From the UHGV virus genome UHGV-1353844: 64,000 nucleotides of DNA. The stretch is one strand, 5' to 3'. The position numbers were made by a program, and so were the translations under genes. Within the stretch, counting starts at the first letter, position 1; each line of letters opens with the position of its first letter. Shown in pieces: positions 1 to 64,000 of this stretch. The notes below the pieces were generated by a model. That model saw only the letters and a program-made list of their open reading frames with translations, did no database searches and had not been told where the DNA came from. The stretch comes from a virus.

Positions 1-64
1 ACTTCACATCTCTTCCCCTGATTCGGTACGTCACCATCTTGCTGATGATGTACGCTTAATTGCC

Positions 65-841
65 ATGATTCCTGGGGAATGGCCGAAAGTGCGTGGTCGT
101 CATATCGCTAATCGTGACAACTTTACGGTTGAGAATACGTTCAAAATTCGTGATATGGTTGGCGAAAGCATCGTTGTCTTTACCGGTGACAACTCACAAC
201 GCGGTAAACTTATCGACGGTAAATATTTCTTTAGCGACGGTGTGTTAAATAATACAGTTGACTTAGAACTTATGTTCACACCGTTTGAAGAACTCGATGC
301 TAAACCAATGGCCCGTCGTTGGTGGAGTCCAGACTACCTGGGTGCGTTCCCTAACTATTACGCGTTGGTTGAAAAAGATACCAAAGAGTATTTTGATACG
401 GAACCGTATATCGATATTGAAGGCTATCAAGAACTCGGAATTACGCATCTGGCCGACTTAATGGCGTACAGCTATAAGTTCGAATGGATTCGTGAACGTT
501 CGGTTTGGAAAGCCATCACTGACGAACACGTGATTACGAAACGCATTCGTAAACCGTGGATGCAGCATATGGTTCAGGTACGTTTTGGTCAGAGCCCAGC
601 TACCGAAGCGGACATTTCCAAACTCGTCAGCTTCTTGCTGTCGAAAGTTAAACTGACTGACGAAGAAGCCGAAGCAGTTAAGCCGATGCTTGACCGTGTT
701 GTGACCTTAGAAGACCTCAAACGGATGAATAGCCGCTACAACGAACTTAACCGTTTACTGGAAGCGTATAATTCGCCACTGATTTTAAAACCCGGTGTTA
801 ACTTCGACGAAGATCCTTTATTCGCCATCGATTATATTTAA
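65..841 (+). CDS. hypothetical protein; frame is open back to base 2, so possibly 5'-truncated by the window edge
   Basis: 258-aa ORF, no in-frame stop upstream of ATG at 65, no clear SD; first gene of plus-strand island. Confidence 0.6.
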   Translation: MIPGEWPKVRGRHIANRDNFTVENTFKIRDMVGESIVVFTGDNSQRGKLIDGKYFFSDGVLNNTVDLELMFTPFEELDAKPMARRWWSPDYLGAFPNYYALVEKDTKEYFDTEPYIDIEGYQELGITHLADLMAYSYKFEWIRERSVWKAITDEHVITKRIRKPWMQHMVQVRFGQSPATEADISKLVSFLLSKVKLTDEEAEAVKPMLDRVVTLEDLKRMNSRYNELNRLLEAYNSPLILKPGVNFDEDPLFAIDYI

Positions 842-861
842 AAATACTGGAGCAACCTGCA

Positions 862-1779
862 ATGATAGACAATGTGGAATCCAGGATCTCGACGAAGTTG
901 TACGATAAACCCACTATATTGTCCGTAGTTACGACGTCTAAGTGTAACCTAGACTGTAGTTTCTGCGGTGGAGCCTACTACATGAATCGTGAAGATTCGT
1001 CTCGTGCTTTTCAACGCGAACGTATCCTGGAATTACTACAAGAGAATCCAGCTATTAAGGAAATACATTGGACGGGTGGTGAACCGCTACTCGTCCAACG
1101 TAAGATTGAGGATTTCGTTAACGAACTGAAAGTGTCTCATCCGCACCTTGAGCATCACTTGTATACCAACGGCTTAAAACTGCGTAAATCGCATCTTACG
1201 CTGCTAAAAGACTTTGAGCATGTGTTTGTATCAATTGATGGCTACAAACGTTCTGAGCGCCCTTTTATGCGCTTTATTGAAGAGGATAGCCACGAAGCAC
1301 TGGAAGCGTTATACGAACTCGATAACTTCCAAACCTGGGCTGTGATTACGCGTGACCAGTTAGCCGATAAGCGCTGGTATGAAGATATTGTGGATTTACA
1401 TCGTGCGATGTACCACTATCGTCCCCGTGCGTTTTCTCTGATGTTTGATGCCCAAATGCCAAAACCGTTGTCTCCCGATCACATCATGAACTTCGTTTAT
1501 GGTTATTTAAAGATTCAGGAGAATATGGAACGGCTGAACGTCCAAACCGGAGAATCGTGCGGCGTGTCTGTCAGCAAGATTTTCGAAAACGAGTGTAATG
1601 TCTGTAGCGAAGAGTTGTATTTGAACGCAGATGGAACAGAACATCAGCTTCAGAATGCACCGGCTATCTTAAACGGTGGGTGCAATCAGCTTGCTTGCTC
1701 TATCGGGGTAGGTGCTTACGAGTACATTAAACGCGTGATTTATGCAGAGCGTAAAAGGATAAGCAAAGATGAGCAATAA
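862..1779 (+). CDS. radical SAM enzyme with C-terminal auxiliary Cys cluster
   Basis: CNLDCSFC (CX3CX2C) near N-terminus, GGEPLL SAM-binding motif, C-terminal Cys-rich region; SD tggag upstream. Confidence 0.75.
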   Translation: MIDNVESRISTKLYDKPTILSVVTTSKCNLDCSFCGGAYYMNREDSSRAFQRERILELLQENPAIKEIHWTGGEPLLVQRKIEDFVNELKVSHPHLEHHLYTNGLKLRKSHLTLLKDFEHVFVSIDGYKRSERPFMRFIEEDSHEALEALYELDNFQTWAVITRDQLADKRWYEDIVDLHRAMYHYRPRAFSLMFDAQMPKPLSPDHIMNFVYGYLKIQENMERLNVQTGESCGVSVSKIFENECNVCSEELYLNADGTEHQLQNAPAILNGGCNQLACSIGVGAYEYIKRVIYAERKRISKDEQ

Positions 1780-3103
1780 TGAAGCACCACGTTCACAACG
1801 TACTTACCAGGTGGTAACGAACCTGTCTTGTAACTTAGACTGTGAGTATTGTTACGAACGTAAGTATCCGCGTAATAACAAAGCGGCGGATATCGTGGAT
1901 TTCTTACACGCCTGTTTTGAGCGTGATAAAGATATTCCGAACATCGACGTCATTATTGATATCATCGGCGGCGAACCTTTTATGCAACCGAAACTGCTGT
2001 TAGCGGCGTTTGAAACCGCAGAACAGTTGTGTAAGGAGCATAATCGACCGTATATGTTCAGTATCTCCACGAACGGGACGTTGTTAGACCGTCCGTTAAA
2101 CCGTGAGATCGTCGAGCGTTGGAAAGACAAACTCTCCATCGGTGTGTCTATCGACGGGCTGCCAGAAGTCCATGACCGTTATCGTATCTTTACCACGACG
2201 CGTCAGGGTTCTTACGAAGCCGCTGTTCGTGGCTATAACTACTTAAAAGAAGTGGGTATTGCTGAACTGGGTATCAAGGCAACCTTTACAACCGAAACCC
2301 TCCCGCATTACGCGGCGAGTATGAAGTCGTTAATCGATATTGCGGGTGGTGGTACGATTTCGGGTAACGTGACGTACGAAGATATCCTTCCACGGAGCAT
2401 GGCAACGGATATTGCGTTGCAGATGATCGAGGTGATGGATTATTGGATTGAGAAAGGGCTGCACACCAATCCACGTAACGTGTTGTCCCACATCATTCCT
2501 GAAGGTCTGGATTTCCGTCAGATTTGGGACCCAGATTGGCGTGATAAACTGCTGTACGACGACACGCACCGTTATAACCCTGAACGTTTACGTCCGTTCT
2601 GTGGGACGTTGACGTTTATGACTTGTTTAGGTTTTGACCGTAAGGTGTATGGTTGTAACCGATTCATGTCAACGGTAACGTCACGCTCTGCGGTGTTTGA
2701 GTTAGTCGGTCGTGAGTTTGTTAGCTTAGACGGCGGGAAACTGCTGGAAGAGATTCAGACGCAATACACCAACTATCCTGAAACGTGCTTAGGTTGTCCG
2801 ATGAAACACGGTTGTGGGAGCTGTGCAGCTGCTTCCTACGAAAACGGTGAAGGGACACTGGAAGACCGTAAGGCGTACCACGCTGAACGACGTCAATGTG
2901 GTTGGACGACCGCAAAACTGATGGCGGCAGAATACTGGCGTCAACGTACAGGCACCGTCCACGCATCGTCACTGCACGATTCGTCTGTTTGTTACTGTCC
3001 GAAATGTACGCGTGAGCGTGAGCAAGCTAAACGTGCGTTAAATGCACAACCTACTGAGGCAAATAATGAAATCAATTCTGATCCACAATTTTACGAAGCG
3101 TAA
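1769..3103 (+). CDS. radical SAM enzyme with SPASM-type C-terminal domain
   Basis: CNLDCEYC motif, GGEPF motif, C-terminal CLGCPMKHGCGSCAAAS cluster; overlaps upstream gene by 11 nt. Confidence 0.75.
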   Translation: MSNNEAPRSQRTYQVVTNLSCNLDCEYCYERKYPRNNKAADIVDFLHACFERDKDIPNIDVIIDIIGGEPFMQPKLLLAAFETAEQLCKEHNRPYMFSISTNGTLLDRPLNREIVERWKDKLSIGVSIDGLPEVHDRYRIFTTTRQGSYEAAVRGYNYLKEVGIAELGIKATFTTETLPHYAASMKSLIDIAGGGTISGNVTYEDILPRSMATDIALQMIEVMDYWIEKGLHTNPRNVLSHIIPEGLDFRQIWDPDWRDKLLYDDTHRYNPERLRPFCGTLTFMTCLGFDRKVYGCNRFMSTVTSRSAVFELVGREFVSLDGGKLLEEIQTQYTNYPETCLGCPMKHGCGSCAAASYENGEGTLEDRKAYHAERRQCGWTTAKLMAAEYWRQRTGTVHASSLHDSSVCYCPKCTREREQAKRALNAQPTEANNEINSDPQFYEA

Positions 3104-3632
3104 ACTCCACCTGGTTGAGCGTTTTCTGCGCAAACACAAACTCTATAACGTTCACGCCATTATCCCTGGTGAAGACTTTACAGATGAGATTAAACCTCTG
3201 TTGATTAAGTACGGGCTAAACGTGATGATTCCCGTTTACTGTACAGAGACAGGCCATGAGTCCGTTGTGGAAATCGAAAAACGTAATCCGGGTTTCGAAC
3301 AACGCGTACTGGATTACCCACGCCACAAGATCGAATTGCTTCGTTATTCTGCGGAGAATCCGAGTAGCGCATCTATTGCTGCATTAGCGGTGTCTTTCCC
3401 GCGTCTGCCAATCCGTTGCTTGCGTTCTACGTCTATCTACGATGCTTATTACGTAGAGCATCAGACGTTCAACGAAAATGTGTTACCACAGTTAACGGAT
3501 GAAGAACGCGACATTGCAAACGTGGTGTGGTCAAACGATCTCTCTGAAACCTTCCAGTTGGTTGATTTTGGCTTGCTGCAAGAATTAGGTATGGTTGGAG
3601 AAGAAGAATGTCTGCTTCTAACAAAAGCTTAA
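3042..3632 (+). CDS. hypothetical protein, radical SAM island partner; likely true start ATG at 3066 with SD gagg
   Basis: ORF with coding codon bias; overlaps neighbours. Confidence 0.6.
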   Translation: MHNLLRQIMKSILIHNFTKRKLHLVERFLRKHKLYNVHAIIPGEDFTDEIKPLLIKYGLNVMIPVYCTETGHESVVEIEKRNPGFEQRVLDYPRHKIELLRYSAENPSSASIAALAVSFPRLPIRCLRSTSIYDAYYVEHQTFNENVLPQLTDEERDIANVVWSNDLSETFQLVDFGLLQELGMVGEEECLLLTKA

Positions 3633-4282
3633 CGAAAGAAGAGATTCGGGCGCGTTATTTCGCGCACGATCTGCCAATTGACCGCCACGGTAACTACATG
3701 GAACGTGTAGGTAACGAAGACCGTGGTCGTACGGGGTTCTGTGCATTACTGCACTATAAGTTGATTGAAGGGATGAGTGATGAAGAAGCTTTAGCTCAGA
3801 TGCAAACTTACGAAATGTCTCCTATTGAGGCGAAGTTTACACTGAACAAAGCAAAAGAATTCATTACTGACGTTCTGGAGATTAACCTGGACGAGATTCG
3901 TTCGAATATGCGCTCGACGTCTCGCTATATCTATTTAGATATCCAGAAAATCATGTTGGAAATTGAACACCGATACGAAGACCAGCGTCACGGTTATATC
4001 GAAGTTGACGGCCATCATTTCCAAGCGGATGAAACCTCTCGTCAGATGCTGGGTCAATATATCCAGTCTGAAACTGCACCGGATTATTGGCTGGACACGT
4101 CGAATACACGTATAGAACCGTTTACGCTGGAGCAATGTAAAGCGTTAATGGCGGCTATTGTGAAACGTGACCAACAGCTACACAACGCGATGTCTGCCCA
4201 GAAAAGTGAAATTCGTCAGTACGCCGAACAGCGTGACTACGACACGATCCGTGCACTTGCGCTGGAAATGGGATTAGAATAA
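3608..4282 (+). CDS. hypothetical protein, radical SAM island partner
   Basis: 224-aa ORF, SD ggag, followed by strong bidirectional terminator. Confidence 0.65.
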   Translation: MSASNKSLTKEEIRARYFAHDLPIDRHGNYMERVGNEDRGRTGFCALLHYKLIEGMSDEEALAQMQTYEMSPIEAKFTLNKAKEFITDVLEINLDEIRSNMRSTSRYIYLDIQKIMLEIEHRYEDQRHGYIEVDGHHFQADETSRQMLGQYIQSETAPDYWLDTSNTRIEPFTLEQCKALMAAIVKRDQQLHNAMSAQKSEIRQYAEQRDYDTIRALALEMGLE

Positions 4283-4332
4283 AAAATACCTACCTCCGTA
4301 AAGGAGGTAGGTAAACTTATTATTTTTTGTTA
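4280..4332. terminator. bidirectional rho-independent terminator between convergent genes
   Basis: hairpin tacctacctcc-gtaa-aggaggtaggta flanked by A-run and T-run. Confidence 0.7.
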
Positions 4333-4350
4333 TAGTAGTTGACTTAGCGG

Positions 4351-4881
4351 TTAAGCAGTAAAACCGTCCAATTCACCGTCGGTGGTGGCCAGGTCAATAC
4401 GATTATCGACTACCTTCGGTGTAATTACGAAAGTTGCCATTACACCCGGTTTATAACGGAGGTTCTGTTCAGTAACGGTGCATGTCACGGTACGCAGAGT
4501 GACGTTTTCATGTTCGTCTTTCTGGTCTTCGGTGCTGTACACAACGTCACCTGGCGCGATAGCGTCGTCAGGTTTTACTTTGTTGATGTATAGCTGTAAC
4601 CAAGCGCGGAGTTCATTTTCTTGAACCCAACGAGACAGATCGTCAGTTAGTTCAATCCGTCCTACAACACCCGGCTCCAGACGATCGTAATGCAGTTCGA
4701 TTTCGCCTTTGAAATTCTCAGAACCCGGTAGTGCGGTCATGGTAACTTTGGTATTCTTACTTTCGCCTTCCAGCGCAGTAGGGAGACCAAAGGACACTTC
4801 TTTATCTGTAATCTGATGCGGTAGCTCAGCGTTAGCAGCATTATAAAGCGCGACCAACATCATCTGGTTAGTAGCGGCCAT
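4351..4881 (-). CDS. paralog-family protein (HY.RL / ELDGFTA motifs), likely abundant virion protein
   Basis: 176-aa ORF with strong optimal codon bias; paralog of 4951-5487. Confidence 0.6.
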   Translation of the reverse strand: MAATNQMMLVALYNAANAELPHQITDKEVSFGLPTALEGESKNTKVTMTALPGSENFKGEIELHYDRLEPGVVGRIELTDDLSRWVQENELRAWLQLYINKVKPDDAIAPGDVVYSTEDQKDEHENVTLRTVTCTVTEQNLRYKPGVMATFVITPKVVDNRIDLATTDGELDGFTA

Positions 4882-4905
4882 TATCTTAGGTCCTTAATAG
4901 AACAA

Positions 4906-4930
4906 GTTAGAGAAATATCGGGGGAGGTCA
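4906..4930 (-). terminator. GC-rich hairpin with C8 homopolymer between paralog genes
   Basis: atcggggg...cccccccgat inverted repeat. Confidence 0.4.
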
Positions 4931-4950
4931 CCCCCCCCGATTTAACTTAC

Positions 4951-5487
4951 TTAGCCACCGACACCCGGTGCAGTGAAGCCATCAAGTTCACCTTCCAGAC
5001 CGCTCAGCGCTACCTTCTCAGGAGCTGGGTTGGAATAAGTGAAGGTGGCAATAGTACCAGCCAGGAATTTAATGTGTGCATCGTTTACTTTGACAGTGTA
5101 AACTTTAGCACCACTATCCCCGTCAGTTTTCTCAATGGTCAGTTCGCTTTCAGCGAAATAGTCATCGACATAACCTTTAGTAACCATTTCTTCGTTCAGT
5201 TTGGTTACAATGGCAGAGTTTTCCAGATCGAGGCTACCGGCTTTTTCGTAAGCTTTGGCACCGATCAGGTCTTGAGAAGCCAGACGAATGTAGTGGAATT
5301 CTTTCTCGCCTTTGAAGTTCTGGCTTTCTGCCTTGGCGGTCAGCGTAATTTTGGTGTTACGACCACCGGTACCGCTGTGCGCTTCGACAGCACCAAAATC
5401 GACATCATCAACCGTCAGATTAGAAGCGGTTCCTGGGTTTTTAGCAATTACAGCTTCGACGAACTGCAGTTTGAAGGTTTTAGCCAT
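4951..5487 (-). CDS. paralog-family protein (HY.RL / ELDGFTAPGVGG C-terminus), likely abundant virion protein
   Basis: 178-aa ORF, strong codon bias, SD gaggt; antisense ORFs 5074-5509 are shadows. Confidence 0.6.
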   Translation of the reverse strand: MAKTFKLQFVEAVIAKNPGTASNLTVDDVDFGAVEAHSGTGGRNTKITLTAKAESQNFKGEKEFHYIRLASQDLIGAKAYEKAGSLDLENSAIVTKLNEEMVTKGYVDDYFAESELTIEKTDGDSGAKVYTVKVNDAHIKFLAGTIATFTYSNPAPEKVALSGLEGELDGFTAPGVGG

Positions 5488-5625
5488 CTTTTTACCTCGT
5501 AAGTGGTAGGGGTGGATTGCATAAGAATGTTATTTTAGACATTTCCTAAAATATAGATATGACGGTTGGCAGTAGGCGCTAACCTGAAAAAATTAATTTT
5601 TCTTAATTTTAATAAGGGTGAGATT

Positions 5626-6105
5626 ATGCTAAAACGCATTCTCGTGGTCGTTGCTTTTGTAATGACATTGGCAAGTTGTGCTATTCAGCCGAACGCAGAA
5701 GGTCAGTTCTCCACCGTACCTGTTGACCAACACGATATGGTCATTTACACCTGTACAGCTGCTTCTCAAGAATTCGACGATTTTAAACCGGTACCGTCTA
5801 GCCTAAAACTGATGCCCCTTTCGGTGTTAGTCATGGATACAGGGGCGAATTGGGTCGCTACATGGGACGAAGGTAAAATTGAATCTCCGCAACTTTATAA
5901 AGACCTGTTAGGCAAGGTGGACGGTAACTTAAACGTTGTTACCGGTGAGCGCTATTACCGTGTAAACGGGTTACTGTCGAAAACCCCAACGTTTGCGTAT
6001 TCTACCGTCAACTACAAAACGGGTGAAGGTAAAGGTGTAACGTTCTTCAGATGTCACGAAGGCAGCATTCCGGATACCGGCACTATGTTGCACCCGGTAG
6101 AATAA
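5626..6105 (+). CDS. lipoprotein (signal peptide plus lipobox LASC); moron-like opposite-strand gene
   Basis: MLKRILVVVAFVMTLASC N-terminus; ATG at 5626 with SD; the ORF-track start at 5566 is a TTG extension. Confidence 0.65.
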   Translation: MLKRILVVVAFVMTLASCAIQPNAEGQFSTVPVDQHDMVIYTCTAASQEFDDFKPVPSSLKLMPLSVLVMDTGANWVATWDEGKIESPQLYKDLLGKVDGNLNVVTGERYYRVNGLLSKTPTFAYSTVNYKTGEGKGVTFFRCHEGSIPDTGTMLHPVE

Positions 6106-6109
6106 TAAA

Positions 6110-6145
6110 TACCCTCCTGCTTAGCAGGAGGGTAGGCTTATTTTG
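6110..6145 (+). terminator. rho-independent terminator of lipoprotein gene
   Basis: ccctcctgc-ttag-caggaggg hairpin followed by ttatttt. Confidence 0.7.
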
Positions 6146-6225
6146 TCCGTAAAACGCTCTAGAATGCGTTCTAAGACAGTTTATACAAAATAATGTACAA
6201 TCACCCTAAGTTAAGGATTATGCGC

Positions 6226-6741
6226 TTAGATTTTAACTAAGGCGCTCCAATCGATAGGGCTTTGTTTCACGACTTTCACAGTACCGCGATTCGGTGACCA
6301 GAACGTGATATTCGGTTGGTTACGAACGTCGATATGTAACCAACTGATGTCGCATTCGATAAAGTGAATGAACGGAAATTCGTCAGGATTAGCGGCGATA
6401 TAGTCGTGGACTTGTTTTACCGTTGAGTCTAACAGTGTTGCGTCAAATGCATTACCGAACTTGTGCTGACTCCCTGAATCAGAGTAGAGTTGTAACGCAC
6501 GTTGTTTATAGTTACCACCCTTAGGCTTTTCTTGGTTGATGAAAAAGTCTAAGGTTCTTAGGCCACGCTGTTGCGCAGCAGACGAGTTAATCACCATTCT
6601 GCCGAAACGGTTACGAATCTGTTGTAGCGAAATCATTAACAACGGGTTCATAAACCGAATTGCAGAATCACCGTATTTGGCGATGTACGATTGTGGTACT
6701 AACTCTTTGAGTTTAAAGTTACTCGGATTTGGATGAAACAT
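6226..6741 (-). CDS. zinc peptidase M15-like (D-Ala-D-Ala carboxypeptidase / L-Ala-D-Glu peptidase fold), cell-wall hydrolase
   Basis: SQHKFGNAFDA (SxHxxGxAxD) and HIDVR motifs. Confidence 0.55.
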   Translation of the reverse strand: MFHPNPSNFKLKELVPQSYIAKYGDSAIRFMNPLLMISLQQIRNRFGRMVINSSAAQQRGLRTLDFFINQEKPKGGNYKQRALQLYSDSGSQHKFGNAFDATLLDSTVKQVHDYIAANPDEFPFIHFIECDISWLHIDVRNQPNITFWSPNRGTVKVVKQSPIDWSALVKI

Positions 6742-7393
6742 CTTCCCTCCCAGACAGAAAAGCCCGTTTGATGTTCAAGTATTTGACATTAACGGGACAA
6801 CCTGTGGTGATATCAACACGTTCGTGGTCAGGAATAGCAGGCTCCTTAAACTCACGAACGAACAAATAGTTTCGATTGTAATCTAACGTACGGTAATCGT
6901 TAGTGGTATAAGACGGCTTCGCGTTAGGGTCTACGTAAGCATCCCAACCGAACCCCGCCACGGCTTTATAAAATGTTTGGCAGATATACGGCGAGATTTC
7001 CAACGACTGCATAATACGCAGGAATGTTAAGTCAGAGAACTCTTTATCGATAATACGCGAAACGTTACCACCCGGTGTCATGGGATAGCTACGCTCCGTG
7101 TTACATTTTTGATAGAGTAAGTCGTGAATGCAGGCCGCAGGTGCCCACGGTCCGTCAGGATGGAAAATTCCCTGTAAGTGTTCAGGAATTGACGCTAAAT
7201 CGGTAACGAACCCTTTCGGAGCGGTTAACCACAGTTGCGTGTCAGGTAATACACCGGTTAAATAAACCGCACGGTCTAAGTGTACGTGGTCGTGATAAAT
7301 CTCACGTAACGTAAACGGATAATGGTAATCCTCCGTTAATACAAACCACTTATTATCTAAACGTTTATATTGAAGCTTTTCCATTACCCACAC
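6719..7393 (-). CDS. DUF1353-like protein
   Basis: TDLASIPE and HDLLY motifs typical of DUF1353. Confidence 0.45.
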   Translation of the reverse strand: MWVMEKLQYKRLDNKWFVLTEDYHYPFTLREIYHDHVHLDRAVYLTGVLPDTQLWLTAPKGFVTDLASIPEHLQGIFHPDGPWAPAACIHDLLYQKCNTERSYPMTPGGNVSRIIDKEFSDLTFLRIMQSLEISPYICQTFYKAVAGFGWDAYVDPNAKPSYTTNDYRTLDYNRNYLFVREFKEPAIPDHERVDITTGCPVNVKYLNIKRAFLSGREDVSSKSE

Positions 7394-7500
7394 CTTTCCT
7401 TACAAAAACCAGAAGAACTCTTGTCCACGTTTTTCGTCTTTACGTTTCCGTCCAGACGTTAACGCTTTCCACAATAACGCTAAGAGTTTAGCAAACCAGT

Positions 7501-8091
7501 TCATTTTACTAACCCCGCTTTTACCGCATAATCTGCCATTTCTCTGAAGACGCGGCCGTACCAACCGTAGGTGTATTTCTCGTTTCTCTTACGTTTTTCG
7601 GAGATTTCCGTGTAGTAAGTTACTTGGTGCGAGATTAACGCAAAGATTAAAATGCTTAGCCCTTCATCTTTACGATATTTCAGGTACGCGTTCAACGCGC
7701 CCAGCGTTTTAGGCCCCATACCGCCGTCGGTATCGATGTCCGCGTAGAGTTTACCTTCGTTGTTCAACACGTTGAGAATACGCTGTAGCGATTTCACGCA
7801 GTTGGCACGACCTGCGTTAATACCAAAATCAAACATCCGGTCCGCGAGTAACGGTGAGATAGCGAAAATCTCATCAAGTTTGAGCTTCTTCCACCAACCG
7901 CGATCGTAGATATCGAATGCTTGTGCACGGGTAAGGTCTTTCATCTTCCCTGTGTAACCGTACTCACGTGCAGTCGTTACCGTGATACCGTGGTTCGTTT
8001 CTGCACCTAAGTCGTCAGGGTCGTTGACGTACCCGCCTTCCAAATCGGTTTTGGATTCAATGATACCTTCTTTAGACCAACGTTCAGCCAT
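7501..8091 (-). CDS. GH108-like lysozyme with C-terminal PG_binding_3-like domain (endolysin candidate)
   Basis: EGGYVNDPDDLGAETNHGIT N-terminal motif; C-terminal peptidoglycan-binding-like region. Confidence 0.55.
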   Translation of the reverse strand: MAERWSKEGIIESKTDLEGGYVNDPDDLGAETNHGITVTTAREYGYTGKMKDLTRAQAFDIYDRGWWKKLKLDEIFAISPLLADRMFDFGINAGRANCVKSLQRILNVLNNEGKLYADIDTDGGMGPKTLGALNAYLKYRKDEGLSILIFALISHQVTYYTEISEKRKRNEKYTYGWYGRVFREMADYAVKAGLVK

Positions 8092-8111
8092 TTTCGTTTA
8101 ACTCCTCTTTT

Positions 8112-8152
8112 ACACAAAAAAGAAAAGAGGGTGGGGATTACCCCCACCCTGT
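8112..8152 (-). terminator. rho-independent terminator
   Basis: agggtgggg-atta-ccccaccct hairpin with A-run on plus strand (T-run on minus). Confidence 0.65.
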
Positions 8153-8154
8153 AA

Positions 8155-8634
8155 TTATTTTTTCTTCTTAGCGCGTGATGGCTTAGCTGGCGGTGTTTCA
8201 ACAGCCGGTTTACGTGCAACACGCACCGTAAAACCGCCGACCCAAGTCAGACACTCAGGACGGAAGAAAATACCGTGTTCGATTGCGCTACCGTCCAACG
8301 GTAACTCACCAACCTGTTCTACCCACACGTCGTCTTCTGTAAGGGTTAGGCTGTACTGCTCGTTAATGACGGGCAGTAAGTCAGCGGTAGTCGTTGCAGA
8401 TTCTACCAACAGTTTCGGTAATACGTTCAGGAAATACAAACCTGCGTCAATGCGGTTATACTGGAACGTTTGTTCGTTAGTGTAACCGAGATTCTTAATT
8501 GACGCAACTGTGATTTCGGTATTGTAAGTACCGGTGGTCACAACCGGATCGCCCAGCGTGACTTTGGTGGTGTCGAACTCAGCGTCCGGGTTAGCCTTTT
8601 TAATAAGGTCGAAGATAGTTTCTTGATTGGTCAT
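8155..8634 (-). CDS. paralog-family protein (YNRID motif), basic C-terminal tail
   Basis: 159-aa ORF; shares Y.R[IL]...DLL..IN..Y.L motif with 8648, 16961, 26897. Confidence 0.6.
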   Translation of the reverse strand: MTNQETIFDLIKKANPDAEFDTTKVTLGDPVVTTGTYNTEITVASIKNLGYTNEQTFQYNRIDAGLYFLNVLPKLLVESATTTADLLPVINEQYSLTLTEDDVWVEQVGELPLDGSAIEHGIFFRPECLTWVGGFTVRVARKPAVETPPAKPSRAKKKK

Positions 8635-8647
8635 TACTGTAATCCTC

Positions 8648-9496
8648 TTAATCTAAGAATCCCGGTAAGACCGGATTAGTCTGTGCTAATTCAATCTTCG
8701 ACTTCGGACGATCGGTACCGTTAAAGTGAATTAACAGGTTACCGGTCAGGTTAGAACACAGCGGGCTGAGCGTTAGCACCAACACACGAGTGAACTTCGT
8801 ATTTGCGCCTTCGTAACCTGCGGTTGGACCATCGTAAATAACTTTAGCACCGTACAGGTTGTTAGCCGCGTTCTTAGGTACACTTACCCATTTCTCATCA
8901 ACGACGCCATCCAGTTTAGAGGCTAACTCTACCAAGTCTACGGTGTCGTTGATAGTAATCGGGTCAAGGTAATCTTTTTCTGCGGTGAAATCAATCGGGT
9001 GTGAATAAACCGCAGCGTTACCTTTCTTAGTGGACGGATACTCTACCAGATTCTCTAATTGAGTAACTGGTAAAAGTTCAGTCAGGTCAATAGGATCATG
9101 CAGCGTAAGCGTTACTACACCGCACCACTCGTAAGATTTCTCGTTAGCGGTAAGCTGATGGGTTTCGCCTTCAACTTTTGCGTCAACGATATCCGAGGGT
9201 AAAATATTTAGGCTGTATTTTGCGTTGATCGCATTAAGCAAATCTGATGCGGTTACCACACTGTCGTTACCGAATACCAACTCACCGGTTAAGTAGTCAG
9301 GTAAATTACGACGGTGGTAAGTCACTGTTAAAGTAGTAGACTCATCGCCTTTGAGTTTAGAGGTCAGAACCACCTGGGTATCAACCCCAGTACCGGTAGG
9401 TTCTCCGATATCAACATCACTGAAAGTCAACGGTGGACTAATATTGTTTTCAGTGTTGATGAGTTTTAGCAGTTTCTGTTTTGACGTAAGAGACAT
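8648..9496 (-). CDS. paralog-family protein (structural candidate)
   Basis: 282-aa ORF; motif similarity to 8155-8634. Confidence 0.6.
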   Translation of the reverse strand: MSLTSKQKLLKLINTENNISPPLTFSDVDIGEPTGTGVDTQVVLTSKLKGDESTTLTVTYHRRNLPDYLTGELVFGNDSVVTASDLLNAINAKYSLNILPSDIVDAKVEGETHQLTANEKSYEWCGVVTLTLHDPIDLTELLPVTQLENLVEYPSTKKGNAAVYSHPIDFTAEKDYLDPITINDTVDLVELASKLDGVVDEKWVSVPKNAANNLYGAKVIYDGPTAGYEGANTKFTRVLVLTLSPLCSNLTGNLLIHFNGTDRPKSKIELAQTNPVLPGFLD

Positions 9497-9599
9497 CGCG
9501 TTAACTCACAGTAAGTAAAAAGGTTTAAGAGGTCGTTTTACATCCCTCAGCCAGCATAGGAATAGTCGGGTAGGGTGTAAGTAAAGTAGCGTCAAAATA

Positions 9600-9656
9600 A
9601 CAAAAAAGAAAAGGGAAAGAAAATTAATTCCGCTATAGACCGAAGCCTATAGCGGA
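9600..9656 (-). terminator. rho-independent terminator
   Basis: ccgctatag-accgaagc-ctatagcgg hairpin preceded by A-rich run on plus strand. Confidence 0.6.
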
Positions 9657-9662
9657 GAGAGG

Positions 9663-10094
9663 TTAGCGAACGTTGTGTGCTAGGTACATCAGGGTCCGGG
9701 TGTCGATATCACGAGAAGTTTGCGACATCTGACTCAGTAGAGTGCTGGCAGTAGGGTCGTTGTAAACACGACTTAACCACTCGTCAACCATTTCTGGTAC
9801 AGTGTCGACTAAAAGCGGATAGTTAAGATTTTCCAGTGTGTATTCAACGAATTCGTGCATCAGATTCTGGTCACGATGCATAGAGTCGCCTAATTCACCT
9901 GCGGGATACTCTTCACGAGGACGTTTACCCCAGCTACAGATGTGCATGTAGTTAGTATTCACAATTTCCTGATATTCTTCTAACTTAACTAAATCGAAAT
10001 CAGTATTTGGACGACAGAAACCTGCTAAAACGCCCAGGGCAATCGGGTTGTTGCGAATGTAGTTACGGATATCATCTTTTAATACGAAAAACAT
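9663..10094 (-). CDS. hypothetical protein, paralog of 11352-11783
   Basis: 143-aa ORF; shared DxRxYIR and YPxGxxG motifs. Confidence 0.6.
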   Translation of the reverse strand: MFFVLKDDIRNYIRNNPIALGVLAGFCRPNTDFDLVKLEEYQEIVNTNYMHICSWGKRPREEYPAGELGDSMHRDQNLMHEFVEYTLENLNYPLLVDTVPEMVDEWLSRVYNDPTASTLLSQMSQTSRDIDTRTLMYLAHNVR

Positions 10095-10114
10095 TTTAAT
10101 GCTCCTTTAGGTAA

Positions 10115-10150
10115 ATACAATAATAGAGGGGTGGTTTACCACCCCTTGGA
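10115..10150 (-). terminator. rho-independent terminator
   Basis: aggggtgg-ttta-ccacccct hairpin. Confidence 0.55.
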
Positions 10151-10163
10151 CGATTTTAGTTAA

Positions 10164-11330
10164 TTAGCGATGCTTCTGACAGTTAGGGCAGTTGCAACCT
10201 ACGCCAGAAGATATTTCTCTAAAGTACGCGTCGAGTAAGTGCTCGTTATTATTAAGAAAACGAACTGACCACAAGTCACGCAGATGAGTTTTTAACTTTC
10301 CAATAATACCGGGTTCATAGTTGAGTAGAATGGTAAGTGTATCGTTTTTGTAAGTCCACTGACGGACTTTCTCAGGAAACCAACGAGTGATATCACGCAT
10401 AAACGTATCGGCATCTTCTTTCCCAATAGTAGTGATTGTTAGAAGACGTAGACGGTTGTCAACAATCTCATTAATGAGACTATGAATTTCTTCTTCAAAA
10501 GCAATGTTCCACCATTTCCATTTAAAGGTGAGTTTTTCGCCCTCGAGTTTGGTCTCTACCTTGGTAGAATAGAATGCTGTCAAAGTGTCATTAATCGCTT
10601 CGGCATCTGGACCAGTGTATGTAAAGGCTTTCAACACATCGGACTCTTCACGCGGTTGCTCCCCTTCTTCGAGTTGGTTAAGAAAAATTTTCTTTGTTAA
10701 CTTACGCATACAGATGTTCAGTTGATTAATAACAACAGGGTCATTATCAACAAGCACAGTTAGAGTATCGCCAGCATAATTAGACTGGCGAATTTTCTCC
10801 TTGTGTTCGTGAACAACTATACGCATGAATTCGTCCGCTTCACCTTTTCCGATACCTTGAAACGAAATAAGTCGAACGGTGTCGTTATCGATCAGCTCAG
10901 CGACAGAACGTACTTCTTCCATGAGGTTACGATCGTCATTCTTCAATCGAACGACGAGTTTGCTGTTATCCCAGTAAATGCCTAAATCATCGGGATAGAA
11001 GGTCTCTAACGCCTCTTTAATATCCTTAATCTTTTCGCCTTCGTACCAGAGGACGTGCGGTTCGTCTTTCTGCTGCTCTTCGACTTTCGGTTGCTCTGTC
11101 TCGGTTGTTTCTACCGGGTTGAGCAACTCACCGATTTCCACCGCGATAGTGTCGCAAAGGTAATCGTTGCTGTGAGTCCAGTAGAACACGATGCTTTCAT
11201 CGTTGACTTGTTCTACACGGAAATGCACACCTTTATCCAGGAATATACGATAAAGTTGATCGAGTAACTGTGCTTCAGGAACCGGACGGATTTCAGTTTT
11301 AACGAGCGGTGTAATCTCAATATTAAACAT
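10164..11330 (-). CDS. hypothetical protein with internal repeated ~60-aa domain and C-terminal CxC..C motif
   Basis: 388-aa ORF; repeats around GKGEADEFMRIVV and GKEDADTFMRDIT; antisense ORFs 10482-11267 are shadows. Confidence 0.65.
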   Translation of the reverse strand: MFNIEITPLVKTEIRPVPEAQLLDQLYRIFLDKGVHFRVEQVNDESIVFYWTHSNDYLCDTIAVEIGELLNPVETTETEQPKVEEQQKDEPHVLWYEGEKIKDIKEALETFYPDDLGIYWDNSKLVVRLKNDDRNLMEEVRSVAELIDNDTVRLISFQGIGKGEADEFMRIVVHEHKEKIRQSNYAGDTLTVLVDNDPVVINQLNICMRKLTKKIFLNQLEEGEQPREESDVLKAFTYTGPDAEAINDTLTAFYSTKVETKLEGEKLTFKWKWWNIAFEEEIHSLINEIVDNRLRLLTITTIGKEDADTFMRDITRWFPEKVRQWTYKNDTLTILLNYEPGIIGKLKTHLRDLWSVRFLNNNEHLLDAYFREISSGVGCNCPNCQKHR

Positions 11331-11351
11331 GGTACTTTTCCTTTTGGTAAA

Positions 11352-11783
11352 TTATTCGTAGTTGTGCTTAAGGAACTCTAAAGCACGTTGGTCATTGGTT
11401 AATGCTACCGCCGACATTTTCTTTAAGGCTTGACGACAGTAAGCGTCACTCACAATACGTTGCTGCCAAGCATTAACAATTTCCGTGACTGTTTCTCCTT
11501 CTACAGCCGTATTGAGTTTATCGATAAAGTGACGTCCCATCAGATACGCAACTGCGTAGTCTGTGAACATCTCTGTACCGAAATCGCCGTCTGGGTAGTC
11601 AGCACGTTTCCGCACTGACATATCGGTAACAATTTGATACGACGACTTCACCACTTCGTGGAATTTTTCTACCGTTAAGGTATTAAGGTCCATACCCGAT
11701 AAAGAGAGTGAAGCCAGTACCGGAATACTGGCTGGGTATTTACGAATGTAATCACGCAAATCAGAATTTAGGGTTTTCATCAA
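11352..11783 (-). CDS. hypothetical protein, paralog of 9663-10094
   Basis: 143-aa ORF. Confidence 0.6.
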   Translation of the reverse strand: MMKTLNSDLRDYIRKYPASIPVLASLSLSGMDLNTLTVEKFHEVVKSSYQIVTDMSVRKRADYPDGDFGTEMFTDYAVAYLMGRHFIDKLNTAVEGETVTEIVNAWQQRIVSDAYCRQALKKMSAVALTNDQRALEFLKHNYE

Positions 11784-12525
11784 TTAATCCTGCCTTTATC
11801 CAATTTAAATAGTTAACACCAACTTTTACCGGAGTAAGTTTGTCGAGTTCCTTTATTAGCAGATCGTAGACGCGACGACCGACGCGGTTGTCACAAGTGA
11901 ACGAAGTTAATCCGTTAGCTCTTACAGTCACGCAAAACATTTCGCGAGTTTGTAAGTAGTCGTCATTGATTTTGTCTACAATTCCTTTGATCTCTTCGTA
12001 ATTGTAATAAGCAATCCGATCTTTGTGTAATAAGAACCATTCCGTAGCCTCGAATCTTCCCGGTACATGCGGAATATAGTCATAACGAATAAGGTTGTTA
12101 GGATGTACTTTTCCGTCGTAAGCGAGGGTGTAAAGATCTACGCAGTATGAAGGGTTGTGTTCAAAAAACTCTCTGAGTTTAGTGAGGTTTTTCTTTGGAG
12201 AATGCTTAAAATAAACAATATAGTTATTGCTATCAACCTCAACGATACCGTATAGTTTCTCAGAAACTGCCATAAATAACTTCTCGGCAGACTTTATGTC
12301 TTCTCCAGGTTTAACAAAGTTCAGAACTAAACAGGTAGCTTCGTCGGCAATAACGTCGGTAATGAATTCGTTTGCCCTATTTAATTCAACTTCATCAAAA
12401 CCGGCAATCTTAAGTTCGTTCCCGTAGAATTGATAAGCTAAATGCGGTGTAGAATTTTTCAGGAAGCTCGTGATAATGTGTCCTTGCTCGCGTACGTTGC
12501 TGTTTTTGAATTCGATAGTTTTCAT
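11761..12525 (-). CDS. hypothetical protein
   Basis: 254-aa ORF. Confidence 0.6.
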   Translation of the reverse strand: MKTIEFKNSNVREQGHIITSFLKNSTPHLAYQFYGNELKIAGFDEVELNRANEFITDVIADEATCLVLNFVKPGEDIKSAEKLFMAVSEKLYGIVEVDSNNYIVYFKHSPKKNLTKLREFFEHNPSYCVDLYTLAYDGKVHPNNLIRYDYIPHVPGRFEATEWFLLHKDRIAYYNYEEIKGIVDKINDDYLQTREMFCVTVRANGLTSFTCDNRVGRRVYDLLIKELDKLTPVKVGVNYLNWIKAGLIDENPKF

Positions 12526-12571
12526 TTTTATTTTTCCTTTTAGATTTACAAGTCGAAGTGTTAATTTAGGT

Positions 12572-13066
12572 TTAGAGATGTTTTCCGATAACTTCCGAAA
12601 CTAATTCGTAAAGGTCATCGTCACTACACACATCCACACTAATTCCGATATCGATACTACGACTACGGAACCCTACTTTGAGCGATTTACCGAATTCGGT
12701 TTGGAGGGCTTTGTAGAGGATGTTCTTATCTTCTTCTGTGAGGTGTGCAGGTAGTCTAACGGTGAACTTGTAATGCTCTTTCGAAACAAGTTCGTTGGAA
12801 TAATTAAGACGATTAGCTCCACGCGTTCCGATAATCTGTGTTACCAGCTTAAACATTTCTTCATCGGTATACGCTGTTGCGCTGTAACCGATATCAATAG
12901 TGTTTCTGCGGAAACCTGCGCAGAACAAAGCACCGAACTGCTCACGGAATTCTTTGTGCAGAACATCTTTTTCTACGTCCAGTAATCCGTAACCCAAGTC
13001 AACGGTGAATTTGTATTTTTCTTTGTCAACTAATTCGTTAGTGTAATCAAGTCTAGTGAAGTTCAT
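12572..13066 (-). CDS. hypothetical protein made of two tandem ~80-aa repeats
   Basis: LDYTNELVDKEKYKFTV... and LNYSNELVSKEHYKFTV... halves. Confidence 0.6.
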   Translation of the reverse strand: MNFTRLDYTNELVDKEKYKFTVDLGYGLLDVEKDVLHKEFREQFGALFCAGFRRNTIDIGYSATAYTDEEMFKLVTQIIGTRGANRLNYSNELVSKEHYKFTVRLPAHLTEEDKNILYKALQTEFGKSLKVGFRSRSIDIGISVDVCSDDDLYELVSEVIGKHL

Positions 13067-13117
13067 GGTATATGCTCCTAAAATGGTTTTAGTTAAGTGA
13101 GAGTAGCTGAACTCTCA

Positions 13118-13137
13118 CCTAGGTAATATATATCTGA
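13118..13137 (-). promoter_or_regulatory. candidate phage promoter motif (minus orientation TCAGATATATATTACCTAGG), followed by hairpin 13097-13118
   Basis: conserved motif shared with 16737, 36985, 58107, 53194, 32332. Confidence 0.45.
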
Positions 13138-13148
13138 AATTATTTTTA

Positions 13149-13430
13149 TTAAAACCCCGCAATAAAGCTACCTAACGAAAGCCGCTGTAGGTATTTTGGC
13201 TTACGTGCCAGGTAACAGTTCTTAGGATTACCTATCGCCATCTGTGCAACCGCACGTTCTAAACGCGGTGCTTCTAAGATAGCACGATAGTTCCCTTCGT
13301 AATGCATTAACCATGCACACTCTTCAACAAAACGTTTTGCTTCTCGGTATTCTAACGTACGAATACGTTTCTTACCACGATACAAAACCACATCACCATT
13401 ACTACGAAATACAACCGTTTCACGCTTCAT
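13149..13430 (-). CDS. hypothetical protein
   Basis: 93-aa ORF. Confidence 0.5.
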   Translation of the reverse strand: MKRETVVFRSNGDVVLYRGKKRIRTLEYREAKRFVEECAWLMHYEGNYRAILEAPRLERAVAQMAIGNPKNCYLARKPKYLQRLSLGSFIAGF

Positions 13431-13773
13431 TAATAACCTCCCAATTCGCTCTTATAACTTCACGTTTATAATCATCAATTTCTTTACGGTAGAACTCTGT
13501 TTTTTCTTTTAATAATTTTAATATCTCTTCTTTAGGTAATTTTCCCTCACAACCCAATTCAGCAATAGCACAAACAAGGATGGTCAGATATTCCACTGAA
13601 CCGGTTTTCGCGCGGTATTCAGAGATAAGTTCTTTTTGCGTTTCAACTGTTTCTTCTAATAACTTGATATATTCTTCGTGCTTTGCACACTCTTTGCATT
13701 TTCCGAAACCTAACAATTTAAAAACCATTGTTACCACCGTTAGCAATCCAGGTTGCAACACGAACGTGTGCAT
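13420..13773 (-). CDS. hypothetical protein (start uncertain; overlaps upstream ORF)
   Basis: 117-aa ORF. Confidence 0.5.
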   Translation of the reverse strand: MHTFVLQPGLLTVVTMVFKLLGFGKCKECAKHEEYIKLLEETVETQKELISEYRAKTGSVEYLTILVCAIAELGCEGKLPKEEILKLLKEKTEFYRKEIDDYKREVIRANWEVINEA

Positions 13774-14026
13774 TGTGAAAGTTAGAGACTAAGAGTATCA
13801 CGCCACCTAACGTACGTGGAACACGTAAGGCTTCGAAACGACGACAGTAAGAACGTACGCAATACTCAGAACCCAAGATAACGACTTCGCAGTATTCTGA
13901 ACGAATCGGCAGTAGTTGAGAAACGAGTTTATCGCACGTTTCTTTATTGTCTTCTAACAATCCGCCACTGAGAATATAGTTGACAATGTTCTCAGGTGCT
14001 GATGTGTTCGTGATTTTACTTTCCAT
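13718..14026 (-). CDS. hypothetical Cys-rich protein
   Basis: 102-aa ORF. Confidence 0.45.
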   Translation of the reverse strand: MESKITNTSAPENIVNYILSGGLLEDNKETCDKLVSQLLPIRSEYCEVVILGSEYCVRSYCRRFEALRVPRTLGGVILLVSNFHNAHVRVATWIANGGNNGF

Positions 14027-14029
14027 CTT

Positions 14030-14404
14030 TTAAATCTCCACCGTAGTTCGTTCAGTTTCTTTAATAAATCTATGGACCGACTCACCTAATTTCTTTACAC
14101 TATTACTAAGTTTAATAAGCGTATCGAAATAGTGTTGCGCTGTTCGACCAAATAACATCGGTCCTGCTTTCAGTTCCAATGCAGAAACCAGATAGAGTTC
14201 GGGAAGAAAAATAGCACCGCCTTTACGACCTATCCTGACGGTGATATTGCGTACCTGAACATTAATTAGTTTACCGTCAGGGAGTACCACAATTTCGGTA
14301 TACCAGTCTGTTGCTTTAACGATCGTTCTGACATTCTCACCACAAGCCCAGGTTTTAAACGAGGTGTCTAGCCAACATCTGAATTTGTATAACAGTAATG
14401 ACAT
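14030..14404 (-). CDS. hypothetical protein
   Basis: 124-aa ORF. Confidence 0.5.
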   Translation of the reverse strand: MSLLLYKFRCWLDTSFKTWACGENVRTIVKATDWYTEIVVLPDGKLINVQVRNITVRIGRKGGAIFLPELYLVSALELKAGPMLFGRTAQHYFDTLIKLSNSVKKLGESVHRFIKETERTTVEI

Positions 14405-14446
14405 ATTGTTACTCCACCCTCTCAGGAATTCCTGAGAGGGGTTATA

Positions 14447-14728
14447 TCACAGCTTCTCTTCTATTGTGTCGATTCGAACTAACGCGTCGTGACTGACTTT
14501 CCGTGCGTGTCCAATCGTACTGCCTAAAGCTTTTGTTGTTGGGTCTAAGGTATTCAGACGGTGATACTGATAATCGATATCGCGTATACAGCGCGCCTGT
14601 TGTTTTACCATCCGAATTAACTGTCGTTTGGTTTGACGATTGTTACTAAGCTGCTGCCGTAACCGCGTGTTTTCTTTATAAAGCTCCTGTTGACGTGAGT
14701 TAATTAAACCCAACAACCAATCTAACAT
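14447..14728 (-). CDS. hypothetical coiled-coil protein
   Basis: 93-aa ORF. Confidence 0.5.
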   Translation of the reverse strand: MLDWLLGLINSRQQELYKENTRLRQQLSNNRQTKRQLIRMVKQQARCIRDIDYQYHRLNTLDPTTKALGSTIGHARKVSHDALVRIDTIEEKL

Positions 14729-14730
14729 TT

Positions 14731-15246
14731 TTACCCCCGGTGCAAGAAAATACGGTTAGTGTTTTCGAATTTCGGTTCTGTCCACTCTAGTTCCCAGTAA
14801 GCCTGGTTAATATCGCGAGACGTAAGTTTCAGATTCGAAACATTGGGGATATCGCACATTTGAAGTAAACGGATAATCGTCACCAGCTCTTTACGAGGTC
14901 GGTCCCAGATAACCTCCAGATATTCTTTTAAACGTTCTGGATAAGCGACAGGACGAATATAGACCATACCCGACGGATACTCAATCGCTGAAGGTGTTTT
15001 AGGGACTAACCAAACCCAGTCTTTTAATACTGGGCCAGGATGATAATTCGAGAGCTGGGTAAGTGCGTTGGCGACAGAACGGCAACGGAAATACATGATG
15101 TCCCAGTCTTTCTCGAAACAGTTGTGTGCGACAACGACTTTTAATGGGTCGATAGGTTTACCGTCAATCGTAGTAACACCTGGCTGATTAGCCAAGATTT
15201 GACGTTCACGTTTGGTATAAAGATTCATGTTGATTGTTACAGACAT
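14731..15246 (-). CDS. hypothetical protein
   Basis: 171-aa ORF. Confidence 0.6.
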   Translation of the reverse strand: MSVTINMNLYTKRERQILANQPGVTTIDGKPIDPLKVVVAHNCFEKDWDIMYFRCRSVANALTQLSNYHPGPVLKDWVWLVPKTPSAIEYPSGMVYIRPVAYPERLKEYLEVIWDRPRKELVTIIRLLQMCDIPNVSNLKLTSRDINQAYWELEWTEPKFENTNRIFLHRG

Positions 15247-15288
15247 TTAATGCTCCTTTAGGTAAATAGTGGGGTAATTAAGCCTTCG

Positions 15289-16131
15289 TTATTTAAGATT
15301 CCGAACTTCTCTCATCTCGTTACAAAATCTATCAAACAGCTGGGCGTATTCGCCAACGTGAGCTTCTAGCTGTCCAAAAAAGTGGCGTGAAAGTCGTTCG
15401 CTGATTTCTTTTTCGTATTTCTTGAGAACGTGTTTAAAATATTCACCATCTCTCTTAATTTTCTGCGCAAGGGGTTCCAGAACTTTAAGAACCCATGGTT
15501 TGTTTGGGATCAAGAGATTCAGGTTACCTTCAAGATATTTGCTTTGATAAATTATAAATAGATGGTGTTCGTGTTCATCTTTCACTGCGCGAATAAACTC
15601 GGCAGCATCGGCCTCGCTAATATCCTCAACTGTAAATAGCAGAATATTTTCTTTCTCTATGTCATTCAATAGGTTATTTAAAAAAGCGCGATAAGTAGCA
15701 CCTTCATAGTTCACTTTAAGCACGTTGTTTTCAACCAGATAAGTGAATTTGTCGTTGTAAAAAAGGTATAATATCGAACCGATTTTACCTGCCTGTTTGG
15801 GGGTAAGTGGAATCTCGTCTGTGAAGTAAGCGACGTCTTTCGCAGTTGGCTTGTCTTTTAGCCTACAAGTCATTTGATCCGGAATTTCTGGATCTTTAGG
15901 CGTCTCAACAGCCCGTACTAAAATATCCATAACCGCACTAATGAGCTTGTTAGGGAAATCGACCTCGCCTTCTACCCAGAAAATGTTAAACGCTTCTGAT
16001 TTAACTTTATAGTAAAACGTGTACGTGTTTTGTAGCTCAGTGATTTCTTTAATTTGATCCTCAGTAGGGATAGGGGAAATTTTAAACTTGTTGATAACCT
16101 TTTCTTCTTCGGTGAGTTCGAACTGAAACAT
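15289..16131 (-). CDS. hypothetical protein with ADxFxRxV-type domain related to 10164-11330
   Basis: 280-aa ORF; EADAAEFIRAVKDEHEHH segment. Confidence 0.6.
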   Translation of the reverse strand: MFQFELTEEEKVINKFKISPIPTEDQIKEITELQNTYTFYYKVKSEAFNIFWVEGEVDFPNKLISAVMDILVRAVETPKDPEIPDQMTCRLKDKPTAKDVAYFTDEIPLTPKQAGKIGSILYLFYNDKFTYLVENNVLKVNYEGATYRAFLNNLLNDIEKENILLFTVEDISEADAAEFIRAVKDEHEHHLFIIYQSKYLEGNLNLLIPNKPWVLKVLEPLAQKIKRDGEYFKHVLKKYEKEISERLSRHFFGQLEAHVGEYAQLFDRFCNEMREVRNLK

Positions 16132-16142
16132 GCTACTCCTCC

Positions 16143-16586
16143 TTAAATCATTGCTGGGAATTCGAAATCAATCTTATTTACGATCCCGTAATCTTCTTTT
16201 AGTTGAATGTTTAATGTTCCCTGAAATAACTCAAGAGAACCGATGAAGAACGCTGTGTAACAGTTTCCACGAACAGAAAAGGCAAGATCCAATCCCCTTA
16301 AACAGCGTTTTAAGGTATCGTGTTCTTCTTTACTACCGAACAACTGGAAATTGATAACGGTAATCCGTTTGTTAATGATTGCCATTAACCAATCTTTAAT
16401 TCTTCTCGTGGTTATACTCTCTTTAAAATCGTTAGCTTCTGGTAGCCAGGTAACGTGAACAAACGGTGCAGCATAGTCCACGCAAACCTTTTGCTGCCAA
16501 CGTACTTGCATCAAACCACGAATACGATTTGCTAACGTTTCAGAATCACAAAGTAACATAATGCCGTTAGTAGTATTTGGTTTCAT
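16143..16586 (-). CDS. hypothetical protein
   Basis: 147-aa ORF. Confidence 0.6.
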   Translation of the reverse strand: MKPNTTNGIMLLCDSETLANRIRGLMQVRWQQKVCVDYAAPFVHVTWLPEANDFKESITTRRIKDWLMAIINKRITVINFQLFGSKEEHDTLKRCLRGLDLAFSVRGNCYTAFFIGSLELFQGTLNIQLKEDYGIVNKIDFEFPAMI

Positions 16587-16736
16587 AATTGTCCCTCTTT
16601 CTTAACGTAGTCTTCAACTAATTTATCAAACACGATTTTTTATCTTCACCCAATTCACCAGAACAGATAATACGGGTGATAGAACTAATCCTCCTTTCGG
16701 CTATAACTAATAGAGCGAATGTAAATTTCGCTCTCC

Positions 16737-16756
16737 CCTAGGTAATATATATCTGA
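16737..16756 (-). promoter_or_regulatory. candidate phage promoter motif (TCAGATATATATTACCTAGG) downstream of terminator, upstream of hairpin 16712-16734
   Basis: conserved motif. Confidence 0.45.
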
Positions 16757-16802
16757 GAAAAAATAAAAAAGAAAGGTAGTAGGGGCTTAGCCCCTACTAC
16801 CT
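16757..16802 (-). terminator. rho-independent terminator
   Basis: ggtagtagggg-ctta-gcccctactacc hairpin preceded by A-run on plus strand. Confidence 0.65.
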
Positions 16803-16960
16803 AATATTTATTTCATTCCGTTCTGAGAAAGCGTTGTCCCTGTAAGATGCGTAATAACGATCTTAACAGGCAATAGACGCTAACACCACCACACCAGTGA
16901 TGTCTTCTGAAAGTGTCGGTAGCTCGCGAATGCGTACCTTTCCTACCAGTTCAGCCACTA

Positions 16961-17473
16961 TTAACCACCAAAGGTTAAGACGCGATTATCTGCGGTAACG
17001 ATTAAATCGTTGTCTTTTACTACAGCGGCTTCTTCGTCGTTACCGAAAACCAGAACGGAGAATTGGCCTTTATAACCTAACGAGTTGGGTGAAACCTGTA
17101 ACGTTACAGCGTCTTTCCCTACGGTAAATGATTCGTCGGTAAGATCGTCGGGTTGTAAATTACAACCGCAAGCCGCGTTAATTCCGTCGATTAGATCGTG
17201 TGCGGTAAAACCATTACCGGAAACCTTTACCAGAATAGGTTGCTGGTTTAACCACCGCTCTGCGGTTAAACGGTTGTAATAGATTTGTAACGTTCTGTTA
17301 CCAGGACGTTTTATCTTTACAACAGCAGTGGTGTCACGATCCATTTCGTTACTGGTCTTTACGTCGCTGACTTCAACCTCGTTCTCTTGCAGGTCGAGCT
17401 GGAGGTCATGGTTAACCAGTGAAATAACCATGTTAAGTGAAGTTAACGACAAATCAGGCGTGAATTGTTCCAC
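16961..17473 (-). CDS. paralog-family protein (PDLSLTS N-terminus, YYNRL motif); GTG start
   Basis: 170-aa ORF, SD AGGAGG 8 nt upstream of GTG; paralog of 26897-27460. Confidence 0.6.
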   Translation of the reverse strand: MEQFTPDLSLTSLNMVISLVNHDLQLDLQENEVEVSDVKTSNEMDRDTTAVVKIKRPGNRTLQIYYNRLTAERWLNQQPILVKVSGNGFTAHDLIDGINAACGCNLQPDDLTDESFTVGKDAVTLQVSPNSLGYKGQFSVLVFGNDEEAAVVKDNDLIVTADNRVLTFGG

Positions 17474-17572
17474 GTATGGTTACCTCCTATGATTGGGGAG
17501 ACATAAAATGTTGGCTAAAAACATTTCACCCCCCCCCCGATTACGTTTTCAAGCACATTCGCTTGAAAATTA

Positions 17573-18076
17573 TTAACTAATCTTCAAATCTCTTAATGTG
17601 CCGGTTGATTTCATCACGTTTTGGAAAGCAGTGCTAATGTTAGAGGTCCAGTAATAATGTTGACCATTAATAACCTGCTGATAGGCTACCGTACAAGTGT
17701 TGCCGCCTAGATTTACGGTGATGTTAGAAGCTCTCCCACCTTGTAAATAGACCGCTAAACTTGGTTTTGCATCAGCAGCCAATGTGATCAATAGTAGTTG
17801 GATACCAATAAGTGTGCCTACGCCGCAGCTACCAGGATTCTGAATAGTCCCTTTATTTTTCTGCGCTAACGGCCAGTTTGGTCCCACCGCACCCCAAAAT
17901 TTAGCCATTGAATCGCTATATGCAGCAGTTGCGATTTTACAGCCAAGAGATCGGCCCACCATTTGACTCATCATAAAAGGTCTACCCAATCCTAATTTAC
18001 TACCAGCAGCACTCATCCATTGTTCGCCCGTTTCGTTCTTGGCCGAAGAACCGACCCATCCAGATGCTACCCCCAT
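17573..18076 (-). CDS. fibre-associated protein sharing N-terminal ~45 aa with the Gly-rich protein (possible tip adhesin variant)
   Basis: GWVGSSAKNETGEQWMS N-terminus paralogous to 18137-18919. Confidence 0.55.
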   Translation of the reverse strand: MGVASGWVGSSAKNETGEQWMSAAGSKLGLGRPFMMSQMVGRSLGCKIATAAYSDSMAKFWGAVGPNWPLAQKNKGTIQNPGSCGVGTLIGIQLLLITLAADAKPSLAVYLQGGRASNITVNLGGNTCTVAYQQVINGQHYYWTSNISTAFQNVMKSTGTLRDLKIS

Positions 18077-18136
18077 TATACCCTATCCTTTTGAAAGGTG
18101 TGAGGAGGGGAGTGAGTATCCCCATACTTTTTCAAA

Positions 18137-18919
18137 TTAAACACGTGAACCATATATTGCACCTACTGCGTCCCATCTTGGCGCATTACCTCTAACGGCT
18201 GCACCAGCGGCTCCGCCGTTATATTCTGTACCGTTACCATGAGTATTACATCTTCCTCCAGCAGCACCGACATTACCACCCGAACCGCCTGTATATGCAC
18301 TAAGAGACCCCTCACCAACAGATCCTCTACCAGGAGCGGAAATAGTACCAGCAGCTGCACCGGAACTCATATGTGAGGAAGACCCACCAGCACCGAATGG
18401 GCGACCACCGCCACCACCAAATATTAGTCTACCCCTGTTACCGCCGCCACCGCCGCCACCGCCTCCGGCAATAGCGCCACGGTTGGTTATACGCAGTCTG
18501 TTTCCTATTCCGTTCTGTATTGCGGTTCCACCTGCACCGCCTGGTGAGTTAGAACCGCCGTTGCCTCCTCTGCCGTATACTGTAACCCCAGGATTGATGA
18601 TGAGTGTAATATACGAATTTGGAAGATTGCTAGGGAATTCTAAACAAGGAACCCCGCTACTATAAGACACTAAATCCCCTGTAATGGTCACAACGACAGC
18701 ATTAGAGCCTATAGAACGTAAATAGTTAATAAGCGTATCTTTATTGTAATTGTGATTAGCCCCGATCGAATACTGAACCTCTTTTGATTTTCCCGCCAAT
18801 TGCGACATCCAGCCTGGAACCGGCACACCAAGTGTGCGCATCGCGCCAGACATCCAATCGTTACCAGTTTCAGCTTTTGCTGAAGAACCAATCCAACCAC
18901 CTACGCCGACAACTGCCAT
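18137..18919 (-). CDS. glycine-rich protein immediately downstream of tail fibre (possible adhesin or tip protein)
   Basis: poly-Gly tracts (GGGGGGGGGN, GGGGRPFGAGG); start overlaps fibre stop (TAATG). Confidence 0.6.
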   Translation of the reverse strand: MAVVGVGGWIGSSAKAETGNDWMSGAMRTLGVPVPGWMSQLAGKSKEVQYSIGANHNYNKDTLINYLRSIGSNAVVVTITGDLVSYSSGVPCLEFPSNLPNSYITLIINPGVTVYGRGGNGGSNSPGGAGGTAIQNGIGNRLRITNRGAIAGGGGGGGGGNRGRLIFGGGGGRPFGAGGSSSHMSSGAAAGTISAPGRGSVGEGSLSAYTGGSGGNVGAAGGRCNTHGNGTEYNGGAAGAAVRGNAPRWDAVGAIYGSRV

Positions 18920-21900
18920 TAGGATCTTCCTTTAATTTCGTTAACCTCTTGACGCAACGCTTTCATACCCTCTACTAACAGCGCAATAACGCCATTGTAG
19001 TTTAGACGTAAACGTTTTTCGCCTGAAATGGCATCATCATCCTCAGACACAAGTTCAGGTAACGCTTCTAATGCGTCTTGAGCAATTAGACCTACCGAAG
19101 TGTTCCAACCGTCGTCTGGATGTTGAACCTCGTACAGATAGCCGGTAAGCGCTTCTAACCGATCCAAAGCCTTATCCAGCTTCACCAGATTACGTTTGTT
19201 GCGACGGTCAGAACGAATCTGTACGTCGTTAAACGAACCGTTACCGTTGCTAGAAATGTTATGACCAAAGGTTACTTGACCGTTAGAGTTATTAAAATAC
19301 AACGGACGTAGTCCGTTCCAGGAACCCGTTGCGGCTTGTCCGGAGTCGGTTACTAAGAAATAGGTATTGGCACCATCATTACGTAAAATGAAACCGCAGC
19401 TACCGTAAGCGATTCGGAAATCAGCATACTTCGTAACCAGTTTACCGTTAACCGTTAAATCGCCAGTGACAGTACCGCCGCTGTTCTTCAAAAACAGCGC
19501 ATCAATCCAGCCTGCAAATCCTGACTTATTGATGTATAAATTTCCATCATTTGCCAGAATGCCGCCACCCGGCGTCTTGAGAGGCTGACTCACATTTTGC
19601 AGCGTCAGCACACCATTCAATTGACCGCCAGATAATGGCAACGCCCCAACATCCGCAGCAGTTGGCTTGTTTTTCGTATTGTAAGCGCGACGCCAACCTG
19701 GTGAGTAAGCATCACCGTTATTTACGTAGATAAACTCCGCATTAGTGAGTGCGCCGCCGACGCTCGTCGTTGTGGGGGTCGTTATACGGATCGTGTAGTT
19801 GTTTGCGCTGTTACTAATCACTTCTATAACAGCCCCAGCTAACGGAATAACACCACAACCCGTCTCGCTGTTCGGTATGGACGCACTAGCAGCATAAGCC
19901 CATGCACAGCGAGCAACCCATGATTTTGTGGTAAACGCGCCGTTATTTTGCAATAACGTCACTAGCTGTGCTGTAGTTATTGCGCCGCCGTCTTTACCAG
20001 TCTCCAACCAACCAGTGGGCGAAGCCGGACAACCTATATCGGCAGGCCCTAACGATATATTTCTAGTACCGTCAAATGCGATACCGTTAATGGTACGCGC
20101 TGTCTGCAACTTTGTTGCCGTGGCTGCGTTTCCGGTAGTCGACTGATTACCCGTCTGGTTTACACCGGGCAGACTAATGTCTTGCGAACCGTCAAAGTTA
20201 ACACCGCCGATCTTACGTGCTGTTTGTAACTTAGTAGCGGTCGCTGCATTACCTGTCGTATTCTGGTTGCCTTGCTGGTTAACCCCCGGTAAATTGATAT
20301 CCCCAGTACCGTCAAAGGTAACGCCGCCGATTCTGCGAGCGGTTTTCAGTTTCGTCGCGGTAGCGGCATTGCCAGTAGTATCCTGATTACCGGTGGTATT
20401 TACACCAGGAATACTGTCACGGGCAGTATAAACTTGTGCCCAATCTGACCACGGCGCATCAGCCGTATCGCGTCGACTACGAATATAAACGGGTGCGTGT
20501 GCACCACTCGTGCCCGACCAACCAATTAACAACTCACCTTCGCCTAGCGCATTAGCACCACCTAAGTGCAGCAAGTTACCATAGGCGGTTGGATAACCGT
20601 TATTGTAAACTTCGTACATCTGGATACCAGGTGTACCCTTGTTCGACCCGGTCAGAGCGGTAACCCGTCCACGACCTACCAAGGTGTTGATATTGATGTC
20701 TCCAGAGCCATCGAATTTCACACCGTTAATATTTCTGGCGGTTTGAAGTTTAGTGGCTGTCGCGGCGTTACCTGTGGTGTTTTGATTACCTTGTTGGTTA
20801 ACACCTGGGAGGTTAACGTCGCCGCTGCCGTCGAAAGCGACCCCGCCAATTCTACGCGCAGTCTGGAGCTTAGTGGCGGTTGAAGCATTGCCGGTTAACT
20901 CACCTGCTAACCCTTTTGCAAAGGTCTGTTTCTCTGCCCAAGTGTGGGCTGCGTTCAACACAGGCATCTGTCGTGGCGTAATCGTACGGCTACCCTTCTC
21001 GCCAGCGATACGTACTGCAAAGAAGCGATAGTTAGCAGTAGACACTGTACCGCGCCAGACCAACATACTCCGACCAGTACCGGTGTCCTCTGACGCCCCT
21101 ACGAGAATACTGACCAAGTTACCGTCAATAACACCCCAATCCATTCCCGCAGGAATGTTTTTCATGGTATTCAACGGTGTACTTATCATCTGGCCAGGAA
21201 CGAAATCGAAGGTTTGCCAGTCTAACGGATCGACCTTGGCAGCAACCCCACCGATCCCTAAAGCCAACGGGAGTGAATAGGATGTGAAAATCTCTCGCCA
21301 TTCGCTCCAGGCGTTTCCTGTACGAATTCGTTGGAACTTGCGACCTTTCGTAGTTGCGCCTGTACCGTATGTGGTATAATTTTGTTCAACGCCTGAACCG
21401 TCTAAGCGTAAGGTAACTTCGCAAACACCTAACAAGGTTGCGCCAGCAGAGTCTGTTAACGGACCGTCAGTAGCCTCACCGGTAACACTAAAACGACCAG
21501 GTTTAGTTAAGTCATTAAAGCTACCCTTATAGTAGGCACCGTCTACCTGATACCCAACTTGAATCCAATCTTCCCACTGTGGATTAGACGCATCCCAAGT
21601 CGCAGTCAACCCACGGACATACATCGTACCACGACGAGTGGTGTAACGTTGCATACGTCCGTAGAGACCACCTTCCATTACTTCTAATACACCTTGAGCA
21701 TTACCACCTTCTTCGGGATAATGACGATCGAACGTCGCAAGAGAAGAACTGGAGTTACGCCACTGACCCATGTGTTCAACACCACCTAAAGTGTTAAGGT
21801 CAATAGTGGTGGAGAGCGGACGGTTCGCGGTAGTTGTCATTCTCCAGGGCGACCAAGGGCCGTTAGTACCGTTCCAGGTTCCTGTTAAACGACGAGTATA

Positions 21901-23385
21901 GACGTTACCGTTACGTATGGTAAAACGTTGGCTTCCGCTGTAGTTACCTGCTTTGAATACCTCTAAGTAACCAACTGCATCGTCTTCCGGGAAGTTCTTT
22001 GCAATTGTTGCATTCGTAGACGTGGCTTTAGACCAGACACCCATAAACGCTTCGACTGGGCCGAAGGTGTTGATATCCGCATCTACTGCCATTTCCCCAT
22101 TAAACTTCAAATACGTCTCTGCTGACAACCCGATGTTCTTCGCGAAGGTGACTTTATCTGGAATATCGGCACCGTTAGAACTGCGTTGCATAGCACCCGC
22201 AGCTTTATCAACAGTGGTTTTCAAACCCAGGAAGTTAATGATATCTGCCGTCGACCCTTTCGCTAACAAATCACGCGCAGTCGAGGTGAAATCCGCTAAC
22301 CCTACCTGATTACTACCGGTAAAGTAAGGGAGTTTGTTTGCAGCGGTGGTGACTGCGGCAATCGCTGTCAGTAACGGACTTAACGGCTGTTTACCCGCGA
22401 GTTGGTTCGTCATCGTTGTCGCAAAGTTAGGATCGTTTCCTAACGCAGCTGCAATTTCTGATAACGTATCTAACGTCTCGGGTGAAGAGTCCACTAATTC
22501 AGCAATCGCTTGCCGTACCCATGCGGTCGTTGAGACGCTCGTGTCGTTAGAATCCGAAGCAGGTGTTGGTGCTTTTACCACACCGGTAAAAGTTGGGTTG
22601 TGACGGTTTGCTTTTAACTGCAAATCTTCATTTAACTGCTTAACCGTTGACGGCGTAGCCGCTTCAGTAACAGAGTCACTGCTTAAGGTATTATTAAGTC
22701 TAACGATACCTTTACTGGTCGTTGTTGCATCAACGTTACCTTTTGCAGCGATTTCTTCTGCACGCTTAGCCGCTGCCTCAGAACGCGTTGCCGCATTCTC
22801 TGCGGTTTCTTTGTCTGTGGTAACTTGCGTTGCTGTAGCTTCTACAGCGGCTTTTGACGACTCTACCGACGCGACAGCTTCGTTAACTGCCGTAAGCGAC
22901 TGTTCGACTTGACCGGCTTGTGTGGCAACAGTTTCTGCTTTCTTCGTAACGGTAGTCACCGCTTGTGTGACGTTGGCCTCGCTTGCCGCTACCGCTTGCG
23001 CTTTCTCATTAACGGACACAACCTGGGTATCTACCGCCGTTTTCGCGGCTAACACTTCAGTGTGTTTTGTACCGACTTCAGTTGCTTTTTCGGTTACAGT
23101 TTGCGCTTGTTGAGCAACTGTAGCCGCAACGGTGTCAGTTTGTTGTTTTGCTGTTTCTGCTAAATTCTTTGCTTGTGTAGCCTGAGTTGCAGCTTCTTGT
23201 GATTGTGTTGCTGCTGTTTGTGCATCAGACACCGCATTACGTACGGTGTCAATATCTGCAACGATCTCACGGACAGGTAACTTATAATCTTTCTCATCCT
23301 TGGAAAAAAGTAAAACACCTTCACCTATATCCCCGGTGTATGGACGTAAATCGTGTAAACGAATTTTCTTTACCGCTTTAGCCAT
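18919..23385 (-). CDS. long tail fibre protein with N-terminal anchor, A/T/Q-rich coiled coil, five NTTGNAATATKLQTAR repeats and C-terminal intramolecular chaperone (S74-type autoproteolytic) domain
   Basis: 1488-aa ORF; C-terminal SDRRNKRNLVKLDKALDRLEALTGYLYE segment; repeat motif typical of phage fibre repeats. Confidence 0.85.
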   Translation of the reverse strand: MAKAVKKIRLHDLRPYTGDIGEGVLLFSKDEKDYKLPVREIVADIDTVRNAVSDAQTAATQSQEAATQATQAKNLAETAKQQTDTVAATVAQQAQTVTEKATEVGTKHTEVLAAKTAVDTQVVSVNEKAQAVAASEANVTQAVTTVTKKAETVATQAGQVEQSLTAVNEAVASVESSKAAVEATATQVTTDKETAENAATRSEAAAKRAEEIAAKGNVDATTTSKGIVRLNNTLSSDSVTEAATPSTVKQLNEDLQLKANRHNPTFTGVVKAPTPASDSNDTSVSTTAWVRQAIAELVDSSPETLDTLSEIAAALGNDPNFATTMTNQLAGKQPLSPLLTAIAAVTTAANKLPYFTGSNQVGLADFTSTARDLLAKGSTADIINFLGLKTTVDKAAGAMQRSSNGADIPDKVTFAKNIGLSAETYLKFNGEMAVDADINTFGPVEAFMGVWSKATSTNATIAKNFPEDDAVGYLEVFKAGNYSGSQRFTIRNGNVYTRRLTGTWNGTNGPWSPWRMTTTANRPLSTTIDLNTLGGVEHMGQWRNSSSSLATFDRHYPEEGGNAQGVLEVMEGGLYGRMQRYTTRRGTMYVRGLTATWDASNPQWEDWIQVGYQVDGAYYKGSFNDLTKPGRFSVTGEATDGPLTDSAGATLLGVCEVTLRLDGSGVEQNYTTYGTGATTKGRKFQRIRTGNAWSEWREIFTSYSLPLALGIGGVAAKVDPLDWQTFDFVPGQMISTPLNTMKNIPAGMDWGVIDGNLVSILVGASEDTGTGRSMLVWRGTVSTANYRFFAVRIAGEKGSRTITPRQMPVLNAAHTWAEKQTFAKGLAGELTGNASTATKLQTARRIGGVAFDGSGDVNLPGVNQQGNQNTTGNAATATKLQTARNINGVKFDGSGDININTLVGRGRVTALTGSNKGTPGIQMYEVYNNGYPTAYGNLLHLGGANALGEGELLIGWSGTSGAHAPVYIRSRRDTADAPWSDWAQVYTARDSIPGVNTTGNQDTTGNAATATKLKTARRIGGVTFDGTGDINLPGVNQQGNQNTTGNAATATKLQTARKIGGVNFDGSQDISLPGVNQTGNQSTTGNAATATKLQTARTINGIAFDGTRNISLGPADIGCPASPTGWLETGKDGGAITTAQLVTLLQNNGAFTTKSWVARCAWAYAASASIPNSETGCGVIPLAGAVIEVISNSANNYTIRITTPTTTSVGGALTNAEFIYVNNGDAYSPGWRRAYNTKNKPTAADVGALPLSGGQLNGVLTLQNVSQPLKTPGGGILANDGNLYINKSGFAGWIDALFLKNSGGTVTGDLTVNGKLVTKYADFRIAYGSCGFILRNDGANTYFLVTDSGQAATGSWNGLRPLYFNNSNGQVTFGHNISSNGNGSFNDVQIRSDRRNKRNLVKLDKALDRLEALTGYLYEVQHPDDGWNTSVGLIAQDALEALPELVSEDDDAISGEKRLRLNYNGVIALLVEGMKALRQEVNEIKGRS
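20040..20420 (-). repeat. imperfect ~120-bp tandem DNA repeats inside fibre gene encoding the GNAATATKL repeats
   Basis: three successive units ending ccgtcaaa(g)ttaacaccgccgat / ccgtcaaaggtaacgccgccgat. Confidence 0.6.
20693..20895 (-). repeat. second block of the same fibre repeat
   Basis: units gccatcgaatttcacaccgttaat / gccgtcgaaagcgaccccgccaat. Confidence 0.55.
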
Positions 23386-23419
23386 GATATTTAATTCTCT
23401 ATCGGGAGCTAAAAGATCT

Positions 23420-23453
23420 GGGGGAGGTAAAGCACCTCCCCCAACATTTTTAT
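23420..23453 (-). other. GC-rich hairpin between enzyme gene and fibre gene (attenuator or terminator)
   Basis: gggggaggt-aaagc-acctccccc. Confidence 0.4.
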
Positions 23454-23463
23454 AAGCGGGTTA

Positions 23464-26400
23464 TTATTGCTCCGGTTTTAATGGAACATCTTCTATCGTT
23501 AACGTAACGTCTAAGACCGCTTGACTGTGGTCAGTAATCGCTAAGTCACGATAAATATTAGCGTTGGGTCCGTAGGTTTTATAAGTAACGTAGAGACCTA
23601 ACGCACGTAGCACTTCTCCAGTGTAGAACCCATAAGCCATTCCGTTATCAGAAGACTCTCGAGCGGCTGGAGACCACGCTCCATTAATCGGCTTATTCGG
23701 AATTGAGGTAATCGTAAACCCTTCACCTAACTCCTTAATTGCCGCATTAACCACTTTTTCGTAGTTCGGATTCGTTGCACCGGCGAGTAATGCCCAGCAA
23801 CACCCTGCTAACCACAACCCACACATATGTGCGGTGAAGTCGTTTTCCACCCAAACAGCTTTATCCGGTGCTGTAGGGAACTCGTTAGGAGTGTGGCCGT
23901 TAAACCGATCCACAAACCCACCTAGCCAATTCACCCAGTTGTCAATATAGGTTGTTAACGCCTCGGGAACGTCTTTACCTCGCAGTTTCAGTTCGTACCA
24001 ACACCGACACGCAGCATGAAACGCGCGAGGCTGATACCCTGCCCAAGGATGGTCATCACCCCAATGGAACGTCGTCCAGGTATCCGCTTCTCCGTAGCTG
24101 TAGTTGTCCCAACGGTTCCAGATATAAGCTGCGCAACCAGGTCCTAATTCCCCAATTTGCTGTTGGTAAGCCAACTGCGAATCGTGCAGGAATTGAATCT
24201 GGTTATCTAACCACAACTTATACCGGTCGTCTTTGTGGATACTGTACATAAACGGATACTGATAACCTGGATAAGGCATCCCGTGCCAAGCACCTAACTG
24301 TTCTGAACCTTCTAAGTAGCTGTTCGTGAACGGTATCGTACCCGGACAGTACGCTAACGAATCCAATCGGTAATCTACAATCGTACAATCACCCACCTTT
24401 GCATCAAACTCTGCACCACCGCGTAAGGCAATACGGAAGGTTAAAATATAACCATCGTCTTTATTAAAGACCGGTGGGACATCGTTAACACAATAGTAAG
24501 CAAAGTGTGCATGGTCAACTGTGGAGTCAGGAAGAATCGTGACCTGATCCACCTTATCGAAATTCGGTGCTGAAGGTTTAGGGTCAGCGTCTGTGTGGTC
24601 TGGCTGATAACCGGAAAGTGTGGCTTCATCCGGATTCAACGTTACCTGACGCCATTCGTTGTTTGTGTTGGGTAACATCCACCACCAAAGCCAGTTATCA
24701 CTGTCGACTAAACGCAAGTTAAAATCTGCGTCTGCACGGTAAACAATAGAAACGGGTTTTACCTTCTCTTCAGCGGTTAACCAAAACCCGATAATAAACC
24801 CGGCACTGTCATCAGGAAATTCCGCTTCTACCACGGTACCCGCGCGACCATCGTAAATGCTATCCTCAAAACGTTCTTCCCACGTACAACCACCGTAGTC
24901 CGAACACGCACGGGCTTCAGCTATCAGGTAGTCTCCCCCTTCTGGGGTGGTAATACGGGAAAGTTGGCCTAAGTCAACATCGTACTGTTTAACGGTATTT
25001 ACCGTAGACCGAGGTAAGGTTAAACCGTACCAGTTTACCTCCTCGGTATCAGCTTTCGCAGGGTTAATGTTCACCATCACTTTACAGTAGACAGGATCGC
25101 CATTCTTACAAACTCCACCGTACGTGACACGTAGTTTAGAGTCTTTGTTAATCCTGAACCTAACCGCTTTTTGCTCCATAAAGTGCTGCGCCGCTTCAGG
25201 CACGTGGATGGTAATGTCTCCATTCTCATCACGGCCGTAGGTGGCACTTACGGTATCTGGGTAATCGAAATCGTACGAAATACCGTCAGTAAACGGTGTA
25301 TCCGCAGCGGTAGAACGACGGAAGAATTTATCTGTCGCATCAATATACGTGTACTCATGTGCGGTGTAGAAAGCACAGTCTAATGCTTGTTTGTATTTCT
25401 CTTCACCTGTGATTCGCCACAGCAAATAACAGGCGTCGATAAACCACAGTTCAGCATCAGCGGCGTTACCGTATTGGTTTTTCGACCCTAAGAACGGTGT
25501 GTGGACCGGACGGTTGTGCCACGGCTCATTACGTTTAAATTCGTAACCGCCGTGTTCGACAGGAAGTTTTACCGCGTAGTTAATTAAATAGACACCGTTT
25601 AACTGTGTGTCTTTTAACTGTACGGTACCTTTATCAGCGTCTGCTAATCCCGTCTCAATAATTTCACCATCCTGGATTTTGTTACCCGTCCAGGCAATTA
25701 TCCAGTCAACGTCGTGTTTAGGAGCTTTTGTTGCAGAGCCGCCCCAAAGCGGGGTGTAACCTGTAGTATTATTTAGCAGTGTTGGCCAATCGACCCAAGC
25801 TGTGCTTTCGTAAGGCTTATCAGGATTAGTAATAACGTGAGTTAAAACGTCTTCCCAATTAATCGACCCTTCTTTGTCTTCCTTGATAATCTGTACATCT
25901 GCGTTAATCGCGGCCCAGGCAGGGTGGCCACGATATGCAAACGTACAGATATCCAAATACTCTCCCCAGAAAGGTGCACCGTGCGGTATCTTACATTGGC
26001 CATTTGTAAACCTTACAGGAACACATTTATACCCGCCGTTGGTAGGTTCCGTAGGGTGAATAGGATAGTGTGCTAATACCGGTTCTTTCCCGTTTACTAA
26101 CCAGTTACAAATCCGACGCTGGGGTGTTGTCGGAATAGGCTGTCCGGCGTAGAAGTACGTGTTGTACGCATCCCAGGCGTGTTTCGCAGCATCTAACCAT
26201 CTTTCGTCTTTTGTTGCGATATACATGTGGCAATAACCGATAATGTGTAACGACTGACCCTCGGTCGTTGCGTCACCGTTCGGTTGGTATTCCGCCATGG
26301 TATCAGCGATGAAATGACGGTTATTCGACAGAACACCTTCTTCGTTTTGAATGTAATGATCGATATGTGCGTCGTTAGTCGTTCCCGTATTCCGGGTAAC

Positions 26401-26469
26401 GAAGGATTGGTGACCGTAAGCTAACGATAACGCGTAGCTAATCGCGTGACGCTGAAAATGTTTTCTCAT
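23464..26469 (-). CDS. large W/Y-rich enzyme-like tail protein (candidate polysaccharide-degrading depolymerase)
   Basis: 1001-aa ORF rich in Trp/Tyr/Asp; lies in-frame directly after anchor ORF, separated only by TAA. Confidence 0.65.
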   Translation of the reverse strand: MRKHFQRHAISYALSLAYGHQSFVTRNTGTTNDAHIDHYIQNEEGVLSNNRHFIADTMAEYQPNGDATTEGQSLHIIGYCHMYIATKDERWLDAAKHAWDAYNTYFYAGQPIPTTPQRRICNWLVNGKEPVLAHYPIHPTEPTNGGYKCVPVRFTNGQCKIPHGAPFWGEYLDICTFAYRGHPAWAAINADVQIIKEDKEGSINWEDVLTHVITNPDKPYESTAWVDWPTLLNNTTGYTPLWGGSATKAPKHDVDWIIAWTGNKIQDGEIIETGLADADKGTVQLKDTQLNGVYLINYAVKLPVEHGGYEFKRNEPWHNRPVHTPFLGSKNQYGNAADAELWFIDACYLLWRITGEEKYKQALDCAFYTAHEYTYIDATDKFFRRSTAADTPFTDGISYDFDYPDTVSATYGRDENGDITIHVPEAAQHFMEQKAVRFRINKDSKLRVTYGGVCKNGDPVYCKVMVNINPAKADTEEVNWYGLTLPRSTVNTVKQYDVDLGQLSRITTPEGGDYLIAEARACSDYGGCTWEERFEDSIYDGRAGTVVEAEFPDDSAGFIIGFWLTAEEKVKPVSIVYRADADFNLRLVDSDNWLWWWMLPNTNNEWRQVTLNPDEATLSGYQPDHTDADPKPSAPNFDKVDQVTILPDSTVDHAHFAYYCVNDVPPVFNKDDGYILTFRIALRGGAEFDAKVGDCTIVDYRLDSLAYCPGTIPFTNSYLEGSEQLGAWHGMPYPGYQYPFMYSIHKDDRYKLWLDNQIQFLHDSQLAYQQQIGELGPGCAAYIWNRWDNYSYGEADTWTTFHWGDDHPWAGYQPRAFHAACRCWYELKLRGKDVPEALTTYIDNWVNWLGGFVDRFNGHTPNEFPTAPDKAVWVENDFTAHMCGLWLAGCCWALLAGATNPNYEKVVNAAIKELGEGFTITSIPNKPINGAWSPAARESSDNGMAYGFYTGEVLRALGLYVTYKTYGPNANIYRDLAITDHSQAVLDVTLTIEDVPLKPEQ

Positions 26470-26931
26470 TTAGTAACCCGCTGCAAGAAGAGAACCTTTC
26501 CAAGTGGCACCCCCGTCAAGGGTATAAAGCGACAGAGTGTCTTCCGCATTTGCCGTGTAGGATAAAACCGGTTTTGCACCGTGAGGCCACTTAACGTTTT
26601 CAGGCCAGGTTACTTTATTCGCCCCTGTTCCCTGCTTAAACGTTAGCATTACTTCGAAACGGGTATTTTCCGCAACGTTAGTAAGGGCTGCGAACGTCAC
26701 CGTAGTAGTGGGATCGTTTAACACCAGAATAATGTCAGTGCTGGTATTGAAATCCAACGTGGCGGCATTATTCGAACCGTTAACCGTGGTGACTGTCGCA
26801 ACCGGGGCTAACTTATCAACATCAATTTTATATTCTTTATTGTCTTTGCTATACAGCAGTACCCCGCCCTGCGGTGTGCCTGCGTAGCTTTCGAGCTCAT
26901 GGAGTCTCGTCTTCTTCAGTGCTGTCGCCAT
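26470..26931 (-). CDS. tail-fibre N-terminal anchor-domain protein
   Basis: MATALKKTRLHELESYAGTPQGGVLLYSKDNKEYK aligns with fibre N-terminus MAKAVKKIRLHDLRPYTGDIGEGVLLFSKDEKDYK; ATG at 26931 with SD GAGG. Confidence 0.6.
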   Translation of the reverse strand: MATALKKTRLHELESYAGTPQGGVLLYSKDNKEYKIDVDKLAPVATVTTVNGSNNAATLDFNTSTDIILVLNDPTTTVTFAALTNVAENTRFEVMLTFKQGTGANKVTWPENVKWPHGAKPVLSYTANAEDTLSLYTLDGGATWKGSLLAAGY

Positions 26932-27460
26932 CTGTAACCTCGAATGTAAGAACGGCATTGTCACCAATACAGAAGATTGCATCTTCTTCGTTTGCTAATG
27001 CCCGTTCGGTTGTATCAAACAACGTCACCATAAACGCGTTCATCCACGCAGGAGAATCGTCGGCAACGTTAACGGAAATGGGATCGTTACCTAAAGTGAT
27101 ATCTGAAGCACGTAAATCCTCGGGTTGTAAGTTCGTTCCGCAGAATTCATTTACAACACTAAGAATGTCACGAACGTTGTCTTCAGTACCGTCTAACGAA
27201 ATCAGAATGGGTTCATACGTTAATACTTCATCTGCGTCGAGTCTGTCGTAATAAACCACAACAGACGCACCATCTGGTTTTCTGATTTTACTGATTTCGG
27301 TAATGGTGTTACGACGCGAAGTTGTTGGAGATGAGTTTGTTACGGTCCCGCTAATACGTATTTCGTTTAGCGTAAGCTGTAACCCATTATCGTGATTGAT
27401 TAAAGCGACCACTAGCTCTGCTGAGGTCAGACTCAAATCAGGTACGTATGGTGTGGCCAC
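26897..27460 (-). CDS. paralog-family protein (PDLSLTS, VYYDRL); GTG start
   Basis: 187-aa ORF; paralog of 16961-17473. Confidence 0.6.
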   Translation of the reverse strand: MATPYVPDLSLTSAELVVALINHDNGLQLTLNEIRISGTVTNSSPTTSRRNTITEISKIRKPDGASVVVYYDRLDADEVLTYEPILISLDGTEDNVRDILSVVNEFCGTNLQPEDLRASDITLGNDPISVNVADDSPAWMNAFMVTLFDTTERALANEEDAIFCIGDNAVLTFEVTDGDSTEEDETP

Positions 27461-27473
27461 TTAACCCTCCGAG

Positions 27474-27521
27474 ATCAAAAAAAAATAAAACACCTACCGC
27501 CCATAGAATCGGGCGGTAGGA
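27474..27521 (-). terminator. rho-independent terminator
   Basis: cctaccgccc-atagaatc-gggcggtagg hairpin preceded by A9 run on plus strand. Confidence 0.7.
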
Positions 27522-27586
27522 GACTATTCTGTAGTTAAAAATCAAGAATGATTAGTGATTTTTCCGGAAGATTTCGATAGAATTTT

Positions 27587-27961
27587 TTATTCGGTTAATT
27601 CTCCACACAACACAACGTCGATACCAAACATCATTCCCACTTCTTGAAGTTTGTTCGCCAGTAAGTGTCGATGACAAAACTTACCTGCGGGACAATAACA
27701 CATCAAAACCAAGTCATCGTGTCTGAGTAACGACACTAAAACTTCGGCATCAGTATCTAACAGTCGTTCGAGTTTGTACAAATACTTTATCGTGTACTCA
27801 CGTTCAGCGGCAGCGTCCTTGACAGAAGATTTATACGCCATTAGGAAATCCCAGTCGGGGGCGAGTTCCTTTCGACCTGACTTCACGGTGATATCCACCG
27901 CGTGAAATCCTTTCTGCTTAGCTAACCGCCACTTAGCGAGTTGTAGCGTCCAGATACGCAT
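27587..27961 (-). CDS. small conserved protein with CYC...C.HR motif (DUF488-like, tentative)
   Basis: LVLMCYCPAGKFCHRHLLA segment. Confidence 0.35.
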   Translation of the reverse strand: MRIWTLQLAKWRLAKQKGFHAVDITVKSGRKELAPDWDFLMAYKSSVKDAAAEREYTIKYLYKLERLLDTDAEVLVSLLRHDDLVLMCYCPAGKFCHRHLLANKLQEVGMMFGIDVVLCGELTE

Positions 27962-28158
27962 TAGGAGCGAGTCTGCGATTCAGCCATCAACGCACAACTT
28001 TTTACAGCTTGTGCATGAAGCTCTGTACCCGGTGTATAATCCTTTATACAGTCCTGGTACAATTCACGTTTCGTTTCTAAAGTACGGCTATCTAACTCAG
28101 CACTTGCGAGTGCCCCTGCAATAACGATAAAAACTAGAATCGGCAACCAAATTTTCAT
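27961..28158 (-). CDS. small secreted protein with two Cys
   Basis: signal peptide MKIWLPILVFIVIAGALASA; weak paralogy to 28155-28367. Confidence 0.45.
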   Translation of the reverse strand: MKIWLPILVFIVIAGALASAELDSRTLETKRELYQDCIKDYTPGTELHAQAVKSCALMAESQTRS

Positions 28159-28367
28159 TTCCCTCCTCCCATTCGATTAGCGTATTCCGTACACGCCATT
28201 ACTAATTCAGCGTAGCGTGGATTATCTACAGTAGTGCCTGACATACATTCACGATAAAGGGAGTCTCTACGTGATTCGTCAGACGTCTTAACGTAGAACA
28301 TCAACATCGCTACAATCAACGCAGTTGAAACGATTGCTGAAATGATATATCCGTCATTTATTTTCAT
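28155..28367 (-). CDS. small single-pass membrane protein with two Cys
   Basis: TM segment IISAIVSTALIVAMLMFYV. Confidence 0.45.
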   Translation of the reverse strand: MKINDGYIISAIVSTALIVAMLMFYVKTSDESRRDSLYRECMSGTTVDNPRYAELVMACTEYANRMGGGK

Positions 28368-28884
28368 CTATAAAACACCAAGGTTCCGGATAAAAGTCTG
28401 TAAGTAAATCAACGTAAAAACTACGTAAATTTGTTAGCCTTATAACACACCCTAACAAATCCTGATCAGTGCGATGATAAATCACCACAGAAGTTTCTGA
28501 TAATCGTTTAACATGTATAAACCCATCATCTTTTATTCTGCGATACAGCATCTTAAAATCGATTTCACCTACCGTATCAGGTTCACCTACGACGGAAAAC
28601 CGAATATGTGGCCGTTCGCTACCTTGGGTTGATAAAAATTCCTCTGTCGTCATTGCATAAACCTGCCCTAAAAAGGATAGGTGTGGAATTACTTCTTTAC
28701 GCAACTCGCTGCTCGAAATCTTAGCAAAAACCTGACGTTCCGTTAAGCGCATTAATCCACCTAATCTCTTCAAGTCTTTGTTATATCTCAAAAAAAGAGC
28801 CACTTTCTCGTCATGCGTAATAGGCGGCCATTCGACCGCCTTTGCACGACATTGCTTAAACCAACCCACAAGTCGTGCTATCAC
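28354..28884 (-). CDS. hypothetical protein
   Basis: 176-aa ORF. Confidence 0.55.
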   Translation of the reverse strand: MIARLVGWFKQCRAKAVEWPPITHDEKVALFLRYNKDLKRLGGLMRLTERQVFAKISSSELRKEVIPHLSFLGQVYAMTTEEFLSTQGSERPHIRFSVVGEPDTVGEIDFKMLYRRIKDDGFIHVKRLSETSVVIYHRTDQDLLGCVIRLTNLRSFYVDLLTDFYPEPWCFIDENK

Positions 28885-28886
28885 GT

Positions 28887-29579
28887 TTAGTAATCCTCAA
28901 TCTGGTTTACTACACTTTGAATACGTGTTGCGACTTCATTAGTGTCCAGGTCAGTTTCGTCTACTTTATCCACGAGTTTCTGTACTTTACGTACATGTGG
29001 CTCGGTGATATCAAAACGACCACGGTCGGCTAACAGCAACGTTACCATATCCTTACGCGAAACCATCAGTTCCTCTTCAGGTAAGTGTAAGGATTTGTCT
29101 AATAGTCCAGAATGCATGAAGTTTTCCAGTAAGCGTTCTTCTCCCTGGTCGAAATCATAGCGTTCATTAGGCGCAGCAACGAAAGCATAGCCGAAGTAGT
29201 TTTCTTCTGTCTCACGTAGCGACTTGATGATTTTGTCGCCGTGCTGACAGAAGTCACTTAACGTGTAGTCGTCAAGCGTGGCCACGACGGTTTCTGCTTG
29301 TACACCATTATCTGTTTCGTACAGATGCGCAACCCAGAGTTTCCAGTTACGTGGTTCGTCAAACAAACCACCGATTAACATATCAGTCGCTGCCATGCGC
29401 ATACGCGGTGACGTTGTGAACTGGAAACCACGACCTGCGTACGGACCAATAGGACGAATAGAGCTACCGACGAAAGTAATACGGTTTAGCGCATTTTCAG
29501 CAATGGTGTGCGCAGTACGGTTAGCAGCCGCTTTCGGGTTATACTTTTTGTTACGAGGTTTCTTTTGTTTGGTAGCCAT
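28887..29579 (-). CDS. hypothetical protein with basic N-terminus
   Basis: 230-aa ORF. Confidence 0.6.
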   Translation of the reverse strand: MATKQKKPRNKKYNPKAAANRTAHTIAENALNRITFVGSSIRPIGPYAGRGFQFTTSPRMRMAATDMLIGGLFDEPRNWKLWVAHLYETDNGVQAETVVATLDDYTLSDFCQHGDKIIKSLRETEENYFGYAFVAAPNERYDFDQGEERLLENFMHSGLLDKSLHLPEEELMVSRKDMVTLLLADRGRFDITEPHVRKVQKLVDKVDETDLDTNEVATRIQSVVNQIEDY

Positions 29580-30061
29580 TATTTATTCTCAACTAATACT
29601 GTGTGAAATGCTTTGTAAAGAGCTTGACGTGCTTCAATTAATACAGGCCGATTAATCAAGCACATGTATCCGATTTTCCAAGACCAGTAAGACGTGTCAT
29701 CGGTATTTAATCCATAGTCAGGTTCAAGATATACCAAATCCGTGTATGCGTCTGGTATATAAAGACGACACAAACTAAGATTCCAGAAATTCGGTAAATC
29801 TGATTTTGCAAGTTCGGTCATAACCTGCATTGGAATCTGACTTCCAATAGCGTCTGTTGCAAAAACGATATGCAGATTTCCAGGTGACTTAGAATACATA
29901 CCGTGACCTTCACAGCTCCACATTGTCGCCAGGTGCGGATGGTCGTTGATTAGTTTACAGGTATCACGAACACCTTTCTCAATGTAACCGTTTTTGATTG
30001 CAGACTGAGCACGTTCTTTAAACGACGCCAGTCTTTCTGCGCCAACAGAAAATTGAATCAT
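29579..30061 (-). CDS. hypothetical protein
   Basis: 160-aa ORF. Confidence 0.6.
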   Translation of the reverse strand: MIQFSVGAERLASFKERAQSAIKNGYIEKGVRDTCKLINDHPHLATMWSCEGHGMYSKSPGNLHIVFATDAIGSQIPMQVMTELAKSDLPNFWNLSLCRLYIPDAYTDLVYLEPDYGLNTDDTSYWSWKIGYMCLINRPVLIEARQALYKAFHTVLVENK

Positions 30062-30564
30062 GACGGACTCTTCCCTAAAATTATCTCACGCATTTCCAGG
30101 TAGGTGTCAAACGGCACCACGGTGTCTTTATAACGCAACGTTACGTAGGTTACGAAGTGTTGCGGTGCCAGGAAAGCACGTTTTGGCGACCCGTCGTGGT
30201 TGTAATACTGTTTCGGACGATAATTGTTGAAAATATCTTCCCGTGGGAACAGCGATTTCTGAATAACCACTTCCCAACGATGTGGTGTTTCCAAAAGCGC
30301 AATACGACCCAGTATGTCATCTACCCAACGTTCCTTGTTTTCAGTTAATACGAAACTGATGTGGTGATGTTGAACTTCTGCTAATGCAATTTCGGGTTCT
30401 TTATCCAGTTTCAGCAATACCGCAAACAGAGGACGGTAATCGGAATCGTACAAGTCACGGAAAGTGGTTTTCTCACGCTGTTTAAACAACTCAACAATTT
30501 CTTTAGATTCGAAGCAATTCATTTTGAAATCCCCAATTCGTAAGTAACTAAATCGAACAAACAC
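30058..30564 (-). CDS. hypothetical protein
   Basis: 168-aa ORF. Confidence 0.55.
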   Translation of the reverse strand: MFVRFSYLRIGDFKMNCFESKEIVELFKQREKTTFRDLYDSDYRPLFAVLLKLDKEPEIALAEVQHHHISFVLTENKERWVDDILGRIALLETPHRWEVVIQKSLFPREDIFNNYRPKQYYNHDGSPKRAFLAPQHFVTYVTLRYKDTVVPFDTYLEMREIILGKSPS

Positions 30565-30914
30565 ATTTCCAGCATTGCCTGATACAAGGTGTGTTCTCCA
30601 TTACCTACAAAACCGTTGGTCAACATTTTATACGTATCTTTCCCAAACATCGTCATGGTGTCAATAGGACGTTTTTCGATAATACGTAGTAGCGAAATTT
30701 CCATTACAATCCAATAAGCAGGTTCAACCCTAATTCTAAATAACGGATCAATTTTACTTATTGTTTTATCCCAAATCCTAAACCAACGAACCCATTCTGT
30801 GCTATTCTGGGGTATACGCAATCTAAGACGCGTATACGGTGAGTTGTTATATTGGTCAATAAATGTCTCAATGACATCAGCTTTTCTTGACATTATACCT
30901 AATATTGCGGTCAT
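30519..30914 (-). CDS. hypothetical protein
   Basis: 131-aa ORF. Confidence 0.5.
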   Translation of the reverse strand: MTAILGIMSRKADVIETFIDQYNNSPYTRLRLRIPQNSTEWVRWFRIWDKTISKIDPLFRIRVEPAYWIVMEISLLRIIEKRPIDTMTMFGKDTYKMLTNGFVGNGEHTLYQAMLEMCLFDLVTYELGISK

Positions 30915-30960
30915 CTCTATATTCTCCTAATCATTAAAATAGCCGCAGTTGTAAAAAAGA

Positions 30961-31482
30961 CTACGGGTTAAAAGGTAGCGGCTTGCAATCCCGCTTTTTC
31001 AACTCTTCTACTAACTCAGGTAATGTACACCAACGTTTAAATTTGTTGTTGGCTTTAAAGTGGCCGAGAATCTCCTCTACGCGTTCAATAGACCACTTCC
31101 CTTTACCCACGTTATCCAAATCTTTACGTACCGAGAGCGTCTCAATGGTAAACGCTAACTCTGAACTATCCGAGTGGTCGTACAACAATCTTACTGGTGT
31201 AGATTGGTGTAGCGTAACACGCCACCCTGACTCTTTAGCCCAGTAGACGTCTTTAATTCGACCACTGACGTCAATTACGGAACTGATATAAGTCCAGTCA
31301 TCTTCCAGTTTATTCTCTTCAGCAGTTAATGCTTCTTCTAATCGTAAAGAGTTAGGAGTCGGAATCCACCAACCGTATTTACTGTAATAGTCGTCTACTA
31401 CAGTAATACCTTCGTAATACAGATATTGTGTTTTTGTATTAACGAAAATTTCATCGCCAATTAAGACAGCGTTTATCTTCAT
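30961..31482 (-). CDS. hypothetical protein
   Basis: 173-aa ORF. Confidence 0.6.
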   Translation of the reverse strand: MKINAVLIGDEIFVNTKTQYLYYEGITVVDDYYSKYGWWIPTPNSLRLEEALTAEENKLEDDWTYISSVIDVSGRIKDVYWAKESGWRVTLHQSTPVRLLYDHSDSSELAFTIETLSVRKDLDNVGKGKWSIERVEEILGHFKANNKFKRWCTLPELVEELKKRDCKPLPFNP

Positions 31483-31967
31483 CGTAAGTGCTTCCTGTAA
31501 AATAAGTCGTACGTTTGTGATGAAGCTGTATCAATCGAACCTACTAAGGGAATGATATTCTTTTCGGTTATACCTGTTGCCCATGCTGCTCGAGCAAAAC
31601 CTTGACCCGAACCCGTTGCCCAAACCGTGTTTTTATTCAGTACACGAGATTCAAATTTACCCTCTAGCAGCCCGAGCCAGTGTGTTTCCTTAGCTGTAAA
31701 AATGATAACCTGATCGAAAAGTTGTTCTTTTTCGATAAGATCTTTAAATATCTCTTCAACCTTAGTTCGCTTTTCTTCGATCAAATATTTTTCTGCTCCG
31801 GACATTATCGTCGTTTTCCAGAGATCCGAGTCCAATACACGTTCCCCAGTGTAAACAACGAATTTGTTTTTGTATTTGTGTAATTTAGGAAGCTCTTTAA
31901 CTGTGCCGCCGTAATCAACCAACCGATCAGCTAAAATGTAATCCTTTGTTACTAATACCGTTGTCAT
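31479..31967 (-). CDS. HslV-like proteasome-type threonine peptidase (tentative); start ATG at 31967 giving Met-Thr-Thr N-terminus
   Basis: MTTVLVTKD N-terminus, ATGSGQGFARAAW resembles the HslV GSGG.YA.AAA motif; SD GAGGTG. Confidence 0.45.
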   Translation of the reverse strand: MTTVLVTKDYILADRLVDYGGTVKELPKLHKYKNKFVVYTGERVLDSDLWKTTIMSGAEKYLIEEKRTKVEEIFKDLIEKEQLFDQVIIFTAKETHWLGLLEGKFESRVLNKNTVWATGSGQGFARAAWATGITEKNIIPLVGSIDTASSQTYDLFYRKHLR

Positions 31968-31980
31968 CACACACCTCGAA

Positions 31981-32020
31981 GAAAAATAAAAGTACCCTCT
32001 CTCCATTAGGAGAGAGGGGC
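31981..32020 (-). terminator. rho-independent terminator
   Basis: ccctctctcc-atta-ggagagaggg hairpin, A-run before on plus strand. Confidence 0.65.
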
Positions 32021-32025
32021 ACTGC

Positions 32026-32295
32026 TTAAATCTTACGACTGCTACCGTAGCAGCCACGACCGGCTGTCGTTTTCGCAGCACTGACAGGTGCTAACGCAGC
32101 CATCGTACCATCGGCCTTAACAATGTGTAAGTTACCTGCGCGAACCAGACCTTTAAAGGTAATCTTCACACCCTTGCGTAAACTCTTCACTTCATACCCG
32201 TCGAGTTTGAGTGTTTTAACTTTTTCAGGTTTACCTTCTTCGTAATAGGAAAGAACATTACCCGCACGTTTCTCAACAATGTAAATCTTAGCCAT
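32026..32295 (-). CDS. small Lys-rich protein
   Basis: 89-aa ORF with own promoter-like motif upstream. Confidence 0.5.
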   Translation of the reverse strand: MAKIYIVEKRAGNVLSYYEEGKPEKVKTLKLDGYEVKSLRKGVKITFKGLVRAGNLHIVKADGTMAALAPVSAAKTTAGRGCYGSSRKI

Positions 32296-32331
32296 TTTAG
32301 ATTACTCCATTTAGTTAAGTGAGAATTCTCA

Positions 32332-32353
32332 CATAGATGAAATATATCTTAAA
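32332..32353 (-). promoter_or_regulatory. variant promoter-like motif (AGATATATTTCATC) with hairpin 32319-32332
   Basis: architecture motif-hairpin-ttaactaaa-SD-ATG shared with site 13118. Confidence 0.35.
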
Positions 32354-32396
32354 TTTTTTAGACCATTAACAACACAATGCTGAAGTTATATCGAAA

Positions 32397-32729
32397 TTAG
32401 TGTGGTTCTGGTTCGACATAAATTTCCCCAAACACGTATGCGGTTCCGGCTTCATTCGTCGGTTTAGCAACACACCACATCCATTCTTTGGTTTCAGGTT
32501 TTTGCCAGGACAACAAAAGAACACCGTCACAAATTTCAGAGGTATCCACTTCTGGATGATACAACATAAATTCGTTGTCGTTGCCATCCATTACAACAAA
32601 CTGCCCTTCTTCGATTCTTTCGAATTTCGCGACGCCTACCGCGATCGGTGCGTCATCAACAGTAAACGACACGTCACGTTTTGGCAAATCACGGTGAATA
32701 GCACTTAACCACATCAGATTGTTCCTCAA
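32397..32729 (-). CDS. hypothetical protein
   Basis: 110-aa ORF; alternative overlapping ORFs in other frames are weaker. Confidence 0.5.
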   Translation of the reverse strand: MRNNLMWLSAIHRDLPKRDVSFTVDDAPIAVGVAKFERIEEGQFVVMDGNDNEFMLYHPEVDTSEICDGVLLLSWQKPETKEWMWCVAKPTNEAGTAYVFGEIYVEPEPH

Positions 32730-32767
32730 TTAATTTTGTTTACTTGTGCATAACTACGGCTATACGC

Positions 32768-32808
32768 GTAAAATAAATACACCCTCTCTCCAAACGGAGA
32801 GAGGGGCA
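32768..32808 (-). terminator. rho-independent terminator, stem nearly identical to 31981-32020
   Basis: ccctctctcc-aaac-ggagagaggg. Confidence 0.65.
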
Positions 32809-32810
32809 GC

Positions 32811-33317
32811 TTACAGCAGATTCTCTTCGCGATCATCTACCAAGATAGACGTAATGACATAACGCGCTAAGCGACTACGCGCTTCTTCAGTTTCTTCGTC
32901 GGACGGTAATGGCTCACCTGCTGGCGCACACAACGTCAGTCCTGATTCACGAAGCTGTTCCGTGTACTCTTCTACGGCAGTTTCAAACGTACCACGAATA
33001 CCTGCGACAGTGTCCATAATCTCATCAGTTGGGATGATGGATTCTTTCAACACAGCATGGGCATCAGTAGGTTCGACGGAGTCTAAGTTCAGTTCGACCA
33101 GCAACGCTTTCTTCGCCAGACAGTCAGTGATAAAACACGACAGAGCTTTTTCAAACTCATCTAAACTGAATTCGGTGTCGTCAGAGGCACCGGTGATGAG
33201 CTGACCGTAACGGTTAAACAGCTCTTTACAACGTGTTTCATAATCAGCATCGATATCACGAACACCGAGGTCGAAATCGTGTTGTTCGAGCTGATTAAAA
33301 TCCAGAGTCTCACTCAT
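32811..33317 (-). CDS. highly acidic protein (candidate DNA mimic, speculative)
   Basis: 168-aa ORF with very high Asp/Glu content. Confidence 0.6.
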   Translation of the reverse strand: MSETLDFNQLEQHDFDLGVRDIDADYETRCKELFNRYGQLITGASDDTEFSLDEFEKALSCFITDCLAKKALLVELNLDSVEPTDAHAVLKESIIPTDEIMDTVAGIRGTFETAVEEYTEQLRESGLTLCAPAGEPLPSDEETEEARSRLARYVITSILVDDREENLL

Positions 33318-33356
33318 TATTAAAGTCTCCAGTTAAGAGGTCATATTACCTGCTGA

Positions 33357-33584
33357 CTAGAGGGCCAGCGTTAACCCCGTGTGGGTTTGTACTGAACCAA
33401 CACCGTCACGCGCTTTCGCTTTTGCGATAAGTTTGTCAATCACACGTTGGTGACTGCGCGTAATAACTTTACCCGGATAACCGATAATGAGCGCATTTTC
33501 GCTGTTGATTACCGCCGAGAATTCGTTATCACCTGCGACGTAAACAATCTGTTTGTTTTTGGTTACAATACGTTTGATTTCCAT
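33357..33584 (-). CDS. hypothetical small protein
   Basis: 75-aa ORF. Confidence 0.45.
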   Translation of the reverse strand: MEIKRIVTKNKQIVYVAGDNEFSAVINSENALIIGYPGKVITRSHQRVIDKLIAKAKARDGVGSVQTHTGLTLAL

Positions 33585-33593
33585 TCATCATCC

Positions 33594-34367
33594 TTAAAAG
33601 ATAAAGTGGCCGGTTAATGGTTCTACCTCAACTCCACCCATAGACGGTGGGGCTGTGTATGGAAACGTGAGGCGAACAGTTGCGCCTTTCAGATAAGCAA
33701 TACGGAAATACGTGGTTAGCAGTGCGTTTCCGTAAGTACAGTCGTTATAGAAAAAACCTTCGGTGGCAAACGTCTTTTCATTGATTTTCGAATAGACTAA
33801 GATACCTTCAACCTTACCGTCTTTACGACAACACAGCCCTTCTGCCGCACCTACGGCTAACAACCCTAAACAGTGCGTGTCGAGGCTGACATTAACAACC
33901 TTAGGAATCGTAAACGTCTCTTCTAACGTTAGGGATTCAACGTCGACCACGTCAGGTAAGTCAGTACGTACTTCTGGCTTCTCAGTAATCGTAAGGTCAT
34001 AATCGATAGACGTTGGTTGCATACCCAAAAACGTCATTAACTGATCACGACGTTTTAGGTCATTAGCAGGGTAGGTAACGTCAAACATCTTCACGTTTAA
34101 CAGACGTTTGAGTTGGGCGAAGTTGATGTTCTTCTTCGCAAACACAACGATTGCGGACATATAGAAAATCTTACCGTCTGCACGCCCTGAAAAGATGCCC
34201 TGTAATTGGTTAGTATTCGAAAGGATGATAAAGGTAGGGTCTTCAGATTCCCGAATGATTTCCTTTTCCATTAACCCTTTGCGTACACGGGTTAACGAAA
34301 CCATTTTACCTTCTACACCAATCGCTAAATGGTCATTACGATAATCGTGGATATCCACTATACGCAT
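33594..34367 (-). CDS. hypothetical protein translationally coupled to dam
   Basis: 257-aa ORF; start overlaps dam stop by 1 nt. Confidence 0.6.
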   Translation of the reverse strand: MRIVDIHDYRNDHLAIGVEGKMVSLTRVRKGLMEKEIIRESEDPTFIILSNTNQLQGIFSGRADGKIFYMSAIVVFAKKNINFAQLKRLLNVKMFDVTYPANDLKRRDQLMTFLGMQPTSIDYDLTITEKPEVRTDLPDVVDVESLTLEETFTIPKVVNVSLDTHCLGLLAVGAAEGLCCRKDGKVEGILVYSKINEKTFATEGFFYNDCTYGNALLTTYFRIAYLKGATVRLTFPYTAPPSMGGVEVEPLTGHFIF

Positions 34368-35182
34368 TAGAGCACTCCTAACAATTCCGTTACCGTTTTA
34401 CGAGCAGCACCTGACGCACCCATGTATCGCCCTACTTCTACAGAACGCCATTCGAACCCGTAATAAATCTCACGCGTTAGTAACGTATCTGCATTGGACA
34501 ACACAACGCTATTCCCCTTCTCAACCTGCTTAAACAGCGCTCTGGCGAGTTCTCGATGGTCAGCCTGGGAAAACTCCTTCCGATGGTATTGGGCGTGTTT
34601 AGCGGTCTCTGAGAGCGGTATATAAGGTGGGTCTGCGTAAATCACGCTGTCTTCCGGTGTACGCTCTAAAACTGTTCGGAAATCTTCACAAACAATTTCT
34701 AAGTATTCCGGTTCTTGACAACGTTTAGCCCAACCACGAATCTCTTCTAACGGGTAATACACACCGTTAGGATAGCGACCAAACGGAACGTTAAAACCAC
34801 CGCTGCCGTTGTAACGACACATCCCGTTAAAACCGTGACGCATTAAATACAGAAACATTGCAGCACGGTCTAACGGAGCCATATCCGTTTCGCGATTAAA
34901 CAGTTCTCGTCTCTCCATATACTTAATACAATCGTTACCGTCTTCGAATAGCGGTTTCGACTTTAAGATAAGTTCTTCAGGTTGGTCTTTCGCCACGTTC
35001 AGCAACTGAATTAAGTCAGGGTTAGAGTCAGCAAGAATGTAACGTTTATAACGTGTGTTCAAAAACACCGACCCTGCACCAACAAACGGTTCAACGAATG
35101 TTGTACGTTCAGGTAAGACTTGTAATAAGGTGTCGATAATCCGCGATTTGCCACCCATCCACTTTATAATTGGTTTATGCAT
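34367..35182 (-). CDS. dam: DNA adenine methyltransferase (Dam, GATC N6-A)
   Basis: near full-length similarity to E. coli Dam: KWMGGKSR, VEPFVGAGSVFLN, FLYLMRHGFNGMCRYN, DPPY motif. Confidence 0.9.
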   Translation of the reverse strand: MHKPIIKWMGGKSRIIDTLLQVLPERTTFVEPFVGAGSVFLNTRYKRYILADSNPDLIQLLNVAKDQPEELILKSKPLFEDGNDCIKYMERRELFNRETDMAPLDRAAMFLYLMRHGFNGMCRYNGSGGFNVPFGRYPNGVYYPLEEIRGWAKRCQEPEYLEIVCEDFRTVLERTPEDSVIYADPPYIPLSETAKHAQYHRKEFSQADHRELARALFKQVEKGNSVVLSNADTLLTREIYYGFEWRSVEVGRYMGASGAARKTVTELLGVL

Positions 35183-36161
35183 TAATTCCGCCTTGTAACG
35201 ATGACATTTCGTCGCCTAACACTAACTCGACGCGGTTTTTCCGACGCTCCCAACTGACGACATCGTCGTCGCGCACTAAAACAAATTCGTACTCGTAGGG
35301 ACGGAATTTAAACAAATCTACAGCCAGGTGTCTAAATGCTGGGTTGTTATTGTAACACCCTATTTCTAATGGTGCTGCTGTTGTCGATGCAATCTGTAAA
35401 GCACGGTACAACAACGCACGCCCAATCCCACGGCCCCGGTGTGATTCACTTACCGCAATGGCTTTTAGTTCGCACTCGCTAAGATTGCGTGATTTAACTT
35501 GCACCACACCCACAATGTCGTTACCGTCCATCCAAACGTAAGTGTAGTGATTGACGTGACGCACTAACTCCACCAGCGTTTCAACTTGCGGCATTATTTG
35601 TCGAGAACGCGTCACAGGGTCAGCATTGATGTTTTCAACAACGCTAGTGCCAAACAACGTCATGAGCTGTTCACGTTGTGCTCTGGTTAAGTCTTTATAG
35701 AAGTCGCCGGAGACGTTCTTCACGTTCGTCGGTAAAGTGACATCCAGTAGCTTACGCGTACCTAAACGATATGCTGTGTGGGTATGTCTAAACCCTAAAT
35801 CGTTAAGCTCAGCAATTTCTTCCACACCTCTGGCAATTCGGTTAAGGTACGTAAACCCAGTATAGTCAAGTACCAATAGAAGGCTCAGTTTGTTCAAACA
35901 CCCAGGTACAATTTCATGCATATACAAGCAGTGTAACGTTGGGTCACCGTAAATGTGTTTTGTGATGATAAACCCTTGGATTGTTTTTCCTTTTTGTAAA
36001 GAGAACGTATTCAGCTCAGTATTGCACAGTGCTTCACGAATCGCCGCACCGTTAGGCCCCGTTAAACATGCCTGAAGCTGAGGATTGCGAATATCTCTAC
36101 GGGTTAAGCGTCCTACGGTTAAATCAGAAGAGGTTCTTTCTATCGTTTTACGATATACCAT
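35175..36161 (-). CDS. protein with C-terminal GNAT acetyltransferase domain
   Basis: HRGRGIGRALLYRALQ acetyl-CoA binding motif. Confidence 0.6.
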   Translation of the reverse strand: MVYRKTIERTSSDLTVGRLTRRDIRNPQLQACLTGPNGAAIREALCNTELNTFSLQKGKTIQGFIITKHIYGDPTLHCLYMHEIVPGCLNKLSLLLVLDYTGFTYLNRIARGVEEIAELNDLGFRHTHTAYRLGTRKLLDVTLPTNVKNVSGDFYKDLTRAQREQLMTLFGTSVVENINADPVTRSRQIMPQVETLVELVRHVNHYTYVWMDGNDIVGVVQVKSRNLSECELKAIAVSESHRGRGIGRALLYRALQIASTTAAPLEIGCYNNNPAFRHLAVDLFKFRPYEYEFVLVRDDDVVSWERRKNRVELVLGDEMSSLQGGINA

Positions 36162-36204
36162 TTTAATACTCCTTATCGGCTTTCCTCACAACAAAAGAAA
36201 AAGT

Positions 36205-36236
36205 TGTAAAAAGAAAAAGGGAGCCGAAGCTCCCTG
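36205..36236 (-). terminator. rho-independent terminator
   Basis: gggagc-cgaa-gctccc hairpin, A-run before on plus strand. Confidence 0.6.
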
Positions 36237-36247
36237 TTTGTTACAAA

Positions 36248-36931
36248 CTACCAAAGCTTAGAACTAGTGAATGCTGCACTAGAATCTGGAACTTTGCCTC
36301 TTAATTTATCACGCAGAAGTTCAAAGAACATGCGATGATAAGCGTAATATTTTTCCAACCGATTGTATTCAATCAGGTTTTCTAACGCCGGATGAAAGCG
36401 AAGATGTTTGTTAGGACTGGTAAGGGAAAACGGAACGACTTCTTCATTAAGCAAGATAGGATACTTAACACTATCGCCCATTTCAGCATACAACATTTTG
36501 GTGTCGAAAACGAAATAAGCCGTTGGGTGAAAGCCTAACCACGTTGAAGCCTCAACAAAGAAGTCAGTCAATTTACTAGCAATCTGGCTGATCATCTTAT
36601 CGTCTGATTTAAACATCAGGCGCAGGAAAATCTCGCTAATGACTGAACCCGTAAGCAGTTTTTCTTTGTGGATACCTGGCACGACTGCCAGTACCTCATC
36701 GTCGAGTCGACAGACAAGCGTGTACAGGTCGAATACCGGGTAATGGTAAATATCGATCGTTAAACTCGCACGCGGAGTGTAACTTAAGATTTTATCCCCG
36801 TGTATTTCTGTGGCGGGCGGCATAAGCGCAAGCTTCTTGCTAGGCCCACCCTGTTTAACTTCTGCTTCCTTAGTATCAATCGGTTTTTCTACAGTTTCTT
36901 TAACTTCAGTTTTCTTAGTTCTCGGTGCCAT
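36248..36931 (-). CDS. hypothetical protein
   Basis: 227-aa ORF. Confidence 0.6.
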   Translation of the reverse strand: MAPRTKKTEVKETVEKPIDTKEAEVKQGGPSKKLALMPPATEIHGDKILSYTPRASLTIDIYHYPVFDLYTLVCRLDDEVLAVVPGIHKEKLLTGSVISEIFLRLMFKSDDKMISQIASKLTDFFVEASTWLGFHPTAYFVFDTKMLYAEMGDSVKYPILLNEEVVPFSLTSPNKHLRFHPALENLIEYNRLEKYYAYHRMFFELLRDKLRGKVPDSSAAFTSSKLW

Positions 36932-36984
36932 GATATTTAATCCTCATCTGTAGAACAAGTCGTAAAGAGATTACGATGTAATCT

Positions 36985-37006
36985 CACTAAGGTAATATCT
37001 ATCTGA
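36985..37006 (-). promoter_or_regulatory. candidate phage promoter motif (TCAGATAGATATTACCTTAG) with hairpin 36966-36984
   Basis: conserved motif. Confidence 0.45.
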
Positions 37007-37042
37007 GAAAAAATTAAATAACCCCCTACCCGAAGGTAGGGG
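37005..37042 (-). terminator. rho-independent terminator
   Basis: cccctacc-cgaa-ggtagggg. Confidence 0.65.
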
Positions 37043-37049
37043 TATGTGA

Positions 37050-37694
37050 TTAATTCTCTAAAATACAAGCAACGATTTCAGCCGCTTTTAACCGGTAATC
37101 GTCGTCTTGCTTCACGGGTAATAAATGGTGCAGACAACCACCTTCAGTGAGGATGTGGTGGGCAAAGCGGTAGTGGTCACGTAACGCTTCCCAGCTTTGG
37201 TTATCTTTTAAATACTTAACGGTAAGGACTTCATCGTCCCAATTCTTACCTTGTTCTTCTACCCGTTTCTTAAAGCGTGCTACTGCGCCGTCGTAATCCA
37301 CATCTGTCCAAACGTACAAATCTGGTGCGTGGAAATGACGCGTTAGCTTACGTCGGAAAACTTCGTCTTTACCGTCGACGCCCTGGTAAACGACTGTAGA
37401 GGGACAGAACCTGTCGAAAATAACAACATCGTAATCGTCAACAACATGGTCTAACGTGTGAAGGAAATCGTCGCACATCGCTTCGGCAATTTTTGCTTTT
37501 GCTGCGGACTGAATGACTAAACTGCGTGCACGGATACCCGCCTCGGTCTCCGTCGTAGGGTGATTACGGATGCAGACCTTTAACCCCGCAGATTCCAGCA
37601 TACCTTTTACTATTTTGCACAACGTCGATTTCCCAGAAAAGTCAGGGCCATCAATAGACACTGTCTTAAGCATTATCGTTTTACCTTTACGCAC
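37050..37694 (-). CDS. tmk: thymidylate (dNMP) kinase; likely start at ATG 37673
   Basis: P-loop GPDFSGKST and DRF...VYQG (DRY/AYQ-like) motifs. Confidence 0.6.
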   Translation of the reverse strand: MRKGKTIMLKTVSIDGPDFSGKSTLCKIVKGMLESAGLKVCIRNHPTTETEAGIRARSLVIQSAAKAKIAEAMCDDFLHTLDHVVDDYDVVIFDRFCPSTVVYQGVDGKDEVFRRKLTRHFHAPDLYVWTDVDYDGAVARFKKRVEEQGKNWDDEVLTVKYLKDNQSWEALRDHYRFAHHILTEGGCLHHLLPVKQDDDYRLKAAEIVACILEN

Positions 37695-37769
37695 AAAAAT
37701 TTAAACCGATACTTCTTTATTCCATACCGGCGTTCACATAATAGCTATTGGTTGTAATAAATTTTAGGA

Positions 37770-37806
37770 TAAAAAAGAAACCCGCCCCTACCGATTGGTA
37801 GGGGTA
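37770..37806 (-). terminator. rho-independent terminator
   Basis: cccctacc-gatt-ggtagggg. Confidence 0.6.
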
Positions 37807-37811
37807 AGGTT

Positions 37812-38420
37812 TTATTGATGGTCAACAATCGGACCACTCCACACTTCTGACGTTTCCGGTGCGGTAAGATTAGCCGCCTGTGCTGACGGTACACACAGTA
37901 AAACTAACCCTTGCTTAGCAAGATAGTGCTGCATTCTTGCGGCCTGTACTGCGGTGTCCACAATAACGAGCTCAGCGCCACGTAGAAGCGCTAAAGCCGC
38001 TTGGCCTTCTTGCGGTGTGGTAAACGCGTCTGAGTCGTCCAGAATGCGTTTGAGGCGGTTATACGCAAGTCCTGTAACGTTACAGTGTTCGGTACGTAAA
38101 TCAACAACCATTTCGTTATAGACCCCCACAACCTGTTGCGTAGAGTTTGGATAAAAGCGAAACGAGGCACGACGACGCGCACGACGGACTTCAGAAATCG
38201 CACGTTGGAGTACCACTAATACGTACTTCGGTGCTGCGTCTGACGTCGGTCTACGCATCTTCGCTAACCGCGCTGCCAAATCGAGAACTTTCGTTAACGG
38301 GTAGCGGTGCTTAAACCCCTCCCGTTCAATCGTCACCCCACGCTTTGGTAGCTTACCGGTTTTGTTGATATACGCCACCGTAATCAGCAGTAATGAGTCG
38401 AGAATCATCTCTGACATCAC
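37812..38420 (-). CDS. hypothetical protein
   Basis: 202-aa ORF. Confidence 0.55.
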   Translation of the reverse strand: MMSEMILDSLLLITVAYINKTGKLPKRGVTIEREGFKHRYPLTKVLDLAARLAKMRRPTSDAAPKYVLVVLQRAISEVRRARRRASFRFYPNSTQQVVGVYNEMVVDLRTEHCNVTGLAYNRLKRILDDSDAFTTPQEGQAALALLRGAELVIVDTAVQAARMQHYLAKQGLVLLCVPSAQAANLTAPETSEVWSGPIVDHQ

Positions 38421-38430
38421 AATACCCTCT

Positions 38431-38802
38431 TTAGAACCCCTCGAGAACAGCTTTCACAAATTCATAAACCGTGCGTCGGTGTTCTTCAAGTGGATAAACA
38501 AACTTAGAATAATCGTTGTTCCAGACAACCGGATAGAGGTCACCGTCACAACTTAAATAGCTCTTACGAACCATGTAATAATCTAAACCTACACGGAAGT
38601 TTAACGACAAACTGCCGTGTTTACTACAAACGTGTAGCTGGAGCGATTTCACACCGTCACGGGTTGGCGTTTCAATCGTTTCCGCATACAATACATCCGA
38701 ACACTGTTCTATAACGCTAACGACATCTCTGAGGTTGTTGTGAGCATCAATGGTCGCTTTTCGGAGAGCGTCGGTGTATTGCTGAAGTTCTCGATAGAAC
38801 AT
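38431..38802 (-). CDS. hypothetical protein; overlaps upstream gene by 94 nt but has strong SD AGGAG
   Basis: 123-aa ORF. Confidence 0.5.
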   Translation of the reverse strand: MFYRELQQYTDALRKATIDAHNNLRDVVSVIEQCSDVLYAETIETPTRDGVKSLQLHVCSKHGSLSLNFRVGLDYYMVRKSYLSCDGDLYPVVWNNDYSKFVYPLEEHRRTVYEFVKAVLEGF

Positions 38803-39341
38803 CCTGCTAATCTCCTGTCTCTACCATAAGGCAGAGGAAATGCTTTGTGTTCGTATTCTGCAACGACGTAGGCAGGATAGAACAAAAGGTATTTATAGAA
38901 CGTGGCTAATGTAACGTCTTTCGGGGTAGCCAGAAAGTAATTAAGGTCAGGGTTATCTGGGAATGCAAAATGTATTCCGGTATACACCTGACCGTGATAT
39001 TCACCGTTAAAGGGCGTGACGGCACAACGGGGATGTGTTGGCTCAACGTGTAACCAACGACTCCCTACGTGATAAACACCACGTACCGTCGCGTTTCGTG
39101 TTTTACCCAAATAACGGCAACGAATATTCTTTTCCCACGCAGCACGTTGCGTGGGAGAACCCAGAGAAACAAACCGCGTTAAAGCTTCAGGTGTAAAGTA
39201 ATCAAAAATGCCGGTCGGTAAACACCAACACGCTTTATCGATTCGCACCACTCTCCAACCAGGACGAAAACCCACAGCGTAACGCTCTACACCAAAAGTA
39301 TATCTAGACCCGTCGTGAAACGGTACGAATCTTGCAGCCAT
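38709..39341 (-). CDS. hypothetical protein
   Basis: 210-aa ORF. Confidence 0.55.
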   Translation of the reverse strand: MAARFVPFHDGSRYTFGVERYAVGFRPGWRVVRIDKACWCLPTGIFDYFTPEALTRFVSLGSPTQRAAWEKNIRCRYLGKTRNATVRGVYHVGSRWLHVEPTHPRCAVTPFNGEYHGQVYTGIHFAFPDNPDLNYFLATPKDVTLATFYKYLLFYPAYVVAEYEHKAFPLPYGRDRRLAGCSIENFSNTPTLSEKRPLMLTTTSEMSLAL

Positions 39342-39342
39342 T

Positions 39343-39810
39343 TTAGATTTCCTTTATCATTTCCCTGCATTCGGTACGGAATCCCATTTTCTCATACAAG
39401 GAGATAGCTTTAACGTTGTTGTCTAACACATCCAGACTCATCCAACCACAACCTTTGGACTTTCCGTATTCACGGACTTTGTCCATAAGCGCACGCCCTA
39501 CCCCTTGAGAACGTGCTTCAGGAACCACATAGTAATTCCCGATGTAAACGAACGTGTCTTTTGAGCAAGAACCCAATGAGAACGTCATAAAGCCCAGAAG
39601 CTGTTCGTTATCATCCACCGCACACGCACAGAGATAATCTTGAGGCCAAATCTCTTCTAAACGTTCGATGGGGTTGAACGTGTCACGTCCAGTTAACTGA
39701 CTAATACGCACTTTCTCTTCTGCGAACAACATGTTGTGCAGTTTGAGTACCTGGTCGCCGTATAACTTTCCGTATTTACTGTCGGGTTTGAGAATAATAG
39801 TAATACGCAT
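39343..39810 (-). CDS. GNAT family N-acetyltransferase
   Basis: QGVGRALMDKVREYGKSKGC motif. Confidence 0.65.
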   Translation of the reverse strand: MRITIILKPDSKYGKLYGDQVLKLHNMLFAEEKVRISQLTGRDTFNPIERLEEIWPQDYLCACAVDDNEQLLGFMTFSLGSCSKDTFVYIGNYYVVPEARSQGVGRALMDKVREYGKSKGCGWMSLDVLDNNVKAISLYEKMGFRTECREMIKEI

Positions 39811-40943
39811 TATTTAACCTCAATCAGCGACAACCTGCACCATTCCAGTAAGCCTTCCGCAACACGCACTAACGAGGTAGTAAACGCATCTTCTAAACGC
39901 AGTGCGTTCTTATACCGAACGGTAGCATCGCGTAACTCACGACCGTCTAACGACTTCAGCTCTTTTTTCATTCGCTGAACTTCATCGTAAATACCGGTAT
40001 AACCAACGCTACGTCGCTTCGTACCACGCTGACGTAAAGCTCGGATAATTTTTTCAACGGCTTCGAGAGCTGAACCGATTTCGTGTAAGTTCAGAGATTT
40101 GATTGTGTGGCCAAAATCACCATCACGGGCAATCGCCCACTCAATCTTACCGTTGTCGTGTTCAACGACCACCACGTTACCTGGCCACGGATACGCTTTC
40201 ACCGTTTTAAACGGATCGATAATACCGAACAACCCTGCACTACGTTTAATCGCCCAGTTCGTTGAGCGGCCTACTTTCTCCAAGCCACTCTCAGTAACTT
40301 TCTTGCTCTTACCGATAATGGTGCGCGTTTTAACGGTATACTCGTTGACCATCGCATCCATTGCGTTCAGGTTCTTACTGAACTCAATACACGCTTTTAC
40401 GTTAGGTTTGTCTTCTAAACAAACTTTGGTCGTCCAGCTTCCCGTGTCGCAGTCAACCGGTTTTAAGGTGTCTTTGTCACCGATTAAACTTAGACGAGCA
40501 TTTAACTTTTGCAGTTTGCGCTCTAAGGTCGTTGCTTTAGACGTCGCTTCTTTTAATTCCTTAATGACTTCTTTACCCGCAACTTCGGCAAAATCCACAA
40601 AACGTAAAGCAAGTTGTTTGGAATGTTTACCTGCGAAATTCGCTGATGCTTTTGCACCTGCACTGGCAGCACGCCCTGCTACCCGACTTACGCCACGAAC
40701 CGCACGTCCGGTGAGTCGTGCAGCCGCTTTGCCTATCCCTTTATCAGGTTCCGTGTCTGACAAAAACTGCGCACGGTGCATCATGGCCGCAGACTCTGAC
40801 GCAACAACCACATCATCCAAAAGCCAACGTTTACGGATAGCAACGATAGCCGGATAATTGTCTTTTACTCCAATGGATTCTAACGCTACGAGTCGGTCGT
40901 AATCGTCACAAAGCACTTCTAAGTCGCTATCTAACGTTGACAT
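39810..40943 (-). CDS. hypothetical protein, tandem paralog of 40950-41834
   Basis: shared C-terminal block AYPxxGNVxVV...YKNxxxLEDAxTTxLxRVAxGLLxW; antisense ORF 40099-40857 is a shadow. Confidence 0.6.
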   Translation of the reverse strand: MSTLDSDLEVLCDDYDRLVALESIGVKDNYPAIVAIRKRWLLDDVVVASESAAMMHRAQFLSDTEPDKGIGKAAARLTGRAVRGVSRVAGRAASAGAKASANFAGKHSKQLALRFVDFAEVAGKEVIKELKEATSKATTLERKLQKLNARLSLIGDKDTLKPVDCDTGSWTTKVCLEDKPNVKACIEFSKNLNAMDAMVNEYTVKTRTIIGKSKKVTESGLEKVGRSTNWAIKRSAGLFGIIDPFKTVKAYPWPGNVVVVEHDNGKIEWAIARDGDFGHTIKSLNLHEIGSALEAVEKIIRALRQRGTKRRSVGYTGIYDEVQRMKKELKSLDGRELRDATVRYKNALRLEDAFTTSLVRVAEGLLEWCRLSLIEVK

Positions 40944-40949
40944 GATAAT

Positions 40950-41834
40950 TTACTCGTTTGCTTTGATCGTCGCTTTCACCCAGGCTAACAACCCATCCGC
41001 TACTCGGTCGAGTGCAGTGGTCACCGCGTCTTCCAACTTAATAACGTTTTTGTAAGCGCGTTTAACCTCGGAGATTTCATCCCGATCGACTTTGTACATT
41101 TTATCTTTAATCTTTTCAGCTTCTTGGTAAATACCGCTGTAGCCAAAAAGTCCGTTTTTCGCGTTGCGGGATTCCATGATGTCTGCAATCTTACGCACCG
41201 CTTTTAATGCCTGGTGACATTCACGCTCGGTGAGTGCGGCAATAGTGTCTTTATACATCCCGCCGTTACCGATACCGAACGTAGTCTTACTTTTACCCAG
41301 TTCACCCTGCGTAACGACGTAGACGTTTCCTGCTAACGGATACGCAGTAACTTCCGTGCCCATCAAATTAGGGATATACCCCATCGCACGATGAATCGCT
41401 GAACTACTGGAGTAGCTCAATTCTTTTAACATCCCGTCTTCAACTTTACGGTGAACTTCTTTAGGACCGATAGCCATCGGGTTAGTCACAACCAGGAATT
41501 TCTTCGCAGCCGCCTCGAACCCGTTTACGGAATCGACTAACTTAAGACATTCTTTTAAATCAGGGACGTCTTCGTAACACACACGCGCACACCAGGTGCC
41601 CGCAGGAACCACTTTGGCAGAAAACGTTTTGACGTCTTTCAACCGATCTTCTAATCGGTCAGCGTCTTCTTTCATCGTTTTCATTTTGCCGGTGACGACA
41701 CGCTTAGCATCGTGTAATCGGTTGTTCACTAAACCGATAATTTCCAAATAGACCTGGTGGCCATACGAGGCAGAAGAGTCGGTGCGATCGCGAGACTCCT
41801 GTCCCACCTGTTGGCCAATCCAACTACGACGCAT
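40950..41834 (-). CDS. hypothetical protein, tandem paralog of 39810-40943
   Basis: 294-aa ORF. Confidence 0.6.
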   Translation of the reverse strand: MRRSWIGQQVGQESRDRTDSSASYGHQVYLEIIGLVNNRLHDAKRVVTGKMKTMKEDADRLEDRLKDVKTFSAKVVPAGTWCARVCYEDVPDLKECLKLVDSVNGFEAAAKKFLVVTNPMAIGPKEVHRKVEDGMLKELSYSSSSAIHRAMGYIPNLMGTEVTAYPLAGNVYVVTQGELGKSKTTFGIGNGGMYKDTIAALTERECHQALKAVRKIADIMESRNAKNGLFGYSGIYQEAEKIKDKMYKVDRDEISEVKRAYKNVIKLEDAVTTALDRVADGLLAWVKATIKANE

Positions 41835-41870
41835 ATCAAGATTTCCTTTGTAAAACGGTTAAAGTCAAGT

Positions 41871-42437
41871 TCATAATAAACGAAGACTTTCCAACCACTT
41901 ATCCCGATCGGCGGTATGATAATAACAAGGAACATCGATTGACTTCGCGTATTTTACACCCATTGCGGTGCCACCTTTTGCGTTCCCGTGTTTGTCGTGG
42001 TCGCTAAAGTAATATACTGCGTCTACCGGTTCGTCTAAGCGGTCACCTGCGATGATGTTCAGATTACGACCGTGTAACGCCCAGGCAATCGGTGAGAGAT
42101 TATCTGGGTTTGGGTGGAGTGAAGCAACAACTGCTCGGTACTGCACGTCTTGTGGGATATAACGAAACTCTACCTTAGGGTGTATTTTCCCTAACCACAT
42201 TTTCTTTTCATCCGGCAGGTAACAAACGCTCTTAACGTCCTCGGTGCGTGCTAACATGAACTGAAGTTGGTCTGGGCCTTTATAACACCCTCCAGAACGG
42301 GTGGTAATCGTGTAGCCTTTCTTTCGTAAGATTCGAAACCCTTCCCGTAACGTGTCTAACATTTCCTGCATAACGTCTTCCGGTGTTTCTCGAGACCCGA
42401 TGATCGCGATTTTGTATTCTTTCATGGTCACCTCCAT
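41871..42437 (-). CDS. SLOG/DprA-like Rossmann-fold protein (tentative)
   Basis: KIAIIGSRE N-terminal motif and GTAMGVKYAKSIDVP. Confidence 0.4.
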   Translation of the reverse strand: MEVTMKEYKIAIIGSRETPEDVMQEMLDTLREGFRILRKKGYTITTRSGGCYKGPDQLQFMLARTEDVKSVCYLPDEKKMWLGKIHPKVEFRYIPQDVQYRAVVASLHPNPDNLSPIAWALHGRNLNIIAGDRLDEPVDAVYYFSDHDKHGNAKGGTAMGVKYAKSIDVPCYYHTADRDKWLESLRLL

Positions 42438-42452
42438 AAAGACCGTCGATAA

Positions 42453-42496
42453 TGAAAAAAAAGAAAAGTAGAGAGAGCCCGAAAGCTCTCTCTACC
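42453..42496 (-). terminator. rho-independent terminator
   Basis: gtagagagagc-ccgaaa-gctctctctac. Confidence 0.65.
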
Positions 42497-42507
42497 CACC
42501 GTTACTA

Positions 42508-43170
42508 TTACATCTCCAGGCCGCTTAAGACGACTGTCTCAACCAACGCCTGGCCCATCCACACTTCTAACTCACCGTCCAAATCCGCCAATGGTTTCTT
42601 GTTCAGTTCGTTATTGTAATTAAGACCGTCTAATGTCGTGTCGTTAATCACCTGCCCTAAGTGTAGAGGTAAGATGAATCGGTTTCTCGCACTATAAATA
42701 AAAGAGTCGCACTCGTAAACAACCACATAGCGTTCGATAGACTCGTCAAACTCAACGTGACACTGTGAACCGGTGTCCCAAGCGCGCGACAACACCATAC
42801 CTCGGTCTTGGCACATTTTCTCTACGGCGACTTTAGCGGAAGCTGCCCACGTATCGTAGTTCTTAGGTTGACCGTTTTCGAAATCAAACCAATCCAGATA
42901 CTTGGCAGGAATCTCAAGGAAGTCGTTCAGTTGAAGCTTTGTGTAGGTAATCAGTACCGCATCGTTTATGTCGTTACGGTTCGTTAACTTTACCTTATAG
43001 CGCCCTTCAGGTGTTGGGGCACCGACAAGCGTAACGTCTACCTTTTCAGCCGAAAGCTTTTTCCGTACACTGTCGCTGTTACAATAACTAACGAGATTAA
43101 GTAAGTTCTGTCTGTGGCCAACGTCGAAATCAATTACAAAAGACATACGAACTCCGTGGGGGCTAATCAC
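42508..43170 (-). CDS. hypothetical protein
   Basis: 220-aa ORF. Confidence 0.55.
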   Translation of the reverse strand: MISPHGVRMSFVIDFDVGHRQNLLNLVSYCNSDSVRKKLSAEKVDVTLVGAPTPEGRYKVKLTNRNDINDAVLITYTKLQLNDFLEIPAKYLDWFDFENGQPKNYDTWAASAKVAVEKMCQDRGMVLSRAWDTGSQCHVEFDESIERYVVVYECDSFIYSARNRFILPLHLGQVINDTTLDGLNYNNELNKKPLADLDGELEVWMGQALVETVVLSGLEM

Positions 43171-43559
43171 TAATACCCGTATAACGGATAACGTGCTGTG
43201 ATTTCATCACCCGCATAAAAGGTTAAACGTTGTATATTAATGTTTTTATTCGTATAAGGTACGGTTTCTAACGTCACCTTAACCATTGCAGAGCAGCTAC
43301 CCGGATCAACAAACTGATAAGTTCGACGTTTGATGTTCACCAGATAAAATCCACCCGCAGGGCATAAGTCCGTTTTGCCGTAATTCACCACCGCAAACTC
43401 ATCGTTTTGAACCACAGTGACGGGTTGGTCATCTGCTTTAAACACAACCGGTTTATCGCCAGGGACAGCGGGTTCGTAACGACTGATATCGTAAGGTTTA
43501 AAATCCGCTAATACAGAAAACGAAAGTAACATTAGAAATGGGGTAATAAAACGTTTCAT
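43170..43559 (-). CDS. secreted protein with signal peptide
   Basis: MKRFITPFLMLLSFSVLA N-terminus. Confidence 0.55.
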   Translation of the reverse strand: MKRFITPFLMLLSFSVLADFKPYDISRYEPAVPGDKPVVFKADDQPVTVVQNDEFAVVNYGKTDLCPAGGFYLVNIKRRTYQFVDPGSCSAMVKVTLETVPYTNKNINIQRLTFYAGDEITARYPLYGY

Positions 43560-44035
43560 CAGTTTACCTCATCGAGATAAACACGAAGCCAAGGCATTGA
43601 CTCTAAACGTGGCATCATATTCCGTGTGTTCGGAGACCAACGCAATGACTCGTGGTATTTCTTTTTGAAACGTTCCCAGTGATACGAGAACGGTTTGGGT
43701 TGAAAACCACGCTCTTTAAGCACTTCTTCCCAAACCAGGTCTTTAATGAAATCGTCAACTAACATTAACACCAGCACTTTCCATTTACTCCGGCGGTAGT
43801 GTCGTTGAAAACACTTACGGAGTTCTGAAAAGTCTTCTCGTTTACTGGAACGTACTACTGGGACAGCTTTCTCTTTATATTGCGAACAATGGCTGTGTTG
43901 TACGATCTTAACCGGAACGCCCCGAACCTTACCAGCATGAATATCCAGTTCGTGTTCGGGAACGATTTCAACACAACGTAATGCTTTTGCTCGATTGTCT
44001 TCTAAGCACCGCGTCTCATATTCGACACGTATCAT
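43559..44035 (-). CDS. hypothetical protein
   Basis: 158-aa ORF. Confidence 0.55.
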   Translation of the reverse strand: MIRVEYETRCLEDNRAKALRCVEIVPEHELDIHAGKVRGVPVKIVQHSHCSQYKEKAVPVVRSSKREDFSELRKCFQRHYRRSKWKVLVLMLVDDFIKDLVWEEVLKERGFQPKPFSYHWERFKKKYHESLRWSPNTRNMMPRLESMPWLRVYLDEVN

Positions 44036-44051
44036 TTTAGACTCTCAACGG

Positions 44052-44528
44052 TTAATAAATTTTATCCGCAACAGAGAGAAAGATGGGCGTGTTTTCGATA
44101 AAATCCACCAAATATCCTTCTTCCGGCGGGGCGTATGACGAAACAACGTTACCGTTCGTCATACGAAAATACCGACGAGAGTCGCTGGCGATATACCAAC
44201 GGTCAATCTGGTAGCCTTTTTTCGAAAAGAAACACAGGCCGTCAATGTTCGAAGGGTGGACACGACACGTCACCATTTGACGATCGGAATTCAGTTGAAC
44301 GTACTGCAATAAGAACGAACCCACACCGAAACGTCGAGAACCTTCTGCTACCACCAGATAGATAAGATTGCCCGGTTCCCAAATCGCGATACCGTGCGTA
44401 ATGTCGTCTTCTATCGCTAACGTAATACGAACAGGTGTTTCGCGTATCGAGTTTAAGTCCTTGATGTATTCGCGTAATTGTGGAAATTTAGCGGAGATTT
44501 TGTCTTCAGTAATATCTAACTGCTGCAT
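44052..44528 (-). CDS. hypothetical protein
   Basis: 158-aa ORF. Confidence 0.55.
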   Translation of the reverse strand: MQQLDITEDKISAKFPQLREYIKDLNSIRETPVRITLAIEDDITHGIAIWEPGNLIYLVVAEGSRRFGVGSFLLQYVQLNSDRQMVTCRVHPSNIDGLCFFSKKGYQIDRWYIASDSRRYFRMTNGNVVSSYAPPEEGYLVDFIENTPIFLSVADKIY

Positions 44529-45181
44529 TATTGTTCCCCAATTGACATAACGTTATTAACGAATTCAGCCCACGTAGTGTTCTCGCCGGAAGTAAATAAA
44601 CTGCTAAGCGGAACATTTCGGTGTTTTGGAATAACCGCATCGAGTTTATTTACTGGAACTTCGCTCCATAGCGCCCAGCCGTACAACCCCTCCACCGTTT
44701 TTCTCTCACCACGCAATACTGGTACCCACCAAGCAAACTGTACGAATCTTTTACCGCGACAAATTTTGAGGGTGGTGGTAAAACCGTGGTCTAACATCCG
44801 TACGTCATCAAATTTACAGTTAATTGAGAAAAGGCCGTAGCGGGTGAGTAATTTTCTTATCTGAAACGTCAGCTCAATCTGATAACTCTTCAGTTTATCG
44901 ACGTCCACATAAACCCGACCTTTCCCAACCCCGATTCCTTTCTGTTCTAAATACTCTGCGATTAACGCAGACGTACTCCCTTCTACACCAGGGCAATCTA
45001 ATCCGCCAGATAAAGGTACTGCATTATAATAACGATGCAGCGTCTCCTGGAAAGCCGTCAGCACAAATTCCTCGTCTTTAATAAAATCGATGACCTCCCC
45101 ATTAGAGGCGGACAACGGGGCAAGCTTCAATTCCCAGATAGGAATCAGTAGCGTTCTGGTCATTAAACGTAGTGGTTCCAT
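44528..45181 (-). CDS. hypothetical protein
   Basis: 217-aa ORF. Confidence 0.55.
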   Translation of the reverse strand: MEPLRLMTRTLLIPIWELKLAPLSASNGEVIDFIKDEEFVLTAFQETLHRYYNAVPLSGGLDCPGVEGSTSALIAEYLEQKGIGVGKGRVYVDVDKLKSYQIELTFQIRKLLTRYGLFSINCKFDDVRMLDHGFTTTLKICRGKRFVQFAWWVPVLRGERKTVEGLYGWALWSEVPVNKLDAVIPKHRNVPLSSLFTSGENTTWAEFVNNVMSIGEQ

Positions 45182-45224
45182 GATAAGTCTCCATGTTCAA
45201 GTCTCACAGTATGATCAAAAATTG

Positions 45225-45263
45225 TAAAATAAAAAGAAGAAAACCTCTACCCGAAGGTAGAGG
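45225..45263 (-). terminator. rho-independent terminator
   Basis: cctctacc-cgaa-ggtagagg. Confidence 0.65.
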
Positions 45264-45269
45264 TTGGTT

Positions 45270-45848
45270 TTATTTCGTTGTCTTTGTTTCCGTCTTCGCG
45301 ACGACCTGACCTGATTTCTCAAGTTTCTTCTCGACAACTTTGGTAGCAATCTCCAACGACTTGTAAGCCAATGTTTTAATCGGCCACGTTGCGAATACTA
45401 CCAGTCCAAACAGCGGAAGTAAGGATACAAACAACACTTCCATGCTGTCTTTTGGAAAGTTCTGATGCGTGTCGTACGCTAAGAAGCCTGTCACGACCAC
45501 AGTGGCGAGTGCAAGCAGAACAATAATGAACTTCTGTGCACCGGCAAGTTTTGGCCACAGCGTCAACATCGTTTCTTTGCTTACTTCGTCACCTAAACTC
45601 TCTACAGCATTTGTGGCTTGCTGCTGAAAGTTTTCCGCCATCTTTCCAATGTTCTCAAGAAGCGTTGGACGTAGCTCCGACAGAATCTTTGTACCTGACC
45701 GCGTTACGTCTACAGAGACGTCGTCACCGAAGTTGTCTTTGAGAATCTTAGACAGTTCTTCGGACTGCTCTTTACTTAACTTTCTGTTTCCTGCTTGGAT
45801 AAGAATGTCAAGAATTGCGGCTGACACGTCTTGTGTTGGTTGCGACAT
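45270..45848 (-). CDS. membrane protein with two C-terminal TM helices
   Basis: FIIVLLALATVVVTGFLAY and VLFVSLLPLFGLVVFATWPI. Confidence 0.55.
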   Translation of the reverse strand: MSQPTQDVSAAILDILIQAGNRKLSKEQSEELSKILKDNFGDDVSVDVTRSGTKILSELRPTLLENIGKMAENFQQQATNAVESLGDEVSKETMLTLWPKLAGAQKFIIVLLALATVVVTGFLAYDTHQNFPKDSMEVLFVSLLPLFGLVVFATWPIKTLAYKSLEIATKVVEKKLEKSGQVVAKTETKTTK

Positions 45849-45850
45849 CG

Positions 45851-46495
45851 CTATTTCCTCCGACGTCTTCTCCGCCGTTTTGCTGCCTTAGCAGACTTTT
45901 GTTTTGGCGGTAGGAGACTATTCAAGTTTAACAGGTTTACCCTGACAAAGATATTCCCCACCGCCACGGCATCGATACTGTGCTCATCCAACGTTGTAAT
46001 ATCAAACAACGCGTGGTCGCGATACAACTTCGTTACGGCACGAAACATATCTGTTTTGTCCGTTCCTTTCGCTTCCACACCGACGAATGATTTTACAATA
46101 ATCGGATTGAACCCGTGTAAGACTTTCTCTGGAAACACGTCCCATAACGCTCGTCTTAACATCAGCTGTAACTCTACGCCAGACTCATACGCGGAGAGTT
46201 TTGCTCGCCGCATAAACGGCGTTTCTGTTGCAACAAACGTCGGACGCGCAATCCGAAGAAACTCACGGTAGCACGCTTCGAGTTTTACTAAGCGATCGTC
46301 GCGTTTACCGACACACTCTGCAAACGCACTTGGATGTGTTGGGTCTAATACGTGCATGGTATCAGCCCACACCACTTCGGCTTGGTCGCTGCCATATTCC
46401 CAATCCAGCACCGCCATCCCGAGATGGCTCGTACCGGGGTCTATCGCCGCGATCCTGACCATTTTATCGGGAAGTCTCGGCTCAGGAATCAACAT
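45851..46495 (-). CDS. RuvC-like Holliday junction resolvase with poly-Arg C-terminal tail; likely start ATG 46462
   Basis: RIAAIDPGTSHLG, ATETPFM and DEHSIDAVAVG align with RuvC catalytic motifs. Confidence 0.6.
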   Translation of the reverse strand: MLIPEPRLPDKMVRIAAIDPGTSHLGMAVLDWEYGSDQAEVVWADTMHVLDPTHPSAFAECVGKRDDRLVKLEACYREFLRIARPTFVATETPFMRRAKLSAYESGVELQLMLRRALWDVFPEKVLHGFNPIIVKSFVGVEAKGTDKTDMFRAVTKLYRDHALFDITTLDEHSIDAVAVGNIFVRVNLLNLNSLLPPKQKSAKAAKRRRRRRRK

Positions 46496-47382
46496 TAATT
46501 CGCTGTCCCTAAGAAGAACGGTGCAGGTTGACCGATACGGATTGTCAGTGACAGTTTATCGTTCGTCTGCGCCAGGTTAGTAAACATCGAAATGTAATAC
46601 AGGGCTTGTACACCGATAGCTTCAGTGTAGCTGAACTTCGAACCTGTGGCAGAGTCACCAGACGTTACCTGGTCTAAACCGGAGCACAGTGCCAGTTCAG
46701 AGATAATCGAACTACGAGGGCTACCGCGCATAATGCTGGTTACGTTCATGTACTCCTGAACGTCGAAGTCCGTCCACGGGATAACCAGGTCTGCACCTGA
46801 CTCCACATAACGGCCATCAGGGATTGCAACGGTACCGTCATCGTCGTAATCGTAATCCGGCAGCACTTTCGGTACCGGGTTCAGTTCAGTATCCGTATAA
46901 ACAAAGTCTTCTACAGTTTCAACACCGTTCTCACGCTTAATGTCGTAGTCGGTGGTTTTTACTGCACGCATGTCAATGCGTTTTAAGTAGTACGCCCAAT
47001 ACTCACGTTTGTTGATGGTTTCCAGAGTACGGAAAGCGTAGTTCTTACGCTGCTCATCAGACAAATCGTTGTCTTTAGTACGCAGGACAAACGGAACGCG
47101 TGAAAACATCCCGGACGCGATAGGTTCTTTAGCTACAGGAACAACATCAGCAACAACATCTGATGTGTCGACCATGTGGCCACGGTTACCAATCGCCATG
47201 TACTGCAAATGGGGACGTGCTTTACCATCCGGCACTGGGGTTTGCATGAGCTTATAAAACTCATTCAGTGTGGACTTCTGTGGGTATTGCACATCGGCAC
47301 CGGTAATTAATGCGGTAGCCAGACGCATCGCATTAAGTGTTACCGTCGAGAGTTTACCGTCGTAAACTTTGACATTAGACAT
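46495..47382 (-). CDS. hypothetical protein (head/structural block)
   Basis: 295-aa ORF. Confidence 0.6.
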   Translation of the reverse strand: MSNVKVYDGKLSTVTLNAMRLATALITGADVQYPQKSTLNEFYKLMQTPVPDGKARPHLQYMAIGNRGHMVDTSDVVADVVPVAKEPIASGMFSRVPFVLRTKDNDLSDEQRKNYAFRTLETINKREYWAYYLKRIDMRAVKTTDYDIKRENGVETVEDFVYTDTELNPVPKVLPDYDYDDDGTVAIPDGRYVESGADLVIPWTDFDVQEYMNVTSIMRGSPRSSIISELALCSGLDQVTSGDSATGSKFSYTEAIGVQALYYISMFTNLAQTNDKLSLTIRIGQPAPFFLGTAN

Positions 47383-47929
47383 TGATTAATTCTCCAGGGC
47401 GGAACCCGTCCAACGCAAGTTTCGTCACAAGAGACGCCAACGTACGTGGTGTGGGGTCAGTAAATACGACCGGAATCGTTCCTTTAAAAGATAAGTGATT
47501 CGGGACTAAGCGAACATCATAAGAATCGAGTTCCTCACTGATAGGCTCGATCATAATGTCGTCTTGGGTCAAATCAATACCGGTCTGAGCAACGATATAG
47601 TCTGCCAGTTCTTGGCTGCTGGTTACTTCGCCTTTCGGTACTGTAACCGGTTCGTCAGCTAAGAACGTTGCCAGGTCAACACGGGTTAAGATGAATTCCT
47701 GGTTCCCTGTAACACCGTTTTTAAAGTCGGCCGCCACTTTCGATTCCAGTCCGTAACGACGGGCTTCGTCTTTCGTCAGTGGTTGCACACCTTTATCGTT
47801 AAAATCGATGTTGTCAGTGGTATAGGATACCCCGAAAACGTAGTTAATACGATCTACCAGAATTTGTTTCGGAGTTTTCGTTAAGTCGACGCGATATGCC
47901 ATGGTTTTCTCACTTAGGTAGCTGGTCAA
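47375..47929 (-). CDS. hypothetical protein
   Basis: 184-aa ORF. Confidence 0.6.
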   Translation of the reverse strand: MTSYLSEKTMAYRVDLTKTPKQILVDRINYVFGVSYTTDNIDFNDKGVQPLTKDEARRYGLESKVAADFKNGVTGNQEFILTRVDLATFLADEPVTVPKGEVTSSQELADYIVAQTGIDLTQDDIMIEPISEELDSYDVRLVPNHLSFKGTIPVVFTDPTPRTLASLVTKLALDGFRPGELINV

Positions 47930-50105
47930 GCGTGAAGCCGTCCAGATCGTTAATTTTCACCTGTTCGTTTAACGTCCAATCGTCAAGCGAAGATTTCACT
48001 TTAACAACCCCGGTAGTCGGCTCGTTAATATCCACCACAACCTGCTGTGTTACTTTCACTCGGATACCCATGTAAATGTTCATCCTGAGTTTGATGTGCT
48101 GTGGCATCGACAGTTCTTTAATAACAGGCGCTGCCGGTAACACAGTGTCGGTGGACATATACTGGTGACGCGTAACTTGCTGTACGCCTAAGAGGGGTTC
48201 AATAATGGTAATCGACCCCTCCCCACTCATAGGGATATCCCCTAAGATAGGACAGAGCGGGTCCATAACGTCGTAAGAATCTGACCCCATTCGTGCAGCA
48301 AAATGTACGGTGTAGGATGACAACTTCGTCATCAGTCGTACCATTGCACGCTGAATCTCAGACTGTGAAATCGTTGCGCGGGTTTCCAGGTTAGTTGCGG
48401 TGTTAAATGCGTCAATAGCAATGTCTTGCCACGTCTCCGCCGAAACCAACGTATAGTCTAACCCAAACGTTTTAAAGAACTCATCGTAGTTACGATAGTT
48501 CAGTTTTAAATCGCAACGATAATCACGGTAATGGTAGTTAAACAGCATCATACCCGCTGCACGGTCAGGAATCTTCCGACGGTTTTGGCTATAACGCCAA
48601 CGACGTCGTTTCTGGGTAATGATTTCATTAACCGTGTCGTAAAGTTCATCAGCACTAAGAATCGTTCCGACGACTTCTGTGTGCGTATCGGTATAATAGT
48701 TAATCAACGCATCGAAACGGTTTTCCCAGCTCGGGATTAAATGTTGTTCCATTTCATCGAATGAAACCCAGCGTTTGATTAACACCCCGAACACGTTGAA
48801 CACAGGAATCTTTTCTAACGCAACGTCAGAATACCCTTTATACGCCGCGTACAAGAACAGCGCCAATAACTCTTTTGAGCTAAGCTTTAAGGTATCCCCG
48901 TTTGTTGGGTTAAGAATCTCGTGGTAAATGTTGTATTTCCCTTTCGCGACGAGATGTACCCATTCGTTAAAGAGGTTATGCAGATACTCGAAGCGCTCAA
49001 TCGCTTCTGGGTCGACTGCTGTAACTTCAATGAGTTTGGTTTTCAGGTTAGGGTATTGCGTTAAACTTAAACGGGTATCTAAGTCTTCCTGATACTCCGG
49101 TTCGTACGCCGGGTTATTGTACGCTAACGCGACTTCCTTCTGGATGATGTCCGTCGTTGTTACAATGTCAAGGTCTCGACCAGAGTCCTTTTCCGTATAG
49201 TTAAGCGATTGCTGATAACCGATCGGTAACGGCGTTAACGTGGAATCGTCATCATCCTTCGGTTCGTGTATTTGCTGCGCAACATTATACCCAACCGCAG
49301 GCATCCCCCAACCTGTCAGTAGCGCATCAATCTGCCAGTCGAAAATCTCCTCTTTCCCTGAGTTACGTTCCCAGTAACGAATATTCCGATAAAGAATGAA
49401 TTTCTGTTTCTGGGTCAAATACGGCATAAACTCGTGAAGTTCTTGGTGTGATGCTAAGAACTCTGTCACGTAAAACGAATGCGTTTCCGTGGTATGCTGT
49501 AAAGAAGAACGAATATACCCGATGATGCCGGGTAACTGCGGATACAGAATACAGTAGAATGCTAACACGAACGCATCGTTGTGAACTTTCCACCCTTCTG
49601 ACATATAGCGAACGTGAGCTGCCCTTATTCTGTCTTCCAATCTCGACATCAGTGACGTCTCTTGCGACTCCACTAATGAACTGTCGTAATAGAGGATAGA
49701 GCAGTCAGCCACACGGATGGCGTAGTTTATATCCACCGGATTAAACACACCCCGGATATAAATCGCGTAGTCAGGATACGTTCTGATCAGCTCCTCAATG
49801 TACCCGCCGTTCGAACGAAATACGTTTGAGGTCTTTTTATGACGGGACAGGTTGGCTGTCGTTAATTCTATCTGCTCTTGCGTGTCGAGCGACGTTATGT
49901 AAATGGGCTTATCCCATTCGTGACGTTGTCCTGCTAAATGCAGGTAGTATCGCCACGTACTTCGGTTATCGGAAACGAAACCGCCGTTCTCGGTTATTGC
50001 CAGATTCATCTGTTGTGCGATTGATTCTGATTTAATAATCAGTGATTTCGCCAACGCGATGTTCTGTTCACGAAATATGTTAAATCTCTGCATCGGAGAC
50101 CCCAA
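47910..50105 (-). CDS. large hypothetical protein; ORF-track start is TTG, probable ATG start at 50093
   Basis: 731-aa ORF, no Walker A. Confidence 0.65.
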   Translation of the reverse strand: MGSPMQRFNIFREQNIALAKSLIIKSESIAQQMNLAITENGGFVSDNRSTWRYYLHLAGQRHEWDKPIYITSLDTQEQIELTTANLSRHKKTSNVFRSNGGYIEELIRTYPDYAIYIRGVFNPVDINYAIRVADCSILYYDSSLVESQETSLMSRLEDRIRAAHVRYMSEGWKVHNDAFVLAFYCILYPQLPGIIGYIRSSLQHTTETHSFYVTEFLASHQELHEFMPYLTQKQKFILYRNIRYWERNSGKEEIFDWQIDALLTGWGMPAVGYNVAQQIHEPKDDDDSTLTPLPIGYQQSLNYTEKDSGRDLDIVTTTDIIQKEVALAYNNPAYEPEYQEDLDTRLSLTQYPNLKTKLIEVTAVDPEAIERFEYLHNLFNEWVHLVAKGKYNIYHEILNPTNGDTLKLSSKELLALFLYAAYKGYSDVALEKIPVFNVFGVLIKRWVSFDEMEQHLIPSWENRFDALINYYTDTHTEVVGTILSADELYDTVNEIITQKRRRWRYSQNRRKIPDRAAGMMLFNYHYRDYRCDLKLNYRNYDEFFKTFGLDYTLVSAETWQDIAIDAFNTATNLETRATISQSEIQRAMVRLMTKLSSYTVHFAARMGSDSYDVMDPLCPILGDIPMSGEGSITIIEPLLGVQQVTRHQYMSTDTVLPAAPVIKELSMPQHIKLRMNIYMGIRVKVTQQVVVDINEPTTGVVKVKSSLDDWTLNEQVKINDLDGFTLDQLPK

Positions 50106-52822
50106 TGGACGATATTAGTAAATTAACGGGCGACCCCGCCGTAGCTGCAATTCTTCGTAAAACTACGGGCCCAGCACCTCAGCAACAACGCGGTACGCGT
50201 AGCGAGGGTGGTTCTACGCCAACACGTCAAGAACTCACGGCAATTGCGAGTTCACGTATTCGTACTATCAAAAATGCGGAACGTATCTTTGATGCGTTAC
50301 CTGAACTCGAAACAATCGTTACTATTGCAACTTCGAGCCTGCTATCAACAAAAGACTTAATCAACACGACGTTGATTTACGACAACATCGCGGACATCCC
50401 CATTGATCTGCGTAACGCACTACTGACACCGACCCGTGATTATCACGATAACATTCGTCAGCTACCTAAGAAATTATATCAGTGGATTTACGATGCGTTA
50501 AAAACCAAAGGCGCAAGTCCAGTGATGATAATCTCGGATACCGGCTTCGACCAATTATTCGGTCTGAATACAAAGGTCGCTACTGAATCTGTTCGTCGTT
50601 CCCAAACGGCGTTCTTCGAACAACAGCTTGGTATTCTCGGGCCTATTAATGCGCCGAAAGAAGGGCAGCGAGTTGGTGTAGAATCAATTCTCAACCGTTT
50701 ACACGGAGCCGTTACTGGTCCTCAAACGTTGAAAATCGATTTCGGTAAACACGATTCGATGTTCTCGGATAAATTCCAGATGGAAATCACGATTACCGAT
50801 AACCCGCGCATTACCATGCTACCGGATTTGTATCGTCGTATTGCGCATGAGAACGCACGTACGGGATTGTACGGGCAATTAGAGCAAGCCGCATATGAAA
50901 AGCCGTCTACACCAAACGGTGGCAGTCCGTTCGACCCTAACCAATCTTTCGATGACCGTCAGCGTGACGCTGCTGAAAAAGGGTTCATTAACTTGGGTGA
51001 TTTAAACGAGGCGTATAAGTCAACACCGAAAACACAAACGTACGGTGATATTCCTATTATCTCAATGGATGAGAATAACAAAATCGAATACATCGAACGT
51101 TTACTGCCCGCAGAGTCAACGCTGCCACTGGTAATTGGCGATGACGTTCGTAACCCTATCGGTTATCTGACCATCGTAGATGACATGGGTAACTTCATCA
51201 ATGCTCGCTCCTCGCTGTACGGCGATGCGAACTTTATGAACTACCTGAATAACGACGGGATGACGGACAGCATCATTAACCGTTCTAATCTGGGCTTAGG
51301 GAACACTTCTCGTATTACCCCGGAAATCGCCAACCGTTTAAGTGCACGTTGTGGTGAAATCGCTGAAAACGAATTTGCCCGCGCATTAAGTCAGGCACTA
51401 GGTGGCGCAGAAATCAGCATGAATATTACCGAAACTTTCGGTCGTATTCTGTTAGCGCGTCATCTCGCAAAACGTCATACTCAGGTGGTTTACATTCCGG
51501 TTAATAACCTTTGCTATTTTGCAACCGACTTTAACGAAGATGGTATCGGGGTTTCTATTACTGAGCGCTCCTTTATTATCTCTACTGTCAGGATGGCGCT
51601 GCTGTTCGCAACGATGAACTCATCTGTACTGAACTCGGCACGTCACATGCAGTACGACATTGAGCTGTCACCAGATGATGCAAACGGTCAAAAAACCGTT
51701 GACCAAGTTAAATCAGATATCCTTAATTCCTACAATCGACGCCTGCCGATGTGGGGCGATATCAACGACGCCTGGTCAATGGGGGCTAACGCGGGGATTG
51801 CCTTTAACGTAACGGGTAACGATTACTACGCCAGCCACAAAGTGTCTGTGTCTGATACCACGCCGGAGTATAAAGTTCCTGATCAACAAATCGACGAGAA
51901 CCTGTTACGCCGTACATGTCACATCGCGTGTGTTGATCCTGACCTTGTACTTACCCCGGAGAACCTGGAGTTTGCTTCTCAGATTTATTCTAAATCGCTG
52001 TTGGTCACTCAACAGATTGTGAAGAAACAGGAAATCCTCTCAACCCCGCTTACGCGCTACGTTACAAACAGTCTGCAAGCTTCACCGAAACTGCAAGCAG
52101 AACTCATCCGTATTATCGTTGAGTATATCCGTGAGCAGAATCCGGATGTATCTAGCGAAGAGATGACAAAACAAACGTCAGAGTATATGGCGAAGTTTAT
52201 CAACGGTATGAAGGTCACCTTGCCACCGCCTGATACTTCTGCAACAGCATCTCAAGCTGATCTCTTCGATAAACGCTATGAATTTATCGAGAAACTTGCA
52301 GATCTGGTGGTCACGGATGACATTGCTAATATGCTTCAGAACGAAGGTATTGAAATGTCACCTGATGACCTCAAGACGATGGTTAAGACCTTCTACGCGC
52401 GCAACTGGCTACGTAATCAGGGCATCGAAACCGATCTGTTTGATTTGATCTACGATGAAGATAAACGTGGTGAAAACGTCAAGATGATTTCTGATGAGAT
52501 TGCAGCGGCATCGAAGACGCTGATTCAGTTAGCAAAACGTGCGACAGGTAAAGTTCAGACGTTAGCAAAAGCAGCCGATCTGAATCCTGAAGACGCCAAT
52601 AACTTCGGCGGTGGCGGCGACTTCGGTGGCGGCACTGAAGACGATGGTGGCTTAGGAGGCGATGAGGACTTAGGTGGTGACGATCTGGGCGGTGATGAAG
52701 ACTTGGACATGACCGATGATGAAACGACGGAAACCGATACGACGACGGAAGAAGACGTTTCAACTGAAGGCACGGACGAGACGGATACCGGCGCAGATGA
52801 CAACACCGATGAAACTCTCTAA
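50105..52822 (+). CDS. large protein with acidic Gly/Asp/Thr-rich C-terminal tail (portal candidate, speculative)
   Basis: 905-aa ORF, SD ggag; antisense ORFs 52479-52829 are shadows of the acidic repeat region. Confidence 0.7.
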   Translation: MDDISKLTGDPAVAAILRKTTGPAPQQQRGTRSEGGSTPTRQELTAIASSRIRTIKNAERIFDALPELETIVTIATSSLLSTKDLINTTLIYDNIADIPIDLRNALLTPTRDYHDNIRQLPKKLYQWIYDALKTKGASPVMIISDTGFDQLFGLNTKVATESVRRSQTAFFEQQLGILGPINAPKEGQRVGVESILNRLHGAVTGPQTLKIDFGKHDSMFSDKFQMEITITDNPRITMLPDLYRRIAHENARTGLYGQLEQAAYEKPSTPNGGSPFDPNQSFDDRQRDAAEKGFINLGDLNEAYKSTPKTQTYGDIPIISMDENNKIEYIERLLPAESTLPLVIGDDVRNPIGYLTIVDDMGNFINARSSLYGDANFMNYLNNDGMTDSIINRSNLGLGNTSRITPEIANRLSARCGEIAENEFARALSQALGGAEISMNITETFGRILLARHLAKRHTQVVYIPVNNLCYFATDFNEDGIGVSITERSFIISTVRMALLFATMNSSVLNSARHMQYDIELSPDDANGQKTVDQVKSDILNSYNRRLPMWGDINDAWSMGANAGIAFNVTGNDYYASHKVSVSDTTPEYKVPDQQIDENLLRRTCHIACVDPDLVLTPENLEFASQIYSKSLLVTQQIVKKQEILSTPLTRYVTNSLQASPKLQAELIRIIVEYIREQNPDVSSEEMTKQTSEYMAKFINGMKVTLPPPDTSATASQADLFDKRYEFIEKLADLVVTDDIANMLQNEGIEMSPDDLKTMVKTFYARNWLRNQGIETDLFDLIYDEDKRGENVKMISDEIAAASKTLIQLAKRATGKVQTLAKAADLNPEDANNFGGGGDFGGGTEDDGGLGGDEDLGGDDLGGDEDLDMTDDETTETDTTTEEDVSTEGTDETDTGADDNTDETL

Positions 52823-52847
52823 ATAGCAAAAAAAATAATTCGAGCTT

Positions 52848-52888
52848 ACTCCGACCCTTCTGGGGTCGGGGTAGCTTTCTTTTTTCAC
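52848..52888. terminator. bidirectional terminator
   Basis: ccgacccc-ttct-ggggtcgg with A-run before and T-run after. Confidence 0.65.
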
Positions 52889-53184
52889 CATGCTATTTCG
52901 TCTTTATTGATAGCAAGGTCTAACATAATTCCTATTGCTAAAGGATCGTTATCGTACGCCATCAGTTTCGCTAACAGTTCTGGCTGACCTGATTTCTTAA
53001 CGGCTTTCAGTAGTTCGTTACGGGCATTATAGTAGATAAGCCAGTATCTACCGTGATTGACTTTGGTGTTTGAGTGTTCTAATAAATAGCGATTAAACTC
53101 CATGGTTGCTTCGGTTTCAGGTAATTCGAAGCGAAAACGTGGACTACGTTCGTAGTTTACATTAATAACAACATATTTAATCAT
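52885..53184 (-). CDS. hypothetical protein
   Basis: 99-aa ORF. Confidence 0.55.
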   Translation of the reverse strand: MIKYVVINVNYERSPRFRFELPETEATMEFNRYLLEHSNTKVNHGRYWLIYYNARNELLKAVKKSGQPELLAKLMAYDNDPLAIGIMLDLAINKDEIAW

Positions 53185-53193
53185 TTCCTCATT

Positions 53194-53221
53194 CCCTCAC
53201 TATAGTGGGCGGCTATAATAA
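53194..53221 (-). promoter_or_regulatory. promoter-like motif variant (ACTATAGTGAGGG in minus orientation)
   Basis: matches the TAG-GxGAG end of the other sites. Confidence 0.3.
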
Positions 53222-53227
53222 ATTGGG

Positions 53228-53262
53228 GAATAAAAAAGAAGGAGGAGAGCCGAAGCTCTCCT
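53228..53262 (-). terminator. rho-independent terminator
   Basis: ggagagc-cgaa-gctctcc. Confidence 0.6.
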
Positions 53263-53272
53263 TGTGTGGTGA

Positions 53273-53527
53273 TTAACCAATAGCAGCGATACGTTCTTCG
53301 AGTAACAGTTTCTCTGCGGTCATAACTTCTAACTCCGCAGTGATAAGTTTTACCTGCTTCTCGTCGATAAATAATGGACGTTTCTCAATAAGTTGTTCAC
53401 GCTCGTGAATACGGACGCGAAGTTGATATAACTCCAAAGAAAGTTGTTGCTTTAAACGCTCCACGGTATCAATTACGTTTAGCTCTATCTTGGCTTTACT
53501 GTAATCAACATAAGCGGCCATACGCAC
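53273..53527 (-). CDS. small coiled-coil protein
   Basis: 84-aa ORF. Confidence 0.5.
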   Translation of the reverse strand: MRMAAYVDYSKAKIELNVIDTVERLKQQLSLELYQLRVRIHEREQLIEKRPLFIDEKQVKLITAELEVMTAEKLLLEERIAAIG

Positions 53528-53565
53528 TCCTTAAAAATGGGGATGTTTCCACCCCCAATCCAAAC

Positions 53566-55176
53566 TTAATAACGAACTGGTGCAGTCACGTCACCTGTGC
53601 TCAGCAGCGAATAAACATGAGACGGGGTCTTAAGTTTAATGAACGCTTCTGGTGCTTTCTGGTTAATGACTTCGTAGATTGAAACAATCGGTTCGAAGCT
53701 GTTACCAAACGATGAGATTTCCACGATATGGCGATCGTTAGCGGATTGATAATCTGCTTGCAGAGAAATCGTGTACGTTACCTGAGACAGTTCAATAGCT
53801 TTATTATCGCAGGTCAGACGAATGTGCAGCTTACGCAGAGAACGCGCGATCAGCAGGAACATTTCACGAAAATAATCCGCAGACTTGCTCACACCATTTT
53901 CACCGATGGTACGACCATACACTGTCTCTTTAAAGTAGGTCATGTCATCCAGGCAGCATTCCAACTGTACGAATTTCGTACCCGGAACGTCTTTACCGTA
54001 AGCAGATGCCACGGAGATGGCGTTGTGAACCAGCACGGTTAATGTTGCAATGAAACGACGAGTAAACGCTGAACATTCGCTACGATACGTTTCATTCTCA
54101 TCAGATTTGGTGAGGAAGTACATTAACAAACGTTGTGCAAGGTCACGCAGTCTGAAGACGTCATTAGAAACACGCTCCATCAGCTTTTCAATATCGTCAA
54201 TATCACGTACGGTATCGAGATCGTCGATAATCTGGCGAACCGAACTATAAAACTCCTGGAGATACACCGCAGAAGTTTCAGTCTGTGCCATCGGATACAG
54301 ACGGTATTCGCTTTCGACTTTCACCATGATACCCGCATCGTCATACGAGCAATATTGTTTGTCGTTATCTTCAACCAGTTCACTAACCTTATCACCCCAG
54401 TCACGATGTTCTGCATACACAGAATTCTTGACGCGTGTGTTAGCTTCTTTCGGCGAAACAACGTTTTGCTGAATCTTTTCTTTCAGCTCGTGATCTAAAT
54501 AGTCTTCCACAATTTCTACCCGCAAAATGTCATGGTGAGGACGGTTAGCACGTTGAATGATATCATCCATCGTTTCCTTATTCATATCCACAGGCTTGCT
54601 TTTGTTCATCACTTCCTGCGGAACAGTCGGCTGAATAATAGCAGGCTGTGTTTGCGTTTGCGGTTGAGTTTGCGGAGTACCACCGAATACCGGAGCGGAT
54701 TGTACAGGTTGCACTGTTACACCGGCCGGAGTATAGCTGGCCATCGGTACAGAAGAACCCTGAATCGGTGCAGTTGGTTGCGCATTCTGCGAATTCTGAA
54801 TACCGAAGTTAACCGGTTCAGTACGCACACCGAATCCACCCTGCCCAGCACGACGTGCTTCTTCTGCAAGCTGATTCGCCAGCACAAACGCTTTCTCTAA
54901 CGCGCTATGAATGTCCGGCTGCAACGGAGTCAGACCTAAACCTAACAGACGGCTATAGAGCGTTGCCTTAAAGGTTTCGATAACCGCAACGTTAGTTTGG
55001 TCACTAGGGCGACGGTTTTGCAGATACCAGTTACCCACAATACACGCTGCATTAACAAACGGATCTTCTTTTATCCCCTTCGCGTTCATCGCGTCGACGA
55101 GATAGTTCAAAAGCTGATCCTGTTTAGCCATAAAAACTTTCAAGATAAATTCACGAGTTTCGCTGTAGCTTGCCAT
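53566..55176 (-). CDS. hypothetical protein with Q/P/T-rich linker (structural candidate)
   Basis: 536-aa ORF; antisense ORFs 53728-55182 are shadows. Confidence 0.65.
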   Translation of the reverse strand: MASYSETREFILKVFMAKQDQLLNYLVDAMNAKGIKEDPFVNAACIVGNWYLQNRRPSDQTNVAVIETFKATLYSRLLGLGLTPLQPDIHSALEKAFVLANQLAEEARRAGQGGFGVRTEPVNFGIQNSQNAQPTAPIQGSSVPMASYTPAGVTVQPVQSAPVFGGTPQTQPQTQTQPAIIQPTVPQEVMNKSKPVDMNKETMDDIIQRANRPHHDILRVEIVEDYLDHELKEKIQQNVVSPKEANTRVKNSVYAEHRDWGDKVSELVEDNDKQYCSYDDAGIMVKVESEYRLYPMAQTETSAVYLQEFYSSVRQIIDDLDTVRDIDDIEKLMERVSNDVFRLRDLAQRLLMYFLTKSDENETYRSECSAFTRRFIATLTVLVHNAISVASAYGKDVPGTKFVQLECCLDDMTYFKETVYGRTIGENGVSKSADYFREMFLLIARSLRKLHIRLTCDNKAIELSQVTYTISLQADYQSANDRHIVEISSFGNSFEPIVSIYEVINQKAPEAFIKLKTPSHVYSLLSTGDVTAPVRY

Positions 55177-55215
55177 TCTTAATTCTCCTAATAGGTCTTA
55201 ATACGTCTTTCGTGG

Positions 55216-56991
55216 TTAACGGCCAATCTTCGCAATATCTTCTTCGGTTGCTTGGATTAACTCGTCAAGTTTTGGATTACGAACCATCACTAACTGACGG
55301 CTAGTTTTCATGTACGGGTTAAGGATACCCCATTTGAACGGGGACGATTTCGGAATGTAATAAACGTTACCGCACTCCAGATGCGATGCAGAAGCGTGTT
55401 TCGTACGGTCATTAAGGTTAACCGTTTTACCGCCTTTGCTGTTACGTTTAGATTCCGTTTCAGTTTGACTAATCGCGTGTGTGGATACTCCTAGTACCAT
55501 GGACTCTGTTGATGCGTTGAAATAACTTACACCGCCGTTACCAGTGATATTACGCAACACCAGACTCGTGACAATTTCTTTATTGAGTGCGCTACGAATC
55601 ATATTCGCGCAGGATTCTGGCGAACGATTCTCCGTTTGTCCCAGATGGAAACGAATAGCCGCTACCGTTGGTGTAAACCCACGGTCACCTAACAGTAAGT
55701 AGTCAGTTACGGTTAAACGTTTTCCGTACATCGACGGAATGTCACCCTGTTTAGTCAAACGGGTACGTACCATCAGTTTCGTTGCATACCAGAAGAAATC
55801 AAACATATCCATGTCGTCTGGAATGTCAGGATCGGTCATCTTCAGTTCTGCACGGAACGTTGAGTTAACGTAGCGATCGCATTCAGTATAGTGTTTCGCC
55901 ATACTGTGCGCTAACTCAATATCGGAAGGTTTCAGTCCTACGATACTTCTTCCCAGAATCTCACGCCAAATCGGAGCAGAGTTCAGGTTAGCAATATCGT
56001 CTTCCATCGCTAACTCGTTAATTGCGGTAAACAGCGGCGGGAGCGGCGTGACGTTACCGTTCTTAATGGATTGTTTACTGCAATAGTAGTGAGCGGCTTT
56101 GAAGAACGCAGCAATTGCGGCCAGCAACAAATGCTCGTTTTGATCCCAACCAACTTTATCCACGTTCGGCAATGCTTCTGCGGGTACGACAACCGCGTAC
56201 ATTATCGAACGGTTATATTTCGATTCACCGGAACTGATTACAACTTTCTCGTTGAGATCGAGTTCTGGGATCTTAAACGATGGATAAATTTCTACGTCAA
56301 CACCAGTATAGCGTTTAATCGCTTCTTTAAATCCGTAACGTCCGAACAACCAATACATTAACGGTTTCTCGTCAGTATCAGGATGTGTTGCGTTCTTCGC
56401 TTTGAACAGGTTTTTGGTTCCTGGTAAGAATAGCTCCTCTTTTTTACCGTTGACTAACACACGGACAGGTTGCTTACAGAATTTCAACGAGGCTTTACGT
56501 TTAAAGTCAAAGTTAACAAATACCCCACCGTGTTCGCGACAGATACCTGGCTGGTGAATAACCGGTGCAACGTGATACGTCGTACCGTAATAGTTCATTA
56601 AACCACCACGACGGATAAAGGGTAAGTTAATCGGTCTTGAGATCGGTCGAGAATCTCCTGGAATACGGAATGTTGACATGACCATATACGCATCAGTATT
56701 CGCAATGGACATCACACCACGACGTCTATCCATTCTGCTGCTCTCAGAACGAGACAGCTTATAGATGAACGTTTCAAACGGTGACATTAACCGTACACCT
56801 AATACAGCCAGCCCTTCAGGAACACGCGGATTATCAACAGGATGATAATCCAGCTCACGTTTCAAGATAATCTGAACACGCTCGTGTATACCGTCTTTGG
56901 CCTGTGTATAACCGACACCTTCCGCAATCGCTCGGTTAAAGGGTACTATTTTGCCATCCTCTTTAAGCTTTCTGATTGCATCTTTAAACAC
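55216..56991 (-). CDS. hypothetical protein (structural/morphogenesis candidate)
   Basis: 591-aa ORF. Confidence 0.65.
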   Translation of the reverse strand: MFKDAIRKLKEDGKIVPFNRAIAEGVGYTQAKDGIHERVQIILKRELDYHPVDNPRVPEGLAVLGVRLMSPFETFIYKLSRSESSRMDRRRGVMSIANTDAYMVMSTFRIPGDSRPISRPINLPFIRRGGLMNYYGTTYHVAPVIHQPGICREHGGVFVNFDFKRKASLKFCKQPVRVLVNGKKEELFLPGTKNLFKAKNATHPDTDEKPLMYWLFGRYGFKEAIKRYTGVDVEIYPSFKIPELDLNEKVVISSGESKYNRSIMYAVVVPAEALPNVDKVGWDQNEHLLLAAIAAFFKAAHYYCSKQSIKNGNVTPLPPLFTAINELAMEDDIANLNSAPIWREILGRSIVGLKPSDIELAHSMAKHYTECDRYVNSTFRAELKMTDPDIPDDMDMFDFFWYATKLMVRTRLTKQGDIPSMYGKRLTVTDYLLLGDRGFTPTVAAIRFHLGQTENRSPESCANMIRSALNKEIVTSLVLRNITGNGGVSYFNASTESMVLGVSTHAISQTETESKRNSKGGKTVNLNDRTKHASASHLECGNVYYIPKSSPFKWGILNPYMKTSRQLVMVRNPKLDELIQATEEDIAKIGR

Positions 56992-57001
56992 GCCACGCTC
57001 C

Positions 57002-58012
57002 TTATTTTAGCATCCCTATAAATGCGACACCCGCCGCCAGATACGCAGGGACTGATTTAAATAGGTCTGACCCATCTTTACGAATGTAAGAACGAGTCTC
57101 GTAGAATTCTTTTCGTGCCTCTGCCCGAGACTTTGCTTCTAGTTCTTGTTGTTTATACGCTAGAGTCAAACGCTCCTTTTCCAAAGCCAAATTCTGTAGT
57201 TGTTTTTTGTGTTCTAATTCCAGTTTGTCTTTTGCCGAATCCAAACTTTCTAATTTTTCTCTGTATTGACTTTCCAGCTTTTCCTTTATCTCGTGAATAT
57301 CCGGTAACGTTTCTTGCCATCGAAACGCGGTGGCTGTTTCTTTATCTTTAAAAACACGGAACGGTGACAATAAGTCATCGAACTCGAAGTGAATCATCCT
57401 GCTCCCTTCTACTTTGTCTCCACCTCCGATTACCATATACACACCCGGTTCGTAATACCGTGATAGTATCGGTTGTACTTCCATGCGCGTTCCGTAGAAT
57501 CTAATCCAACGATATAGTTCGGGATCGTCGTAACGCTGCACAACAATAACACCTAATGTAAATTCAGTTCTCTCACCTCCTGGTCTTACGCTCGGTGGCG
57601 TACTTTCTAATCGAACTGGTGTAATTGAAAAAGCGAATCCTAGCTGCTTCAATACAACCAAGTCCCCACGTAATAAAGCACCGATATCGTCAACCACGTA
57701 TCGGAGTGTGACCTCTCCTTTCTCCTTTAAATCTGCACAAAATTTAGTGAATTGTTTTTCTGGTAAGACTTCTGCAAAGCCGTTCAGGTTAGCCAGATTT
57801 CCGAACGATTGATACGTTACATAAACAACAACCCCATGCTCATCAGCCGGGCTTTTGGACGGAGTTAAAATAAAGCTACCGCCACTGGTTTCAGTGACGT
57901 AAATTGGCACACCAGTATTATTCTCAAAAGTGATGAGTTTTTGTAGTCCTGACCTTTGATACAACGAACGGTCAGTAATACTGGGTACCACATCAATATC
58001 AAGACGGTTCAT
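57002..58012 (-). CDS. hypothetical protein with C-terminal coiled coil and hydrophobic anchor
   Basis: 336-aa ORF. Confidence 0.6.
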   Translation of the reverse strand: MNRLDIDVVPSITDRSLYQRSGLQKLITFENNTGVPIYVTETSGGSFILTPSKSPADEHGVVVYVTYQSFGNLANLNGFAEVLPEKQFTKFCADLKEKGEVTLRYVVDDIGALLRGDLVVLKQLGFAFSITPVRLESTPPSVRPGGERTEFTLGVIVVQRYDDPELYRWIRFYGTRMEVQPILSRYYEPGVYMVIGGGDKVEGSRMIHFEFDDLLSPFRVFKDKETATAFRWQETLPDIHEIKEKLESQYREKLESLDSAKDKLELEHKKQLQNLALEKERLTLAYKQQELEAKSRAEARKEFYETRSYIRKDGSDLFKSVPAYLAAGVAFIGMLK

Positions 58013-58106
58013 GTAAGGGCCAGATTAAGTTTTAATAATGGTACATATCTTTAGTCTTAAATGTATTTTTTCCATAAAGTCTCCTTTAAACCAACTGACA
58101 GTCTCC

Positions 58107-58124
58107 CATTGATAATATCTATCC
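58107..58124 (-). promoter_or_regulatory. promoter-like motif variant (GGATAGATATTATCAATGG)
   Basis: downstream of terminator 58138-58180. Confidence 0.35.
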
Positions 58125-58137
58125 AAAAAATAATAGA

Positions 58138-58180
58138 AAGAAAAAAAAATAAAAGGTCTAAGCCCCGAAGGGCTTAGACA
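58138..58180 (-). terminator. terminator of capsid-like gene (bidirectional)
   Basis: gtctaagcccc-gaag-gggcttagac with A-run and T-run. Confidence 0.7.
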
Positions 58181-58194
58181 CTTTTTATTCGGTA

Positions 58195-60480
58195 TTATTT
58201 ACCAGCTTTGTCTTTACCGTCGCCAGCAACATTACCTGCTACACCACCTTCGGTTTGTTTCTGACCGTTCTGTTCTACAGAAACGTTGTAAGCCAGTTTT
58301 TCTTCAACCAGTTTGGTGATGCCTTTAACCCAAATCAGACCAGTGATCGGGCAGTGGCAGATATGCGCGTTACGCGGCTGTACAGCCAGTTCTTTAGAAG
58401 TAGAACCGTTACGCTGGATGTTGATGTTGGTAACCATGATCGGAGACCAGAAGTGGTTACCCCAGTTCAGTACGCAGTAGGAACCATCGTCCGCAGTCGG
58501 AACTTTCAGGAACCATTGCAGACGACGAGTCCAGGAATCGTCAGCTGCGTTGTAGATACGCCAGCGGTCATCGTTGGTGGTAACGACTTCGTATTCATAA
58601 CGGTCGCCCAGCAGACGTTGGTCGCCCTGAACCAGCAGCAGCATAGATGCAGTCGGTTCGTCAGTTGCGATAATAACTTTCGGCAGAATGTCCGGATCAG
58701 CGGTCAGCAGGCGCAGTGCAGGAATGAAACGAGAATCCTGGATAGCCTGAGTTACCTGGCTACCGATACGCTGCAACAGACCCTGACGAGCGTTGATCAG
58801 CGCTTCTTTGGTATCCAGAGACTGAACAACTTCATCGACTTTGTAGTCAGACTCTTTGAACCACGGAGCAACCCAGTGACGGCCCAGACCACGGATGGCC
58901 GGTTTGTCCCACGGAGTGATCATCGCAGCGGCTGCGTTACGTACTGCTTCGGTGTAAGACAGCGTCTGAGTAATCGCCAGCTGTTCGTTACGGATGTTCA
59001 CCGCAGAGATCAGGTCGTCCAGACGTTCAGTGTCGTCGTATTCAACACCAACTGGAGACTTGGTCAGAATCGGAGAACCGTATTGCAGTTTGTAGTTTTC
59101 CTGTTCCCAAATTGGGTCAAGCAGCAGACCCTGGGTACGACGGTTTTCGTTGGTACGAGTACCATCGAAGCGCCAGCCCATCAGTTCGAGCTTCAGGCCG
59201 TCCAGGATAACTTTACCGGTGCCAGACTTGGTATCAACTTTGTTACCAGTTGCATCGTACAGACCTTCGATTTCCAGTTTGTGGCCGGAAATGTCTACTT
59301 TACCACCGAACTGGCCGCTGGTGAACAGGGACATGGTGATGGTGATAACGTAGCGCAGGGTGTAGGAGTTCTGACCCAGTGCTTGCAGAGCCGGAATAGC
59401 TGCACCAGTCCAGTCGGTGGTTTTCGCATTCAGAGAGAACGCGGTACGACGGAATTGCAGAACCAGTTCACGGCCGTCACCTTCAGCAGGACGCTGGAAG
59501 GTTGCGAACTGCATGTCACGAACGTGCAGTTTGATGAATTTACCCGCTCTCGCTTCTTCGGTCGGTTTACGTACAGAAATCAGCAGGCTGCCCAGAGCAC
59601 AACCCGGTGCGATTTCATCAGTTTCATCGTAACCTTCCTGAACGATACCCGGATGCGCAGACAGCTGGAACAGGTTCAGCGTGTCGTTTGCAAAGCTCAG
59701 GTAGTTAGTCGGATACGGAGGTACACGACCCAGGCGAACGGTTTCGTTCGGAACCAGTTCTTCGCTTACGAAGTATTCCTGGTTTTCACCGGTTTCCATT
59801 ACGTAAGGAACGATGTTGATCGCTTCGTCCTGGAGAACGGTGTGGTCAGTCAGTGCGTTGTGCAGCGGACGACGATGGTCTTCAACCACGTCTTTGCTCA
59901 GCAGCGCGTTCATGATACCGCGAGAAACGGTAGTCACTTTAGTACGTACGGTAATACCAACATCGTTGGTGTCAACGGTAATGGTCGGGAACAGTGTTTC
60001 AGCAAACTTGGACTGAGTTTCCAGAGCACGTACGTTCAGGGTCCAGGTCAGGCCCAGGTTTTTGTCGTAGTCTTTGTTGCTATAGTATTCCTGAGCAACA
60101 ACCATGCGCTCACGACCCCAGTCACCACCTTGCGCACCAGGGATACCAATATCCAGGTTATACTTGCTGTGGAATTCCGGCTTAGCGTATTCCTGGGCAA
60201 CACGTTCTTGCAGGTCTTTACCGTGGTTAGCTGCGCCCAGAATCATTGCGGAGGCGACAGTCGCAGCATGAGACATTTTCTTGCCGCCAAAAGCGTTGGC
60301 ATAGTGCTGTGATGCTTCGTCACGCAGAGCGCCAAATACTTTTGCGTTGCTACGTACGGACTCGCCTGCAACAATCGTATTCCACATTTCGCTGGCGGTG
60401 TTGTTGCCGATGACGTTTTGGGCCAGACTAGTACCGGCTTCTACGAGTTTCTCTAAATTAGAGATTCGGGTATCTTTCAT
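58195..60480 (-). CDS. major capsid protein candidate (jumbo-phage-sized) or other very abundant virion protein
   Basis: 761-aa ORF with extreme optimal codon bias (CTG, CGT, GGT, AAC) that generates a 685-aa antisense shadow ORF. Confidence 0.75.
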   Translation of the reverse strand: MKDTRISNLEKLVEAGTSLAQNVIGNNTASEMWNTIVAGESVRSNAKVFGALRDEASQHYANAFGGKKMSHAATVASAMILGAANHGKDLQERVAQEYAKPEFHSKYNLDIGIPGAQGGDWGRERMVVAQEYYSNKDYDKNLGLTWTLNVRALETQSKFAETLFPTITVDTNDVGITVRTKVTTVSRGIMNALLSKDVVEDHRRPLHNALTDHTVLQDEAINIVPYVMETGENQEYFVSEELVPNETVRLGRVPPYPTNYLSFANDTLNLFQLSAHPGIVQEGYDETDEIAPGCALGSLLISVRKPTEEARAGKFIKLHVRDMQFATFQRPAEGDGRELVLQFRRTAFSLNAKTTDWTGAAIPALQALGQNSYTLRYVITITMSLFTSGQFGGKVDISGHKLEIEGLYDATGNKVDTKSGTGKVILDGLKLELMGWRFDGTRTNENRRTQGLLLDPIWEQENYKLQYGSPILTKSPVGVEYDDTERLDDLISAVNIRNEQLAITQTLSYTEAVRNAAAAMITPWDKPAIRGLGRHWVAPWFKESDYKVDEVVQSLDTKEALINARQGLLQRIGSQVTQAIQDSRFIPALRLLTADPDILPKVIIATDEPTASMLLLVQGDQRLLGDRYEYEVVTTNDDRWRIYNAADDSWTRRLQWFLKVPTADDGSYCVLNWGNHFWSPIMVTNINIQRNGSTSKELAVQPRNAHICHCPITGLIWVKGITKLVEEKLAYNVSVEQNGQKQTEGGVAGNVAGDGKDKAGK

Positions 60481-60492
60481 TTGTTTAATACC

Positions 60493-61017
60493 TTAATGAG
60501 ATAAATGACATGCGTATAATTGCGTCAGCACTTCGTTAGCGGCAAACTGCGTTGAGGTACTGAAGCAGTCATCCACGACGCGAGTCTTGGTACGCATATA
60601 TTTAAAAAGTTCTGCGCAGAACATCTTTTTCGCAGCGTGGTCTTCACCCGAAGAAAAACCCGAACCGGACTTCGCTTCTGCAAATGACGCCACAATCGTA
60701 TCACCACGTTGGGTAAAGACCCAGCGTAAGCGACAAGGAATTGTTTCCCCATATAAATCGTCAAGGGAAACCTTTTCGCCTGATTCGACCAGACGTAACA
60801 CCTGATCATAATATTTACCTGGAAGTACAGGCGGAGCCATTAACGCTTTATAAATAGCAGAACGACTTACTTCAGGTATAATGATAGAACTGAAACCATT
60901 CGGACAGTCATATAACCAGTTAAAGAACCCTGCCTGGAGCAATTCTACACTTTTAACGGCAGCGCCTTTATCTATGTTAGGCTGAACTTCCCACGGTGGA
61001 CTAAAACGAATTTGCAT
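60493..61017 (-). CDS. hypothetical protein upstream of capsid-like gene
   Basis: 174-aa ORF, ATG start with SD GGAG. Confidence 0.6.
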   Translation of the reverse strand: MQIRFSPPWEVQPNIDKGAAVKSVELLQAGFFNWLYDCPNGFSSIIIPEVSRSAIYKALMAPPVLPGKYYDQVLRLVESGEKVSLDDLYGETIPCRLRWVFTQRGDTIVASFAEAKSGSGFSSGEDHAAKKMFCAELFKYMRTKTRVVDDCFSTSTQFAANEVLTQLYACHLSH

Positions 61018-61030
61018 TTAAGGATGCTCC

Positions 61031-62593
61031 ATGAATAACAAAATGATGTTGATAACCGCATTAGCCACACTATACACTGAAAGTCTGCTGACCGACCCTG
61101 AGAAGGATCACGAGGTCATAAGAAAAGTGCTGTTAGAGGCTAAGCTTCCTGATTACGTAGAGGAAGGTGACGAACGTGCCGCCCTCGTCGAAATCAAGGA
61201 TATCATCACATCCATCATAGACGGCGGTATGCCTTACGACCACACAAACGTCATGAAACGTTTGAAGTTGGCCACTACGCAAATACGTCCTCTATACGAT
61301 ACGATTACCAAATTCCTGGAAGATGATATTCCAGAAGAACCAGAAGCACGCATCGAGCATCTTAACCGTCAAGTAGCACAATACTACTTCCAATTACGTC
61401 AAGCTATTCAAGGCGTACAACTGAAACAAAAATTAGGTCGTACGTTAGGCGCACTGAACGGAACAGAAACGCGCGTTGATTTACAAACGGCGCTCAACGA
61501 CCTCAGAGATAGTCTCTCTACGTTCAGTGAACGCTCTCATAATAAGATTCCCTCACTAGTTGGTGAGCTTATTACGGATAACCGTGCACCGTTCGTACAT
61601 GTGTTCGACTCAATCAGTAAGAAAGCAGCGGGTAACGGTTTACGTACCGGATGGAAAGCCATTAACCAGATGCTGGGTTGTAACAAAGGGATTACCGAAG
61701 AACTTTGGCTGATGCCTGCACTGCCTTTTAACTGTAAATCACTTTTTAGTCTGTTGTTGTCTATCAGTATTCCGGTATTCAATACACCTGAAAAAGTAAT
61801 GGAAAACGTTAAAGGGGATTTGCAGCCGGTTATTCTCGATTTAAGTTTAGAGAACGAACTGGACGTTAACTTGGCGTATGCGTACCAAGCGCTCTACGGT
61901 CATTTTGAAGGTGAAGCGCCGGTTATGGTTGCTTCTGAAAACGCTACCGACGAAGAGAAAGCTTTGCACAACACAAAAATGTCGGACTACCTCTGTAGTA
62001 AAATGCGGGCTAACGGTTGGGAGTACATCTTTCAGAAACACACAAACTCAGATTTTAAAATACACTACTTAAACGACTTAATACTGGACTTAAAGCGTCG
62101 AGGTTATCATGTAGCTGGGATTCGCGGAGACTATTTCGGGACTATCAGTAAAGCAGGTCACGGTAACGGGATTGCCGGTAGCGACATTAAAGAAATTTAT
62201 CGTATCGCTCGAAACATCCAGGTAGTACGTAACCGTGGTTTCTTGTTAGCACCACACCAAATCTCACCAGAAGGCAAAAAATTAAAAGCGTTAGACCCAG
62301 CAAGTTTCTGTAAGAACTTGCCAGGTCGCGGTCTTTACGATAACTGCTCCAGCTTGGATAACGAAGCTGACGGTGAGATGTATTTTAACAAACGTGTTGT
62401 CAATGGGCATAGTTACTTAGAAGTACAACGTGGTAAACACCGTACAATTATCGATACTAAAGAAGCTTACCATTATACAGTAATACCTTTCCGTGAAGTT
62501 GGCATTCTGCCATGGGATTGCGATAAAGAAGAAACAGTAACTGCATCGTCGATAAACGTCTTTACAGGCGGTATGGGTGACGAACTCTTTTGA
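61031..62593 (+). CDS. hypothetical protein (divergent from 60493-61017)
   Basis: 520-aa ORF, SD aagga. Confidence 0.65.
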   Translation: MNNKMMLITALATLYTESLLTDPEKDHEVIRKVLLEAKLPDYVEEGDERAALVEIKDIITSIIDGGMPYDHTNVMKRLKLATTQIRPLYDTITKFLEDDIPEEPEARIEHLNRQVAQYYFQLRQAIQGVQLKQKLGRTLGALNGTETRVDLQTALNDLRDSLSTFSERSHNKIPSLVGELITDNRAPFVHVFDSISKKAAGNGLRTGWKAINQMLGCNKGITEELWLMPALPFNCKSLFSLLLSISIPVFNTPEKVMENVKGDLQPVILDLSLENELDVNLAYAYQALYGHFEGEAPVMVASENATDEEKALHNTKMSDYLCSKMRANGWEYIFQKHTNSDFKIHYLNDLILDLKRRGYHVAGIRGDYFGTISKAGHGNGIAGSDIKEIYRIARNIQVVRNRGFLLAPHQISPEGKKLKALDPASFCKNLPGRGLYDNCSSLDNEADGEMYFNKRVVNGHSYLEVQRGKHRTIIDTKEAYHYTVIPFREVGILPWDCDKEETVTASSINVFTGGMGDELF

Positions 62594-62697
62594 GTCTGGG
62601 GAGCTTCGGCTCCCCCTACGACCCCTTATGCGTCCCGAAAAGCAAAAAAAAACAAGACATCTAATATTTATGAACGAAAGTCAACTACTGAACTAAG

Positions 62698-62726
62698 TAG
62701 GGGGTGGTAGCACACCCCCTTTTATT
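62698..62726 (+). terminator. rho-independent terminator
   Basis: gggggtg-gtagca-caccccc followed by ttttatt. Confidence 0.6.
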
Positions 62727-62728
62727 AG

Positions 62729-62941
62729 TTAGTAGCGTTCACTCCTTTTTTCAGTGATTATCTGTGTGAAACGGTTGGTTGATGGTTTTAATCGTTTATT
62801 CGCACCGAGTTGACTATACTCGTAGATACGTTGCTGTAAATTGGTTTTTGCTGCATATTGTTCTGCAAGCATTTTGTCAGTAAAGTAGTAACCATTGTTC
62901 ATGGTATAAGCCCTCTTTGTAGGGTGATTAAAGAAATCCAT
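62729..62941 (-). CDS. small hypothetical protein
   Basis: 70-aa ORF. Confidence 0.4.
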   Translation of the reverse strand: MDFFNHPTKRAYTMNNGYYFTDKMLAEQYAAKTNLQQRIYEYSQLGANKRLKPSTNRFTQIITEKRSERY

Positions 62942-63023
62942 TACGTTTCCGTAATGGTGCTGTAAAAGGTACGCTGCACCAACAGCGTACCTTGCTTTAA
63001 CTTCTCTTTGGAAAAGTTAAAGC

Positions 63024-63056
63024 GTAAAAAGGGGTGTGACAGCACCCCTTTTTATT
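63024..63056. terminator. bidirectional terminator
   Basis: aaaaaggggtg-tgacag-cacccctttttat. Confidence 0.65.
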
Positions 63057-63060
63057 ACAC

Positions 63061-63246
63061 CTACGACCACCAACTCGGCAGGTTACTGTACGAAGCTTTA
63101 CGCTTCACAGTCCCACAGCTGGGCTGTGGTCCAGGGGCAGTAATCAGACCACGCATGGCGTAGTCGTTCATGTGTGCCTTGAACCTACTTTCCCTAAACT
63201 GTGTTAATTTCGTTTGTTTTAAAACTTCCTTACGTAAATCAGGCAT
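63061..63246 (-). CDS. small hypothetical protein
   Basis: 61-aa ORF with SD gaggt. Confidence 0.4.
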   Translation of the reverse strand: MPDLRKEVLKQTKLTQFRESRFKAHMNDYAMRGLITAPGPQPSCGTVKRKASYSNLPSWWS

Positions 63247-63362
63247 TTTGATACCTCACTTAGTGTCTTAATGTTAGGCTAACAGTTCGTTAGCCGCCTA
63301 AGTAGGGACTGCCTATACAGTCCCTACTGCTTTATCTTCTCTTTCGAAAAGATAAAGCTATG

Positions 63363-63396
63363 ATAAGGGGTGTGTCACCACCCCTTGTTTTTTTAT
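63363..63396. terminator. terminator-like hairpin
   Basis: aaggggtg-tgtcac-caccccttg followed by T7 run. Confidence 0.5.
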
Positions 63397-63554
63397 CAGT
63401 TACTTCTCCTTTCAACTATCAACTGGGTGTTTCTTGGATAAGCAACTTTGGGCTGAGTTAACGTTGGTTGCGCTATTTCACTAACCCTACGTTGAAATTC
63501 GAGCTGTTTTACGGACAACTCGTTTAACCTTTGAAACAACTGTTCATGTTTCAT
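63396..63554 (-). CDS. small ORF of 52 aa not in the ORF track (MKHEQLFQRLNELSVKQLEFQRRVSEIAQPTLTQPKVAYPRNTQLIVERRSN)
   Basis: ATG at 63554 preceded by SD AGGAG; stop abuts terminator hairpin. Confidence 0.3.
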   Translation of the reverse strand: MKHEQLFQRLNELSVKQLEFQRRVSEIAQPTLTQPKVAYPRNTQLIVERRSN

Positions 63555-63581
63555 GAACTTTTCTCCTATGTTGAAGTTGCG

Positions 63582-63636
63582 AAAATAAATAAAGTGTACC
63601 CCTAATCCCGAAAAGGATTAGGGGTTGCTTTTATTT
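63582..63636. terminator. bidirectional terminator
   Basis: cccctaatcc-cgaaaa-ggattagggg with flanking A and T runs. Confidence 0.65.
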
Positions 63637-63969
63637 AATCGCTACGTATTGAACATGACCACATTCCTTACATTGCACGTTGGCTTGCGGGAATGTTAGG
63701 CCGGTTAAAGGAACACGGATTCGATACTGTGCACCACATTCTTCACAAACAAAATCGTGTTCTGGATAAACACGACCTTTCAATTTCTCATCCTTCCTTA
63801 ACGTTTCAGCCAGGAAATGCATGGCTCCTAACGCTTCATTAATCTGCTGTTCCCATTCACCGTCTAACGGATATGCGAACGCTCGAATCAACGTTTCCAC
63901 CATCTCCGGTTTATTGCTCACGTAGACGTGTTTCAATTCAAACTCTACGCGTTGTAGACCGAACAGCAC
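63631..63969 (-). CDS. protein with C-terminal zinc-ribbon (CxxC...CxxC); reading frame stays open to window end so likely 5'-truncated here
   Basis: CEECGAQY...CKECGHVQY; listed start is GTG and no stop upstream to 64000. Confidence 0.5.
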   Translation of the reverse strand: MLFGLQRVEFELKHVYVSNKPEMVETLIRAFAYPLDGEWEQQINEALGAMHFLAETLRKDEKLKGRVYPEHDFVCEECGAQYRIRVPLTGLTFPQANVQCKECGHVQYVAIK

Positions 63970-64000
63970 ACGTGCAGTTACCGTTACATTATCTAACGTT

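Follow-up and report, generated by a model that had tools for sequence, protein, structure and literature searches.

Five intergenic sites in a 64,000-nt stretch of viral DNA (the window) are very probably early promoters of a phiKZ-like phage of the SPN3US group, most likely read by a multisubunit RNA polymerase packaged in the virion (vRNAP). This function was assigned to the sites by homology. All five carry the 25-base motif TCAGATA(T/G)ATATTA(C/T)C-N4-G(T/G)GAGA (at 13137, 16756, 32351, 37006 and 58126; hereafter the 13k, 16k, 32k, 37k and 58k sites), and each copy lies on the minus strand, which is the gene strand, 32-151 nt upstream of a start codon. An earlier note on this DNA had described a recurrent intergenic motif in the minus orientation at these places, and its presence there far exceeded chance: the 20-mer TCAGATATATATTACCTAGG, which is exact at 13118-13137 and 16737-16756 and has three mismatches at 36987-37006, gave 3 matches in the window and 0 in 100 shuffles. 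Copies placed at random inside genes, which the note had named as evidence to the contrary, were not observed; 5/5 lay wholly within the non-coding 6.5% of the window (P = 1.2e-6).

Membership of the motif was assessed with a 25-column scoring matrix derived from SPN3US alone, and hence independent of the window sites. The five sites scored 23-35 bits and the next best place in the window 13 bits. Of two segments previously listed as weaker variants, 32332-32353 proved to be a true member (23.4 bits), whereas 53194-53221 scored below 8 bits and does not belong. The near-identity claimed for four sites held for 13k, 16k and 37k, but the 58k copy (TTGGATAGATATTATCAATGGGAGA) is clearly more divergent. 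Likewise, it is the extended motif and not its core that marks the sites. The 8-mer TATATTAC alone was not significant in the window (4 matches versus 2.5 expected); two of its matches (18606 and 42009) fell inside genes and were devoid of the flanking motif, and only 2/5 motif sites contain it exactly, the others having GATATTAC, GATATTAT or TATTTCAT.

Table 1 Features of the five predicted promoter sites and the associated polymerase gene (all on the minus strand).
Feature	Position	Strand	Sequence	Predicted start	Basis or description
Promoter motif copy 1 (13k)	13113..13137	-	TCAGATATATATTACCTAGGTGAGA	G ~13118	exact 20-mer, 34.4 bits, intergenic
Hairpin after copy 1, 8 bp	13097..13118	-	GTGAGAGT-tcagct-ACTCTCAC		folding
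Promoter motif copy 2 (16k)	16732..16756	-	TCAGATATATATTACCTAGGGGAGA	~16737	exact 20-mer, 32.8 bits, intergenic
Hairpin after copy 2, 8 bp	16712..16734	-	AGAGCGAA-atttaca-TTCGCTCT		folding, relatives
Intrinsic terminator closing unit upstream of copy 2	16774..16802	-			13-bp stem, 8 G-C pairs, T-run
Promoter motif copy 3, weaker variant (32k)	32327..32351	-	TAAGATATATTTCATCTATGTGAGA	~32332	23.4 bits (SPN3US-only matrix), intergenic
Hairpin after copy 3, 5 bp	32332-32319	-	GTGAG-aatt-CTCAC		sequence
Promoter motif copy 4 (37k)	36982..37006	-	TCAGATAGATATTACCTTAGTGAGA	~36987	35.5 bits, intergenic, 3 mismatches to 20-mer
Hairpin after copy 4, 8 bp	36967..36985	-	GAGATTAC-atc-GTAATCTC		folding, relatives
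Intrinsic terminator upstream of copy 4	37023..37042	-			
Promoter motif copy 5, divergent (58k)	58102..58126	-	TTGGATAGATATTATCAATGGGAGA	~58107	24.9 bits
Intrinsic terminator behind major capsid gene, upstream of copy 5	58156..58179	-			
Predicted non-virion RNA polymerase (nvRNAP) beta-like subunit gene	55216..56991	-			homology, PHROG 2943

Judged from its sequence, the source phage of the window is a relative of the Salmonella phage SPN3US and a phiKZ-like jumbo phage. The window encodes a PhiKZ_MCP capsid gene and a phiKZ internal head protein, and it aligns with SPN3US in synteny and with ~67% nucleotide similarity. The earlier note had proposed a check for RNA polymerase subunit genes, and both types were located, one of them in relatives only. 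The nvRNAP subunit is encoded in the window itself: the product of the gene shares 71-76% identity with proteins of SPN3US, Asesino and phiEaH2 that are annotated as polymerase or RNA polymerase beta subunit, its distant homologues in the phiKZ group are annotated as nvRNAP subunits, and it falls into a PHROG family named 'polymerase'. No vRNAP genes lie within the 64-kb window; the large vRNAP subunit is encoded by the closest near-complete relatives (UViG_3300045988_078609, _113438 and 3300029126_000001), with 76-77% identity to the large vRNAP beta subunit of SPN3US, a phage known to package RNA polymerase in its virion (PMC5105663).

The window motif corresponds, near base-for-base, to the early-promoter consensus sequences of the jumbo phages OBP (...TTTYARRYAKATATTATYWWADTG), N1M2 (TBYAWWWWWTTTCARRYAKATATTATYWAAGTGWA; both PMC7058600, Table 2) and 201phi2-1 (...TATATTACDWHDGTG), and it has the core TATATTAC in common with phiKZ (PMC7058600). 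A search with the OBP string, allowing up to 3 mismatches, recovered the 13k, 37k and 58k sites (3 sites versus 0.03 expected), and the N1M2 string recovered the 13k site. Together with the site ahead of the nvRNAP operon, this match supports the proposal of the earlier note that the sites may be phage-specific promoters similar to the early promoters of phiKZ-like phages. Since promoters of this type have already been published for related phages, the finding is sound but ordinary. Shared with OBP and N1M2 are the order of elements (an A/T-rich stretch, TTTCAR, RYAKATATTAY, 4-5 bases and GTG), the intergenic location, the position at the start of operons with genes of unknown function and RNAP beta-like genes, and the tens of copies per genome. 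In contrast, the best window copies read ...ATATTACC where OBP and N1M2 have ...ATATTATY, with the 'TAC' of phiKZ and 201phi2-1; they also extend to GAGA and run into a hairpin. Host and phage genus are likewise not the same, and for OBP and N1M2 the promoters have been predicted by bioinformatics only.

In phiKZ and 201phi2-1, early starts were mapped by primer extension, dRNA-seq and ONT-cappable-seq, and AT-rich motifs located ~10 bp upstream of these starts have been attributed to the vRNAP (PMC7598289, PMC8244752, PMC11512511). The core given for phiKZ in the earlier note is listed in PMC7058600 and was borne out in the phage DNA, in which 7/7 copies of TATATTAC within the first 50 kb were intergenic and on the gene strand, one of them before the shell-protein gene gp54. 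The core and the TATATTAC-N5-TG spacing, viewed directly in phiKZ DNA, are common to phiKZ, 201phi2-1 and the window, as are the T/A-rich upstream stretch, the intergenic position co-oriented with genes, and the placement upstream of early genes such as those for the shell protein or nvRNAP. The flanks differ (aaaCAG|TATATTAC|taact in phiKZ versus TCAGATA|TATATTAC|CTAGG in the window). The 5' UTR is typically 31-40 nt in phiKZ and would be 32-56 nt at four window sites, the starts being experimental in the former and predicted in the latter. According to the literature consulted (PMC5312081), no phiKZ-type vRNAP had yet been isolated and found to bind such a promoter in vitro, and a literature search found no transcriptome of this phage or of SPN3US.

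By analogy with the mapped promoters, transcription would start at the G immediately before (T/G)GAGA. Each promoter would then consist of an A/T-rich stretch, the box TCAGATA(T/G)ATATTA(C/T)C centred ~10 bp before the start, and the start region N4-G(T/G)GAGA. At 13k, the preceding gene's stop codon lies 12 nt before the predicted start, and the ATG at 13066 lies 52 nt after it; at 32k, the predicted start lies 37 nt upstream of the ATG at 32295. The vRNAP, presumably packaged in the virion and injected with the DNA, would read these early promoters; small genes whose function is unknown and the operon with the nvRNAP subunit may be under their control, and later transcription would then pass to the nvRNAP. 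In keeping with such a set of genes, the first genes after the 13k, 16k and 37k copies and the second genes after 13k and 16k belong to no PHROG family, and the gene after the 32k copy matched only a PHROG family of unknown function. The operon under the 58k copy contains a micro-ORF, a 336-aa gene and, as its second large gene, the predicted nvRNAP gene; its position is equivalent to SPN3US site 72484. The copy itself departs from the published OBP consensus at 3 positions and is conserved in two relatives (L009 and L010).

Transcription units would usually begin directly past the terminator of the preceding unit. A terminator just upstream had been claimed for the sites in general, and a strong one was found at 3/5 of them (16k, 37k and 58k), forming a terminator and promoter composite, but not directly upstream of 13k and 32k. 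At 16k, the T-run of the terminator is continuous with the T-rich stretch that precedes the promoter, and the 37k site lies directly behind a thymidylate kinase homologue, in a position equivalent to SPN3US site 94237.

SPN3US carries 22 sites scoring at least 22 bits, of which 22/22 are on the gene strand and 21/22 are intergenic. They precede all three nvRNAP clusters (gp244/243, gp232/231 and gp190/189). In 12 related phages, no motif site was found within 3 kb of the large vRNAP beta gene.

There is a small chance that the sites are host sigma-70 promoters, with TATATT or GATATT as the -10 element and the A/T-rich stretch as an UP element. The box does hold a TATATT hexamer at a workable distance, 7 nt before the predicted start, and at 13k a 9/12 match was obtained (TTAATA-16-TATATT). 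This was the only one of the five sites with a -35 match, none being present at 16k, 32k, 37k or 58k; sigma-70-like matches were not enriched but fewer than in shuffles (10 versus 13.1, 5 versus 8.5 and 6 versus 9.5), and the lack of a convincing -35 element noted earlier was thereby confirmed. In addition, TCAGATA, CC and GTGAGA outside the hexamer are conserved as strongly as the hexamer itself, one extended consensus is common to phages of Pseudomonas, Klebsiella, Erwinia and Salmonella (PMC7058600), and early transcription in phiKZ is independent of the host RNA polymerase (PMC7598289).

It is also quite unlikely that the sites are middle or late promoters read by the nvRNAP instead of the virion enzyme. 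Such a role would accord with the TATG in the 32k copy, which is the late start motif of phiKZ, and with 201phi2-1, where early promoters are found at some nvRNAP genes only and others have middle or late promoters (PMC11512511); because not all nvRNAP genes of 201phi2-1 are driven by early promoters, the association of the motif with the nvRNAP gene is supportive, not decisive. The middle promoters of phiKZ differ, however, in that they carry a weak motif (A-rich/TACT) around -22 to -24, and its late promoters have only TATG at the start (PMC7598289, PMC8244752). Neither in the window nor in SPN3US nor at 12 vRNAP loci did the motif precede genes for capsid, tail, internal-head or vRNAP proteins, and for OBP, 201phi2-1 and phiKZ the consensus that it fits is assigned to the early class (PMC11512511, PMC7058600). 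By analogy with phiKZ, the genes under the motif would be transcribed early.

A binding site for a phage regulator (a GATA...TATC half-palindrome), or a recombination cassette that has no promoter activity of its own, is very improbable. In SPN3US, the common form GATAGATATTATC is a partial palindrome, with reverse-strand scores of 10-22 bits, yet the palindrome is broken in the best copies (GATATATATTACC), and the single orientation to the downstream gene (5/5 in the window and 22/22 in SPN3US) is unexpected for a symmetric operator. Signs of a cassette were seen at 37k, where the copy stands between unrelated genes in relatives, and at 16k, where gene content changes directly behind the copy; such mobility is compatible with a promoter role, as in the PeSL cassettes of T4-type phages. 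Finally, the resemblance of the ...TAGGGAGA-like end to promoters of T7-like single-subunit polymerases, raised in the earlier note, is superficial and this alternative is effectively refuted: although CCTAGGGGAGA and TAGGTGAGA resemble the T7 start region TATAGGGAGA, only TAGG(G/T)GAGA is T7-like, the remainder of the 23-bp T7-type consensus (-17 to +6) is absent, no single-subunit polymerase gene was found among the large ORFs of the window or in the SPN3US annotation, and the published consensus for jumbo phages itself includes the GTG that follows the core (PMC7058600).

The best-matching copies of the predicted early promoters have a hairpin of 7-11 bp at the predicted transcript start. 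The hairpin claimed to follow the motif was present at 13k, 16k, 37k and, in a shorter form, 32k, but none was found downstream of the 58k copy. The 13k hairpin has an MFE of -12.2 kcal/mol (p = 0.008 versus shuffles that retained the GTGAGA head). Among 31 distinct motif instances of at least 31 bits, 21 had a perfect stem, 7 bp or longer, that began within 5 nt, and the mean z was -2.6; these statistics overstate independence because the instances are partly related copies. Weaker motif copies gave a hairpin z of -0.4 and phiKZ sites a mean z of -0.7; unlike in the best window copies, a hairpin behind the start is not a regular feature of the phiKZ sites.

Relative to the conserved box, the hairpin is located downstream, at predicted +1 to +25, with stems of varying length and loops of 3-7 nt. 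Folds of the sense strand were more stable than those of the antisense strand (p = 1.4e-4, 27 G-U pairs), and with DNA parameters the hairpin was weak (-3.3 kcal/mol). In two relatives (L011 and L016), the 16k hairpin reads GAGTGAA...TTCACTC, which is a compensatory C:G to T:A change. The compensatory change and the better sense-strand fold indicated that the hairpin is probably a 5' RNA stem-loop. In near-consensus copies, the first 20-25 nt of the RNA would form this hairpin, beginning at +1 to +5, and it probably makes the 5' end of early mRNA less accessible to 5'-end-dependent decay. In E. coli, the ompA leader and the T7 gene 10 leader stabilise mRNA by means of 5'-terminal stem-loops. 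They likewise have a hairpin within the first few nucleotides and little or no single-stranded 5' end; in comparison, the hairpin position here follows from the predicted start, and the stabilising role is putative. The vRNAP promoters of coliphage N4 are also early, used by an injected virion polymerase and furnished with a small hairpin. The N4 element, however, is a template-DNA hairpin (5-7 bp stem, 3-nt loop) that precedes the start and is recognised by a single-subunit enzyme, whereas the hairpin here is downstream of the box, weak as DNA and favoured as sense RNA, and the polymerase would be multisubunit; an N4-type hairpin promoter was rejected on these grounds.

In T4-type phages, genes are shuffled as modules by way of PeSL cassettes, which are composite repeats of a promoter and a terminator stem-loop (PMC2839356, PMC4122927). 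The window sites resemble them in the short repeated cassette of terminator stem-loop and early promoter between small non-essential genes, and in the gain, loss or replacement of genes at cassette borders in close relatives, seen here at two loci only: at 16k, where the cassette is directly followed by a gene replacement and the remnant of a gene, and at 37k, with unrelated flanking genes in L002 and L015, between which the motif, the hairpin and the subsequent CTTTACGACTTGTT are kept. PeSL promoters differ in being of the sigma-70 type and read by the host polymerase, and the PeSL stem-loop is the terminator, whereas the window cassette has a second hairpin inside the transcript. We tentatively consider it possible that the SPN3US group possesses a ~65-bp portable cassette of promoter, +1 hairpin and leader that is recombined between modules, with the hairpin as a dedicated element of early mRNA. 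If so, copying of the cassette would drive gene turnover in a PeSL-like manner, and the +1 hairpin, absent from phiKZ, might protect the first viral mRNAs from host 5'-end-dependent RNases or, alternatively, serve as a mark for their handling inside the early infection vesicle. When a 5-kb query was searched with megablast, the sole match was a ~45-bp element, present in 44 phage records at 89-97% identity, and the exact 20-mer was found at 22 loci on 9 contigs (7-245 kb; 8/9 exceeding 150 kb).

The 20-mer TCAGATATATATTACCTAGG occurred in the window as two exact copies and one copy with three mismatches, and in none of 100 shuffles. To avoid circularity, a 25-column matrix was trained on the SPN3US genome alone, and it returned exactly five window sites (23.4-35.5 bits), the runner-up anywhere in the window scoring 13 bits. 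These results bore out the repeated intergenic motif claimed in the earlier note. All five sites lay wholly within non-coding DNA (P = 1.2e-6), and not at random inside coding sequence, the distribution that the note had named as counting against promoters. Predicted leaders up to the next start codon were 32-56 nt long, and 151 nt at the 16756 site because a gene remnant is present there.

Motif copies and marker genes in the window, with SPN3US motif sites that share gene-order position
Feature	Position	Strand	Sequence	Hairpin	Terminator directly upstream	Remarks
Motif (25-mer start)	13137	minus	TCAGATATATATTACCTAGGTGAGA	8 bp	none	
Motif (25-mer start)	16756	minus	TCAGATATATATTACCTAGGGGAGA	8 bp	16802-16774	
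Motif (25-mer start)	32351	minus	TAAGATATATTTCATCTATGTGAGA	5 bp	none	SPN3US 100813, before phrog_12339 gene
Motif (25-mer start)	37006	minus	TCAGATAGATATTACCTTAGTGAGA	8 bp	37042-37023	SPN3US 94237, after thymidylate kinase
Motif (25-mer start)	58126	minus	TTGGATAGATATTATCAATGGGAGA	none	58179-58156	SPN3US 72484, after capsid gene
phiKZ-like internal head protein ORF	39810-40943					
RNAP beta-like ORF	55216-56991					71-76% identity to SPN3US, Asesino and phiEaH2 proteins
phiKZ-type major capsid protein ORF	58195-60480	minus				Pfam PhiKZ_MCP, E = 9e-208

Several details of the original description stood only in part. The core TATATTAC was insignificant alone (4 copies versus 2.5 expected in the window), and its other copies, at 18606 and 42009, lay inside genes without the motif flanks; only the extended motif and its placement were informative. 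The sites had been called near-identical, but the 58126 copy is clearly degenerate. A terminator before each site was strong at 16756, 37006 and 58126 but lacking at 13137 and 32351, and a hairpin after each site was found at all except 58126. The weaker variant at 32332-32353 proved genuine, but that at 53194-53221 was rejected, as it scored below 8 bits and had only ...TAGTGAGG in common with the start region. The initiator G[TG]GAG[AG] had 10 intergenic matches in the window against 2.7 expected, five of them being the promoter sites; the remaining five were insignificant alone, and the string was rejected as the initiator of other promoter classes. These five (63259, 53200, 45207, 36189 and 23440, minus strand) follow terminators and lack the AT-rich box; a different class of promoter may have its start region there. 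Scanning the window with Rfam and for tRNAs found nothing, at the motif sites or elsewhere.

The genome setting is that of an SPN3US-like phage. The homologues of the RNAP beta-like ORF in SPN3US and in Erwinia phages Asesino and phiEaH2 are labelled polymerase or RNA polymerase beta subunit, and its distant matches are phiKZ-group proteins labelled non-virion RNA polymerase (nvRNAP) subunit. Nucleotide similarity to SPN3US-like phages was patchy, at ~67%, and SPN3US gene order was kept from the DnaB-like helicase through the radical-SAM genes. The window's own phage was absent from the GenBank phage collection; IMG/VR contains close uncultured relatives whose shared stretches are as much as 99% identical. 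The minus strand carried 74 of the 83 inferred window genes, and coding sequence made up 93.5% of the window. A 1488-aa ORF (18919-23385, minus) combines a trimerisation domain of the T4 gp34 type with an S74 intramolecular chaperone domain at its C terminus and is therefore probably a tail fibre; it adjoins an SPN3US tail-protein homologue (23464-26469).

When a 5-kb query was compared by megablast, only the ~45-bp motif region matched 44 SPN3US-group records, with 89-97% identity and at 1-4 places per record. The exact 20-mer was found at 22 loci on nine IMG/VR contigs (eight >150 kb and one 7-kb fragment). The whole SPN3US genome contained 22 motif sites of at least 22 bits, every one in the same orientation as the gene that follows and 21 of them intergenic, with the start codon typically 23-91 nt downstream; three of the window sites have SPN3US counterparts at the same gene-order position. 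The sole high-scoring copy within coding sequence (26.6 bits; 25224-25248 in genome piece L023, in RefSeq gp236) is a possible internal promoter, with the next gene ~280 bp away downstream. Motif sites preceded each of the three SPN3US clusters with RNAP beta-like genes outside the virion set (gp244/gp243, gp232/gp231 and gp190/gp189). No site was found near the SPN3US set for the virion-packaged RNA polymerase (vRNAP; gp224, gp048, gp026/025 and gp022, RefSeq numbering), and none of at least 18 bits within 3 kb of the large vRNAP gene in 12 related phages.

Jumbo phages with their own RNA polymerases all have a conserved AT-rich motif of ~10 nt, centred near -10, upstream of early operons, and where tested (phiKZ, AR9 and phiR1-37) it is an early promoter attributed to the injected vRNAP (PMC7598289). 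The early promoters of phiKZ combine an extended -10 box with T-rich sequence further upstream, beyond -19 (PMC8244752), and in 201phi2-1 the AT-rich motif lies ~10 bp upstream of mapped starts (PMC11512511). Published early-promoter consensus strings are TBYAWWWWWTTTCARRYAKATATTATYWAAGTGWA for N1M2, BSHAWWWWWTTTYARRYAKATATTATYWWADTG for OBP, ...TTTRARR_BTATATTACDWHDGTG for 201phi2-1 and TATATTAC for phiKZ (PMC7058600). The window consensus aAAAATAATTTCAGATATATATTACCTAGGTGAGA agreed with these at nearly every position: with up to three mismatches allowed, the OBP string matched three window sites versus 0.03 expected, and the N1M2 string matched one versus 0. The phiKZ core named in the note was also borne out on phiKZ DNA. 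The number of TATATTAC copies in the first 50 kb of phiKZ was insignificant (7 versus 5.7 expected); all seven, the one before gp54 among them, lay between genes in gene-strand orientation and read TATATTAC-N5-TG, with spacing identical to that of the window sites. Judged by this consensus match and shared spacing, the window element is a member of the published early-promoter family of phiKZ-related phages, and the note's main reading of phage-specific phiKZ-type early promoters is right by consensus match and placement. The element is presumably read by the vRNAP. With the 13-nt box set at -16 to -4, the predicted transcription start falls on the G that precedes (T/G)GAGA, at ~13118, 16737, 32332, 36987 and 58107.

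Middle or late promoters of the nvRNAP would be an alternative, but the published phiKZ motifs of those classes look different, and the element is not placed before structural or vRNAP genes. A symmetric operator, suggested by GATA...TATC, fits less well with a strictly one-way motif orientation and with best copies that break the symmetry. Host sigma-70 promoters were rejected: the motif box contains TATATT, but sigma-70-like matches were not enriched, conservation reached well past the hexamer, and a -35-like hexamer was present at only one site, which confirms the lack of a convincing -35 element stated in the note. A T7-like promoter was likewise rejected, as the noted likeness to single-subunit RNA polymerase promoter ends was limited to the start region and no such polymerase was found among the large ORFs of the window or in the SPN3US annotation.

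As phiKZ-type early promoters, the motif sites outline the early transcription units predicted for an uncultured SPN3US-like jumbo phage, among them the unit encoding a subunit of the phage's second polymerase, and widen a consensus common to giant phages that infect Pseudomonas, Klebsiella, Erwinia and Salmonella. Conservation across the phages of so many hosts speaks for an ancient and constrained promoter-recognition surface on the poorly characterised vRNAP. The promoter type is already described and the current view of jumbo-phage transcription is left unchanged; the newer details are modest, namely a 5' hairpin on consensus-class copies in the SPN3US group and signs of gene exchange, which could guide work on early mRNA stability and accessory-gene swapping and could yield compact expression parts, independent of the host, for engineering phages.

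Across the window, its relatives and SPN3US, the hairpin was assessed in 53 distinct instances, of which 31 scored at least 31 bits and were nearly all of the ...ATATTACCTAGGTGAGA type. Over the first 30 transcript nt these strong instances had a mean z of -2.6 against shuffles, and 18 were individually significant (p <0.05) with the GTGAGA head kept fixed, although many instances are related copies and thus not independent. A perfect stem of 7-11 bp started within 5 bases of the predicted start in 21 of the 31. Weaker copies (n = 22) had no hairpin tendency (z -0.4; p <0.05 in 2), and phiKZ sites, unlike the strong SPN3US-group copies, also had none (z -0.7). The outer stem GAGA/TCTY was conserved, while inner stem and loop varied among copies; at the 16756 site, a compensatory change distinguishes the window (GCGAA/TTCGC) from the related contigs L011 and L016 (GTGAA/TTCAC). 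RNAalifold predicted no consensus pairs on 28 hairpins because stem and loop lengths differ and the alignment is out of register, and it was superseded by per-sequence stem statistics, orthologue comparison and a sense/antisense test. Sense RNA was more stable than antisense (-6.9 versus -5.2 kcal/mol; 22 of 31, p = 1.4e-4), G-U pairs made up 27 of 239, and the hairpins were weak with DNA parameters (-3.3 kcal/mol). These results point to an RNA structure at the extreme 5' end of the predicted transcript and not to a DNA cruciform or an N4-type promoter hairpin, which was rejected. In E. coli, a stem-loop at the 5' terminus shields an mRNA against RppH and against RNase E entry; by analogy, the likeliest role of the hairpin would be to stabilise the earliest viral mRNAs.

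Gene turnover was evident from sequence comparison at two loci only. The cassette at 36932-37006 (motif, hairpin, CTTTACGACTTGTT and start context AATATCATG) was conserved in relatives L002 (5075-5150) and L015 (4098-4175), in which the genes upstream and downstream were both unrelated to those of the window. In L011 (compared over 3603-3900), an intact gene (MYHPYYLPRIL...) immediately follows the promoter corresponding to 16756. The window retains just a remnant of this gene at 16655-16684 (minus), consisting of a ribosome-binding site and eight codons (FYHPYYLFW*, ATG changed to TTC), followed by a leader and gene as in L016, which is without the remnant; in place of window genes 15289-16586, L011 has unrelated DNA. 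This comparison indicates turnover at the cassette border, reminiscent of the promoter-terminator stem-loop (PeSL) cassettes known from T4-type phages (PMC2839356, PMC4122927), and the two loci give signs that promoter-leader cassettes mark gene-exchange points.

Other elements were also observed. SPN3US (pieces L023-L027) has a second conserved leader element, AATCGACYATTA, ~5-7 nt upstream of the ribosome-binding site of at least nine genes (e.g. 57149, 65458, 94283, 114033, 167595, 223321 and 224200), some without the promoter motif; a weaker form, CGACTTGT, occurs in the window at 36962 and 12555. The element may act as a signal for translation initiation or for processing. A micro-ORF of 16 codons, MEKIHLRLKICTIIKT (58025-58075, minus), preceded by a good ribosome-binding site, directly follows the 58126 promoter, ahead of a 336-aa gene. 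It is identical in relative L009, and in L010 (MEKIQFKLKICVIIKI) its length is unchanged and the substitutions are conservative; the equivalent SPN3US position has an unannotated ATG. Terminators at 16774-16802, 36218-36235 and 58156-58179 scored on both strands, each with a perfect palindromic stem and T-runs on both sides, although nearly all adjacent genes share one direction.

Follow-up and report, generated by a model that had tools for sequence, protein, structure and literature searches.

Directly behind a long tail fibre gene, the viral genome UHGV-1353844 encodes two proteins that begin alike and then diverge, one of them rich in glycine. The initial annotation read them as alternative tip adhesins or as an effector delivered by the fibre, which raises the question of what each protein is and whether both could serve one fibre. 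We addressed this question in the window, meaning the whole stretch of 64,000 nucleotides that was analysed, in which the fibre gene and the two genes behind it (ORF A and ORF B) all lie on the minus strand according to the ORF listing, a strand that the initial annotation did not give. The features considered are as follows.

23418-23444, minus strand: terminator-like GC hairpin with a T-run, between the gene for a 1001-aa tail protein (upstream) and the fibre gene
18919-23385, minus strand: long tail fibre gene (1488 aa, ORF listing)
19213-19365, minus strand: fibre tip (residues ~1341-1391), homologous to the part of S16 gp37 that is capped by gp38
18922-19212, minus strand: C-terminal Peptidase_S74 intramolecular chaperone (PF13884; IRS-D-x-x-x-K motif)
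18137-18919, minus strand: ORF A, classical gp38 adhesin by homology (260 aa; Pfam GP38 and Gp38_N, PHROG 2056, PDB 6f45_D and 9v85)
18191-18478, minus strand: predicted receptor-binding part of ORF A (residues 148-243, glycine-rich motifs and hypervariable loops), a swapped module with 62% DNA identity to a relative from Enterobacter ludwigii vs 93% for codons 1-147
18077-18136, minus strand: spacer between ORF A and ORF B (60 nt), holding the AAGGA ribosome-binding site of ORF B
17573-18076, minus strand: ORF B, putative short Gp38_N adhesin (167 aa; Gp38_N and PHROG 1121)
17474-17572, minus strand: structured spacer 3' of ORF B (two hairpins, RNA fold -33.3 kcal/mol)

Layout of the fibre cassette

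The stop codon of the fibre gene and the ATG of ORF A have base 18919 in common, giving the TAATG overlap that the initial annotation had pointed out. On the minus strand this junction reads ...AAGGAAGATCCTAATGGCA, with an AAGGAAG ribosome-binding site upstream of the ORF A start, and it is plausible that ORF A is co-expressed with the fibre through the overlap. ORF B starts 60 nt past the ORF A stop and has its own ribosome-binding site. The RNA fold of the spacer between the two genes is no better than that of shuffled sequence (z 0.30). Sigma-70-like promoter matches occurred at chance level (8 found, 7.6 expected), and the one strong pair of hexamers in the A-B spacer overlaps the ORF B ATG, for which reason we did not accept it as the promoter of this gene.

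Hairpins occur at both ends of the three genes. The one ahead of the fibre gene has a 12-bp stem with 7 GC pairs and was detected on both strands. The spacer behind ORF B folds better than every one of 200 shuffled sequences (z -3.43, 0/200 as good), its second hairpin holds a G10 run (C10 on the plus strand, 17529-17538), and the structured spacer is kept in relatives with a G-run of 9-11. It is followed by the ribosome-binding site of a DUF7941 gene and is likely an end-of-operon element.

The N-terminal sequences of ORF A (GWIGSSAKAETGNDWMS) and ORF B (GWVGSSAKNETGEQWMS) both fit the pattern GW[IV]GSSAK.ETG..WMS. BLASTP aligns the two proteins at 34% identity over 116 aa (E 2e-8), with nearly all of the similarity in the first ~45 residues, in agreement with the earlier reading of a common N-terminus followed by divergence. 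Since both proteins match Pfam Gp38_N (PF21721; 1.5e-15 for ORF A and 3.8e-20 for ORF B), this likeness reflects homology, not chance.

Families of the fibre and its two neighbours

The fibre is a mosaic that combines a lineage-specific N-terminus, a segment similar to P2 gpH and lambda Stf (residues 219-334), repeat units like those of the Mu tail fibre S and, in its C-terminal half, a T4 gp34-like trimerisation segment, an S16 gp37-like tip and an S74 intramolecular chaperone. Pfam places Gp34_trimer at residues 1302-1363 and Peptidase_S74 at residues 1392-1446 (41.5 bits; the PF13884 cut-off is 22 bits), and the PDB matches are 8ju3, 5yvq, 4uxe and 6f45_A, the last being the distal subunit of the S16 long tail fibre (residues 1341-1486, phmmer E 1e-12). 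The S74 domain is C-terminal, has the Ser-Asp...Lys motif and is predicted to cut itself off at IRS-D-x-x-x-K; R-S-D-x-x-x-K is invariant in all nine aligned fibres (9/9), including gp37 of FL18 and PEi20. A megablast search of phage records with the fibre DNA returned no match, and tblastn with the N-terminal 350 aa matched the widespread P2 gpH/lambda Stf segment alone, with no isolated phage yielding an orthologous fibre. In most T-even phages, the self-cleaving chaperone domain of gp37 is shed, after which each fibre receives one gp38 monomer (PMC9569957). In S16, the fibre trimer has three symmetric pockets, each filled by a conserved Trp from one attachment helix of gp38, and one monomer caps one fibre (PMC6851490).

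By homology, ORF A is a bona fide classical gp38 adhesin, as the initial annotation had supposed in comparing it with gp38-type distal adhesins. It matches Pfam GP38 (PF05268) over residues 47-260 and model positions 1-218 of 218 (3.1e-69; 233.6 bits, with a curated cut-off of 25 bits), PHROG 2056 'tail fiber protein; host specificity' (3e-93) and, in the PDB, S16 gp38 (6F45_D, 3.3e-50) and 9v85 (2.8e-38). The architecture obtained by homology comprises a Gp38_N attachment domain, a beta-helix and a sandwich of glycine-rich motifs and hypervariable loops. In the attachment domain (residues 1-42), W9, W22 and W37 align with W7, W20 and W35 of S16. ORF A therefore has four features that mark the gp38 adhesins (PF05268): the full model, the three-Trp attachment domain, the alternation of Gly-rich and hypervariable stretches, and a position after an S74 fibre with a gp37-like tip.

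The poly-Gly tracts of ORF A (AGGGGGGGGGNRGRLIFGGGGGRPFGAGG) are present as quoted in the initial annotation, which had likened them both to gp38 motifs and to Gly-rich bacteriocins. Their alignment with the S16 gp38 glycine-rich motifs (6F45_D) is residue for residue, which favours the first likeness and counts against the second. A bacteriocin-like toxin or fibre-delivered effector, suggested by Gly-rich composition, is extremely improbable as an identity for ORF A: no Pfam or PHROG family other than GP38, Gp38_N and tail families matched at E<=0.1, toxin families included, and close homologues are experimentally verified adhesins (PMC12032242). The neighbouring genes encode virion and tail proteins.

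Identity levels along the protein indicate that ORF A is a chimera, in which a lineage-specific docking and beta-helix half is joined to a T-even-type loop module. Its N-terminal 147 aa are 94-95% identical to those of jumbo relatives and only ~50% identical to gp38 of Mosigvirus FL18, to which residues 148-243 are ~92% and residues 148-260 ~89% identical. At the DNA level, the loop part is 80-89% identical to gp38 genes of Mosigvirus, Tequatrovirus and Krischvirus. Phages FL18, FL12 and FL20 need OmpA (PMC12032242), and from the ~92% loop identity to the OmpA-dependent FL18 we predict that the loop module of ORF A probably binds OmpA, by a rule that comes from E. coli phages and is applied here to a lineage whose relatives come from Salmonella and Enterobacter assemblies.

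ORF B has the features of a short Gp38_N adhesin. Its match to Gp38_N (72 bits, with a cut-off of 25 bits) is stronger than that of ORF A, it matches PHROG 1121 'tail fiber adhesin' over its full length (residues 1-165, 7.7e-46), and in relatives its counterparts directly follow an S74-ending fibre gene. The attachment domain (residues 1 to ~45) retains two of the three Trp, W7 and W20, with Met35 in place of the third. An AF2 model built with 16 homologues shows a confident plain beta-sandwich of ~120 aa (residues ~45-167, pLDDT ~90) and gives low confidence to the attachment domain, as expected for a domain that folds onto a partner. We did not file ORF B under PF05268 because it has no match to GP38 at E<=0.1, PHROG 2056 covers only its residues 2-52, and its body is a plain beta-sandwich and not the beta-helix and glycine-rich body of that family. 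The body is without a solved structural relative, and the exact sequence of ORF B was not on record in an exact-sequence look-up.

A HMMER scan of 1.8 billion representative proteins found about a dozen clusters similar to ORF B over its full length and ~45 more, 150-310 aa long, that match in the first ~50 residues only. Because so many matches are limited to this part, Gp38_N appears to be a docking module joined to many different bodies. The B-type body itself is found in Stx prophages, SSU5-like phage-plasmids, T4-like Klebsiella, Edwardsiella and Proteus phages, and jumbo phages, and ORF B is 58-62% identical to the Stx-phage and phage-plasmid proteins. Its context and variability point to a putative receptor binder.

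Modular exchange among relatives

Gene products of the window include a major head protein of 761 aa, internal head proteins and tail proteins, and the genes upstream of the fibre include those for the 1001-aa tail protein (PHROG 2871) and for a 170-aa 'tail fiber protein' (PHROG 9017). Its DNA is ~73% identical to that of Seoulvirus (SPN3US-like) jumbo phages across radical-SAM genes and ~71% identical to it in the gene for the 1001-aa tail protein; positions 20000-44000 gave a single match in phage records (71%). Among complete genomes, the nearest relative is a circular 'plasmid' of 222,441 bp from Enterobacter ludwigii, which is 92% identical and has the same fibre-A-B order; further relatives lie in assemblies of Salmonella and E. 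coli and among IMG/VR contigs 220-225 kb long. On these DNA similarities the backbone is that of a Seoul-like (SPN3US-related) jumbo phage, a group known mainly from bacterial assemblies. That relatives turn up in such assemblies agrees with a report that Seoul-like jumbo phages persist in bacterial isolates (bioRxiv 10.1101/2024.12.31.630880). Proteus phage 7, of the SPN3US species, has a homologue of the 1001-aa tail protein and no fibre/gp38 cassette after it.

Comparison with the E. ludwigii relative reveals sharp changes in DNA identity along the cassette: 97.5% at the 3' end of the fibre gene, 93% in ORF A codons 1-147, 62% in codons 148-243, 93% at the 3' end of ORF A, 88% in the A-B spacer, 85% in ORF B codons 1-55 and 53% in codons 56-167. 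The swapping of C-terminal portions among related phages that the initial annotation had anticipated is thus borne out. With identities of 62% and 53% between flanks of ~85-97%, the bodies of ORF A and ORF B are, on sequence comparison, hot spots of exchange or diversification between conserved joints.

Among 11 jumbo loci, seven have both genes (the window, L002, L006, L012, L013, L015 and L016) and four have ORF B alone (L003, L004, L005 and L014), in which case B starts 4 nt after the fibre gene; the B proteins of L003-L005 are 99% identical to ORF B of the window. Module types, defined by identity to the window, were as follows.

Fibre tip module: two types (76-81% or 20%)
ORF A body module: two types (97-98% or 65-68%)
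ORF B body module: three types (99%, 81-82% and 51-52%)

Among the jumbo loci, at least six different combinations of tip, A body and B body are found, so that the three modules assort independently. The same fibre tip type is found in both B-only and A+B relatives, and in SSU5-like phage-plasmids the gene in the slot after the fibre gene is of either the A type or the B type. A survey of ~50 loci with upstream DNA, with Stx and lambdoid prophages, phage-plasmids and T4-likes among them, showed in every case an S74-ending fibre ORF with a Gp38_N ORF directly behind it.

These data bear on whether both genes are in use. The B-only relatives imply that a phage can do without A, a gene probably acquired or lost as a cassette, and one could imagine that an inserted A displaced a resident B, now a poorly used leftover, or the reverse. 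The coupling of ORF A to the fibre by TAATG, the placement of B 60 nt further on and the Met at the third Trp position of B would all suit such a history. We nevertheless consider a single functional gene unlikely: seven independent jumbo genomes have both ORFs intact, and the three B body types (b1, b1' and b2) among the A+B genomes indicate continuing selection or exchange, not decay. Decayed B genes look otherwise, being split into two ORFs in prophage loci L043-L045, and the B-only genomes have the Met35 form as their single adhesin.

If both proteins are used, B might still cap another tail component, the 1001-aa tail protein or the 170-aa fibre-like protein, so that two appendages are decorated and no competition arises. 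The cassette does lie in a receptor-binding-protein island with the genes for these two tail proteins just upstream, and several receptor-binding proteins are common in jumbo phages. This arrangement is improbable to a greater degree than loss of function in one gene, given that the 222-kb complete relative has a single place matching the gp37-like tip and S74, that B follows this same fibre by 4 nt in the B-only relatives and that every surveyed locus has the S74 fibre followed by a Gp38_N ORF. Locus L004 is without the 1001-aa and 170-aa genes, yet keeps fibre and B.

A non-structural role for B, as a fibre assembly factor or chaperone like T4 gp38 that stays outside the virion, is very improbable. 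It would agree with the label 'distal long tail fiber assembly catalyst' on many records of homologues, but this label is inherited from T4 gp38, the sequence of which differs greatly from the one found in adhesin-type gp38 (PMC6851490). Furthermore, B has the virion-attachment domain Gp38_N, the fibre has its own intramolecular chaperone, and the B body shows, between near-identical genomes, a hypervariability that is characteristic of receptor binders rather than chaperones.

Proposed alternative caps for one fibre and their known counterparts

We think it likely that the cassette is a T2/S16-type tip-adhesin module in a Seoul-like jumbo phage, with ORFs A and B as alternative caps competing for the same fibre. 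The fibre would trimerise with the help of its C-terminal S74 chaperone, which would then cut itself off at the conserved R-S-D motif and expose the gp37-like beta-helical tip. One gp38-family monomer, A or B, would cap this tip through its N-terminal three-helix attachment domain, and virions would carry a mix of A-capped and B-capped fibres, making two receptors usable: the one predicted from the ORF A loops to be OmpA, and another bound by the different beta-sandwich of ORF B. Of the two roles named in the initial annotation, alternative tip adhesins is the one that gains from the evidence, in that ORF B has the same attachment domain, the two types share a slot, B occurs alone or with A, and the C-terminal parts are hot spots; the effector finds no support.

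Competition is expected because A and B have the same attachment domain and the 222-kb relative has a single tip/S74 place, and B appears to work as a cap by itself, being the sole adhesin directly after the same tip type in L003, L004, L005 and L014. The affinity of ORF B for the tip may differ from that of ORF A, with Met in place of the third anchoring Trp, and ORF A might out-compete ORF B, since A alone is translationally coupled to the fibre. More tentatively, and with some doubt, we propose that A and B compete for a single capping site such that each virion is a stochastic mosaic of OmpA-type (A) and B-type tips. Were this so, the mosaic tips would constitute protein-level, inversion-free host-range hedging, evolvable through independent recombination of tip, A body and B body, and T-even receptor loops would move between Straboviridae and nucleus-forming jumbo phages.

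Among the programmable determinants of host range in coliphages, the gp38 adhesins are understood best. Because the ORF A loops are nearly identical to those of an OmpA-dependent Mosigvirus, T-even receptor-prediction rules and engineering recipes may transfer to an unrelated, hard-to-culture phage group, and receptor-binding cassettes appear to cross family boundaries. The natural B-alone and A+B genomes, with their several module combinations, offer a ready comparison for the question whether one fibre can be shared by two monomeric caps, and the widespread B-type body, as yet without a solved structure, is a reasonable structural target. Literature searches on tandem or dual gp38, on Gp38_N/PF21721 and on gp38 in SPN3US-like phages returned nothing relevant, and we found no report, for any phage, of mixed capping of one fibre type by two gp38 proteins.

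The nearest counterparts are the gp38 proteins of T2/T6/S16-type Straboviridae (PF05268 and PF21721; 6F45 chain D), which have the same three-part architecture as ORF A and the same gene position, directly after a fibre ending in a self-cleaving S74 domain. They differ in belonging to a T-even backbone, whereas the backbone here is that of a Seoul-like jumbo phage; in capping a fibre assembled from gp34-35-36-37, whereas the fibre here is one 1488-aa mosaic polypeptide; and in that ORF A is chimeric, with a lineage-specific N-terminal 147 aa. ORF B corresponds over its full length to the PHROG 1121 short adhesins, which comprise the 'tail fibre adhesine' of Stx phages P13374/75-02/phi191, the SSU5-like phage-plasmid adhesin and Kanagawavirus PEi20 gp38, and which, like ORF B, always stand behind an S74-ending fibre. 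Edwardsiella phage PEi20 (Straboviridae) also has two consecutive Gp38_N genes directly after gp37; however, both of its gp38 proteins are short, whereas here a classical GP38 is paired with a short type on an unrelated backbone. T4 gp38, a Tfa-type assembly chaperone, has only gene name and position in common with the adhesin-type proteins, and homologues have been mislabelled 'assembly catalyst' on that account; it differs greatly from adhesin-type gp38 in sequence and acts as a folding helper, not as a receptor-recognition protein (PMC6851490).

The invertible tips of Mu and P1 (S-U vs S'-U') likewise offer two alternative receptor specificities on one fibre shaft, and part of the fibre here resembles Mu S (8ju3). 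In Mu and P1, the alternative tips are chosen by DNA inversion and are fused to the fibre, whereas here each adhesin is a protein of its own, and the two genes point the same way and are presumably co-expressed; the DNA beside the cassette showed neither an invertase nor an inverted repeat. Set beside these systems, the cassette is a known kind of host-range module, here in an unusual genome and in double dose.

The receptor-binding-protein island

Two paralogous genes encoding DUF7941 'virion structural proteins', 36% identical to each other (E 4e-36), bracket a receptor-binding-protein island that comprises a 170-aa fibre-like gene, a 1001-aa tail protein gene, the fibre gene and the genes for A (the 260-aa classical gp38 adhesin) and B (the 167-aa short Gp38_N adhesin).

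16961-17473, minus strand: DUF7941 paralogue
26897-27460, minus strand: DUF7941 paralogue
23418-23444: strong hairpin, rich in GC and with T-runs on both strands, in the gap that separates the fibre gene from the gene for the 1001-aa tail protein

In the related jumbo locus L004, the upstream DUF7941 gene is followed directly by the fibre gene, with both the 1001-aa and the 170-aa genes absent; gene content of the island therefore varies among relatives. The hairpin 5' of the fibre gene resembles a bidirectional terminator.

The fibre itself, encoded at 18919-23385 on the minus strand, is an extreme mosaic, with modules from P2, Mu, T4 gp34 and gp37. At residues 219-334 it shares 55% identity with P2 gpH/lambda Stf, and residues ~830-1100 hold five to six repeats of ~31 aa (type GNxxTTGNAATATKLQTAR.IGGV.FDGSGD). 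A 31-aa indel gives the fibre of the Enterobacter ludwigii relative one repeat unit more than that of the window.

Adhesin variants and the B-DUF7941 intergenic region

Other arrangements of A- and B-type genes were observed elsewhere. The A-type ORF of jumbo contig L013 (3340-3978) is only 212 aa long. In three lambdoid or Stx-type loci on IMG/VR prophage contigs (L043-L045), the B-type gene appears to be a pseudogene, broken into one ORF of 107 aa and another of 68 aa. Another dual adhesin arrangement (4001-4558 and 5926-6816) occurs on a 106,833-bp IMG/VR contig (L058), where an S74 fibre is followed directly by a short Gp38_N adhesin and, ~1.4 kb further downstream, by a 296-aa GP38-type gene.

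The spacer that runs from the stop codon of B to the ribosome-binding site of the DUF7941 gene downstream holds a conserved double hairpin, which contains a homopolymeric G-run. The fold predicted for the hairpin region is far more stable than those of shuffled controls (z -3.43).

17474-17572: double hairpin region
17529-17538: G-run, C10 on the plus strand and G10 on the coding strand

This run measures 9, 10 or 11 nt among otherwise near-identical relatives, and is missing or shifted in others. It could be slippage-prone, or the length differences could merely be assembly noise.

Lineage and provenance

Conservation within the first 20 kb of the window is highest across two genes with ~73% DNA identity to SPN3US-like phages.

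862-3103, plus strand: two radical-SAM protein genes

The fibre region had no match among isolated phages in the phage collection. Almost all known members of the lineage (relatives considered: L002, NZ_CP134650.1; L005, GCA_044191855.1; L006; L012; L013; L015) come from bacterial genome assemblies and viromes, with sources including a 222-kb circular E. ludwigii 'plasmid', Salmonella Chester and Typhimurium contigs, and IMG/VR contigs of 220-225 kb. This occurrence in bacterial assemblies fits the report of Seoul-like jumbo phages as persistent and non-temperate (bioRxiv 10.1101/2024.12.31.630880).

Follow-up and report, generated by a model that had tools for sequence, protein, structure and literature searches.

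A Seoul-like jumbo-phage tail fibre with a predicted self-cleaved tip and two downstream gp38-type adhesin genes

We analysed a 64,000-nucleotide stretch of viral DNA (the window), which represents 64 kb of a genome of ~220 kb, and found that it carries a long tail-fibre gene, genuine but unexceptional, from a giant phage of the phiKZ/SPN3US-like kind. The encoded protein is probably the shaft of a Seoul-like jumbo-phage long fibre, whose self-cleaved tip would be capped by a gp38-type adhesin that contacts the receptor. A previous sequence-only reading had described a long fibre with tandem repeats and a self-cleaving C-terminal chaperone; its observations were confirmed in part and its interpretation was supported in part. 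That reading stopped at the fibre's stop codon and so missed both the likeness to T2/S16 gp37-type fibres and the two adhesin genes that follow.

Based on homology with characterised fibres, we propose that three chains would attach to the baseplate via a lineage-specific N-terminal anchor of ~45 residues, followed by a trimeric coiled coil of ~170 residues and then by a mosaic P1/P2/Mu-type shaft in which two blocks of 40-residue repeats would serve as length modules. The C-terminal 97 residues are predicted to nucleate trimerisation of the distal gp34/gp37-like domain, after which this chaperone would cut itself off between Arg1391 and Ser1392 by means of a Ser1392/Lys1397 dyad. Cleavage would bare a flat tip ending in ...NDVQIR, and one gp38-type adhesin monomer would dock on this tip via its N-terminal Gp38_N domain, as in T2 and S16. 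The adhesin, and not the fibre, would most likely touch the host receptor, which is probably an outer-membrane protein.

Table 1. Features of the fibre-adhesin cassette and its surroundings (positions in the window; aa numbering of the fibre protein unless stated)
Feature	Position	Strand	Basis
Terminator-like hairpin 3' of the cassette	16774..16802	-	13-bp stem, then T-run
Final cassette gene, DUF7941 virion structural protein	16961..17473	-	Pfam DUF7941 1e-16, phrog_2935
Small adhesin, 167 aa, Gp38_N and a different beta-sandwich C-terminal domain	17573..18076	-	Pfam, phrog_1121
gp38 adhesin, 260 aa, Gp38_N and glycine-rich GP38 domain	18137..18919	-	Pfam, 6f45_D
Long tail fibre gene, single ORF, 1488 aa	18919..23385	-	ORF list
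Intramolecular chaperone domain with predicted release, aa 1392-1488 (97 aa)	18922..19212	-	PF13884, 6f45_A
Ser1392 codon, predicted autocleavage nucleophile	19210..19212	-	PF13884 position 1
T4 gp34/Mu S-type trimerisation domain, aa 1279-1383	19237..19551	-	Pfam Gp34_trimer 2e-16
Mu S/S'-like domain, aa 1123-1248	19642..20019	-	Domain match to PDB 8ju3 chain A, E 8e-31
Repeat block 2, three 40-aa units, aa 1002-1121	20023..20382	-	Motif, relatives
Inserted 93-aa domain splitting the repeats, aa 909-1001	20383..20661	-	Repeat spacing
Repeat block 1, two 40-aa GNA[AS]TATKLQTAR units, aa 829-908	20662..20901	-	Motif, self-BLAST
Tandem pair of ~90-aa domains, aa 429-514 and 521-607	21565..22101	-	Internal BLAST
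Collar-type motif (SKGIVRL...AATPSTVKQL), aa ~222-258	22612..22722	-	Sub-threshold PF03406
Heptad coiled coil, aa 45-216	22738..23253	-	Composition and periodicity
N-terminal anchor, aa 1-45, SPN3US-like, lineage-specific	23251..23385	-	Paralogy and homology
Terminator-like GC-rich hairpin in the gap between the upstream tail protein gene and the fibre gene	23418..23444	-	12-bp stem
Small fibre protein, 153 aa, SPN3US gp143 orthologue	26470..26931	-	ORF list, phrog_9017

Domain organisation of the fibre protein

The fibre is encoded by one ORF on the minus strand, with the length and boundaries given by the sequence-only reading. Its product matched 61 PHROG tail-fibre families, the best being phrog_6722 (5e-261), and tblastn returned the P1 S, P2 H and Goslar fibres at 50-58% identity over parts of the protein (44-58% of the query). 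The N-terminal ~45 residues are 49% identical to the 153-residue small fibre protein encoded elsewhere in the window, which carries a paralogous anchor, and ~52% identical (over 50 residues) to the N-terminal part of gp143, the SPN3US "tail fiber protein"; the N-terminus of the Asesino homologue of gp143 is likewise ~52% identical. These matches to other fibre proteins uphold the earlier assignment of a fibre-type N-terminal anchor. The A/T/Q-rich coiled coil recognised in the same reading is also borne out. The 172 residues from 45 to 216 contain no proline and three glycines, are rich in A, T, V, Q and E, and show a hydrophobic periodicity of 3.5 residues (power 4.84 compared with 1.26 +/- 0.29 in shuffled sequences). 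Matches of this region to SMC/Rad50 were weak and compositional.

Further along the shaft, the two tandem ~90-residue domains lie inside a P2 H-like region and share 41% identity (internal BLAST, E 3e-16). The trimerisation domain that precedes the chaperone also matched PDB 5yvq, 4uxe and 5nxf, with E-values between 1e-14 and 2e-16.

Predicted cleavage site and fibre tip

The C-terminal domain was identified as Peptidase_S74 (PF13884) with an E-value of 1.6e-10, residues 1392-1446 of 1488 being aligned to profile positions 1-57 of 58. The score of 41.5 bits (44.5 bits for the C-terminal segment alone) lies above the cut-off of 22, and the fibre contains the string SDRRNKRNLVKLDKALDRLEALTGYLYE quoted in the earlier assignment of this domain to the endosialidase/T5 chaperone family, which thus stands. 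The S-D-x-x-x-K signature of the catalytic dyad, Ser1392 and Lys1397, is present in NDVQIR^SDRRNK, with the predicted cut at R1391^S1392. The C-terminal ~145 residues of the fibre aligned to S16 gp37 (PDB 6f45_A; E 8e-13, alignment over residues ~1364-1486) with the cleavage sites in register, R^SDRRNK falling on S^SDRRIKK and NDVQIR^S on RDLNVS^S. As in the T2/S16 tip, the gp37-like distal segment ends in a short beta-strand right before the cleavage site. The tip sequence also resembles DVYIR^S of fPS phages; published work describes the S16 gp37 cleavage site and identifies the fPS-phage variant DVYIR^SD as the strand on which gp38 docks (PMC7917993). Among 120 homologues the tip and cleavage motif was near-invariant: Ser, Asp and Lys never varied, and the motif was identical in 106 of the 120. 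An AF2 single-sequence monomer model of residues 1250-1488 had a pLDDT of 38. Judging from these homologies, the fibre most likely trimerises and cleaves itself.

Two downstream adhesin genes

The gene adjoining the fibre gene downstream encodes a protein that combines a Trp-containing Gp38_N domain with a glycine-rich domain, as do the T2/S16 adhesins. Pfam assigned GP38 at 3e-69 (234 bits) and Gp38_N at 1.5e-15 (57 bits), and the 260-residue protein matched S16 gp38 (6f45_D) with an E-value of 3e-50, with W9, W22 and W37 aligned to Trp residues of S16. The nucleotide identity of this gene to gp38 of E. coli Straboviridae, and to the gp38 gene in a phage-plasmid-sized record, is 77-89%. The next gene encodes a small adhesin with matches to Gp38_N (3.8e-20) and to phrog_1121 "tail fiber adhesin" (8e-46); it also matched predicted gp38-class proteins of Proteus phages. 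In the AF2 model of this protein, residues 45-167 were predicted with a pLDDT of 85-95 and the N-terminal domain with low confidence. A search of the PDB found no fold match for the small adhesin.

The junction of the gp38 insertion was mapped to the final ~15 codons of the fibre gene. Among relatives that share this tip, some have only the small adhesin (loci L002, L003 and L009) and others have both adhesins (L004, L005 and L010), and the large gp38 may represent a later insertion between the fibre gene and an older small adhesin. Because S16 gp38 is present as a single monomer capping one gp37 trimer (the chains of PDB 6f45 comprise three gp37 and one gp38), two adhesins would compete for one site.

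It is unlikely, in our assessment, that only one of the two adhesins is used on this fibre, with the inserted gp38 having replaced an ancestral small adhesin that is now a decaying remnant or is attached elsewhere. The small adhesin does have Met in place of the third conserved Trp of gp38 (PFMMS compared with PGWMS), and its docking on this tip is less certain because this Trp is missing and the N-terminal domain was modelled with low confidence. Its identity to the small adhesins of relatives in which this is the sole adhesin is also only ~60-63%, a hint of relaxed or diversifying selection. Against decay, however, every dual-adhesin locus examined in which the contig extends to the gene (the window, L004 and L010) retains an intact small adhesin ORF, the Gp38_N domain of this adhesin is strongly conserved, with 27 invariant columns located nearly all in the N-terminal 41 residues, and its C-terminal domain folds confidently in the model. 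Both genes appear to be kept in ~84 of 120 homologues, a count that relies on a C-terminal signature as proxy, verified at seven loci, and tandem gp38.1/gp38 pairs persist in Serratia phage CBH8 as well. We tentatively raise the possibility that one shaft is alternatively capped by two adhesins with unrelated heads, so that each virion might carry mixed tips directed at two outer-membrane receptors or hosts, with the 40-residue units tuning their reach. Equally tentatively, one head would be an imported T-even-type glycine-rich gp38 and the other an older beta-sandwich adhesin without a solved structural relative. If true, this would be a natural host-range device with two tips on one shaft in a persistent, nucleus-forming phiKZ-like phage.

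With a gp38 and a second Gp38_N adhesin encoded downstream, receptor recognition is therefore most likely their role after chaperone release and not that of the fibre. We consider it improbable that receptor binding falls to the fibre itself, in the manner of T5 pb1 or endosialidase-type fibres, with its distal Mu S-like and gp34-like domains binding the receptor once the chaperone has left and the gp38-like genes encoding assembly factors or serving another fibre. T5-type fibres that bear this chaperone do bind their receptor directly, the Mu S/S'-like domain inside the fibre (8ju3, E 8e-31) is similar to a receptor-binding region of Mu fibres, and older annotations name gp38 an "assembly catalyst". 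However, the Mu-like domain lies ~145 residues upstream of the tip and is not terminal, and the last ~50 residues before the cleavage site align, together with the chaperone, to S16 gp37. The latter is described as having no receptor-binding domain of its own. Moreover, the 260-residue protein has glycine-rich motifs and is a full-length adhesin of the T2/S16 type, not a T4-type chaperone gp38, and the start of its gene overlaps the stop codon of the fibre gene in the sequence TAATG. For annotation and host-range prediction, a C-terminal chaperone on a fibre signals that the specificity determinant may sit in the next gene or genes, here two interchangeable-looking adhesins.

Repeat units and copy-number variation in the shaft

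The fibre contains five copies of the motif G-N-A-[AS]-T-A-T-K-L-[QK]-T-A-R (the GNAATATKLQTAR repeats), the number reported before, with a period of 40 residues and motif starts at residues 832, 872, 1005, 1045 and 1085; self-BLAST among the copies gave E-values down to 5e-32. Copies 2 and 3 are spaced 133 residues apart instead of 40, an arrangement kept in all the relatives examined. The ~120-bp imperfect tandem DNA repeats proposed by the sequence-only reading are thus present as 120-nt units, although as two blocks of two and three and not as one array. The units are not near-identical tandem DNA copies but old, strongly diverged paralogues. Their pairwise identities are only 47-71%, no exact match between them exceeds 12 nt, and they went undetected by both Tandem Repeats Finder and a repeat finder. 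The suggested Pfam "phage fibre repeat" (PF03406, Phage_fiber_2) did not match the GNAATATKLQTAR units either, with no hit over residues 820-1125 at an E-value limit of 10. The sole match to this family was a partial one to a different motif at residues ~240-258 (E 0.033, 14.2 bits compared with a cut-off of 22), and some homologues bear precomputed PF03406 flags for which no position is given.

Among the 120 homologues (80-96% identity) the repeats occur as 2+2, 2+3 and 2+4 variants. The variation is confined to block 2, which has two, three or four units in exact 40-residue register between identical flanks. Across genomes, orthologous 120-nt units are 82-100% identical at the nucleotide level, compared with 47-71% for paralogues, and two relatives carry hybrid units. 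Unit 3 of L003 equals unit 3 of the window for ~106 nt with one mismatch and then continues as the end of unit 5, and in L004, unit 4 has the beginning of a unit 4 but the end of a unit 5. These hybrids appear to mark in-register crossovers and, with the 2+2, 2+3 and 2+4 variants, sustain the earlier proposal that the repeats are recombination substrates for number variation; gain or loss of 40-residue units in register may tune fibre length. Fibre mosaicism is notorious, most relatives come from short-read assemblies (Logan/ENA) and paralogous units that share no more than ~12 nt of exact identity are a poor RecA-type substrate, but large-scale exchange of modules with the fibres of other phages, or assembly error, is a very unlikely source of the variants, given their exact register and identical flanks, units too diverged to collapse in assembly, the hybrid junctions and the recurrence of several distinct repeat lengths across many independent samples. 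The natural 2+2, 2+3, 2+4 series could be used to relate shaft length to adsorption.

Genomic context of the cassette

The window belongs to the "Seoul-like" phiKZ/SPN3US-type jumbo phages, which occur in Salmonella isolate assemblies; persistence of Seoul-like jumbo phages in Salmonella isolates has been reported (bioRxiv 10.1101/2024.12.31.630880). Matches to PhiKZ_MCP (9e-208) and phiKZ_IP identify the phiKZ-type capsid and internal head proteins expected of Chimalliviridae and Seoul-like members, and the nucleotide similarity to SPN3US and Asesino is reflected in ~73% identity to SPN3US-like and Erwinia phages. The genes of the cassette have a GC content of 46-52%, compared with 38-44% for the genes flanking the receptor-binding cluster, and the DUF7941 gene that ends the cassette is a paralogue of the gene at 26897..27460. 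At the syntenic receptor-binding locus of SPN3US we found the DUF7941, gp143 and gp142 genes and no fibre-gp38 cassette. The cassette may have been added to a conserved SPN3US-type receptor-binding locus, where a conserved baseplate anchor has been joined to a borrowed shaft of the P1/P2/Mu type and to a tip of the T-even type. The whole Seoul-like clade would thereby have gained an extra, highly plastic receptor-binding arm, which SPN3US lacks at this locus.

Comparison with known systems

Every module of this fibre and its assembly logic have been described before, and current understanding is not overturned. Like the window fibre, the endosialidases and T5 pb1 (the L-shaped fibre) carry a PF13884-family domain at the C-terminus, with the Ser...Lys(+5) dyad. 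Their matured C-terminus is itself enzymatic or receptor-binding, whereas that of the window fibre is most likely a docking platform.

The side tail fibres of P1 (S), P2 (H) and Mu (S/S') and the Goslar "tail fiber repeat protein" share 50-58% amino acid identity with the window fibre over residues ~245-1382. Their common 40-residue repeat type is indicated by PHROG tail-fibre families that match several stretches, and the Mu S-like domain (8ju3 and 5yvq matches) is present as in Mu S fibres. P1 and P2 fibres have a terminal receptor-binding domain of their own and a separate Tfa/U-type chaperone. The same arrangement is described for Mu fibres. The window fibre has an autoproteolytic C-terminal chaperone (PF13884) and gp38-type adhesins instead; no Tfa-like gene was seen downstream of it, where the genes encode GP38/Gp38_N and DUF7941 proteins.

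SPN3US shares the neighbouring genes, gp143 (a 156-residue tail fiber protein) and gp142 (a 1005-residue tail protein) being syntenic with the window, but at this locus it lacks the long fibre, the chaperone domain and gp38, all three of which the window has. In Stx phage P13771 (Oslovirus) and the phage-plasmid-sized E. coli record CMS-2020a, a long fibre gene is directly followed by a gene for a 170-residue tail fibre adhesin, which shares 58-62% identity with the entire small adhesin. The former is a podovirus-type Stx phage and the latter a ~109-kb circular element, and each has one adhesin where the window has two. Serratia phages CBH8/CHI14 (Winklervirus) resemble the window in having two tandem Gp38_N genes after the distal fibre gene (gp37 - gp38.1 - gp38), an arrangement that is rare (871 places in 852 phage records). 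Unlike the window, they are T4-like phages in which both proteins are ~170 residues long and neither is a glycine-rich full-length gp38.

The closest likeness in gene order is to Salmonella phage S16 and E. coli phage T2 (PDB 6f45), where a gp37-like gene with chaperone is likewise followed by gp38. S16 and T2 are Straboviridae, whose long tail fibre consists of four proteins (gp34-gp37), whereas the window is from a phiKZ/SPN3US-like jumbo phage in which one 1488-residue chain reaches from baseplate anchor to tip. No gp34, gp35 or gp36 genes adjoin the window fibre, and the single anchored chain, the SPN3US-type neighbours and the phiKZ-type major capsid protein place it outside the four-protein Straboviridae fibres. 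In contrast to S16 and T2, the window fibre also builds its shaft from P1/P2/Mu-type modules and is followed, after gp38, by a second and structurally different Gp38_N adhesin.

Domain architecture of the long tail fibre

The 1488-aa long tail fibre is the product of a single ORF, and its domains are listed in the table together with the surrounding genes. The N-terminal anchor has a counterpart in a fibre protein of 153 aa whose gene lies 3.5 kb upstream of the fibre gene. It also shares ~52% identity with the N-termini of the “tail fiber protein” gp143 of SPN3US and the gp143 homologue in Erwinia phage Asesino. The A/T/Q-rich coiled coil described in the sequence-only reading was borne out as a canonical heptad coiled coil with a sharp periodicity (power 4.84; maxima of shuffled sequences, 1.26 ± 0.29). 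The C-terminal chaperone string that it quoted was likewise found in the fibre, where Peptidase_S74 matched residues 1392–1446 with 41.5 bits (cut-off 22). For the fibre, NCBIfam hits were confined to SMC/Rad50 coiled-coil noise below threshold, and the five neighbouring proteins had none; Pfam searches of ten other ORFs of the window, including the largest, identified no second chaperone-bearing fibre. An AlphaFold2 single-sequence model of residues 1250–1488 had a mean pLDDT of 38, too low to be of use. No match to the fibre gene came up when 50,697 phage records were searched by megablast, and an exact-sequence look-up of the fibre found no identical entry on record; at the DNA level, the gene has no close counterpart among sequenced phage isolates.

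Features of the fibre (aa) and of the window (nt)
Feature	Position	Strand	Remarks
N-terminal anchor	aa 1–45	-	49% identity to N-terminus of the 153-aa fibre protein
Coiled coil	aa 45–216	-	A/T/Q-rich, zero proline, 3.5-residue hydrophobic periodicity
Collar motif	aa ~222–258	-	sole PF03406 contact, sub-threshold
Mosaic shaft	aa 245–1382	-	50–58% identity to parts of P1 S, P2 H, Goslar fibre
Two tandem ~90-aa domains in shaft	aa 429–514, 521–607	-	E 3e-16
Repeat copies 1–2	aa 829–908	-	
Repeat copies 3–5	aa 1002–1121	-	
Mu S/S'-like domain in shaft	aa 1123–1248	-	PDB 8ju3, E 8e-31
Trimerisation domain, T4 gp34 / Mu S type	aa 1279–1383	-	Pfam 2e-16; PDB 5yvq, 4uxe
Chaperone domain	aa 1392–1488	-	Peptidase_S74, C-terminal
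Two adjoining radical-SAM genes	862–3103	+	
Intergenic element	13096–13150		upstream of minus-strand ORF 12572..13066
DUF7941 gene	16961–17473	-	“virion structural protein”
G10 homopolymer	17529–17538	-	C10 on plus strand
Small adhesin gene	17573–18076	-	167 aa
Large gp38 gene	18137–18919	-	260 aa
(ACCGCCGCC)x2.7 / CCG tract	18440–18467	+	perfect; within gp38
Fibre gene	23385 down to 18919	-	1488 aa
1001-aa tail protein gene	23464–26469	-	phrog_2871
153-aa fibre protein gene	26470–26931	-	
DUF7941 paralogue	26897–27460	-	“virion structural protein”

Cleavage site and fibre tip

The last ~125 residues of the fibre align with the S16 gp37 chain of PDB 6f45 (E 8e-13), and this alignment places ...SFNDVQIR-SDRRNKRN of the fibre on ...IYCRDLNVS-SDRRIKKD of S16 gp37. 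Once trimerised, S16 gp37 cleaves itself between the paired serines in DLNVS^SDRRIKK; this frees a 113-residue chaperone and uncovers the gp38 docking surface, and the corresponding site of the fPS phages reads DVYIR^SD (PMC7917993). The predicted cleavage site of the fibre is in register with that of S16 but reads DVQIR^SD, like the fPS form, with Ser1392 and Lys1397 as the putative dyad. Of the 120 homologues, 106 have the 22-residue tip and cleavage motif unchanged, and all keep its Ser, Asp and Lys. Judged from the alignment, the tip is of the T2/S16 gp37 type.

Two adhesin genes follow the fibre gene

The stop codon of the fibre gene overlaps the start of the 260-aa gp38 gene (TAATG). The encoded protein scores 57 bits against Pfam Gp38_N and 234 bits against GP38. 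It aligns over its whole length with S16 gp38 (E 3e-50), including three N-terminal tryptophans, and its gene shares 77–89% nucleotide identity with gp38 of E. coli T-even-like phages such as JSE, RB49, Phi1 and PaulHMueller. The repeat tract within gp38 encodes its poly-glycine run, GGGGGGGGG, and is an annotated repeat region in phage vB_Eco_TB34.

A second, smaller adhesin gene begins sixty bases past the large gp38 gene. Its product combines a strong Gp38_N match (3.8e-20) with a C-terminal half different from that of the large gp38, belongs to phrog_1121 (“tail fiber adhesin”), and is 58–62% identical to the adhesins encoded after the fibre genes of Stx phage P13771 and of CMS-2020a, a circular record of ~109 kb. 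In an AF2 model based on a 14-sequence alignment, residues 45–167 form a beta-sandwich (pLDDT 85–95) and the N-terminal docking domain is poor. Foldseek against the PDB identified no solved relative (best E 0.046, TM 0.26), and the hits to TcpF and TEAD were dismissed as noise. Fold matches to the model came from Proteus T4-like phages (phiP4-3, PM2), as predicted proteins of the gp38 class, and from uncharacterised phage proteins; these are the only fold relatives of the C-terminal sandwich (pLDDT ~90), and no solved structure is among them. The ~100-nt spacer between this gene and the DUF7941 gene contains a G10 homopolymer, possibly a slippage-prone or sequencing-error hotspot.

Gain and plasticity of the receptor-binding locus

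The syntenic locus of SPN3US has just DUF7941 – gp143 – gp142, so the cassette of fibre, adhesin(s) and DUF7941 gene is an addition. Strong hairpins flank the cassette, and its GC content is 46–52% versus 38–44% in the genes flanking the receptor-binding cluster. Among the loci of fibre relatives, L002, L003 and L009 have the fibre and small adhesin only, whereas in L004, L005 (which ends just past gp38), L010 and the window the large gp38 is inserted between these two genes. The pre-cleavage tip is near-identical in both adhesin classes and the fibre gene differs only in its last ~15 codons, which encode ...EIKGRS with the large gp38 and ...ELKELKEK/GK without it; this difference marks the junction of the large-gp38 insertion. 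Based on this C-terminal signature, a proxy for adhesin content validated on seven loci, both adhesins are predicted in ~84 of 120 homologues.

Locus L009 (NCBI GCA_043852965.1; 1–9428 compared with window 23464–27460) also lacks the upstream pair encoding the 153-aa fibre and 1001-aa tail proteins, and its long fibre gene directly follows the DUF7941 gene. The receptor-binding locus is therefore plastic at the whole-gene level. In the window, the 1001-aa “tail protein” matches positions 116–1060 of the 1456-position phrog_2871 profile (E 0) and shows a weak, sub-threshold match to the GH76 glycosyl hydrolases (E 0.002). The anchor-bearing 153-aa protein gene precedes it gaplessly, and the two proteins may represent a two-piece tailspike; a 170-aa ORF listed at 26470..26982 probably has its true start at Met18 (26931). 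The two DUF7941 paralogues bracket the receptor-binding cluster, and relatives have more DUF7941 genes downstream (e.g., L004 23198–24467).

Fibre repeats and copy-number variation

The motif G-N-A-[AS]-T-A-T-K-L-[QK]-T-A-R occurs in five copies starting at residues 832, 872, 1005, 1045 and 1085, and similarity between the copies is far beyond chance (E down to 5e-32, segment-against-rest BLAST). The five tandem copies of the sequence-only reading are thus real, but the array, with a period of exactly 40 aa, is discontinuous and is split 2+3 by a 93-aa insert. Its description as ~120-bp imperfect tandem DNA repeats overstates the nucleotide sequence, because the 120-nt units are just 47–71% identical with exact matches of ≤12 nt, and neither Tandem Repeats Finder nor a direct-repeat finder detected them in the fibre gene. 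We dropped that label in favour of old, diverged protein-level repeats. PF03406, the Pfam phage fibre repeat suggested as a check, left the 40-aa units unmatched even at E ≤ 10 and was rejected as their family, its one contact being with the collar motif; NCBIfam assigned them no family.

In close relatives, the first block always has two units and the second has 2, 3 or 4, in exact register. Orthologous units are 82–100% identical in nucleotide sequence between genomes versus 47–71% among paralogous units, which indicates that a six-unit form, with units 3, 4, 5 and 6 in block 2, is old. Relative to this form, block 2 of the window corresponds to units 3, 4 and 6. L004 has unit 3, a hybrid that starts as unit 4 and finishes as unit 5, and unit 6, whereas L003 has a hybrid followed by unit 6; this hybrid is identical to window unit 3 over ~106 nt, with a single mismatch, before it switches to the end of unit 5. 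The hybrid junctions are signatures of in-register recombination between units, and the comparison supports the earlier suggestion of copy-number change through recombination at the repeats, despite their low DNA identity. The direction of this change, whether loss or gain, is an inference.

Phage identity and other features of the window

The window carries genes for a major capsid protein of the phiKZ type (9e-208) and for internal head proteins of phiKZ. It is ~73% identical in nucleotide sequence to SPN3US-like Salmonella and Asesino-like Erwinia phages. The 120+ fibre homologues show 80–96% identity; many reside on ~220–225-kb contigs in assemblies of Salmonella enterica isolates, with near-identical fibres, loci L004, L009 and L010 included, across many serovars (among them Enteritidis, Chester, Javiana and Kentucky). 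These contigs place the window with the described “Seoul-like persistent jumbo phages”, in whose report tail fibres are not mentioned (bioRxiv 10.1101/2024.12.31.630880).

A 36–55-nt intergenic element combines a GTGAGAG...CTCTCAC hairpin with an adjacent AT-rich TATATAT stretch. It is 95–100% identical in matching SPN3US-like Salmonella, Escherichia, Proteus and Erwinia jumbo phage records (surrounding genome, ~73%), occurs in 3–4 copies in some genomes, mainly in unannotated intergenic DNA, and could be a conserved promoter/terminator or small regulatory element. Megablast hits of ≥99% identity that had raised a mobile element near the fibre correspond to this element and are unrelated to the fibre. 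The two radical-SAM genes are kept in SPN3US-like phages (~73% nucleotide identity), and a tRNA scan found no tRNA.

Proposed assembly and comparison with known systems

By homology, three fibre chains would assemble, anchored via their N-terminal 45 residues, the chaperone would nucleate folding of the distal trimer and excise itself at R1391^S1392, and one adhesin monomer would dock onto the exposed tip and bind the receptor. The receptor of classical gp38 is a porin such as Tsx, FadL, OmpA, OmpF or OmpW (bioRxiv 10.64898/2026.04.02.716166). A chaperone-bearing fibre without a terminal binding domain is likely to depend on an adhesin from a separate gene, one that the analysis of single polypeptides overlooks (bioRxiv 10.64898/2026.05.12.724579). 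The interpretation in the sequence-only reading, itself a single-polypeptide one, was right as far as it went but overlooked the adhesins in the next genes. The most interesting loose end is that a classical gp38 is paired here with a second Gp38_N adhesin whose fold has no solved relative; the two may cap one shaft.

A first tblastn search for tandem Gp38_N adhesin genes returned 432 places in 432 records and an N-domain-only query 871 places in 852 records. Such tandem genes are rare in sequenced phages, but the idea that they lack a precedent was rejected: a gp38.1/gp38 pair is annotated in Serratia phage CBH8, in the order gp37 – gp38.1 – gp38, which resembles the arrangement in the window. 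The fibre observation is real, with corrections. The intramolecular chaperone, gp37/gp38 tip, P1/P2/Mu shaft modules, mosaicism, repeat-length variation and assembly logic are already known from other systems; here they are combined in a phiKZ-like jumbo phage.
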